A stretch of DNA of 21,281 nt from Candidatus Thorarchaeota archaeon (lineage in GTDB: Archaea > Asgardarchaeota > Heimdallarchaeia > Hodarchaeales > Hodarchaeaceae). The notes beneath the pieces were generated by a model. It was not told the origin of the DNA and did not search any database. It was given only the letters and a program-made list of their open reading frames with translations. The stretch covers positions 12,568 to 33,848 of the forward strand of contig JBHLRO010000031.1 in NCBI GenBank assembly GCA_048882505.1, given 5' to 3'. The number at the start of each line of letters is the position of its first letter. Within the stretch, counting starts at the first letter, position 1. This document shows, piece after piece, positions 1-21,281 of this stretch. Made by a program: the position numbers and the translations under genes.

Positions 1-857
1 CCAAAGTATCTATTAGTAGATCCTGCTAGAGCAAAACCCCCATCGGTCGTTTGAACCAAGGCATAGGCAATATCCTCATGACCAGCATACCCATATTGGG
101 GGATCGTTTGCTTCCAGGTCACATTGCCGGAAGCATCCGTTTTCACTAACCACATGTCCTCATTCCCAAATGACCACGTCCACCCTGCCAGAGCAAACCC
201 ACCATCAACAGTCTCAATTACTGATTTTGCCCCATCAGATTCTGTTTTTCCATAAGTGTGATTCCACTCTTCCTTACCATTGTCATCCGTTTTCACTAAC
301 CACATATCCCAATTCCCTGCACCATCCAACTCCGTCGATCCCGCCAGAACAAACTCCCCATCTGTTGTCCGAACCAAGCCAGAGGGTACATCAAGATTGG
401 GTCCCCCATAAGACTGATTCCAAGTCATCATTCCATGGGCGTCCACCTTTACCAACCAAAAATCCGAGCCCCCAATCCCATAAACGTTAGTAATTCCTGC
501 GAGTGCAAACCCGCCATCTGTTGTCTGAATCAAGGCAGAGGGTACATCAAGGTAGGGCCCCCCATAAGACTGATTCCAAGTCATCACTCCATTAGCATCG
601 GTCTTCAGCAACAACATGTCCCCACCTTCGTAATCGGAGGGTGCACAAAAACCACACCACGCGGCATGTGATTTCGTACCCCCCGCCAAAGCAAAACCCC
701 CATCAGTAGTTTGGACCATAGCTGTTACCTCAAACGATTCAGGTGGATCCCACTCTGGTTGTGAGTCAGGGTCGTTCGTGCGTGATCGAACAGTTATACT
801 CACCAATACCAATGAAACTATCAATACAAGTAAAATTACTCCCGTCTTTCCTTGCAT
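1..857 (-). CDS. Secreted/membrane-anchored beta-propeller repeat protein (partial, runs off left edge)
   Basis: Not in the ORF track. Manual translation from ATG at 857 is open to the window edge: MQGKTGVILLVLIVSLVLVSITVRS (hydrophobic signal/anchor), then five ~50-aa repeats QTTDGGFALAG...D(M/F)WLVKTD.NG...WNQSYGG. Confidence 0.88.
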   Translation of the reverse strand, partial: MQGKTGVILLVLIVSLVLVSITVRSRTNDPDSQPEWDPPESFEVTAMVQTTDGGFALAGGTKSHAAWCGFCAPSDYEGGDMLLLKTDANGVMTWNQSYGGPYLDVPSALIQTTDGGFALAGITNVYGIGGSDFWLVKVDAHGMMTWNQSYGGPNLDVPSGLVRTTDGEFVLAGSTELDGAGNWDMWLVKTDDNGKEEWNHTYGKTESDGAKSVIETVDGGFALAGWTWSFGNEDMWLVKTDASGNVTWKQTIPQYGYAGHEDIAYALVQTTDGGFALAGSTNRYF

Positions 858-866
858 AGCACTTAC

Positions 867-894
867 ATGTCGCATAACGCTCAACCGGCGCCTC
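867..894 (+). other. dif-like half site in opposite orientation (ATGTCGCATAA-CGCTCA-...)
   Basis: 867-877 ATGTCGCATAA is the reverse complement of TTATGCGACAT, 10/11 identical to the arm TTATACGACAT at 1717-1727. The second arm does not match. Confidence 0.4.
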
Positions 895-948
895 CTCGGA
901 TTTCGACAGGCGGTCCAGGGATACTCTTCAACAGCCTGAGGATACGCC

Positions 949-1452
949 CTAGGGCTCTTCACCATGGTTGGTGTCTTGAGTAGCACCTTCATCCCACCGT
1001 AATTTTTGTTTGATGGTCTCAAAAAGATACAAAGCGAGTTGTGTGGGTGTCTCGGAGATCCTGGGGAGGGGAATCTTTCTCTCTTTGGCTTCCGTTTTGA
1101 GAATCCAGAGGCATTCAGCCAGAGCATCACACTGTGTACAATCGCCCTCCTGTTCATGCCAGATCTGGGTGCCAGTTTTGGGACTGTGGGTGATGTATAC
1201 ATCGGACTTGAATGCCGGGGAATACCCCCAGAGAAAGCCTTCCACATCGCTGTGGCGGTACACCCGGATCCTGTTGGTTTTGGCAGCTGCTAATAGCAAG
1301 CTTTCGATCTTGGAACTCTTGCTACTCAATGCCTTGTATACTGCCTGCACCGAAATCGCGTTTTTCTTGGCAATGTCGGAAATTGTAGCCCCGTTCCGTC
1401 GCTCTTTCCAGAACTGATCCCATCGCTTTCTTGAGAGGGTTGGGTTGCCCAT
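949..1452 (-). CDS. Archaeal HTH DNA-binding protein with C-terminal His/Cys cluster
   Basis: N-terminal HTH-like segment ATISDIAKKNAISVQAVYKAL; C-terminal HEQEGDCTQC...EC. ATG at 1452 preferred (TTTAAA box ~25 bp upstream); the ORF track extends to 1464. Confidence 0.75.
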   Translation of the reverse strand: MGNPTLSRKRWDQFWKERRNGATISDIAKKNAISVQAVYKALSSKSSKIESLLLAAAKTNRIRVYRHSDVEGFLWGYSPAFKSDVYITHSPKTGTQIWHEQEGDCTQCDALAECLWILKTEAKERKIPLPRISETPTQLALYLFETIKQKLRWDEGATQDTNHGEEP

Positions 1453-1699
1453 ACCAACTATCAACCATTAATGGTTTAAAAAAACCTCGCTTTTTCTCCG
1501 TCTAGGATTTGTCCTTTGATAATTCAGCAATTGACAATGGTACTTCGAAAATTAACCGTAGAATTGATGTACTTTGGATTTCTTAAATCAAAGCTCAATG
1601 AAAAGCTGATATCCTTACCCCTAGCTGGTGAAAGATCTAAGTACTAGTACCGACTTAATCCATGTTAGATTAATAATTATATAACGTTTTATATAAGAA

Positions 1700-1727
1700 T
1701 TTTAACCTACCCACCGTTATACGACAT
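1700..1727. other. 28-bp dif/Xer-like site 1
   Basis: TTTTAACCTAC-CCACCG-TTATACGACAT. Minus strand ATGTCGTATAA-CGGTGG-GTAGGTTAAAA versus E. coli dif GGTGCGCATAA-TGTATA-TTATGTTAAAT: 6/11 and 8/11 arm identity. Confidence 0.6.
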
Positions 1728-1891
1728 CAGATAATTTGAAGTTATATAAGAAGAAGATGAATCTGGGAAAAACTCCCTCCTAACACAAGAGCTCGCAGAA
1801 TTTTAGATCTTTTCATAATACCTTTTCATTTTCTATTCAGACAGCCTAGGAAGAACTCCTGAGCTTTCTCATGTGAGATCTTAGAGACTAA

Positions 1892-3229
1892 TTAAATCCG
1901 TGAAGTTTCTCCTTCCCCTTCATCAGGCTTTTTTTCCCTAAAATACAGACTAAGATAGATACATGTAGCCCCAATGAAACTTAGAAACAGTGGAACGATA
2001 ATTCCTTCATTTAGTCCATATTGTTCGATTAAACTTCCAGCAATTGGAAGAGTGGGGATTCCAATAATCGAAGTAAGGGTAGGAATCAATGAGTAAACTG
2101 AATTTCGAAAATCAGATGGAACTAAGTCCACCATGGTTCTTCCTCTCAATGTTTCTGCAATATCATAGATACAATTAACACCAATGGTCAATAGAAGGGC
2201 CGTTAAGATCGCTCCAGGAAAATTTGGCTCATTAGCAGGAGGAATGATAGCTAATAAAATAACAAAGGGAAGATAATATGTGAAAGTAATTAGAAAGTCA
2301 AATAGAGGCAACTTACTGTTCGGAAATTTCTGACTTACTTTTGCCATGTAGATTCCAATTGGAATTCCAACAAAGAACATAATTGTCCTGAATAAGGATG
2401 CTAATCCATCAGTCCCTGTATAGCCGAAATATATAGGGAAGAGAATCAACGAACCCCAAACATTTAGAGCTGCATAAATTATGGACATTCCCATCAAAAA
2501 GAAGAAAGCAGACTTACTAGATACTAGAAATTTGAGTCCTCCGACGAGGAATGTAAAGAAGTTCTCTGATGACGGTTCTGTATATAGAGTATCCTCCTTA
2601 AACTCTATAGCATCAGACTTAATATCCTGGACGAGAAAAATTATGAAGAATATTAGAAACGCTGATAATATTGCTTGAATGAAAAAAACTAGCTCCCGTG
2701 AGAATGAAGTTGCGATAAATCCACCAATTGTGAAGGTAAAGGCCATGGTGATTCTAACTAAACTACCAATACGTGCATTAAAAAAACCATAGATCTTTCG
2801 ATCAGGATCTTGGTCTCCAACTACGCTCTTATAGTTATTGTCAAGCCAAGTACCTAAAGTTCCTGATGCCTGCGCATTGGCCACTCCTGTAAAAAAGGCA
2901 TAGACGAAAAAGTCGGTAAATGTTGTTGAAAAAGATAACAACCAATATGAGATGGCATAACATGAAAAAGCAATTGACAAAACCCACCGTTGACCAATAT
3001 AATCACCGAGAGATCCACTAGGGTAATCAATAAGCAGCTGAATGAGAAGCGTAAAAGAAATAATTATACTTGCTTGTGTTGGTCCGATTTTATCGTAAGT
3101 GTAAAGAACAAAAAATGTACTCGATAAATTTCCTATTATTGATATAATTAAAATTACAACAAGAAATTTCATTATTAAATTACGTGCATTAGGAATCGCT
3201 TCTATCCCTAAAAACCGTGGAAGAAACAA
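1892..3229 (-). CDS. MFS transporter
   Basis: About 12 hydrophobic segments and MFS motif A-like PSGSLGDYIGQR. The ORF track starts at TTG 3289; TTG 3229 follows an AGGTGA SD-like motif and is preferred. Confidence 0.88.
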   Translation of the reverse strand: MFLPRFLGIEAIPNARNLIMKFLVVILIISIIGNLSSTFFVLYTYDKIGPTQASIIISFTLLIQLLIDYPSGSLGDYIGQRWVLSIAFSCYAISYWLLSFSTTFTDFFVYAFFTGVANAQASGTLGTWLDNNYKSVVGDQDPDRKIYGFFNARIGSLVRITMAFTFTIGGFIATSFSRELVFFIQAILSAFLIFFIIFLVQDIKSDAIEFKEDTLYTEPSSENFFTFLVGGLKFLVSSKSAFFFLMGMSIIYAALNVWGSLILFPIYFGYTGTDGLASLFRTIMFFVGIPIGIYMAKVSQKFPNSKLPLFDFLITFTYYLPFVILLAIIPPANEPNFPGAILTALLLTIGVNCIYDIAETLRGRTMVDLVPSDFRNSVYSLIPTLTSIIGIPTLPIAGSLIEQYGLNEGIIVPLFLSFIGATCIYLSLYFREKKPDEGEGETSRI

Positions 3230-3431
3230 ATCATCACCTTTACATAAACAGTCACGCCCGAAAAGGACGAGAGCTTTAAAATATTTCAAAAAAGGCAGTC
3301 ATTCACGCTTTTGCAGGAGAAGACTATGAGTTAGCTGTTGTCCCTCCTAAAACAAGAGCCTCCTTCTCTCGGTTTGACGCACGCTCTCAGCATTATGTGT
3401 TCATAATCCTGAGTATCATTATACGTATTTT

Positions 3432-3459
3432 TGGCAATATATCCAACGTTAAGCGACAT
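3432..3459. other. 28-bp dif/Xer-like site 2
   Basis: TGGCAATATAT-CCAACG-TTAAGCGACAT: same spacer as sites 4, 6 and 7, and the right arm matches the family. Confidence 0.55.
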
Positions 3460-3584
3460 CTCCTTCATGGAGAAAAAACAACTGACTAATGATGGATGAT
3501 GGATAAATGTATTAAAATGATGAAATAGCTAATGGAACAATAGTCTATTGCTCAGTGGTTGAGACAAATAGGAACGTATCGAAC

Positions 3585-4607
3585 ATGAAGGTCTTGGGAT
3601 ACGCAGCAAAAGCGATAGGACAGCCACTGGAACCCTTCACCTACGAGCAACCAAAAACAGATGCACATGATATCCTGGTGTCGGTGACGCACTGCGGTTT
3701 GTGTTATACTGACATCCACGCTATCGACGACTACTACGGAATAACCACCTTTCCCTTTGTCCCTGGTCATGAGATTGTTGGATATGTGTCGGCTGTGGGC
3801 CGTGCAGTATCTAACCTCAAAGAAGGGGATCGGGTCGGCATTGGCTGGCAGGGGCGTTCTTGTATGAAATGTGAGTGGTGCTTGCAGGGCGAAGAGCAGC
3901 TCTGTATGGACATCGTGTCGTCAGGAACATGGGTTCCCTATGGCGGATTCTCGTCCTCTATCTGTGTGGATAGCCGCTTTGCCTACCCGATTCCAGACGC
4001 CATGCCCTCCGAAGTGGCTGCAGTACTCATGTGCGCCGGGATCACGGTTTACTCCCCGCTCCGTTCTTACTCAGCTCATCAAGGGAAGAAAATTGGCATT
4101 ATCGGCGTGGGAGGGCTGGGTCACCTCGCATTACAGTTCGCACGCGCCCTCAATTACGAAGTAACCGCTATTTCCTCCTCTCCAGACAAGAAGGATCAAG
4201 CGCTAGCATTTGGCGCGGACCACTTCCTTGTTTCAGACGACCAGACCAGCATGCAACGAGCTGGGTTCGTCTTCGACCTGCTCTTATGCACCGCTCACGG
4301 CAAGATAAACTGGGAGGTCCTATTGAGTACTCTGAAGAAAAATGGGAGGCTGATCCTTACCGGCTTCCCAGACATGACATTCAATCCGACTGACCTCGTG
4401 GCACATCAATTATCGGTCACCGGGTCCTTCCTTGGCAATCGGGTAACCATGCGAGAGATGCTTTCGTTTGCACAGGAACACACCATCGTTCCCAAGGTAG
4501 AGCTAATGCCCATGACGAAGGTAAACGAAGCTATTCGAAAAGTTAAGGAGAACAAGGCACGCTACCGAATTGTTCTATATAACGACATCGGGGAAGTGGA
4601 ACTCTAA
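3585..4607 (+). CDS. Zn-dependent NAD(P) alcohol dehydrogenase (cinnamyl-alcohol dehydrogenase/YahK-Ahr-like)
   Basis: CGLCYTD and GHE catalytic-Zn motifs, CMKCEWC...C structural-Zn motif, GVGGLGH Rossmann motif, ARYRIVL C-terminus. ATG 3585 preferred over GTG 3555. Confidence 0.93.
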   Translation: MKVLGYAAKAIGQPLEPFTYEQPKTDAHDILVSVTHCGLCYTDIHAIDDYYGITTFPFVPGHEIVGYVSAVGRAVSNLKEGDRVGIGWQGRSCMKCEWCLQGEEQLCMDIVSSGTWVPYGGFSSSICVDSRFAYPIPDAMPSEVAAVLMCAGITVYSPLRSYSAHQGKKIGIIGVGGLGHLALQFARALNYEVTAISSSPDKKDQALAFGADHFLVSDDQTSMQRAGFVFDLLLCTAHGKINWEVLLSTLKKNGRLILTGFPDMTFNPTDLVAHQLSVTGSFLGNRVTMREMLSFAQEHTIVPKVELMPMTKVNEAIRKVKENKARYRIVLYNDIGEVEL

Positions 4608-4704
4608 ATTCTTAGAGTTCTTTGAAGACACTTTAGTCCTAAGCTATCTTTATCCAAGATATCAGATCTTAAGATCATCTCCAACCTATTTTTATTTTAT
4701 CGAA

Positions 4705-4760
4705 TTATGTAAGCAAATGCTTAAATATTACATTTTTTCGTTATGTAAGCAGGTGCTTAC
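4705..4760. promoter_or_regulatory. Two tandem palindromic operators upstream of the ArsR gene
   Basis: TAAGCA-AA-TGCTTA (4710-4723) and GTAAGCA-GG-TGCTTAC (4745-4760), each preceded by TTATG, just upstream of ATG 4765. Confidence 0.7.
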
Positions 4761-4764
4761 CTAT

Positions 4765-5127
4765 ATGGATCACTTGAAAAATCAACTGGATGAAGTATTT
4801 TCGGCATTATCTCATCCTGTTCGTAGAGCAATAATAGAACAAGTGGCTGTTAAGGAATGCACCGTAAACGAGTTAGCTAAGCCTCATAAAATTACCAGAC
4901 CTGCCATATCACAACATCTCCGGATCCTTTTAGATGCCAGCCTGATAGAACAGACAAAAAAAGGAAGATTTCGGATGTGTCATCTCAATGTAAGACCCCT
5001 TTCAGTTGCATTCAACTGGTTGGTCAGATATCGGGTTTTCTGGGAAACGTTACTTGATGAAATCCAAGAAAAGGTGGAAGCTGACGCCAATCTACAGGAA
5101 GACAATCAAAATGCAGGAAAAACCTAG
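4765..5127 (+). CDS. ArsR/SmtB family transcriptional regulator
   Basis: DEVFSALSHPVRRAII...TVNELA...ISQHLRILLDASLI...KGRFRMCHL is a classic ArsR winged HTH, coupled to an SRPBCC gene. ATG 4765 lies within ORF 4570..5127. Confidence 0.92.
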   Translation: MDHLKNQLDEVFSALSHPVRRAIIEQVAVKECTVNELAKPHKITRPAISQHLRILLDASLIEQTKKGRFRMCHLNVRPLSVAFNWLVRYRVFWETLLDEIQEKVEADANLQEDNQNAGKT

Positions 5128-5575
5128 TAAAGAAAATACGTTAAGAATATCGCGGATTATCCGTGCACCAGTTGAACGTGTCTATAAGGCATTTATAGAT
5201 CCGGACGCAATGGTTAAATGGTTCCCCCCACATGGGTTTACAGGAAAGGTCACAAAAAGTGATGTACGAGTCGGCGGGAACTATAAAATGACATTTATCA
5301 ATTTCACCACGGGAACAAGCGAATCCTTTGGAGGTAAATACCTAGAATTGACACCTAATAAACGTATTCGGTATACAGCCCAATTTGAAGACCCAGAAAT
5401 GCCCGAAATAATGGAAACAACAATTGAATTTCGAAATACAGAAGCAGGCACAGAAGTTTCTATAACCCAAAAAGGAATACCTCCAATAGTCCCGATTGAA
5501 TTTGCTACAATGGGTTGGCAGGAATCTCTGCAACTACTTGAACAACTGGTCGTTCCCGAGATTCCTGACACTTAG
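5111..5575 (+). CDS. SRPBCC/AHSA1 (activator of Hsp90 ATPase homologue) family protein
   Basis: ISRIIRAPVERVYKAFIDPDAMVKWF...DVRVGGNY...GWQESLQLL. ATG 5111 overlaps the ArsR 3' end. Confidence 0.92.
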   Translation: MQEKPSKENTLRISRIIRAPVERVYKAFIDPDAMVKWFPPHGFTGKVTKSDVRVGGNYKMTFINFTTGTSESFGGKYLELTPNKRIRYTAQFEDPEMPEIMETTIEFRNTEAGTEVSITQKGIPPIVPIEFATMGWQESLQLLEQLVVPEIPDT

Positions 5576-5651
5576 ACTCAATCATCAACCTAACCTCTTT
5601 CTTTTCTCTTTAAATTGAAATATGAATTAAACAATAAAGGTGAGAAATACT

Positions 5652-6209
5652 ATGAAAAAGCTAATCATGTGGAATTTAATTACCCTCGATGGATATTTCC
5701 AAGGTAAGGAAGATTGGGACTTAAGTTTTCATGACCTAGTTTGGGGAAAAGAGTTAGAAGAGTTTTCAATTGAGCAGCTGAAATCCGCTGATATGATAAT
5801 ATTTGGCCTCACTACCTACCAAGGGATGGCAGCTCATTGGCAAGATGCCGAGGGAGAGGTGGCAGACTTCATGAATAAACTCCCAAAAGCCGTATGTTCG
5901 AGTACGCTAAAAACTGCTCGCTGGAATAACACAATTATCATAAAAAATGCAGCCGATGAAATCTCCAAATTGAAACAAGAAGGAAATGGAGACTTATTTG
6001 TATTTGGCAGTGGTAAACTTTGCGAAAGCCTGATGAAAGAAGACTTATTTGATGAATATAGACTTGTTATTACGCCAGTTTTTCTTGGGGAAGGAAGGCG
6101 GCTTTTTAACGAGGGATCAAAGTATCAAGAACTTAGACTCATTGAATCCAGACCGCTTTCTAATGGCGGTGTTATGTTGAGGTACGCCAATACGTTCGAA
6201 GGTAAATGA
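5652..6209 (+). CDS. Dihydrofolate reductase-like / RibD C-terminal domain protein
   Basis: MKKLIMWNLITLDGYF...IFGLTTY...GSGKL...LFDEYRLVITPVFLGEGRRLF. Confidence 0.92.
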   Translation: MKKLIMWNLITLDGYFQGKEDWDLSFHDLVWGKELEEFSIEQLKSADMIIFGLTTYQGMAAHWQDAEGEVADFMNKLPKAVCSSTLKTARWNNTIIIKNAADEISKLKQEGNGDLFVFGSGKLCESLMKEDLFDEYRLVITPVFLGEGRRLFNEGSKYQELRLIESRPLSNGGVMLRYANTFEGK

Positions 6210-6324
6210 CTTAGGTTATCTGTTTGGGATAATAATCTACGATACAAGCTGCATTACCTCTATCAAACGAAACCGAAACAGTTTGGCTTTATCGCAGTCG
6301 AATATCGCATTCTCTTATATAGCA

Positions 6325-6380
6325 AATCAGTATAACCGACGTTTCTTCAATACCGTTCTTTAACCTTGGTTTAACGACAA
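6325..6380. other. Two adjacent degenerate dif-like sites (site 3)
   Basis: AATCAGTATAA-CCGACG-TTTCTTCAATA (6325-6352) and CCGTTCTTTAA-CCTTGG-TTTAACGACAA (6353-6380); each matches only part of the consensus. Confidence 0.3.
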
Positions 6381-6731
6381 CATATATAGCAGCATATGGC
6401 TCATGATGAATCCTTATTGAGGCTCCACATTTCACCAGGATTATATACGCCGTATGGCGCCATAAAAAATATTATCTTGAATTTGATCTCGAAAAATGTG
6501 GACATTATTAGAATAGGACAAACAACCTCTAATGATCCTCAATATTAATCCTCATTTTGAAAAACGCGATTATTATGACATTAAAAGAATTCATTAGTAC
6601 AATGAAACGGGAGCGAAAACGGTGGGATTTGTTAATTACGATTCATCAGATCCGAATTTGGTTATCCAGTTTCTAGAACATTAGAACACTTCTATTCTAT
6701 TTAATCTAAACTTATTAGGGAGTAGGAAGAG

Positions 6732-7118
6732 TTAAAAGTTGATGAACGAATCCACAACTTCCTGATTCTTAATTGAGAAAAAACTCCTTTTTCCTTCTCG
6801 TGTTCGAGCTATTAAACCTGCATCCTCAAGCAATGAAAGATGATGAGAAACCGTTGCTTGAGCAAGATTCGTTAAATATTCAAGTTCACAAGAGCATTTT
6901 ACTCCGTTATTTATCGCTGTTAGAATTTGAATTCTAACTGTATGATTCAAAGCTTTTATCTGCTTTCTAAACTCTTTGAACTGCGTTTGTTCCTTTAAGT
7001 CGTTAAGCCTGCTTTTAAGGAGCTTTAATTCTTCTATTCGATTCGAAACAGACTTCCAGACTACCAATTCTGAATCTAGCAAGTCTTTTAATTTTTCTTC
7101 CAGGACAGAAACACTCAT
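6732..7118 (-). CDS. ArsR family regulator with CxC motif
   Basis: KALNHTVRIQIL...KCSCEL...QATVSHHLSLLEDAGLI..TREGK; divergent from the permease. Confidence 0.9.
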   Translation of the reverse strand: MSVSVLEEKLKDLLDSELVVWKSVSNRIEELKLLKSRLNDLKEQTQFKEFRKQIKALNHTVRIQILTAINNGVKCSCELEYLTNLAQATVSHHLSLLEDAGLIARTREGKRSFFSIKNQEVVDSFINF

Positions 7119-7206
7119 TTTAGAATGGGCCTCAAATCATTTCAAAATTTTCTACAACCAAATATCCTGATGATTATTTCAATCATTTGCTGATCCATAA
7201 TTTTAA

Positions 7207-7253
7207 ATATTTCGATATTTCGATATGTTTATATATCGAAGATTATCGATATG
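7207..7253. promoter_or_regulatory. Putative ArsR operator region (direct and inverted TCGATAT repeats)
   Basis: ATATTTCGATATTTCGATATGTTTATATATCGAAGATTATCGATAT between the divergent arsR-like and permease genes. Confidence 0.55.
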
Positions 7254-7286
7254 ATACGAAAAATATCTCCGAAGAAGGATCTGTAC

Positions 7287-8666
7287 ATGGTTGATTTCGT
7301 TGGACTGATCCAAGGAGCACTAGAAAGCGCTATAATAACTTTACTAGATTATCTTTCTCTTCATGTGTTACTTTGTCTTGTTCCTGCTTTCTTCCTTGCA
7401 GGAGCTATGTCTTATTTTATTCCTAAAGACTTGATTACACGATATATGGGAAAGGATGCTGACTCGAAAATAGCCTATCCTATAGCAACAGCTGGTGGTT
7501 TTCTGTTAGCAGTCTGTAGCTGTACAGTTCTTCCGTTATTTGTGAGTATTTGGAAACGGGGAGCAGGATTGGGGCCAGCGATAACTTTCTTGTTTGTTGC
7601 ACCTGCAATTAACATTCTCGCACTGACCTATACAGGAACACTTGTAGGAATGGACATTGCAATAGCAAGAGGGATTTTGGCTATCATTTTTGCGATCCTC
7701 ATAGGGTTAATTATGGCAGCTGTTTTTGGAAAGAAAATAGATCAAGATGGCAATCACTCAAATAATCCCGCCAGTATGACTACGGATCCAGCAACGCAGG
7801 AGCCTAGTATAACCAATAATATGGAGGTTTCTAAATCAAACGTGCTCCTAATTATTGGACTAGGAATCGCTTCGATATTTTTAGCGACCCTAGATTCTAA
7901 TATAATTAGTTCTCTGGGTAATACTCTTTTCTCGGGCTGGACAATAATTTCTCCACTCCTTCAGAACCCTACTCTTCTTCAAACCATCATCTTTCTCATG
8001 GGGTTGCTGATTCTTATCATTCTAACCTTCAAAATTCCTAGTAAGGAATTAGTACTATTTCTCTGGTTAGTTTATGTATTAATGACTGGCACATCTCAAA
8101 TTACGTATTTTTCCGCGGACCTTAATCTCTTGAATGTTGTCATAAGTCCCGCTATAAGTAATATGGTGATTAAACTACTTTTGACAAGCCTAGTGGTTCT
8201 TGGATTACTTCTTTTCGTATGGAACCAGTTTGATACAGATGACATTCGTGCGTGGCTTTTCGAGACCTGGATTTTTGTGAAGTCCATTTTCCCATTAATC
8301 ATTACAGGTGTGGTCATCGCTGGCTTTGTGAAATTCTTTATTCCTCCTGAACTAGTAGTAACGCTGGTAGGACGTAATACTATCCTTGCAAATCTGATTG
8401 GAGTCCTATTTGGTGTGTTTATGTACTTTCCCACTTTGATGGAGGTACCCATTGCCCGGATATTTTTGGATCTTGGTATGGCTCGTGGACCATTGTTAGC
8501 ATATCTTTTAGCAGACCCAGAATTGTCTTTGCAGAGTATTCTTGTGACTCGGAAATATTTGGGGGATAGAAGAAATTCTTTTTACGTTATCTTGGTCGCA
8601 ATACTCACTTCTCTTGCTGGATTAATTTTTGGTCTGTTCTTAGGCCAAGGAATCGGTTTATGGTGA
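7287..8666 (+). CDS. Permease, ArsP/DUF318 family
   Basis: HVLLCLVPAFFLAGA, AVCSCTVLPLF, APAINI, YFPTLMEVPI, GPLLAYLLADPELSL motifs; many transmembrane segments. ATG 7287 preferred over 7251. Confidence 0.9.
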   Translation: MVDFVGLIQGALESAIITLLDYLSLHVLLCLVPAFFLAGAMSYFIPKDLITRYMGKDADSKIAYPIATAGGFLLAVCSCTVLPLFVSIWKRGAGLGPAITFLFVAPAINILALTYTGTLVGMDIAIARGILAIIFAILIGLIMAAVFGKKIDQDGNHSNNPASMTTDPATQEPSITNNMEVSKSNVLLIIGLGIASIFLATLDSNIISSLGNTLFSGWTIISPLLQNPTLLQTIIFLMGLLILIILTFKIPSKELVLFLWLVYVLMTGTSQITYFSADLNLLNVVISPAISNMVIKLLLTSLVVLGLLLFVWNQFDTDDIRAWLFETWIFVKSIFPLIITGVVIAGFVKFFIPPELVVTLVGRNTILANLIGVLFGVFMYFPTLMEVPIARIFLDLGMARGPLLAYLLADPELSLQSILVTRKYLGDRRNSFYVILVAILTSLAGLIFGLFLGQGIGLW

Positions 8667-8781
8667 CTCATGACGGGATTGAGGTTTAAAAAGATGAGTA
8701 TAACAAAAACTGTGACAGAAAAGACCAACTCGTGTTTCGTGAAATCAACGGTAATGTATAAATCAAAAGAATGGAGGTTTA

Positions 8782-9036
8782 ATGGAAATGACAAGAGTGT
8801 TAGAGGTTTTTGGACCCGGTTGCGCAAAATGCAAGGCATTGAAAAAAAGCACTGAGGAAGCAGTTGAAAAACTAGGCTGGCACGATGTGAAAATTCTCTA
8901 TAACACTGATATGGCCAAAGTAATCCAAAGGGGAATTACTGCTACCCCAGCCTTAGCTGTTGATGGAAAAATAGTGCTATCTGGTAGGTATCTTCCTGCC
9001 AATAAGCTTGTAGAATTACTTCAAAGAACTGAATGA
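8782..9036 (+). CDS. Small thioredoxin-family protein (redox-active disulfide protein 2, MTH895-like)
   Basis: EVFGPGCAKC...GITATPALAVDGKIV; GGAGG RBS upstream. Confidence 0.9.
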   Translation: MEMTRVLEVFGPGCAKCKALKKSTEEAVEKLGWHDVKILYNTDMAKVIQRGITATPALAVDGKIVLSGRYLPANKLVELLQRTE

Positions 9037-9045
9037 ACCTATCAA

Positions 9046-9309
9046 TTGAATGAGATTAAAATGACTGGTCCCAAAGTTGAAGTGTTCTCTCCAGCTGGAG
9101 CTTGTGGCTGTTCATTTGCTGTTTGGATTGAAAAGGTCTGGAATATCCTTATGAAATATAAAGACCAACTTGAAATTGTGAGTCTGACCTCAGATTCTCC
9201 ACGGGCATATGAACTTGGAGTGGGTGGTCGAACTGTTGTGATCAATGGCACCATCACTCCTGTTTTGTCACTTGAGCGAAAAATCCAAGAACTACTAAGA
9301 GAGAATTGA
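9046..9309 (+). CDS. Small hypothetical protein with ACGC motif, possible thioredoxin fold
   Basis: VEVFSPAGACGCSFAVW...RTVVING; last gene of the operon. Start is TTG 9046 or ATG 9061. Confidence 0.7.
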   Translation: MNEIKMTGPKVEVFSPAGACGCSFAVWIEKVWNILMKYKDQLEIVSLTSDSPRAYELGVGGRTVVINGTITPVLSLERKIQELLREN

Positions 9310-9484
9310 TGTGAGATGATGCTGACCAATGAATAATGGGTCCTATTCATCATAGAGAACATGATTATAAATTGATTGAGAGATTTAATTTTTCAAAATC
9401 GAAGTTTCGAGACCAAGAAAGTTAAACATTGAACTTCATCGAGCGGATTCGTGACTGCTCTGTTTACGCGCAGCTCTTGGAATC

Positions 9485-9670
9485 GAAACCCTAATGAAAG
9501 AAGGCTTAGTCGATGAATATAGGCTTGTTATTACACCAGTTTTTCTTGGGAAAGGAAGGCGGCTTTTTAGCGAAGGATTGAAGTATCAAGAACTTGGGCT
9601 TCTTGAATCCCAGCCACTTTCTACTGGTGGCATCCTATTAAGGTACGCAAACACGTCTGTTGGCAAATAA
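9485..9670 (+). pseudogene. 3' fragment of a second DHFR-like gene (62 codons, no 5' part)
   Basis: ETLMKEGLVDEYRLVITPVFLGKGRRLFSEGLKYQELGLLESQPLSTGGILLRYANTSVGK* is colinear and gap-free with 6024-6209. Confidence 0.88.
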
Positions 9671-9727
9671 ACGAAAACTCTTCCCTAAGGAGCTCTGATG
9701 TTATTAATCGCTATGCGATCACACATG

Positions 9728-9773
9728 AGCAAAAAAAAGAAACAAAGTTCCTTCCCCGCCCAAAAAGAGAAAA
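9728..9773 (-). repeat. Partial repeat copy (trailer only)
   Basis: AAAAAGAAACAAAGTTCCTTCCCCGCCCAAAAAGAGAAAA matches 17939-17981 and 21112-21153. Confidence 0.8.
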
Positions 9774-10281
9774 TCAACGATATAGCAATAAGCTTCGGAT
9801 TCCCCGCCTGCTCAGATAATGCCAAGCTTTGCAGAAAATAGTCCAATGCCCTGTCTAGCGCACCTTTTCGCCAATAGATTAATCCCTTCACATTACAGAA
9901 TAGTGCCACCCTGTCTTTTCCGTTCTCCTTTTCAACCGCTGTGAACGCTTCTATCAGCTGTTCTCCTTCCCTGCTTGCTGCTAGTCCCTCATCCAGTCGT
10001 CCCAGCCGCGTTAGAGCATATAGTTCCGCTACCAGTAGAGAAAAAGTGGGTAGTTTTCCCACGGTGGTAGATAATTCTGTTCGGGCCTTTCTTGCCACCG
10101 TTAAGGCTTTATCGAATTGTCCTAAGGCTTCGAAAGCCCGACTCTTGTAATACTGATGTTCGATCTGCCTTTTCAAAGGTATATTATCTGGTTTAGCTTT
10201 TCCGGCCAGCTGTTCCAGTACTTCCTGGTACTTTCCTTTCTCAAAGAGCTCTTTCAAGTCTCTCTGTTTCATTGCTCTCAC
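9774..10281 (-). pseudogene. TPR-repeat protein, 3'-truncated and fused to the repeat trailer
   Basis: TPR helices (ALFCNVKGLIYWRKGALDRALDYFLQSLAL...IAISL). The frame breaks at about 9774 and continues into repeat sequence (IFSFWAGKELCFFF) to a stop at 9685. Confidence 0.82.
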
Positions 10282-10549
10282 AGCCAGTTTTTTTTATGGC
10301 TCTCATAAAAAGCTTCTACTATTGGTTGATTGCATTAAAACAATTTATTTTCAACCCCATATTCATTTGCTAAAGGATAAGGGGAACGGATTCTGTCAAA
10401 GTAGTAAACAGCTCTAAATGAGGTATTTTATGTAAGTTTTTACATATATTATATCTAGAATCCTACGATTTAATGCAGATAAATCTATAATTCTCCTATG
10501 AATAAATCTAATAAGGTATTATCACATTTTATTAATTGACGAAAAAGAT

Positions 10550-11041
10550 ATGATACCCAATAATCTTTATACGGAAGAAATTAAGTCAAGAACCACATTG
10601 TTTGGTTCGATTATATTCATATTAACTTCTCTTTTTATATTATGGTACCAATCCTTCATAGAATCATTCCATCATCCAATCCTAATTGGAATATCCATAA
10701 TTATTATCGTGATCTGTCTTGTCCTAATTAACTTTAGTAGAATGACTATTGGATTAACATCCCGAGAAATAACTATTAGATATGGAATATTTGGTCGCAC
10801 AGAGTCATGGCAGAATGTCAAAGCCGTTACTTACGATGAAACACCCATGATTGGATATCTAGGATGGGGAATTAGAATAATAAGATTTAGAGGAAAATGG
10901 AGACTAATTTTCAATGTAATGGGGGAAAAATGTGTTATACTCCATTTAAACCAAGGTAGATTTCGAGAATTTGTGTTTTCAACGAATTCTCCAGACGAGA
11001 TTATCAAGATAATTAGAGAAAAGACTCTTCAGAAAGTCTGA
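10550..11041 (+). CDS. Membrane protein with two N-terminal TM helices and a PH-like soluble domain
   Basis: Two hydrophobic helices, then ITIRYGIF...GWGIR...FSTNSPDEII; resembles DUF3093/bPH-type small membrane proteins. Confidence 0.7.
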   Translation: MIPNNLYTEEIKSRTTLFGSIIFILTSLFILWYQSFIESFHHPILIGISIIIIVICLVLINFSRMTIGLTSREITIRYGIFGRTESWQNVKAVTYDETPMIGYLGWGIRIIRFRGKWRLIFNVMGEKCVILHLNQGRFREFVFSTNSPDEIIKIIREKTLQKV

Positions 11042-11078
11042 TAAATCTCGGTCTTGTATATACCCCAGGATATACTTT

Positions 11079-11106
11079 TCTTAACCTAACCAACGTGTAC
11101 TCTAGT
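11079..11106. other. 28-bp dif/Xer-like site 4
   Basis: TCTTAACCTAA-CCAACG-TGTACTCTAGT. Minus-strand arm TTAGGTTAAGA is 8/11 identical to the XerD arm TTATGTTAAAT; lies between two convergent genes. Confidence 0.55.
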
Positions 11107-11134
11107 GTGTAATTAAAATCCATTAGTAATTCGT

Positions 11135-12151
11135 TTAAGGAGCGTATTTTTCACTATGGTATCTTCCCTCCCACATATGATCGATGAGGATCAGTATAAT
11201 CGCTGTAATAAAGAATACGATCAACCATGCATTGGTAATTGGGAAAAGAAGTTGTCCACACACATTATTTGATATATGAGCGATTCCAACGGCCAAGATG
11301 CTACCATGGGTTCGATTGTATATCCAAGTAAGGAATACACTTAAGGGAATAAAGCTTAACGCATAAAAAATGTACGGTGGTACGGGATTGGGGTCTGGCC
11401 AAATCAAAGGTAAGTGCCATGCAAACCACATCAATGCAATGATCAAGCTTGCAACAAGCGGACTGTAATGACCCTGTAATGCCGGAAGTGCAAAACCACG
11501 CCAGCCAACTTCTTCTCCTAAAGTATTTGCAAAAAAGAAGTTATAAATGAAGGTTATGGGTAGTGTCAGAACAGCATTCCATCCAATCAGTGGTAAAGGA
11601 ATCGCATATGCAGTTTGGCCTAGTGCATTTGAGAAGAGGGATCCAATCCAGAATAGGAATGGCGGTAAAAGTAACGCTATAAGATAATAGACCAACAAAC
11701 CACTTGGTTTGATTAGAGAATGTACATACTCTCTCACTTTCTGATTGACAGCAAACGCAGATGATATAATAAAGGCCGGAGGAATTGCTATCATTAATCC
11801 CATGAAGGTCATAACGATTATAATTACAGGGGTCCAAGATAAGGCCATAGATATCCAGGAGTTCAGGATAAAGACTAGAGTTGAGACAACCAATCCCAGG
11901 CAAAAAGCCAAAAACTGTCTTTTTCTACTTTTATCATACTGCTCGGGATTTATAACCCATGTAACAACGATCCCTGCAAGTGCAGGACCAAATAATCCCC
12001 ATCCAACGGGAATCATAGCAAGAACTCCGAAAATGCCTTCTTGGGTACTCAATTGAATAAAAGGAATCCAAAACCCCCACGTAATTACATAAGTGAGAAT
12101 AAAGAACGTTATTATCTGATTTTTGGCAACCAGATTCCTAATCTTGTCCAT
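11135..12151 (-). CDS. CPBP family intramembrane metalloprotease (CAAX protease/Abi, Rce1-like)
   Basis: GEEVGWRGFALP, WFAWHLP and HISNN motifs; multi-pass membrane protein. Confidence 0.92.
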   Translation of the reverse strand: MDKIRNLVAKNQIITFFILTYVITWGFWIPFIQLSTQEGIFGVLAMIPVGWGLFGPALAGIVVTWVINPEQYDKSRKRQFLAFCLGLVVSTLVFILNSWISMALSWTPVIIIVMTFMGLMIAIPPAFIISSAFAVNQKVREYVHSLIKPSGLLVYYLIALLLPPFLFWIGSLFSNALGQTAYAIPLPLIGWNAVLTLPITFIYNFFFANTLGEEVGWRGFALPALQGHYSPLVASLIIALMWFAWHLPLIWPDPNPVPPYIFYALSFIPLSVFLTWIYNRTHGSILAVGIAHISNNVCGQLLFPITNAWLIVFFITAIILILIDHMWEGRYHSEKYAP

Positions 12152-12532
12152 CGCTTGTATTTCCTAGATACTTAGAAATCAAGGCTCTGCTAACTGTTGT
12201 ATTCTTTTTGAGGTAAGCACAAAGCAAGCTATCAATAGATAGCGTTTGATGAACTCAACTATATTGTTCATTATTCTCGATTTTTATTCATGAAATGGAT
12301 TATTGGTAATTAGAGTCGATTTGATACAAGCTTACCTAATGGACATTTTTAAGGCTCTTCTTCTTGGCAGGAGTAGAAAAATGTAGGAAAACCAATGGCT
12401 TCTGGAAAATAATTCTTCTAAAAAAGACCGCTTATCCAAATAACAATTTTGCCATTATTTAACCAAGAGGAAATTCCATCAAAATAATCACAAACGATAG
12501 GTAGATGTCTTTATGCGCGTTTTTTATAACAG

Positions 12533-12560
12533 ATGAGCAATAACCAACGCTGAAGATATC
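12533..12560. other. Degenerate dif-like site
   Basis: ATGAGCAATAA-CCAACG-CTGAAGATATC: left arm and spacer close to site 6 (ACGTGCAATAA-CCAACG); right arm degenerate. Confidence 0.4.
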
Positions 12561-12689
12561 CAAGTAGCATATTTTCTGTAAAATCAATTACAGAATGGAT
12601 CTGTTTATGTCTATCTGGAATTATCTCCGTCCAATACAAGCTCGTAGTTCTACCTAATTAAGCAGATTGTAAGAATAGAAAAAAATGAA

Positions 12690-12845
12690 GATAAAAAACT
12701 TCTTCCCACCAAAAAAAAATTCGGAGTCTGGGCGTTACTTCGTGTACAGCTGTTCCACTTCAAGTTGTGACTTACCATGGATCGCCGCAATCCCCAAGAT
12801 GCTTCCCAAAGGTACCTTGAACAGATTCATGGCTCAATTACCTTA
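12690..12845 (-). repeat. Repeat copy A (gene 3' end plus trailer)
   Basis: Minus strand 12830-12735 encodes MNLFKVPLGSILGIAAIHGKSQLEVEQLYTK*, followed by the trailer. Confidence 0.88.
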
Positions 12846-12873
12846 GTCCCAACTCATTCCCGTTATGTTGGGA
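12846..12873. other. 28-bp dif-like, partly palindromic site 5
   Basis: GTCCCAACTCA-TTCCCG-TTATGTTGGGA, with TCCCAAC/GTTGGGA inverted arms and the family CG|TTA junction; sits at the end of copy A. Confidence 0.45.
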
Positions 12874-12970
12874 TACAAATATACTTTTATACTTGTAGAA
12901 TTCTGAATATAAACAAGGGAAAAAGCTCAAAATTACAACATTTACGCTAATGCTAGTTACGGTGAGATAA

Positions 12971-13234
12971 TTGACAACAGTGCGATTAAATAAAGATGAT
13001 GAGGATCTTTTAGAAAGGTTAAGAGCTCGTTATATTTTGATGGGCAAAAAAATGACAAAAAAGGAAATTTTAGGACAATTAATCAGACAAGAAGCAAAGA
13101 AATTTGAAGAAGAACTCAATAATCAGCATTTGCCCAAACTAGAGGAGGATATTGCCTGGAAATTACTCCAAACACCAACAAAATGGGGGATTAAAGATAC
13201 TTCTACAACTGTGGATGAATATCTCTATCAGTGA
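12971..13234 (+). CDS. Putative antitoxin (VapB-like)
   Basis: 87 aa, TTG start after GGTGA; MTTVRL N-terminus and acidic DTSTTVDEYLY C-terminus; directly upstream of a PIN gene. Confidence 0.78.
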   Translation: MTTVRLNKDDEDLLERLRARYILMGKKMTKKEILGQLIRQEAKKFEEELNNQHLPKLEEDIAWKLLQTPTKWGIKDTSTTVDEYLYQ

Positions 13235-13243
13235 GGTAATTCC

Positions 13244-13654
13244 ATGGTTGTGCTTTTAGATACTGGGTTTATTCTTGCTATACGAAATTCTGATGATGTT
13301 AATCATAATAAAGCAACCGAATTAATGAGAGAATGTTTATCAGAAAAATATGGCCGGATTATTGTTTCAAATTTCGTATTTGATGAGACCGTTACCTTAA
13401 CACTAGTGAGAACCCGTAATAAGAGCTTAGTTAGAGATATTGGCGACTTTATTTTTGATTCGCCGAGGATTACTTTACTGCATTTGAGCGAAACAGAATT
13501 TCTAGTTACTTGGGAATTCTTCCTTAAATACTTCGAAAAGGGGCTCTCATTTACGGACTGCTCGCTTCTAGTCATGGCGAAGCTCTTCGAGAGTAATGTT
13601 TACATTGCCACCTTTGATCGACATTTCAAGGGACTCCTTCCCGTACTTGGATAA
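13244..13654 (+). CDS. vapC: PIN-domain toxin (VapC family)
   Basis: VLLDTGFILA...FDETVTL...LSFTDCS...TFDRHF are the PIN acidic motifs. Confidence 0.93.
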   Translation: MVVLLDTGFILAIRNSDDVNHNKATELMRECLSEKYGRIIVSNFVFDETVTLTLVRTRNKSLVRDIGDFIFDSPRITLLHLSETEFLVTWEFFLKYFEKGLSFTDCSLLVMAKLFESNVYIATFDRHFKGLLPVLG

Positions 13655-13668
13655 TTCCTGTATAAGAG

Positions 13669-13696
13669 ACGTGCAATAACCAACGTTATACGACAC
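13669..13696. other. 28-bp dif/Xer-like site 6
   Basis: ACGTGCAATAA-CCAACG-TTATACGACAC has the canonical ATAA-N6-TTAT core; 15 bp after the vapC stop and about 42 bp before the trailer of copy B. Confidence 0.65.
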
Positions 13697-13721
13697 CTCA
13701 GTGTCATATCAGTAGAGAATA

Positions 13722-13838
13722 GGGAATAAGGAAAAAACTCCTTCCCCCCGCGAAAAAAAGGCTGGAGTCTGGGTGTTACTTCGTGTTCAGCTGTTCGACT
13801 TCAAGCTGTGACAAGACTAGAGTGCCGCAATCCTAAGA
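13722..13838 (-). repeat. Repeat copy B
   Basis: Minus strand reads IAAL, then a 1-nt deletion, then VLSQLEVEQLNTK* (stop 13776-13778), followed by the trailer GGGGGGAAGGAGTTTTTTCC. Confidence 0.88.
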
Positions 13839-13911
13839 GAACGACTCCTTTTTCGCTCCCCAAATGGCTATTACTTCCAGCAAATAACGTTTACTCTTGG
13901 TAAAAGCTCTC

Positions 13912-14379
13912 TTACCAATGAGAATGCTCAGGGGGTCTTAATTCTGGGAAGTTTGTGTCTCTAGCACGTATAAAGGAACGAAAATAAGAGGGTCTAACCC
14001 GAATCACGGCCCATGTCTTCCTTCTAGCCAAGAATTGCTCTTCTTCAAGCCAATAGTATTTCTTGATTCTCATTGCCTTTACTTTTTCTATAATTTCTTC
14101 GTCCTCAACATTTTCAGCTTCTCCTCTTATCATCACATATTGGTTCTTCCAATCATCCTTATAGACATGATGAACCAAGAGAGCCACATCTGGCTTCCTT
14201 TGAATGTTTCGGATCGTCAAGATGTTGGGTCTCGTCAAAATGTAGATTACACCCTCTTCTTCATGATACATGAAGTAAAATCCAGCAATATAGGGTTTAC
14301 CATTTACCCCAACAGTAGATATGATCAATGCGTCCTCGTCATGTAGAAATTTCTTGCTTGGTTCGTCTATTTCCACCAT
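13912..14379 (-). CDS. Pyridoxamine 5'-phosphate oxidase-like (split-barrel flavin/F420-binding) protein
   Basis: ISTVGVNGKP...IYILT...RNIQRKPDVALLV...VMIRGEAE...VIRVRP. Confidence 0.85.
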   Translation of the reverse strand: MVEIDEPSKKFLHDEDALIISTVGVNGKPYIAGFYFMYHEEEGVIYILTRPNILTIRNIQRKPDVALLVHHVYKDDWKNQYVMIRGEAENVEDEEIIEKVKAMRIKKYYWLEEEQFLARRKTWAVIRVRPSYFRSFIRARDTNFPELRPPEHSHW

Positions 14380-14646
14380 TGTAGTTATTTCCTTCTTTGT
14401 TTTCTTTCTTATATTTTTGCAACCATCGATAGTTAAAAGTTTTCCAATTTCATTTATGGATTCTTTTAGTAAATCTATTCTAGCAAAAACCCAGGATGGA
14501 GTAGATCTAGGATGAGTTTAAATTGATCTTCGTCCCCTTAATGAGGAGTTACAGTTAAAAACAACATATTGGTTAAGACTTTAGAAATGCGATATGTCAA
14601 TATTTAGCACCACATTACAATTGATCTTCACCCCCACCGCCCATTA

Positions 14647-14674
14647 TTTTGTCCTATATCTGGTTAGAGAGCTG
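14647..14674. other. Degenerate dif-like site before copy C
   Basis: TTTTGTCCTAT-ATCTGG-TTAGAGAGCTG: left arm 8/11 identical to site 1, at the expected ~45-bp spacing from the trailer. Confidence 0.3.
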
Positions 14675-14699
14675 TTGGAGTTTGCAAAGAGAAAAAGAT

Positions 14700-14808
14700 A
14701 TTGAAAAAAGAGGAAAAACCTCTCTTCCGTTTTAAACAAAATATTGAGTCTAGATGTCATTTTGTATAGCGCTGTTTGACTTCGGGCTGCGACAAGATAC
14801 AGAGTACT
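14700..14808 (-). repeat. Repeat copy C (diverged)
   Basis: Minus strand 14804-14757 encodes LCILSQPEVKQRYTK*, followed by a diverged trailer. Confidence 0.8.
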
Positions 14809-14916
14809 GATTGTAAAACTGATTTGATCAACTCTGTCTCGATATACATCCAAAACCAAGGAAGAAGGCCTGGAAAAATCCTTGGCAGCGATCTTTAATA
14901 ATATCAATTGGAAAAA

Positions 14917-15098
14917 TTACCTGGATGAACGAACCATTTTACGCGCTTCTATCAGGTGATCTTCCGCTCTTGCTTTTTGTAACCTTTTTTGTACCGTTGC
15001 GTTCTGCATCAATAACTCCTCTCATTTCACGAGTTCTTCTTCCAGTTGTTTCCTTTCTCAAAGAGCTCTTTCAAGTCTCTCTCTTTCATTGCTCTCAC
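14917..15098 (-). pseudogene. Internally deleted remnant of the TPR gene family
   Basis: 15049-15098 is 49/50 identical to 10232-10281 (MRAMKERDLKELFEKG). It is joined out of frame to 44 codons QLEEELVK*EELLMQNATVQKRLQKARAEDHLIEARKMVRSSR*. Confidence 0.75.
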
Positions 15099-15288
15099 CT
15101 ATAGAAAAATTGGCAAAAAAGGGATATTTTAACCTCTAAAACAAAAACAAATATATATTGTAGATATTATATCATTTTCTAATCTGTTCATTAATTTAAA
15201 TTGGAAAGGTTCTGATTACATTTAGAAATGCATAAAATAAACCCGATTGGGCATAATCTAAAAATCCAAAGTCCTAGGGGTCAATTTC

Positions 15289-15960
15289 ATGTTTAAAAAT
15301 ACTCGAATCCCGTACTTTTATCGTTTATCTTTATTGTTAGCTTCACTTACCACCTTTACTGTTCTTGAAATACTTGTTTTTATCGAATTTCAGAATGAAG
15401 TTACGGATCTTATTCAAAGATATCGTACTTGGTCGTATCAATCAAATTTACTTGTTTTAATTTGGCTTGCACTCGCTATTTACTATAATACGAATGAAAA
15501 TAAAAAGGATATTTTATTTGGACCATTAAAAGGTGCTATAACTTCATATATTACCGTTACGATTGTATTCTGGCATTTTGTTATTTCTCCGACCGCAGCT
15601 CCCGCAGAAGGAATTGTAATACTAGCAAATCTTATGATTCATTATTTCCTGCCAATTGCTTTTATTGTTGATTTTCTTCTATTTGATGTTCCCTCCTATG
15701 AATGGAAATCTATTCCGTCTTGGTTTATTTTTCCTTTAGTATGGACTGGTTTTGTCATGTTGACAGGTCTTACGGGATTTTTTAGAAACTCTTTGGGATT
15801 ACCGAATTATGTTTATCCATTCCTTAGTATTAATCGACATGGGGTAATCTCAGTAGGAACTTTCCTATTAATCGTATATATCGGTCTTTTATTAATGGCA
15901 GTAGCTTATGTTGGAATTTCTAAGATAAAAAATCGTTCCAAAATTCTGCAAGCAAATTAA
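15289..15960 (+). CDS. Pr6Pr / FAR-17a-AIG1-like membrane protein
   Basis: About 6 TM helices; SYQSN, HYFLP...DF and YVYPFL motifs. Confidence 0.72.
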   Translation: MFKNTRIPYFYRLSLLLASLTTFTVLEILVFIEFQNEVTDLIQRYRTWSYQSNLLVLIWLALAIYYNTNENKKDILFGPLKGAITSYITVTIVFWHFVISPTAAPAEGIVILANLMIHYFLPIAFIVDFLLFDVPSYEWKSIPSWFIFPLVWTGFVMLTGLTGFFRNSLGLPNYVYPFLSINRHGVISVGTFLLIVYIGLLLMAVAYVGISKIKNRSKILQAN

Positions 15961-16319
15961 ATATGCAAAGACCATAGAATCAAAAGATTGTAGAGATTAA
16001 TAAAGGAGAAATAACGAGAAATAGTCCGAAAATATTCCTTTTCTTTCCAATCCAAGTCTAACCAATGGAAAGTCTGGAAATTATCCCCGTTTAATCCCTT
16101 TCTATATTAAAATATCCCGTTTTCGTAAAAAAGGAAATTCAATTTAAGATCGCTCTAATTGGGGAAAATCGGAAAAAAATGTCATTTCTTCAAAGAAGGC
16201 ACCTGATGGCTTGTAAAGCTGAGTCAGTCAAGGCAAAAATACTCTCTCCTACCCCCGTCAGGATTTGCATTGCGATTAATCAGGGATATTTCACACCGTA
16301 CTTACGGTTGTACTACATT

Positions 16320-16347
16320 TAACGTAATATCCAACGTTAACCGACTT
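16320..16347. other. 28-bp dif/Xer-like site 7
   Basis: TAACGTAATAT-CCAACG-TTAACCGACTT. Confidence 0.55.
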
Positions 16348-16402
16348 CGATGCGGTACTCACTCTACCATAAGAAGGAAAAAAGGAAACAAAGCTCCTTC
16401 AC
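16348..16402 (-). repeat. Partial repeat copy (site-proximal trailer)
   Basis: CGATGCGGTACTCACTCTACCATAAGAAGGAAAAAAGGAAACAAAGCTCCTTC is near-identical to 21081-21133. Confidence 0.9.
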
Positions 16403-16649
16403 CTTTTAAGAAAGCCAGAATTTAAAAAAGACGTCATTAAACATCCAACACTGGGAGGTGTTAAGGACACTTTCAGTGGAGGCAAGGTATCACAGATCTC
16501 TTATGAATGAACACCCCACGATCGTTCTATCTTCTTCCTTCCAAATATTAGCCTCTTAATACCTGGATCGCCACTGGTCATTAGTGGTTTCACAGGTAGA
16601 CCAAAGTGAAAACAAAAAAAACCTTTGGAATTTTCAAAAGAGAGAGACG

Positions 16650-17585
16650 TCATAAATTTTTATACCAGTCAAGGGTTTGATGAATCGCTTCCCGGTGAGG
16701 TGTGACAGTTTTACCAAACGCTTTTTCAAATTTAGAGTGATCAAGAATAAAAGGATCTTGAAATTGGTAAAGCGTTTCCTTCAACTCTCGAAGCGTGGGA
16801 TCAACTATTCCTAGTAAGGAAACGATTATATTTGGTGTAACGCTTATTTTGGGTTCAGCATTTGCTTCTTCAAACATCAATTCCAGAAATTGCCTTGTAG
16901 TCAGTGTTTCAGCACTCGGAATATGCCATACCTGTCCAAACGCTTCATTATGGTCTGCTAACGTTATGAGGCCTTTGGCAAAGTCTTCAATAAACATGTA
17001 TGTATGAGGAACGTCAAGATTACCCAAAACACTCACCTTCTGGCCTCTTAAGATGTTTGGAACCACGCGTTCTCCGATAGCGGCAAACAATACTCTGGGC
17101 CCGAAAAAATCAGAGGAACGACCAATAGTCGCCTCGATTTTACCATTGTTATGAGCCTCGATTAACATATCAGCAATCTGAGCTCGAGCTTTTCCTTTTC
17201 TCCCATGCGGATTATAAGGAAGATTTTCGGCGATAGGACCTTGGACACGGCCATAACAGTACAGATTATCACCAAAAACCAACCTAGCTCCAGTATTTAT
17301 TGCGAGATTAATCATACTTTCCATAATTAGAGGGTGCTTCTCTGGCCATTTAGTATAAGGGGGACTAACACAGTGATAGATCACTGTCGCCCCAGTAACA
17401 GCATTTTTTGAAGACTGAGGGTCAAATATGTCTGCTTTAGCCATCTCAACCTCTTCAGTACCCCTTATCTTCCCACTACGATTGACACCACGAACATTTC
17501 TGTCTTGTTTCCTTAGTTCACGAATAATCGCGGATCCAAGTGCTCCACTAGCACCAAATACCACATGAAGTTCATCTTTACTCAT
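16650..17585 (-). CDS. NAD-dependent epimerase/dehydratase (atypical SDR)
   Basis: VVFGASGALG Rossmann motif, DNLYCYG, KGKARA, GRSSDFFGP. Confidence 0.92.
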   Translation of the reverse strand: MSKDELHVVFGASGALGSAIIRELRKQDRNVRGVNRSGKIRGTEEVEMAKADIFDPQSSKNAVTGATVIYHCVSPPYTKWPEKHPLIMESMINLAINTGARLVFGDNLYCYGRVQGPIAENLPYNPHGRKGKARAQIADMLIEAHNNGKIEATIGRSSDFFGPRVLFAAIGERVVPNILRGQKVSVLGNLDVPHTYMFIEDFAKGLITLADHNEAFGQVWHIPSAETLTTRQFLELMFEEANAEPKISVTPNIIVSLLGIVDPTLRELKETLYQFQDPFILDHSKFEKAFGKTVTPHREAIHQTLDWYKNL

Positions 17586-17876
17586 AAAAGTCCTCCATTC
17601 GTAATCTGGAATCTTCCCGTTGATAGAGAGGATAAAACGATGATAAACTACTTTTTCAGGGATCCTTCCTACAGATGCATCAAAAATCCCTTCAAAGGCT
17701 GATCTAAAACGAAACTGCGATTGAAAGAACCTGATAGTAGCATACGGACTTTTACTAGAATTTGATGCTCTATTAATACTTTTCCATTGTGAGATTCTTC
17801 GCTATGATTGTTCGCCATCAAGAGGGGTAATTATTTATCTTCCGTGATTTTTCGCTGGCGACTTAAGTTCATTTGG

Positions 17877-17904
17877 CTATTAAAACAATTCCATTATACA
17901 ATTT
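17877..17904. other. Degenerate dif-like site before copy D
   Basis: CTATTAAAACA-ATTCCA-TTATACAATTT: left arm 8/11 to site 9, right arm 7/11 to site 1, about 48 bp from the trailer. Confidence 0.3.
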
Positions 17905-17929
17905 CATACTATTTTGTCCTAAATCAGAA

Positions 17930-18098
17930 AGAATGAGAAAAAGGAAACAAAGCTCCTTCCCCGCCTCAAACAGAGACAAGATGCTGGAGGGTACTTCCGC
18001 GTTAGAGCTGTTCCACTTCAGGCTGTGACAAGATGTAGAGCGCCGCGATCCCCAAGATGGTTTCAAAGAGTACGTTAAACAGATTCAGGGCCCCAAAC
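17930..18098 (-). repeat. Repeat copy D
   Basis: Minus strand 18097-18002 encodes FGALNLFNVLFETILGIAALYILSQPEVEQL*. It begins immediately after the vapC stop codon at 18099. Confidence 0.92.
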
Positions 18099-18521
18099 TT
18101 ATTTCATGATTCGATTGAAACTAAAATTGTCGAAATGCTTATCAAAACTATAAATTTCCTTGACTTTTAAGCGATCCATCAAGATTTTCGCCAATGAATC
18201 ATTAATCCCAACTTTGTACCTTTGGGCCAGCACTGCCGCCCCTTGATAGTCGCTATGGGTCACATCAAGAACTCTAATCGTTTCCTTTGCTAGTAAATCA
18301 TAGATGAATTGGGCCGCTTCGGAAAAACTCTTCCGAGTTTCCAGAACACTCGCCACTTCTGACAAATGAACAACACTCGTCACTACTTCTTCTCCCTTAT
18401 CCACTCGGGTAATAATTTCCCTCGCTTCCGATTTCATTTTCCGAAGATGCTCGGGAAGCTCTTGGATGGGCTCCAGAACTGCGTATAAGAACGTCGAAGC
18501 ATCAATAAACCGCAAATTCAC
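18099..18521 (-). CDS. vapC: PIN-domain toxin (VapC family)
   Basis: FIDASTFLYA...HLSEV...GINDSLA...IYSFDKHFD; 4-nt overlap with the antitoxin gene. Confidence 0.93.
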   Translation of the reverse strand: MNLRFIDASTFLYAVLEPIQELPEHLRKMKSEAREIITRVDKGEEVVTSVVHLSEVASVLETRKSFSEAAQFIYDLLAKETIRVLDVTHSDYQGAAVLAQRYKVGINDSLAKILMDRLKVKEIYSFDKHFDNFSFNRIMK

Positions 18522-18757
18522 ACCTTCCCTCCACTTAGCAAGTACTCCTTTAACCTATGGTAATCCGAGTAGATATCGGGAGGTATCTCTACCTTAAGAA
18601 ATTCAAAATACTTTTGTAAATTGGGATCGTCTTTTGGAATAACCAACAACAGATCTCCATCTTCAACCAGAAAAACCTCGTTCGATTGAACCTTTTTCCG
18701 CCATTCTGGAGGTAATACCACTCGTCCTTGGGAATCGATCCTTTTCAACTCAATCAT
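18518..18757 (-). CDS. AbrB/MazE/SpoVT-type antitoxin (VapB)
   Basis: KRIDSQGRVVLPPEWRKK...VEDGDLLLVIP is the swapped-hairpin signature. Confidence 0.9.
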   Translation of the reverse strand: MIELKRIDSQGRVVLPPEWRKKVQSNEVFLVEDGDLLLVIPKDDPNLQKYFEFLKVEIPPDIYSDYHRLKEYLLSGGKV

Positions 18758-18762
18758 TATAA

Positions 18763-18846
18763 TCCCATATTTTGCTGGTTTTTCCCACTTTTAAAGATCC
18801 CTCCCCAGAAATGATTCATGCCTCCCATTACTTTCGAAAACTCCCA
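18763..18846. promoter_or_regulatory. Phased TCCCA/TGGGA array, putative antitoxin operator
   Basis: TCCCA or TCCCCA at 18763, 18783, 18802, 18823 and 18842 (19-21 bp period), directly upstream of the antitoxin ATG. Confidence 0.6.
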
Positions 18847-19114
18847 ATTTCACCCCAAATCCGAATAATAAGGAGTAAAAAAAGAGTCTATCTATTCCTA
18901 GTAGTCCTTTTCGCTTCTAGTTATCTTCTTACCGGAGCAATTAAAAGCGAGTCAGCTTAACGGTGTACTAGTAGCGTAGCCAATATTAAAAGGATTCAGT
19001 TCATAAGGTGAGTCGATATATCGATAGGGACAAATTCTTCCTCTCTTTCCTCTTTCATGTTTCGGAATAATAAGAGAGGAGAGAGTATTCATTTGGCAGC
19101 ACCTATACTAGAGT

Positions 19115-19546
19115 TCAGAAAGTAAAAACATAATAACGTACTACCCCCTCCCATCCTCCATGTATCTCTCTAATAACATTTGAAATAGTAGGTGATAAAA
19201 TACGATTGCAATGGTTTCTCCATGCTTTTGGTATTCCTTTTATTGACCCTGGATGATACAAGTCTTTATCGAGAGTAAAAACAGATCGTTTCAGTCCTAA
19301 CCTATGAACTAATTGTATTTCCTCATCCAAAAACTTGCTGCTTGACGGATCTGTTCCAACAAATAGAATAGAAACTTTACATTGCTCCATCAAACTTTTT
19401 AGGGTTGGTAATCCTGTGGTTTCGGAAGTTGTTTCATCATAATAAACCACTTTATATATTCCATTTTTATGTCGGTTAATATAGTCAATTAGATGGGAAA
19501 TTCGGTCTTGAGCGACATTCTTTCTTATCAGATATATTTTCCTCAT
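19115..19546 (-). CDS. Putative TIR-like domain protein (MTH538/DUF1863, ThsB-like)
   Basis: MRKIYLI...CKVSILFVGTDPSSSKFLDEEIQLV...SVFTL follows the remembered pattern (S)VTIVLIG..T..SKWV..EI of MTH538-type TIRs. ATG 19546 preferred over TTG 19564. Confidence 0.5.
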   Translation of the reverse strand: MRKIYLIRKNVAQDRISHLIDYINRHKNGIYKVVYYDETTSETTGLPTLKSLMEQCKVSILFVGTDPSSSKFLDEEIQLVHRLGLKRSVFTLDKDLYHPGSIKGIPKAWRNHCNRILSPTISNVIREIHGGWEGVVRYYVFTF

Positions 19547-19885
19547 TGTTACTCCATTTTCCAAGTTTTAAATAACACCAAAGGTGTATGATTACAAGGT
19601 TTCGGTTTTAGATAGGCTCCCACATTAATAAAACTATTGAACACAGAACGATCATTATATTTTACATGAGTATCAAGAGTTTGCAAATGTAAGCTAATCA
19701 GCTAGAAAATCTCTCTTCCAGTTTTTTCTTAGTAAATCCGCACTTCACGTATGTTATTTATGAACTTTGGATTCTACTGACAACGAAAGTCAACATTGCG
19801 TAACAACTGGAAATAACCAAGGATCCGCTTTGTTTGAACCAAAATTTCAATTTTATATCGTCCAATCTTAAGTACTCAATATGGA

Positions 19886-19913
19886 TATTTCGATGACCAT
19901 GGTTAGCCGAATT
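19886..19913. other. Degenerate dif-like site before copy E
   Basis: TATTTCGATGA-CCATGG-TTAGCCGAATT: right arm 9/11 identical to site 7. Confidence 0.4.
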
Positions 19914-19924
19914 TAGCAAAGAAA

Positions 19925-20053
19925 GCGAAGAAGAAAAAGGAAAACACTCCTTCCCCCTCAAAAAAAGGTTAAGTCTGGGTATTACTTCGTGTAAAGTTGC
20001 TCGACTTCAGGTTGTGACAAGACGTAGAGCGCTGCAATCCCCAAGATGGTTCC
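19925..20053 (-). repeat. Repeat copy E
   Basis: Minus strand 20053-19982 encodes an intact GTILGIAALYVLSQPEVEQLYTK*, followed by the trailer. Confidence 0.92.
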
Positions 20054-20059
20054 ATAGCT

Positions 20060-20087
20060 AGTGTTGGATCCCTCCGTTAGATGACAC
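20060..20087. other. 28-bp dif-like site 8
   Basis: AGTGTTGGATC-CCTCCG-TTAGATGACAC: right arm 8/11 to site 6; lies 7 bp beyond the end of copy E. Confidence 0.45.
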
Positions 20088-20164
20088 TGCCAAAGCTTAA
20101 ATACTAGAATATTCTATCACCTGGTATTTGCTCATCCTGGGGTGAGTCATTTTGACCTTTTCCT

Positions 20165-20281
20165 CGAGGAAGACAAAGCTCCTAGTTCTTTTATCAATCC
20201 TGGTGATTAGTTCAGCTTTCCTGGGAAATTTTGCCAGTTTATCTAATAGAATAGACTGCAATCCCAACAATGGTTCGTATT
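20165..20281 (-). repeat. Repeat copy G (strongly degenerate)
   Basis: Colinear shards GGAAGACAAAGCTCCT, CTGGTGATTAGTTCAGCTTTCC and CTGCAATCCCAACAATGGTTC in the same order as in copy F. Confidence 0.6.
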
Positions 20282-20285
20282 TAAC

Positions 20286-21059
20286 ATGAGTATTGAATTG
20301 GACCTGTATTACACGTTTTTACTAATAATGGTGATGATTGCAGTAGCGGTTTTCTTTAGTCTATTTTTTATACCAGCTGGGTATGGCCAATTAATCAGTA
20401 AACGATGGGGAACAGTTACCATTAATAACAGGCCGGGTTGGGTAATTATGGAACTCCCTGTTGTACTTTTTATGTCACTATTTTGGCTGGTTTCTGAGCG
20501 AACCCTTGAACCAACTCCCTTCGTCCTTTTCATTTTGTTTAATATTCACTATTGTCAAAGGACGTTTATTTTTCCATTATTGATACGAGGAGAAAATCAA
20601 ATGCCTTGGTCCATTATCATTCTTGGAATGGTCTTCAATTCTGCAAACGCCTTTATGCAGGGAATTTGGATCTTCTTCTTATCGCCTCCTACTCTTTATA
20701 ATCCACAATGGCTCTCAACGCCTCAATTTATAATTGGTACAACAATGTTTATGATTGGTTTCTTTATCAATATTCATTCAGATCATACTATCAGAAATTT
20801 ACGTGAACCTGGAGATACTGCCTTCCACATTCCAAATGGGGGTCTATTTAAGTATGTTACATCTGCAAACTACTTTGGGGAGTTCACGGAATGGGTTGGG
20901 TGGATGATTTTGACCTTGTCTTGGCCAGGGTTTGTATTTGCATTATGGACATTCGCAAATCTAGGCCCAAGGGCCCACAGCCTGAGAAATTGGTATAGGA
21001 AAACGTTTGGTGAGGAATTTCCGATGAATAGAAAACGCATGATTCCATTCATCTATTAA
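20286..21059 (+). CDS. 3-oxo-5-alpha-steroid 4-dehydrogenase (steroid 5-alpha-reductase/DET2/SRD5A) family protein
   Basis: GWVIMELP, HYCQRTFIFP, NIHSDHTIRNLR.PG...IPNGGLFKYV..ANYFGE..EW, NLGPRA, RKRMIPFIY. Confidence 0.92.
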   Translation: MSIELDLYYTFLLIMVMIAVAVFFSLFFIPAGYGQLISKRWGTVTINNRPGWVIMELPVVLFMSLFWLVSERTLEPTPFVLFILFNIHYCQRTFIFPLLIRGENQMPWSIIILGMVFNSANAFMQGIWIFFLSPPTLYNPQWLSTPQFIIGTTMFMIGFFINIHSDHTIRNLREPGDTAFHIPNGGLFKYVTSANYFGEFTEWVGWMILTLSWPGFVFALWTFANLGPRAHSLRNWYRKTFGEEFPMNRKRMIPFIY

Positions 21060-21080
21060 ATATTCAACGTTAAACGACTT
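21053..21080. other. 28-bp dif/Xer-like site 9
   Basis: CTATTAAATAT-TCAACG-TTAAACGACTT; the left arm contains the TAA stop of the reductase gene. Confidence 0.55.
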
Positions 21081-21164
21081 CGATGTGGTACTCACTCTAC
21101 CATGAAAAGGAAAAAAGGAAACAAAGCTCCTTCCCCGTCTTAAAAAGAGAAAAGATGCTGGAGG
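21081..21164 (-). repeat. Trailer of copy F (3' UTR with pyrimidine-rich, terminator-like tract)
   Basis: Minus strand ...GGGGAAGGAGCTTTGTTTCCTTTTTTCCTTTTC..., shared with all repeat copies. Confidence 0.85.
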
Positions 21165-21281
21165 TTATTTCTGGGTATAGAGCTGTTCCACTTCGGGCTG
21201 TGATAAGACGTAAAGCGCCGCAATCCCAAACATGGTTCCAAAGGGTAGATTGATCAAATTCAGGGCTCCAATCACCATGGT
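21165..21281 (-). CDS. 3' end of a membrane-protein gene (partial, runs off right edge); candidate parent of the repeat family
   Basis: Open to the window edge: TMVIGALNLINLPFGTMFGIAALYVLSQPEVEQLYTQK* (39 codons). Hydrophobic helix with an (N)xPxGT motif followed by an amphipathic PEVEQLY tail. Confidence 0.72.
   Translation of the reverse strand, partial: TMVIGALNLINLPFGTMFGIAALYVLSQPEVEQLYTQK

Follow-up and report, generated by a model that had tools for sequence, protein, structure and literature searches.

What do the repeated gene ends and short sites behind a small membrane-protein gene of a Hodarchaeales-type Asgard archaeon represent, and how did they come to separate about eleven gene cassettes of 1-3 kb? 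We addressed this question in a window of 21,281 nucleotides from Candidatus Thorarchaeota archaeon (GenBank assembly GCA_048882505.1, contig JBHLRO010000031.1, positions 12,568 to 33,848), where a first-pass annotation had proposed an integron-like cassette array built from dif-like sites and displaced gene ends. The repeated pattern it described is real and lies where it was placed, whereas its interpretation is only partly supported by the analyses below. Genomes are denoted by handles: G000 is the genome of the window, G016 a sister species, G009 a closed genome, and G007 and G002 further genomes with an intact copy of the target gene; C numbers denote contigs.

A unit repeated on the minus strand

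To test if the pattern holds, we built a profile from the repeat copies and searched the window with it. From position 1700 to the contig end (21281) the minus strand repeats one unit, composed of a 5'-truncated 3' end of a Zn-ribbon membrane gene, its roughly 110-nt trailer, and a site made of a conserved 11-nt left arm (..GTCGNNTAA), CGTTGG and a variable right arm. Units were found at 21057-21243 (F; the gene end runs on to 21281, where it is cut by the contig end), 19889-20059 (E), 17878-18068 (D), 16326-16414 (P, trailer and site only), 14673-14807 (C), 13672-13837 (B) and 12642-12810 (A), these seven scoring nhmmer E 1e-11 to 1e-47, along with a trailer trace at 9708-9767 (E-values overall from 1e-47 to 1e-4). 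In frame, the copies read ..GALNLxNxPFGTxFGIAALYVLSQPEVEQLYT(Q)K*. Strong sites (spacer CCAACG on the plus strand) lie at 21064, 16331, 13680, 3443 and 1711, half-sites at 12544 and 11090, and decayed sites at 19886, 17877, 14647 and about 6353, all in one orientation. Read from the gene outwards, the parts are as follows.

21165-21281, minus: 3' end (38 codons plus stop) of the target gene, a Zn-ribbon membrane protein whose remainder is lost at the contig end; 86% identical to the G007 full-length protein over residues 150-186, with full-length orthologues of 186-193 aa in G016, G007 and G002
21053-21164, minus: trailer F (21081-21164) and site 9 (left arm 21070-21080, spacer 21064-21069, right arm 21053-21063; PWM score 24.8)
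20286-21059, plus: cassette 1 cargo, a steroid 5-alpha-reductase family gene (Steroid_dh, PF02544, 150.8 bits) whose stop codon lies in the right arm of site 9; the block 19989-21227 is 94% identical to G016:C62 1-1239 in a different context
19886-20285, minus: degenerate unit G (about 20130-20285), then unit E, a fragment of about 25 codons, trailer and decayed site at 19886-19913
18099-19564, minus: cargo, a 149-aa ORF (weakly ThsB_TIR-like), a MazE/AbrB-type antitoxin and a PIN toxin
17877-18098, minus: unit D (E 8e-46), a fragment of about 35 codons, trailer and decayed site at 17877-17904
16650-17585, minus: cargo, an NAD-dependent epimerase/SDR (PF01370, 69.7 bits)
16320-16414, minus: unit P, trailer and intact site only (spacer 16331-16336), 89% identical to the F trailer and site
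14871-15960: cargo, a Pr6Pr membrane protein (15289-15960, plus; NF038065, 54.8 bits) and the 5' remnant of a TPR gene (14871-15098); 15089-16018 is 94% identical to G016:C62 2024-2953, and 15049-15098 is 98% identical to 10232-10281
14647-14807, minus: unit C, a fragment of about 15 codons, trailer and decayed site; absent between PPOX and Pr6Pr in G016
13912-14379, minus: cargo, a pyridoxamine-phosphate-oxidase-like (PPOX) gene (PNPOx, PF01243, 50.4 bits); 13721-14515 is 90.5% identical to G016:C62 1120-1920
13669-13837, minus: unit B, a fragment of about 20 codons, trailer and intact site (spacer 13680-13685); the gene-proximal junction of a 2.6-kb insertion
11097-13686: the 2.6-kb insertion relative to G016:C99, with a vapBC pair (12971-13654), unit A (12642-12838), a half-site (12533-12560) and a CPBP/Rce1-like gene (11135-12151)
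11079-11106, minus: half-site with spacer and right arm kept and the left arm replaced by the end of the CPBP cassette; the distal junction of the insertion
9685-11041: cargo, a truncated TPR gene (9685-10281, minus), a 163-aa ORF (10550-11041, plus) and a trailer trace at 9708-9773; 9774-11096 is 90% identical to G016:C99 6145-7468
6210-9668: cassette with ArsR, ArsP permease and thioredoxin, ending in a displaced RibD_C 3' end (9484-9668; repeat match at 81%), with a decayed site at about 6353-6380
3460-6209, plus: cargo, zinc ADH, ArsR-type HTH, AHSA1/SRPBCC and RibD_C
3432-3459, minus: intact site without a gene fragment (spacer 3443-3448; PWM score 27.6), whose right flank recurs at G009:741430
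1892-3289, minus: cargo, an MFS transporter (PF07690, 74.3 bits)
1700-1800, minus: site 1 (spacer 1711-1716, CCACCG), preceded by a trailer of the G007 type; the last recognisable site

Family searches upheld the cargo names of the first-pass annotation, including two PIN/antitoxin pairs, with the one exception of "TIR", which is only a sub-threshold ThsB_TIR hit (E 0.044). GC content swings between 0.32 and 0.51 across the array, against 0.41 for the genome.

To exclude that repeats had been wrongly chained during assembly or binning, a concern because the window begins after a 100-N scaffold gap and ends at a contig end inside a repeat, and because arrays in relatives also break contigs, we compared the layout with other assemblies. 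First, the units are only 70-90% alike and hence do not collapse. Second, contigs of the source run bridge units A-B-C, P, E and G at even depth of about 25. Third, contigs from a run of another study (X2) reproduce the D and C units with both of their flanks, at 99-100% identity. Finally, a closed genome and six other assemblies show the same architecture. An artefact is therefore very unlikely.

Distribution of the site

We then asked if the site is confined to the array. The exact pattern GTCGNNTAACGTTGR occurs 4 times in the window and once elsewhere in the 4.3-Mb genome, where we estimate a chance expectation of about 0.06 per genome and the backwards control gives 0; by contrast, the bare 9-mer is not enriched. 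Among 22 genomes of the genus, 15 carry the site, with 35 copies in total, compared to 0 of 61 genomes of 17 other genera, the control pattern giving 0-1 per genome. The closed genome G009 has three separate exact copies (at 0.74, 3.08 and 3.35 Mb) and three units, while G016:C62 has seven units, as does the window.

Cassette turnover between species

The first-pass annotation had named three conditions that would refute the proposal: the same gene order in relatives with no module turnover, a site spread over intergenic DNA genome-wide, and module boundaries in relatives that do not coincide with the sites. None of them was fulfilled: the site is confined to the array as described above, relatives show module turnover and reordering, and several module boundaries in relatives fall exactly on the site. 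The steroid-reductase, PPOX and Pr6Pr cassettes are shared with G016 at 90-94% identity but in a different order and with different neighbours. Moreover, G016:C99 has one uninterrupted site exactly where the window carries the 2.6-kb insertion: the break falls between the left arm and CGTTGG on one side and after CGTTGG on the other, and the insert is flanked by the 10-bp direct repeat TAACCAACGT, which includes CGTTGG. Contigs of two runs (X3 and X5) show the same joint. Among 26 strong sites, 9 pairs share the left flank but not the right and 2 pairs share the right but not the left, whereas no left-only pair remains when the boundary is moved 35-70 nt upstream. One trailer type is joined to three unrelated cargoes directly after CGTTGG. 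The case for precise insertion nevertheless rests on this one clean empty/filled pair plus flank-sharing patterns among related, non-independent genomes, and no circular form or excision joint was seen in the contigs examined, which drop rare variants.

Not all boundaries sit on sites, however. The PPOX-Pr6Pr link does not, the first junction behind the intact gene lies inside the trailer in G016 and at a site with an internal deletion in G002, and fragment starts range from 12 to 57 codons before the stop. Furthermore, the G016 unit at C62:1068-1242 is a hybrid, B-like in its first ~20 nt and F-like after that, pointing to homologous recombination between units. Homologous recombination and deletions thus appear as a second process that reshapes the array. 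Many sites are decayed, so much of the array may now be fixed.

Candidate recombinases and comparison with dif and integrons

We wondered which recombinase might act on the site. As the first-pass annotation had remarked, no recombinase gene lies in the array as far as the contig reaches, nor beside the intact gene in G016, G007 or G002 (none within 10 kb upstream in G016 or 8 kb upstream in G007). The only tyrosine recombinase found in G000, the single PF00589 protein, is encoded on another contig and is an XerA equivalog (NF040815, 255 bits against a cut-off of 220); XerA is likewise the only one found in G016, and no serine recombinase or Y1 transposase was found in G000.

On this basis the motif could be the genus's dif, with XerA as the enzyme and the cassettes as IMEX-type elements that exploit Xer. 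The 11-6-11 geometry, the ..TAA before and often TTA/ATA after the 6-bp centre, and breakpoints at both edges of this centre, as expected for a tyrosine recombinase, are in line with this view. On the other hand, the arms of dif are 11-bp inverted repeats around a 6-bp centre (PMC2958812, PMC5357621), while at seven sites here only 3-6 of 11 positions match as inverted repeats, against 2.88 (sd 1.48) for all 28-mers of the window, 4.6% of which reach 6. The right arm is not conserved, and no palindromic version of the left arm exists in G000. Moreover, dif is present as one conserved copy per chromosome, in the termination region, whereas here there are three exact copies in G009, 5 in G000 and none in 7 of 22 genomes of the genus, and the intact genes of G016 and G002 lack an intact site behind them, which is unexpected for a site the cell needs. 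The term dif-like is therefore not supported by the defining test of inverted arms, and we consider this explanation unlikely.

We next considered a true integron, or a cluster of attC sites lacking an integrase (CALIN), of the kind reported as enriched in Asgard archaea; integrons and CALINs are reported in about 8% of Asgard genomes (PMC9668308). The cargo profile (toxin-antitoxin pairs, small enzymes, unknowns) and cassette sizes resemble those of an integron, and GTTGGAT and GTTGAAT fit the GTTRRRY core, although GTTGGTT does not. At a resolution of 1-2 nt, breakpoints fall at the two edges of CGTTGG, fitting a 6-bp overlap better than a single G/TT point. Yet there is no IntI, the tyrosine recombinase with an IntI-specific insert that sits beside an integron array: the XerA protein scores only 144.8 bits on the integron-integrase model (TIGR02249, cut-off 265). 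Sites of the attC type are imperfect palindromes of 57-141 nt in which R'' (RYYYAAC) pairs with R' (GTTRRRY), but DNA folds of both strands of five units were weak (best -5 to -17 kcal/mol over 158 nt) and left the site unpaired or in 3-bp local stems, with no upstream RYYYAAC partner. Unlike attC sites, the repeats are conserved in sequence and derive from a coding gene. By these criteria the array is not an integron, and this reading is very improbable.

A cassette-accretion model

We favour, with moderate confidence, the view that this is a chromosomal cassette-accretion array. As related species hold the same cassettes in other orders, it looks like a gene-capture site that works like an integron but is built from different parts. 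In this view, small circular DNAs of 1-3 kb without an integrase recombine, at the CGTTGG overlap, with the site of about 28 bp that lies about 110 nt behind the stop codon, and each event leaves one hybrid site on either side of the insert, so that cassettes stack up in one orientation. Many cassettes end in a 5'-truncated copy of the target gene's 3' end with its trailer and a left arm, from which we infer that they were first cut out of such a locus together with flanking host DNA. That tail also gives them 100-260 bp of homology to the target, and homologous recombination between repeated units would then delete, fuse and re-insert modules. Also in favour of this model, fragment E differs from the live gene end (F) mostly at synonymous sites, with 9 synonymous and 2 nonsynonymous codon differences, and therefore diverged while it was still part of a working gene. 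The recombinase would act in trans, being either the host XerA or an integrase brought in by a mobile element. While the repeats, the restriction of the site to the genus and the array (apart from one other locus), cassette reordering between species and one precise insertion inside the site are established by our data, the circular intermediates, the origin of the tails, the identity of the enzyme and any catalysis by XerA are inferences.

Alternatively, larger integrase-bearing elements (proviruses, plasmids) may have integrated one after another at or in the gene's 3' end, bringing replacement gene ends as elements that target tRNA, ssrA or protein genes do, after which deletions and homologous recombination removed integrases and core genes and left 1-3 kb remnants, nothing moving as a small cassette. 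Displaced gene ends with a purifying-selection signature, as in fragment E, are the classic footprint of such integration (PMC3146451). The site-independent deletions, the recombination between units and the decayed sites also accord with this possibility. In addition, a second array with the same site, in G007:C56, ends in a module in which a 289-aa tyrosine integrase with a 156-aa ORF sits directly behind a site, although homologues of this integrase in five other genomes have no exact site in the flanks retrieved. Conversely, no integrase fragment, replication, virion or other mobile-element hallmark gene occurs in the roughly 18 cassettes annotated in G000 and G016; the mapped crossover lies 110 nt behind the gene, so a replacement gene end is not needed; the same small cassettes recur intact, with the same borders, in different contexts in another species; and sites occur without any gene fragment, with 52-nt "empty" units between two CGTTGG words. 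We regard this alternative as possible but less likely.

A further-reaching hypothesis, which we hold only tentatively and think improbable, is that Hodarchaeales, among the closest known archaeal relatives of eukaryotes, run an independently evolved functional analogue of the integron, in which the housekeeping recombinase XerA captures, stacks and exchanges single-gene cassettes at a genus-specific asymmetric site, the copied tail serving as a homology handle that lets cassettes enter related genomes even without the enzyme. This would be a standing route for gene import in this lineage.

Asgard archaea of this group have large genomes rich in imported genes, and how these get in is poorly known; the locus shows a concrete, recurring entry point where, in our model, small cassettes without integrases are exchanged between species at a defined 6-bp crossover, next to a gene whose displaced tails record earlier events. 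If active, it gives archaea a gene-capture device that works like an integron without IntI or attC, and even if now inactive, the array is a dated record of horizontal transfer within the genus.

Relation to described systems

We found no description of this array in the searchable literature, but the first-pass statement that no system of this exact architecture is described in archaea is too strong if extended to systems in general, because tandem accretion arrays bounded by copies of a target gene's 3' end, some without integrases, are published for bacteria. The closest are the Dehalococcoides ssrA islands (PMC3146451), with CIME/ICE accretion at fda in streptococci (PMC7563491, PMC5704250) as another example. 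As in those arrays, islands are stacked downstream of one gene in one orientation, each bounded by a direct repeat that copies the gene's 3' end, and content differs between relatives with borders (though not all) at the repeats; some members of the bacterial arrays lack any integration module and are thought to ride on others by accretion. Here, by contrast, the host is an Asgard archaeon and the target a protein gene, the repeats are long (up to 170 nt of coding sequence plus a 110-nt trailer) and diverged (70-90%), the crossover maps to a separate site behind the trailer rather than inside the gene, no member in G000 and G016 carries an integration module, and the modules are integron-sized (1-3 kb) rather than 10-30 kb.

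Integrons and CALINs, including the archaeal ones (PMC9668308), share the one-way stack of small recombinase-less cassettes, shuffled between relatives with a short core at each boundary, but here there is no attI next to an integrase, the boundary element is a sequence-conserved double-strand-type site plus a scrap of a host gene, genes lie in both orientations, and insertion is seen at an internal site, not only at the gene-proximal one. IMEX elements at dif (CTX-phi, TLC-phi, VGJ-phi, gonococcal island; PMC5357621) and Acinetobacter pdif modules (PMC7399989) are likewise integrase-less, using a host tyrosine recombinase and a 28-bp 11-6-11 site, and after integration one junction is a good site and the other a poor one, which allows serial stacking; here a link to XerA is only conjectural, and whereas pdif modules are flanked by sites in alternating orientation, all strong, half and decayed sites of the window are on the minus strand. 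Finally, phage 21 and e14 in icd of E. coli also leave a displaced, diverged copy of the gene's last ~50 codons, differing mostly at synonymous sites, at the far end of the insert; these phages encode their own integrase and cross over at the upstream edge of the duplicated gene end, while here fragment starts vary and the fixed boundary is the downstream site.

A repeated gene-end unit in the window

The window, which lies on contig C31 of the genome under study (G000:C31:12568-33848), begins after a 100-N scaffold gap and runs to the end of the contig. The genome is 4.3 Mb in size, 41% GC and 94.5% complete. A repeat finder and a profile built from the copies revealed one unit repeated on the minus strand, and the observation made in the first-pass annotation is thus borne out:

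21057-21243 (-), unit F (the gene end runs on to 21281)
20130-20285, approximate (-), a decayed copy, unit G
19889-20059 (-), unit E
17878-18068 (-), unit D
16326-16414 (-), unit P
14673-14807 (-), unit C
13672-13837 (-), unit B
12642-12810 (-), unit A
9708-9767 (-), a trailer trace

In frame, the copies read as the C-terminus of one protein (..GALNLxNxPFGTxFGIAALYVLSQPEVEQLYT(Q)K*), with copy F remaining open to the contig end. Full-length orthologues of 186-193 aa, with an N-terminal zinc ribbon and membrane helices, exist in the sister species G016 and in the sister genomes G007 and G002. By contrast, a 49%-identical paralogue on contig C1 of G000 and its orthologue in another genus (CP070760) carry no array.

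Each unit consists of a coding fragment that begins 12-57 codons before the stop, a trailer of about 110 nt with a purine block followed by a T-rich run, and a site. To test if the trailer forms a conserved hairpin, we ran RNAalifold on 14 trailers, which gave -0.69 kcal/mol and no compensatory pairs, so that a terminator reading rests only on the purine block and the T-rich run. Read in the direction of the gene, the site has a well conserved 11-nt left arm (..GTCGNNTAA), the word CGTTGG, and a right arm in which only the first three or four bases show any preference. All sites in the window point the same way:

21053-21080 (-), strong site
19886 (-), decayed site
17877 (-), decayed site
16320-16347 (-), strong site
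14647 (-), decayed site
13669-13696 (-), strong site
12533-12560 (-), half-site
11079-11106 (-), half-site
6353, approximate (-), decayed site
3432-3459 (-), strong site
1700-1727 (-), strong site

The array therefore holds about eleven modules of 1.0-3.3 kb. The cargo names given in the first-pass annotation hold, except that its 'TIR' is only a sub-threshold hit, and PADLOC found no defence family for the unknown cargo ORFs. The window contains no tRNA genes and no Rfam families.

Two gene parts recur among the cargoes. First, the last ~62 codons of the RibD_C (DHFR-like) gene (6023-6207) recur 3.4 kb downstream (9484-9668) at 81% identity, in the same orientation and without a 5' part, such that the two copies bracket the ArsR/ArsP/thioredoxin module. 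Each copy lies just after a decayed site when read in the direction of the array, so they may be the heads of two related cassettes, and G016:C99 (a contig of the sister species) departs from the window exactly at 9490. Second, a 50-nt stretch covering the start of the TPR gene recurs at 98% identity beside the Pr6Pr cassette as a 5' remnant (10232-10281 and 15049-15098; 14871-15063), and the TPR gene itself (9685-10281) runs straight into a unit trailer at about 9773.

The site is specific to the genus

To determine if the site occurs more often than by chance, we counted the exact pattern GTCGNNTAACGTTGR and found it five times in G000, four of them in this array, compared to an estimated chance expectation of about 0.06 per genome and to 0 for the backwards control. 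The only other exact copy in this genome (G000:C2:401312-401326) has no gene-end unit next to it. Conversely, the bare 9-mer TAACGTTGG is not enriched genome-wide (29 copies, versus 9-44 for seven control words). Across the class, the pattern is present in 15 of 22 genomes of this genus and in none of 61 genomes from 17 other genera. Similarly, the gene-end unit was found by BLAST in 8 of 21 sister genomes and in none of 19 genomes outside the genus. A scan of metagenome contigs with a 14-base site pattern returned chance matches only, and nhmmer found no unit among the 119 loci, apart from one contig (L068) with two look-alike sites 1.5 kb apart.

Cassette order and junctions in relatives

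We next compared the array with that of G016, which is 90-94% identical and has the intact gene at C62:9563-10144, followed by seven units. Three window cassettes are present there, but in a different order: the steroid-reductase block (window 19989-21227) matches C62:1-1239, PPOX (13721-14515) matches C62:1120-1920 and Pr6Pr (15089-16018) matches C62:2024-2953. Whereas the reductase is the first cassette behind the gene in the window, it lies beyond Pr6Pr and PPOX in G016. The other G016 cassettes hold two more PIN/antitoxin pairs, an S41 peptidase and two unknown ORFs, and no recombinase lies in the G016 array or in the 10 kb upstream of the gene.

The clearest junction is at window 11096/13687. 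G016:C99 has one uninterrupted site whose right flank equals window ..11096 and whose left flank (a B-type trailer) equals window 13687.., whereas in the window these two halves are separated by 2.6 kb holding the CPBP gene, a half-site, unit A and a vapBC pair. Homology breaks between the left arm and CGTTGG on one side and directly after CGTTGG on the other, and the insert is flanked by the 10-bp direct repeat TAACCAACGT. This is the one clean pair of empty and filled sites in a comparison of related genomes that are mostly fragmented assemblies. Contigs of two public runs (X3 and X5) that hold the G016-like species show the same joint. The joints seen in these Logan contigs belong to that species, and not to variants within one population, and there is no direct evidence of circles.

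Other flank comparisons agree. First, one trailer type (B) is followed by three unrelated cargoes directly after CGTTGG. Second, one cargo head is preceded by unrelated left flanks in the genomes G009 and G017. Third, among 26 strong sites, 9 pairs share only the left flank and 2 share only the right, and no left-only pair remains if the boundary is moved 35-70 nt upstream, although these pairs come from related genomes and are not independent events.

On the other hand, not every boundary is at a site. The G016 unit at C62:1068-1242 is B-like for its first ~20 nt, next to PPOX, and F-like from there through the trailer and site, which is the product expected from homologous recombination between two units. 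PPOX and Pr6Pr are joined by 105 unrelated bases in G016, but by unit C plus a TPR remnant in the window. Moreover, the first junction behind the intact gene lies inside the trailer in G016 and has a site with an internal deletion in G002. In the closed genome G009, an array (G009:C1, 3075793-3086344) has three gene-end fragments (two of about 57 codons, one of about 45) but no intact target gene anywhere in the genome, and this array therefore outlives its anchor gene.

A model for cassette accretion

The fixed downstream boundary at a 6-bp word, with breakpoints at both of its edges, is what a tyrosine-recombinase overlap region gives, whereas the variable upstream boundary of the coding fragment is what an illegitimate joint or later deletion gives. 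A fixed crossover inside the coding region, as in phage 21, was rejected as the main mechanism because fragment starts spread from 12 to 57 codons before the stop. On the basis of these boundaries, we hypothesize that cassettes integrate by site-specific recombination at CGTTGG, that cassettes carrying a gene-end tail were first excised together with flanking host DNA, and that the tail then allows homologous recombination with the target or with other units. While the repeats, the distribution of the site, the reordering of cassettes and the mapped insertion are observed directly in the sequences, circular intermediates, the way in which the tails arose and the identity of the recombinase are inferred. 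Codon comparisons support the view that fragments were once live gene ends in different lineages, as fragment E differs from the live gene end at 9 synonymous and 2 nonsynonymous codons, whereas D and A have accumulated more replacements. In the mapped insertion, the incoming DNA shared the overlap and a conserved right arm (TTATTGC..), but not the left arm, and after integration the gene-proximal junction therefore has two good arms and the distal junction a poor left arm. This asymmetry would favour stacking, an inference that rests on one event.

Candidate recombinases

No recombinase gene lies in the array. G000 has one tyrosine recombinase, an XerA equivalog, and no serine recombinase or Y1 transposase, and G016 also has only XerA. 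The XerA of these two genomes (L026:5883-7124 in G000, on contig C5) is read as a 413-428 aa open frame that matches the family models in two stretches, whereas sister genomes give 293-309 aa, suggesting an N-terminal extension or insertion. Some sister genomes have accessory integrases. In G007 (contig C56; locus L024, 4950-6250 and 17670-19200), a second array with the same site is built behind another sequence, with a different repeated leader (three copies at 90-96%). One of its cassettes holds a vapBC pair 79% identical to window 18099-18796, and it ends in a module of a 156-aa ORF plus a 289-aa tyrosine integrase, encoded at L024:18270-19139 and placed directly after a site. In G009, another integrase lies 280 bp from a site-bearing mini-element. 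However, these two integrases are only 25% identical to each other and five homologues of the G007 enzyme lack an exact site nearby, so both XerA and the accessory integrases remain mere candidates.

Relation to known systems

The interpretation of the first-pass annotation, an integron-like cassette array built from dif-like sites, is supported only in part. The array is not an integron: there is no IntI and no attC fold, and the repeats are sequence-conserved and derived from a gene. Nor is the site a dif site by definition, because the arms are not inverted repeats (3-6 of 11 matches, against a random mean of 2.9) and because the site is multi-copy in a closed genome and dispensable behind the gene. 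A search for the real dif showed that no palindromic version of the left arm exists in G000 and that the best 11-6-11 palindrome of the genome (C2:180100) is conserved only in G016. It is also not a pdif module, since all sites are co-oriented. By contrast, the array fits the features of tandem accretion arrays bounded by copies of a target gene's 3' end, which are published for the ssrA islands of Dehalococcoides and include members without integration modules (PMC3146451). It differs from those islands in host domain, the kind of target, repeat length, the position of the crossover, module size and the complete lack of integration modules in two arrays. Literature searches on Asgard mobile elements, archaeal integrons, XerA and IMEX returned no description of this system.

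Further features of the site and its surroundings

A 52-nt 'empty cassette' lies between two CGTTGG words and recurs in several genomes of the genus, at the following positions:

L022:13386-13444 and 10809-10881 (locus of G009)
L024:14736-14820 (locus of G007)
L011:9466-9529
L012:4561-4642
window 3405-3448 (half of it)

It contains a direct repeat of ATACGTATA and may be a protein-binding arm or a minimal site pair. Just outside the array, the minus-strand ORF that is open at the window start (1-1247) has no Pfam hit, but holds a tandem protein repeat with a 150-186 nt period (repeat families D4 and D11) and has 49% GC with strong C-skew. It looks like a repeat-rich surface protein.

Follow-up and report, generated by a model that had tools for sequence, protein, structure and literature searches.

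The stretch of DNA analyzed here (21,281 nt; the window), from a Heimdall/Hodarchaeota-type Asgard archaeon, carries a family of similar 28-bp sequences between its genes, and the locus raises the question of whether they mark points at which small gene modules enter, leave, or change places. We put at roughly 70% the probability that the motif forms the core of a site for conservative, site-specific recombination of the tyrosine-recombinase (Xer/dif-like) kind. Coordinates of sites, repeat units, and modules are collected in Table 1.

Copies and architecture of the motif

The six best copies named in a preliminary description of this DNA were all confirmed, on one strand. Their spacer reads CCAACG at 3432, 11079, 13669, and 16320, CCACCG at 1700, and TCAACG at 21053; the five copies with exact CCAACG counted earlier do exist, but only four are among the best copies, the fifth being the "weak" copy at 12533. 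The motif is real and nonrandom. CCAACGTT occurred three times against 0.36 expected, and the 15-mer with up to three mismatches occurred eight times against 0.81 expected, a count reached in none of 100 shuffles; the enrichment is strong. Across the source genome (G000), CCAACGTTAWRCGAC with at most one mismatch had six copies in the 33.8-kb contig C31, to which the window belongs, versus two in the remaining 4.28 Mb; the sixth strong copy, at C31:9045, falls outside the window, on its upstream side. Within the genus, the motif was present in 21 of 22 genomes (a reversed-pattern control gave 0 to 2 matches), with 1 to 12 strong-arm copies per genome at several loci. Of 61 genomes from outside the genus, only 6 had a match, in each case a single one with one mismatch, the same as the control level.

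All strong sites are intergenic, as their placement at gene boundaries in the preliminary description had implied, and strong sites within one locus share their orientation (six loci in five genomes). At site 21053, the plus-strand steroid-reductase gene has its stop codon inside the weak arm. Read on the minus strand, a site comprises the strong arm ATGTCGTWTAA, the overlap CGTTGG, and a second arm that is weak at most sites or else is an alternative strong arm, TTATTGCACAT, which matches the first as an 8/11 inverted repeat. The 28 bp originally proposed are unevenly kept: over 80 sites, ~17 nt (strong arm and overlap) are conserved, but the other arm retains just 3 nt (WTA). The second half-site, CGTTGG-TTATTGCACAT, recurs many times within a genome, joined to differing left arms (1 to 15 matches with up to three mismatches in 21 of 22 genomes). 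All four arm combinations were found, and one genome, G007, has a nearly perfect palindrome, ATGTCGTTAAA-CGTTGG-TTATACGACAT (L113:9115). With two imperfectly inverted arms of ~11 bp, a 6-bp center, and inner bases TAA/TTA, as in Xer/dif-type sites, the architecture is, judged from its sequence, that of an 11-6-11 tyrosine-recombinase core.

Repeat units, gene modules, and an exact insertion

Most window sites terminate a unit of ~200 bp, a copy of the last codons and the T-rich hairpin of a gene for a Zn-ribbon membrane protein. The units retain 13 to 38 codons in the window and 13 to 57 over the genus, with ragged left ends. Unit G, which reaches the contig end, probably represents the intact gene's own end, and a loose end in run X5 continues into the Zn-ribbon gene. 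Unit C is missing from the sister genome G016 and from the contigs of runs X3 and X5, two other metagenomes. Both the units and the second strong half-site had been overlooked in the preliminary description. Among its weaker copies, 12533 proved a genuine second-type site, whose alternative arm carries the conserved CTGTTATA extension, and 14647, 17877, and 19886 are eroded copies located where decayed repeat units should have a site. Two others were rejected: 12846 is a remnant of the end of a DHFR-like gene, and 20060 lies inside the coding-derived part of a repeat unit. The variant copy at 6353, a doubtful site, begins a 286-bp repeat shared with C31:9256-9541. Cargo genes between the sites occur in both orientations, and no integrase genes were found in the annotation of the window cargo.

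Table 1. Sites, repeat units, and modules of the window, with the recombinase gene of the same genome
Feature	Coordinates	Strand	Description
Site and hairpin remnant	1700..1780	-	site 1700-1727, overlap CGGTGG; hairpin remnant 1759-1780
Site	3432..3459	-	exact overlap with strong arm; divergent MFS and alcohol-dehydrogenase genes on either side
Variant copy	6353..6380	-	strong-arm-like TTGTCGTTAAA; differing overlap CCTTGG/CCAAGG
Unit H	9718..9773	-	hairpin remnant fused to truncated TPR gene
Hybrid junction site	11079..11106	-	unrelated arm ACTAGAGTACA, overlap CGTTGG
2,590-bp segment	11097..13686	-	bounded by direct repeat TAACCAACGT
Second-type site	12533..12560	-	alternative strong arm TTATTGCTCAT after overlap CGTTGG; first arm unrelated
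Unit A	12669..12846	-	gene-tail fragment and hairpin; without strong-arm site
Site of unit B	13669-13696	-	GTGTCGTATAA-CGTTGG-TTATTGCACGT; only complete two-strong-arm site of the window
Unit B	13669..13847	-	bears the complete two-strong-arm site
Module 5	13912..14379	-	pyridoxamine-5'-phosphate-oxidase-like gene
Site of unit C	14647	-	eroded
Unit C	14647..14800	-	13-codon tail fragment, hairpin, eroded site
Module 4	15289..15960	+	multi-pass membrane protein, no family match
Site of unit D	16320-16347	-	intact
Unit D	16320..16414	-	only hairpin part, with intact site
Module 3	16650..17585	-	NAD-dependent epimerase/dehydratase gene
Site of unit E	17877-17904	-	eroded
Unit E	17877..18096	-	31-codon gene-tail fragment, hairpin, eroded site
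Module 2	18099..19564	-	149-aa gene and VapB (AbrB/MazE-like)/VapC (PIN) pair
Site of unit F	19886-19913	-	eroded
Unit F	19886..20085	-	gene-tail fragment, hairpin, eroded site
Unit J	20173..20276	-	short degenerate fragment of gene-tail unit
Module 1	20286..21059	+	3-oxo-5-alpha-steroid 4-dehydrogenase-like gene
Site of unit G	21053..21080	-	strong arm, overlap CGTTGA, weak arm
Unit G	21081..21281	-	last 38 codons of Zn-ribbon gene (stop 21165-21167) and T-rich hairpin
XerA gene	C5:210883-212124		

The strongest evidence for recombination at the overlap is a precise indel. A 2,590-bp segment of the window holds a CAAX-protease gene, site 12533, unit A, and a second VapBC pair; in the sister genome (G016:C99) and in contigs of runs X3 and X5, position 11096 is joined directly to 13686, the two sides sharing the 10 bases TAACCAACGT. 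Since relatives make this direct join, the segment is an insertion bounded exactly by the overlap, and it is the window that carries it, because the "empty" combination of strong arm and flank is the widespread form (at least six genomes). One end of the insertion is site 11079, and the flank that follows its overlap also follows canonical sites in at least six other genomes. This was the one exact empty/occupied pair found; the predicted circle junction of the segment had no match in the metagenome contigs searched.

Across 93 sites, left and right flanks have been reassorted independently. Among 4,278 pairs of sites, 3 shared both flanks, 30 the left only, and 46 the right only, and similarity mostly stopped at +5/+6 or −11/−12 relative to the overlap. 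The sister genome has the same modules, at 90 to 94% identity, in a changed order, with module 1 at another array position. At least one rearrangement lay away from the overlap: a chimeric unit in G016 has its breakpoint in the coding-derived gene-tail part. Further strain-specific joints occur at 9486-9490, where there is no site. The indel, the flank reassortment, and the 11-6-11 dyad support the earlier view that these are recombination sites in which one arm is better conserved than the other and the crossover spacer is kept.

Candidate recombinase and alternative explanations

The agent, we infer, is a tyrosine recombinase. G000, a metagenome-assembled genome (MAG) that is 94.5% complete, encodes a single PF00589 protein, which passes the NCBIfam cutoff for archaeal XerA (255.5 versus 220 bits) and scores 145 bits on the integron-integrase model, against a cutoff of 265. 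XerA is the housekeeping chromosome-resolution recombinase. A search of G000 and of the complete genome G009 yielded no serine recombinase, and no recombinase gene was found in or adjoining the array in G000. Because XerA was the only site-specific recombinase detected in G000, as it was in G016, the host enzyme is the best candidate for a putative role at the sites; given the completeness of the MAG, the assembly may lack a further recombinase. In G007, an Xer-like recombinase operon begins 83 nt from the site that closes a five-site array. Such extra Xer-like recombinases beside sites are sporadic, and no site lies near the 70%-identical orthologue of G012.

Under the tyrosine-recombinase reading, strand exchange would occur within the 6-bp overlap CGTTGG, and recombination between strong-overlap-weak and weak-overlap-strong sites would insert or excise circular gene modules. 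Because the sites of a locus all have one orientation, the DNA between any pair of them could be excised as a circle. Through repeated events, a co-oriented array of cassettes, at least 25 kb long, would have grown up downstream of the Zn-ribbon gene, many cassettes having the 3′ end and hairpin of that gene copied ahead of their strong arm, and the ~200-bp units probably also recombine homologously, adding to the shuffling. It is probable that this archaeon inserts, removes, and reshuffles small gene modules at an Xer/dif-style site, in an integron-like manner but without an integron integrase. Our more tentative suggestion is that Hodarchaeota-type Asgard archaea run an integron-like gene-capture platform on the housekeeping XerA and double-strand dif-like sites, with one strong arm per cassette. 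If true, these close relatives of eukaryotes would have a built-in, integrase-free means of acquiring and reshuffling foreign genes.

A narrower version of this explanation takes the site downstream of the Zn-ribbon gene to be the chromosome's own dif and the array to be an IMEX-like, integrase-less accretion exploiting Xer. The 11-6-11 architecture with inner TAA/TTA, XerA as sole recombinase found in two genomes, and cassettes without integrases would all fit, as would the conserved position after the Zn-ribbon gene in several species, and a scan of G000 for other dyad-symmetric TAA-N6-TTA sites gave no obviously better candidate. We nevertheless consider it unlikely, since both half-sites are multicopy, occupying several loci in a genome, the anchor gene has several intact copies that no site follows (L028 and L029), and the array in G009 lies 0.36 Mb from the best of four Cdc6 genes, paralogues that leave the terminus of that genome not fixed. 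Somewhat less probable is that there is no site-specific recombination, with ~200-bp dispersed repeats being shuffled by homologous or microhomology recombination and the 17-mer having some other role, for example as a protein-binding or termination element that travels with the displaced gene end. The chimeric unit of G016, the ragged unit ends, and the joints at 9486-9490, distant from any site, are what such shuffling might leave, and the 10-bp repeat could allow slippage deletion. However, the empty form is ancestral at the polymorphic locus, so the event was an insertion and not a deletion; the motif stands without a unit at most loci of the genus, beside many unrelated left flanks; flank similarity stops at the motif edges; the arms form a dyad about an asymmetric 6-bp center; and the sites of a locus are co-oriented.

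Arrays downstream of one conserved gene also recall a site-specific transposon (Tn7-like or other), of which the sites would be the ends and target duplications. The arms could pass for imperfect inverted terminal repeats of 11 bp with a 6-bp direct repeat flanking them, the two or three tandem strong arms ~50 nt apart at some loci resemble transposase-binding arrays, and Tn7-family elements are reported in Asgard archaea (bioRxiv 10.1101/2025.07.27.667033). This is very unlikely all the same: no rve (TnsB-type, PF00665) transposase was found in G000, G016, or G009, most cassettes have a single strong arm, and the 2,590-bp insertion has one at one end only, with no terminal inverted repeat and no transposase. 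More doubtful again is a regulatory role, with the motif as operator or promoter-proximal element in a regulon, which would suit the TATA-like box 10 to 15 nt past the site in many right flanks and the extension of the alternative half-site into CTRYTATATA. Yet neighboring genes face the sites either way and on both sides (to the right, 13 leave and 20 arrive; to the left, 20 leave and 17 arrive), three of the six window sites adjoin a convergent gene at its 3′ end, and the precise indel at the overlap would be left unexplained. We give least credence to a classical integron cassette array lacking its integrase (CALIN), with the units as attC sites. CALINs are reportedly enriched in Asgard MAGs (PMC9668308), the array is co-oriented with small accessory and toxin-antitoxin cassettes, and some copies read RYYYAAC followed directly by GTTRRRY; the preliminary description had drawn its integron link from a crossover between CG and TT. 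That link has to be given up, as the units fail attC-like folding (single-strand DNA folds of four units on both strands gave z values of −1.6 to +0.8, with no long R''/R' or end-to-end hairpin) and there is no IntI in G000, where the sole PF00589 match is XerA. Moreover, the R''-like and R'-like boxes abut instead of lying 50 to 130 nt apart, and cargo runs in both orientations.

Comparison with known systems

Integron arrays, including archaeal CALINs (Ghaly et al. 2022, PMC9668308), are alike in having co-oriented sites that separate small promoter-poor accessory modules, toxin-antitoxin pairs among them, in an order that varies between close relatives, and in that any two sites can excise a circle. 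The sites here, however, are short double-strand 11-6-11 cores, whereas integron attC sites are folded single-strand hairpins; there is no IntI, the cargo has both orientations, and a host gene anchors the array at its 3′ flank, many sites carrying a copy of that gene's end. Displaced copies of a target 3′ end likewise mark the junctions of integrative elements that accrete in tandem at the 3′ ends of genes and tRNAs, but here the exact junction falls 70 to 100 nt past the stop codon, within a distinct conserved core, and the modules are without an integrase.

Integrase-less tandem insertion at an Xer-type site is shared with IMEX at dif (CTX, TLC, and VGJ of Vibrio, GGI of Neisseria, and LME-1 of Legionella; PMC5357621, PMC9765430), which also leave hybrid sites that pair a good arm with a degenerate one. 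Cassettes without an integrase and one insertion bounded exactly by the central region were found here too, with dif as target and XerA as enzyme both putative; unlike IMEX, the modules are gene cassettes of 1 to 3 kb and not phages or large islands. No archaeal IMEX was found in the literature searched. The pdif modules of Acinetobacter plasmids (PMC6449649, PMC11705084) likewise hold accessory and toxin-antitoxin genes between 28-bp Xer-type sites, each with one well-conserved and one poorly conserved arm, and have no dedicated integrase, host Xer being the presumed enzyme. Whereas pdif sites alternate in orientation and belong to bacterial plasmids served by XerC/XerD, the sites described here are co-oriented within each locus and lie on the chromosome of an archaeon that has just one XerA.

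A repeated site and the units it terminates

The preliminary description had reported a family of 28-bp dif/Xer-like recombination sites at module boundaries, and this observation is real: all six of its best copies were confirmed in place on one strand, and the motif is enriched over shuffled sequence. The 15-mer CCAACGTTAWRCGAC occurred 8 times at up to 3 mismatches against 0.81 expected, and none of 100 shuffled controls held 8 copies. Across the whole 4.32-Mb assembly, at up to one mismatch, six copies lie on the contig of the window (C31; 33.8 kb), of which the window spans C31:12568-33848, and two elsewhere. The 16-mer TGTCGNWTAACGTTGG was found at up to one mismatch in 21 of 22 genus genomes (1 to 12 copies per genome; 0 to 2 matches for a reversed-pattern control), while outside the genus single one-mismatch matches in 6 of 61 genomes of the class equal the control level. 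Relatives with the same locus are deposited as MAGs of Candidatus Heimdallarchaeota, Hodarchaeota, or Promethearchaeota, which places the window in an Asgard archaeon.

Read on the minus strand, every good motif copy terminates a repeat unit of ~200 bp. The unit starts with the final 13 to 38 codons of a protein-coding gene in the window (up to ~57 in relatives), closing with ...ILGIAALYVLSQPEVEQLYTK and the stop codon, followed by a T-rich hairpin, 15 to 35 variable bases, and ATGTCGTWTAA-CGTTGG, the strong arm and centre of the site. The gene copied in these units, here called the anchor gene, is seen at full length in three relatives, where it encodes ~190 amino acids with a CxxC...CxxC zinc ribbon and membrane helices. 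The source genome has a copy with 95% identity to the gene of the sister species; its contig breaks off with only the last 38 codons covered, and the N-terminal 152 codons are absent from the assembly. Apart from this copy, the assembly contains only a paralogue of the anchor gene on C1, which lacks a recombination site downstream. IS200/IS605 right-end remnants were suspected at first, a reading dropped because the units in this genome are confined to C31. Between the units lie accessory modules encoding a steroid-reductase homologue, two VapBC pairs, an epimerase, a PNPOx-like enzyme, a CAAX protease, and membrane proteins; searching the window for Rfam families and tRNAs returned no match.

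We collected 93 unique sites for architecture analysis. Conservation covers the strong arm and overlap, the same positions that had served to select the sites, and elsewhere nothing but an A at -11 and WTA at +6 to +8 stands out. A second conserved half-site, CGTTGG-TTATTGCACAT-CTRYTATATA, occurs in many copies per genome with highly variable left arms, and its arm TTATTGCACAT forms an inverted repeat with the strong arm (8/11). The site family therefore has an 11-6-11 core with dyad-symmetric arms of ~11 bp, as in Xer/dif-type sites, and an asymmetric 6-bp centre that sets polarity; strong sites share one orientation within each locus examined. All four arm combinations (strong/strong, strong/weak, weak/strong, and weak/weak) were found, the pattern expected from reciprocal exchange within the centre. 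In IMG/VR, the strong half-site gave 4 matches, not above a rough chance estimate, and the alternative half-site gave none.

Some loci carry two or three strong-arm sites in tandem, 46 to 52 nt apart with a conserved ACGTATATTGATACGTA-type spacer between them, which may be accessory or arm-type binding arrays. The alternative strong arm (half-sites in 20+ loci) is always followed by the TATA-box-like CTRYTATATA, an extension that may be a promoter or accessory-factor site.

Coordinates of sites, repeats, and related genes (bare numbers are window positions; C, contig; L, locus; G000, source genome; G016, sister genome; G002, another genome)
Feature	Position	Remark
Further motif copy	C31:9045	upstream of window
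Sites with two strong arms	13669; L018; L136	13669 is the complete site produced by the insertion
Weak/weak hybrid site	11079	produced by the insertion
Near-palindromic site	L113:9115	
Tandem strong-arm sites	L056 (G002:C160:114590-115257); L034:10383-10445; L032:14740-14800	
Insertion	11097-13686	2590 bp; direct repeat TAACCAACGT at both ends
~40-nt element (...CTGTTTACGCGCAGCTCTTGGAATCGA)	9440-9490	joints 9486 to 14911 and 9490 to 10966
Same element in G016:C99	L130:1080-1112; L130:4850-4885	
RibD_C/DHFR-like gene end	6023-6207; 9484-9668	last ~62 codons, 81% identity
5' end of truncated TPR gene	10232-10281; 15049-15098	50 nt, 98% identity
Open frame with repeats	3-1247	minus strand
Window start and upstream copy	1-77; C31:12391-12467	100% identity
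Anchor-gene paralogue	G000:C1:359483-359977	45% identity
XerA	G000:C5:210883-212124	~390 aa

Exchange within and away from the sites

Flank comparison over 4278 site pairs found both flanks common in 3, the left only in 30, and the right only in 46, with similarity mostly ending at +5/+6 or -11/-12. Four metagenome contigs matched in a scan for complete sites but gave no recombinase information. In contigs from two other sediment or metagenome runs, X3 (source study, different sample) and X5 (different study), window position 11096 is joined to 13701 with the 13 bases 13687-13699 between, and the sister genome has the same join on its contig C99, where bases 7459-7468 match window 11087-11096 and also 13677-13686. 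By these joins, the window holds an extra 2590 bp. At least six other genomes carry the empty form, in which the strong arm and CGTTGG run into the TTAGGTTAA flank, so the window state is an insertion, which gave rise to one complete site and one weak/weak hybrid. The insert bears neither a transposase nor a terminal inverted repeat, and just one of its ends has a strong arm. Its predicted circle junction was not found in the metagenome scan, and contigs of runs X1 and X2, which can show presence only, had no joints at the sites. Modules common to the source and sister genomes (90 to 94% identity) differ in order, the steroid-reductase module coming first after the anchor gene in the former and after the PNPOx module in the latter. 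Flank reassortment, the precise indel, and the dyad-symmetric core together uphold the idea of recombination sites with one better-conserved arm and a conserved crossover spacer.

Part of the shuffling is not site specific. One chimeric unit in the sister genome has its breakpoint within the coding-derived part, and strain-specific joints at 9486-9490 fall at another repeated element instead of at a site. The ragged left ends of units fit secondary homologous exchange or decay. The ~40-nt element, present at several strain-specific joints and twice in the sister contig, represents another type of recombination hot spot, one without an Xer-like site. As a second case of a displaced gene end, the locus repeats the terminus of a RibD_C/DHFR-like gene downstream of the ArsR/ArsP module. 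A stretch from the 5' end of a truncated TPR gene is also duplicated, and an X5 contig joins 15051 to 9785. At the window's left end, an open frame carries five ~156-nt (52-aa) repeats with no Pfam match, and the identity of the first 77 nt with sequence just upstream could be a repeat collapse at the assembly k-mer length.

Rival readings and the candidate enzyme

The G/TT junction had also been linked to integrons, but the units are not attC-like by folding: when four units were folded as single strands, z-scores on both strands ranged from -1.6 to +0.8, and no end-pairing hairpin formed. RYYYAAC-like and GTTRRRY-like boxes adjoin each other, which further argues against attC, and we reject this reading. 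Genes beside the site point either way on both sides, which speaks against a promoter or operator, and transposon ends are disfavored by the absence of an rve transposase from the source genome, its sister, and genus relative G009. The architecture does agree with published archaeal dif, in which two 11-bp inverted repeats enclose a 6-bp centre and XerA acts independently of FtsK (PMC2958812, PMC5357621), but the site's multi-copy state counts against a chromosomal dif. No separate dyad-symmetric dif candidate stood out in the source genome, including around xerA, and Cdc6 positions did not place the terminus, as there are four Cdc6 paralogues in each complete genome.

If the sites are of Xer type, which enzyme acts on them? 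The source genome encodes a single PF00589 protein, above the NCBIfam archaeal XerA cut-off, and the sister genome, recently rearranged relative to it, likewise has XerA alone; no serine recombinase was found in the source genome or G009. This XerA is long (usual length, ~293 aa), its residues ~108 to 190 being a degenerate tandem copy of the next ~80 and lacking the first catalytic Arg motif; the sister genome has the same long open frame, and the G009 orthologue is shorter. Additional Xer-like recombinases are sporadic across the genus. In one relative (G007:C56), a row of five co-oriented sites is followed after 83 nt by the start of an operon of an RHH protein and a recombinase, and in G009 another such operon is found 3 kb away from two sites. 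Of 11 extra recombinase loci scanned (up to ~6 kb, less at contig ends), only four had a candidate site, one of them doubtful because it lies inside the recombinase gene, and no site lies upstream of the orthologue of the site-adjacent G007 recombinase. The association is therefore not conserved, and since XerA is the sole PF00589 protein in both the source and sister genomes, we infer that it is the best candidate in the former. Alternatively, a recombinase may act in trans or be missing from this 94.5%-complete MAG.

Relation to known cassette systems

Asgard genomes are large and contain many acquired genes, and their uptake mechanisms are poorly known. The description that fits the locus best is a co-oriented array of gene cassettes on Xer-type double-strand sites, with the 3' flank of the Zn-ribbon membrane-protein gene as its anchor point. 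To our knowledge, archaeal integrons reported so far are defined by attC models, and most of these arrays lack an integrase. A literature search of limited coverage, which does not prove novelty, returned bacterial IMEX elements and pdif modules and no archaeal Xer-site cassette array. Whereas archaeal integrons are attC based (PMC9668308), this genus-wide cassette system is built on a short core of Xer type, and one insertion event is caught exactly at the overlap. Since the site is short and well defined, the idea is directly testable in vitro. Should XerA prove to be the enzyme, a housekeeping recombinase of universal occurrence would also serve as an archaeal gene-capture engine, and the concepts of Xer-exploiting elements and pdif modules would reach beyond bacteria. 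Altogether, the array works like integrons and pdif/IMEX systems, yet by their membership criteria it is neither an integron nor a set of pdif modules, and it would count as IMEX only if the site is dif and XerA the enzyme.

Follow-up and report, generated by a model that had tools for sequence, protein, structure and literature searches.

Why should the end of one protein recur on the same strand of an archaeal chromosome, cut at different points, between genes that are unrelated to each other? This question is raised by a stretch of 21,281 nt (hereafter the window) on contig C31 of G000, the genome under study (a 94.5%-complete, 4.3-Mb assembly). The initial annotation had noticed six such copies, A to F, sharing one C-terminus on the minus strand. 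We found all six and recognized their product as the end of a zinc-ribbon membrane protein. The array is probably made of small accessory-gene cassettes stacked behind this one conserved membrane-protein gene, in an Asgard (Hodarchaeales) archaeon. It would represent serial integration footprints, of a kind already known, here in a little-studied lineage.

Layout of the array

The features are given below, starting from the contig end.

21165-21281, minus strand: copy F, from a type 2 allele (...LYTQK*) of the zinc-ribbon membrane-protein gene; its 38 terminal codons and the stop, interrupted by the end of the contig
21112-21164, minus strand: trailer of F; purine box, hairpin and T-run on the sense strand of the gene, with a terminator-like look
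21056-21087, minus strand: conserved site beside F, with the 21-nt block RATGTCGTWTAACGTTGGWTA at 21061-21081
20114-21055, plus strand: cassette cargo; 3-oxo-5-alpha-steroid 4-dehydrogenase family gene (20286-21059; Pfam PF02544, E = 3.6e-44)
19927-20065, minus strand: copy E; coding part 19982 to about 20065 (23-27 codons, type 1, ...LYTK*), trailer and hairpin 19927-19981
18104-19926, minus strand: cassette cargo; PIN toxin (18099-18521), AbrB/MazE-type antitoxin (18518-18757) and a 149-aa ORF without assignment (19115-19564)
17938-18103, minus strand: copy D; coding part 18002-18103 (about 33 codons, type 2), trailer and hairpin 17938-18001
16404-17937, minus strand: inserted cassette; NAD-dependent epimerase/dehydratase family gene (16650-17585; Pfam PF01370)
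16323-16403, minus strand: part of unit D on the far side of the epimerase insertion, comprising a hairpin copy, the spacer and the conserved site (16328-16348)
14801-16322, plus strand: cassette cargo; 223-aa membrane protein (15289-15960) and a 50-nt relic of a TPR gene start (15049-15098)
14704-14800, minus strand: copy C (type 1-like) with trailer and hairpin; about 13-17 codons, reaching from 14757 to about 14800
13848-14703, minus strand: cassette cargo; pyridoxamine 5'-phosphate oxidase (PNPOx) family gene (13912-14379; Pfam PF01243)
13672-13847, minus strand: copy B with trailer, hairpin, spacer and conserved site (13677-13697); coding part about 13776-13847 (about 18-20 codons, type 1)
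12834-13671, plus strand: cassette cargo; 87-aa ORF (12971-13234), then a PIN toxin (13244-13654)
12681-12833, minus strand: copy A (type 1), decayed further than any other, with trailer and hairpin; 32 codons and the stop at 12735-12833
9718-9773, minus strand: hairpin and partial trailer only, joined to a TPR gene whose 3' end is truncated
1703-4684, minus strand: two fragment-free cassettes (MFS transporter; zinc alcohol dehydrogenase), bounded by the conserved site (1708-1728 and 3440-3460)

The 87-aa ORF matched no family and is possibly an antitoxin. The TPR relic at 15049-15098 is 98% identical to 10232-10281. As in a Campbell-type att duplication, the partial gene ends A-F are direct and co-oriented, all on the minus strand, and flank unrelated cargo.

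The coding end of the copies had been described as cut at differing points, and indeed the coding part ranges from about 13-17 codons in C up to 38 in F, the longest copy. Contig C31 ends at window base 21281, inside F. The trailer end had in turn been described as fixed beside a conserved site. This is correct for three units (B, F and 16323-16403) but not for A, C, D and E, which end at the hairpin and lack the 21-nt site. Similarly, among the two trailer-only scraps that had been reported, 9718-9773 indeed retains only the hairpin and a part of the trailer, whereas the one at 16348 is the outer half of unit D, split off by the epimerase cassette.

Coding origin of the repeats and their parent gene

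We compared the copies codon by codon. E and F had been reported to differ at 13 positions over 22 codons (GT... to ...YT), and our count is the same: all 13 differences fall in the third position (binomial p = 6.3e-7) and 11 are synonymous, the other two being M/I and F/L. When E, D, A and C were pooled against F, differences were distributed 13/9/38 over the three codon positions (chi-square p = 4e-6); pooling E, D, A, C and F against the intact gene of the same-genus genome G016 gave 17/9/31 (p = 0.0015). Substitutions are far from evenly spread, with a strong third-position bias. Accordingly, dN/dS was 0.04 for E versus F, 0.08 for F versus the G016 gene and 0.03-0.29 for the better-kept copies, against 0.4-0.7 for A, single values being noisy as the underlying alignments are very short (36-102 nt). 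Both the coding origin of the repeats and their signature of purifying selection are thus directly supported.

An intact parent gene exists in related genomes. It encodes a zinc-ribbon membrane protein of about 190 aa, found only in Hodarchaeales, whose C-terminal helix and tail are conserved in the relatives that were retrieved (about 26, of which about 16 are full length). In G016 it lies at L030 9566-10144, where it heads an array of six fragments. Copy F is 92% identical to this gene at the DNA level and 95% at the protein level over the last 38 residues, is its sister in the tree and is nearest to it (4 differences in 57 nt). Further intact orthologues were found in G002, G007 and about 16 metagenomic proteins, and the upstream neighbour of the gene is conserved. 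Since contig C71 of G000 shares synteny with what lies upstream of the gene in G016, the rest of the F gene may sit in an assembly gap, with an intact gene heading the array as in G016. All copies of G000 and G016 form one clade apart from those of other genomes (support 99/95), hence the donors would be close kin. Two copies in the closed related genome G009 are nearly identical to each other.

Most differences between the copies are silent, which supports descent from functional genes over the decay of duplicates made locally. Local tandem duplication of the gene end followed by neutral decay, which would fit the co-oriented and clustered copies, is very hard to reconcile with the third-position bias (p = 4e-6), the unrelated cargo separating the copies, the cassettes found elsewhere in another order and the empty and occupied versions of one site (see below), and had already been argued against in the initial annotation. 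Apart from A, which is remote from every copy, none of the copies in the window has another window copy as its nearest relative.

Concerted evolution, in which gene-conversion patches from the intact gene or its paralogues would give the look of purifying selection, also appears improbable. The single clade of G000 and G016 copies could reflect conversion among copies and not independent origins, and the identity of D to G16_3235 over 12 codons and the near-identity of the two G009 copies would agree with this. On the other hand, all sampled copies, the resident-type gene included, are 10 or more nt (of 57) away from E, two deep allele types coexist, and the frameshifts of B and D persist; conversion would homogenise the copies and not give a dS of 1.2 between neighbours.

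Boundaries and exchange of the cassettes

Behind intact genes, the native unit starts with the stop codon, which is followed after about 25 nt by a purine box and by a hairpin plus T-run; then come a T-rich spacer and the 21-nt site. Hairpin, spacer and site are seen in this order downstream of the genes in G007 (L047) and L083. In the window, the hairpin motif occurs 8 times versus 2.0 expected from shuffles, the hairpins of E, D and C being equivalent to that of F and flagged terminator-like. The site beside F is found 30 nt beyond the hairpin region, immediately next to the steroid-reductase stop codon; its 21-nt block scored 35.5 bits in a position-weight scan, with 0.2 hits per shuffle. 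This block is conserved across species, and in G000 both motifs are confined to contig C31 (the whole 4.3-Mb assembly was searched). Cassette breakpoints coincide exactly with either the 21-nt site or the hairpin. One-gene cassettes are found between hairpin and site in L084 and between two site copies in the metagenome contig L090.

Comparison with other genomes directly supports the gain of cassettes and their change of position. The epimerase cassette (16404-17937) is bounded by a 25-33-nt direct repeat of the hairpin (16371-16403 and 17929-17962) and is absent from the uninterrupted unit of G016 (L030 3100-3340), which represents the empty site; copy D is 92% identical to L030 3182-3285. 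Three cassettes are common to the G016 array and the window, in a different order. The steroid-reductase cassette is 94% identical to L030 1-1239; it adjoins the gene here and occupies another array position in G016, far from the gene. The 14801-16322 cargo is 94% identical to L030 2024-2953, and the PNPOx cassette 90.5% identical to L030 1120-1920. The alcohol-dehydrogenase cassette is shared with G021 (window 3427-4684, 91% identical to L058); homology stops at 4684 and the flank across the site differs.

The copies are, moreover, mosaics of two deep 3'-end/trailer alleles (types 1 and 2). Crossovers also fall inside the coding repeat, since one and the same cassette can carry different 3'-end alleles in G000 and G016. 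In the PNPOx cassette the truncation point of the fragment is the same and the 3'-end/trailer allele is the other one, identity falling from 93-97% to 57-73% inside the fragment. Similarly, copy E, which belongs to the steroid-reductase cassette, is 95% identical to its G016 counterpart over the cargo-side 102 nt and 80% over the last 50 nt.

From these observations, the immediate downstream stretch of the membrane-protein gene is likely to be an integration hot spot, where each insertion, as we think rather likely, left one partial copy of the last 15-38 codons in the array. In the scheme that we propose, each repeat would be what remains of a 3' end of one conserved chromosomal gene and of its terminator-like trailer. 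The incoming DNA, either a small circle bearing a single gene or a few, or else some larger element that encodes a tyrosine integrase, would bring its own partial unit, always reaching the hairpin or the 21-nt site and extending variably into the coding sequence. By recombining with the resident unit it would add one partial unit and push older cassettes away from the gene. Each partial copy would have belonged to a working gene until capture or displacement, in a close donor or in the own lineage, and for this reason would differ from the others mainly at silent sites. Decay would start once the copies became scraps: A, B, C and D have since decayed, B by a 1-nt deletion that shifts the frame, D by a 1-nt deletion giving an early stop after ...EVEQL, and A and C by damaging replacements. 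Cassettes presumably pass through circular intermediates, and the fragments may first have been acquired by imprecise excision.

The idea, put forward in the initial annotation, that the scraps are former working 3' ends, either brought in from donors or displaced by successive integrations, is supported by the silent bias and by the existence of intact parents. In one version all fragments would be element-borne: acquired a single time, when an element was imprecisely excised out of the chromosome of a donor, as in specialised transduction, they would travel in the attachment region of the cassette, with all crossovers at the 21-nt site or hairpin and the resident end never displaced. The fixed outer end and varying coding end agree with this, as do the breakpoints exactly at the site, the truncation points that move with the cargo between G000 and G016 (E with G16_1; B with G16_1191) and the case of G009, where fragments are present and no intact gene of the same type was found by search. 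However, different alleles on the same cassette and the fall of identity inside the coding fragment would need extra recombination within the repeat, and we consider this version, taken alone, rather unlikely.

In the converse version, crossover would take place within the coding and trailer sequence common to both partners, either through homologous recombination or at an att site of long identity; the copy of the element would become the new working end and the old one would be left behind the cassette, making the array a chronological record of past gene ends. Mosaic copies, in which the cargo-side part is linked to the cassette and the 3' part differs mostly silently (7 of the 9 differences between E and G16_1 are in third position), the alternation of types 1 and 2 along the array and the classical icd/e14/phage 21 precedent, which is reported to work in this way, point in this direction. 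Yet fragment-free cassettes break exactly at the 21-nt site or hairpin, truncation points vary between cassettes and are fixed within one, and no crossover was observed directly. As a sole explanation it seems doubtful as well. Because the copies are mosaic, we suggest that both routes, element-borne fragments and displaced resident ends, contribute to the array.

Which recombinase would act on the G000 cassettes? The only tyrosine recombinase of the genome is XerA (NF040815, 255 bits, above the 220-bit cut-off; 145 bits with the integron-integrase model, below its 265-bit cut-off). No tyrosine recombinase was found on contig C31, no integrase in the window, and none other than XerA in the 94.5%-complete assembly. 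In contrast, the larger elements that adjoin this 21-nt site in the genomes G007 and G009 do encode integrases, in a module accompanied by a small upstream ORF, and an integrase remnant lies beside the site in the metagenome contig L086. XerA is thus a candidate for the G000 cassettes, with homologous recombination as the alternative.

Comparison with known systems

A close protein-coding case is that of e14 and phage 21, which, according to the work of Hill and Campbell, reportedly integrate into the 3' end of icd in E. coli. There as here, a protein-coding gene has a second version of its last part on the element, a partial gene-end copy flanks the integrated element and the two ends differ mostly silently, which for icd is said to be because both serve as working ends. 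The icd case, however, involves only one prophage, which brings an integrase of its own and crosses over at a defined place, whereas at least 8 units are stacked here, integrase genes are missing from most cassettes, which hold just one or two genes, fragment lengths vary, and breakpoints also lie downstream of the gene, at the hairpin and the 21-nt site.

Partial-tRNA footprints have been described in the tycheposon islands of Prochlorococcus (bioRxiv 10.1101/2020.12.28.424599), and tandem integrated elements with integrase loss in archaea (PMC8371274). Like these, the present array would stem from repeated integration at one site, with older units shifted outward by newer ones, and it has partial target-gene copies scattered along it, degenerate elements, accessory cargo and module exchange between tandem elements. 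Instead of a tRNA, however, the target is the end of a protein-coding gene with its terminator region; the units are of far smaller size, the host belongs to the Asgard archaea and no integrase is left in the genome.

Integrons and integrase-less attC clusters, archaeal ones included (PMC9668308), share with the array small, mostly single-gene cassettes without their own recombinase, toxin-antitoxin cargo and reshuffling between genomes. Here, by contrast, cargo genes are in both orientations, and neither an attI nor a promoter platform was identified. An integron reading was rejected: there is no integron integrase, and the repeats, homologous to a gene 3' end with its trailer, do not appear to be attC hairpins.

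Finally, mobile elements called IMEX integrate at dif through host Xer recombinases (review PMC5357621). A dif-type site has 28 bp, with two 11-bp inverted arms around a 6-bp spacer (PMC2958812, PMC8371274). The present block has 21 nt, is palindromic in its AACGTT core only and shows no clear 11-6-11 dyad (arm match 8/9 in some relatives such as G017, about 5/11 in the window copies), and dedicated element integrases lie beside it in relatives; the 'dif-like' label of the initial annotation is not established. The likeness to IMEX lies in the cassettes without integrase, in a Xer homologue as the only tyrosine recombinase of the genome and in the stacking of co-oriented units around a short conserved site, confined to one locus in the genome.

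Relic gene ends and their parent gene

Stop-to-stop reading of all frames recovered six minus-strand copies of the last codons of a Hodarchaeales zinc-ribbon membrane-protein gene, at the positions where the initial annotation had placed them. Copy B is frameshifted by a 1-nt deletion, and another 1-nt deletion gives copy D a stop after ...EVEQL. The longest copy, F (38 codons), is cut by the contig end.

Copies of the gene end in the window
12735-12833, minus strand: copy A
~13776-13847, minus strand: copy B
14757-~14800, minus strand: copy C
18002-18103, minus strand: copy D
19982-~20065, minus strand: copy E
21165-21281, minus strand: copy F

Comparison of E with F gave exactly the counts first annotated: 13 differences over 22 codons, all 13 in third position and 11 of them synonymous; the chance of all 13 falling at one codon position is 6.3e-7. 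When the copies were pooled, differences from F were distributed 13/9/38 over the three codon positions (p = 4e-6).

dN/dS (Nei-Gojobori); alignments of just 36-102 nt make the single values noisy, the overall bias not
E versus F: 0.04
F versus the intact G016 gene: 0.08
F versus C: 0.12
F versus D: 0.23
F versus A: 0.40

The main claim of the initial annotation, that the scraps are relics of working gene ends and did not arise by local duplication, is thus supported. One observation named as fatal to it was the lack of any intact parent gene. In G016, a genome of the same genus, the intact gene has 193 codons; over the last 38 residues it shares 95% identity with F, and at the DNA level 92% across 170 nt. 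Intact genes of the same type are found in the related genomes G002 and G007, and a search among 5.8 billion proteins added ~16 further full-length relatives from metagenomes, so the objection fails. All source-named relatives are labelled Hodarchaeales-type or another Asgard group, and the best-conserved part in all of them is the C-terminal helix with the ...LSQPEVEQLYT(K/R/Q) tail. The assembly under study (G000) also has an intact paralogue of 167 aa on contig C1, with a zinc ribbon at the N-terminus and a membrane domain after it.

The contig of the window (C31) stops at window base 21281, inside F, and the 5′ part of its gene was not found on any other contig of the assembly. Another contig, C71, matches at 94% identity the DNA found 1.4 kb upstream of the intact gene in G016, a synteny that fits F heading an orthologous gene that would fall in the assembly gap. 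In that same upstream region of G016 (locus L030), direct repeats of ~160-230 nt (11443-11605 and 15604-15831) surround a 4.2-kb segment, whose counterpart C71 ends in the same repeats with a 24-nt end overlap; this segment may be another integrated or excisable element. In a full-length orthologue from a Hodarchaeales MAG (P0016, 222 aa) the frame shifts exactly at ...PFGTIF, in the region where the fragments begin, and the tail is out of frame; recombination at the hot spot may have damaged a resident gene here.

Stacked cassettes and their breakpoints

The window (C31 12568-33848) begins right after a 100-N scaffold gap and finishes at the contig end. Six fragments of 12-27 codons each lie behind the intact G016 gene, and three cassettes are common to both genomes at 90-94% identity.

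Cassettes shared by the window and G016
Steroid-reductase cassette: window 19989-21227; G016 L030 1-1239
Pyridoxamine-phosphate oxidase cassette: window 13721-14515; G016 L030 1120-1920
Membrane-protein cassette: window 15089-16018; G016 L030 2024-2953

The order is not kept: the steroid-reductase cassette is nearest the gene in the window, and in G016 the other two are closer. An epimerase cassette (16404-17937) is missing in G016, where site, spacer, hairpin, trailer and fragment form an unbroken unit; in the window, copies of a 25-33-nt hairpin stretch bracket it as direct repeats. The copy at 16348, annotated at first as a separate, trailer-only scrap, is therefore the outer half of unit D. 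An alcohol-dehydrogenase cassette (3427-4684) also occurs in G021, another relative, at 91% identity and with a different flank past the conserved site. The closed genome G009 contains three fragments of the membrane-protein gene type, and a search of it found no intact gene of this type.

Behind intact genes (G007 L047; L083), the stop codon is followed by ~25 nt, a purine box that pairs with a T-rich run downstream of it, a T-rich spacer and a 21-nt block, RATGTCGTWTAACGTTGGWTA. The hairpins of E, D and C were flagged as terminator-like in a simple scan. The block is kept across at least 8 genomes and, in G000, is confined to this array. The flanks on either side of it are combined independently in different genomes, which marks the block as a recombination breakpoint. 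The hairpin is a second one, as three cases show: the epimerase cassette of the window, a one-gene cassette between hairpin and site behind an intact gene (L084), and a toxin-antitoxin cassette in G007. In a metagenome contig (L090), the 21-nt site occurs twice in direct orientation with one gene in between.

The hairpin as sole crossover core was dropped, since the 21-nt site is far better conserved across species and is itself a breakpoint. The idea that the true target is a known RNA gene was rejected, as no Rfam match at E <= 1, no tRNA and no tmRNA was found there. A viral origin of the site was likewise set aside: its 22 exact matches in a viral contig collection come without gene fragment or related integrase and were taken as chance. 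A metagenome scan for the site gave 7 loci, 5 with the expected context; the other two have a different sequence context, without any surrounding feature, and look like chance matches.

At several junctions two copies of the site lie ~37 nt apart (L044 13379-13445 in G009; L043 ~760-800 and 19690-19760 in G007; window 3415-3457) and surround a palindrome of the form TACGTAT-N-ATACGTA, and at L084 6366-6415 two copies are in inverted orientation. Such paired or inverted copies may be accessory binding sites.

Other repeats were noted in the window. The last ~60 codons of a RibD_C-family gene, without its 5′ part, form another relic gene end, present at 6023-6195 and 9484-9656; the two copies are 3.5 kb apart, 83% identical, and bracket an ArsR/permease module. 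Fifty nt at the start of a TPR gene (10232-10281) are repeated with 98% identity in the membrane-protein cassette (15049-15098), and the 3′ end of this TPR gene itself is fused to a repeat trailer at ~9773. The 77 bases on each side of the 100-N gap (C31 12391-12467; window 1-77) are identical and represent a scaffolding overlap inside a repeat-rich surface-protein gene (3-1247), so the repeat number of this gene is uncertain.

Recombinases and the nature of the site

In both G007 and G009 a small ORF precedes a 290-aa integrase, and this module is situated ~70 nt and ~3 kb from the 21-nt site, respectively; the small ORF is ribbon-helix-helix-like by weak Pfam matches, in G007 only. G011 presents a weaker case of an integrase near the site, and a remnant of an integrase lies at 1.1 kb in one metagenome contig. 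These neighbours argue for reading the site, most simply, as the attachment site of integrase-bearing elements. In the G011 region (L042 4138-9944, contig C27) the integrase, preceded by a 145-aa ORF, is found 4 kb downstream of the other paralogue type (...TKPEVEPLF), beside a weak match to the conserved site; integration may thus also target further members of the membrane-protein family.

For the cassettes without integrase, the site may instead act as a dif. Dif-type sites are defined by an 11-6-11 dyad (PMC2958812; PMC8371274), of which there is no clear example here. G000 has a single tyrosine recombinase, which is accepted by the archaeal XerA model but by none of the integron-integrase models; integron membership was rejected on this test. 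This XerA (L031:850-2091, contig C5, ~210.9-212.1 kb) has 413 aa, with ~100 residues between its N-terminal SAM-like domain (28-112) and its catalytic domain (218-386); in several relatives the orthologues have ~295-307 aa. It is conceivable, though we consider it unlikely, that Hodarchaeales possess a native integron-like cassette platform without dedicated integrase, with the terminator region of a conserved membrane-protein gene as its anchor. In such a platform, the host XerA (or homologous recombination) would insert and excise circles of one gene each at the 21-nt site and adjacent hairpin and would allow their exchange from species to species, and integrase-bearing elements would be just occasional helpers.

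Alleles, origin of the fragments and known systems

Gene end and trailer exist as two deep alleles.

Alleles of the gene end and trailer
Type 1: ...YTK* then CCCAGACT...; E, B, A, C and two G016 fragments
Type 2: ...YTQK* then CCTCCAGCATC...; F, D, the G016 gene and three G016 fragments

The oxidase cassette has the same truncation point in both genomes, but its fragment is type 1 in the window and type 2 in G016. Similarly, the steroid-reductase fragment is 95% identical between the two in the cargo-side 102 nt and 80% in the last 50 nt, where the differences are mostly silent. Both the allele swap and the identity drop indicate that crossovers probably fall inside the coding homology too. 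A single scrap can thus be part element-borne and part former working end, and both routes of the initial proposal may contribute.

A tree of the 57-nt tails, in which 16 of 23 forks are open, bears just two groupings: F with the G016 gene, and all G000 and G016 copies as a clade that excludes the other genomes (support 99/95), which suggests that the donors were close kin. By nearest-neighbour distance over the same 57 nt, no sampled copy is closer to E than 10 differences. Some gene conversion among the copies of these two genomes may have occurred.

To our knowledge, very little is known of gene acquisition and shuffling in the closest archaeal relatives of eukaryotes. The locus is a concrete, recurrent integration hot spot in Hodarchaeales with a defined target (gene end, hairpin and 21-nt site) and identifiable cassettes that differ between sister genomes. 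Its relic gene ends are a built-in record of insertions, whose silent-site divergence could order or date events. The array also explains the assembly breaks at this locus in these genomes and supplies testable substrates for XerA and the element integrases.

The aloposons of Heimdallarchaeum, which carry giant genes and target tRNA genes, are unrelated. The gene end of E. coli icd is duplicated on integration of e14 and phage 21, and the array follows the same logic. It also resembles the Prochlorococcus islands, with their partial-tRNA footprints of serial integrations (bioRxiv 10.1101/2020.12.28.424599), in keeping partial footprints of its target, and archaeal elements in tandem integration, integrase loss and module exchange (PMC8371274). 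Unlike all three, it has as its target the end of a protein gene together with the terminator, its cassettes are small and without integrase, it has two breakpoints, and its hosts are Asgard archaea.
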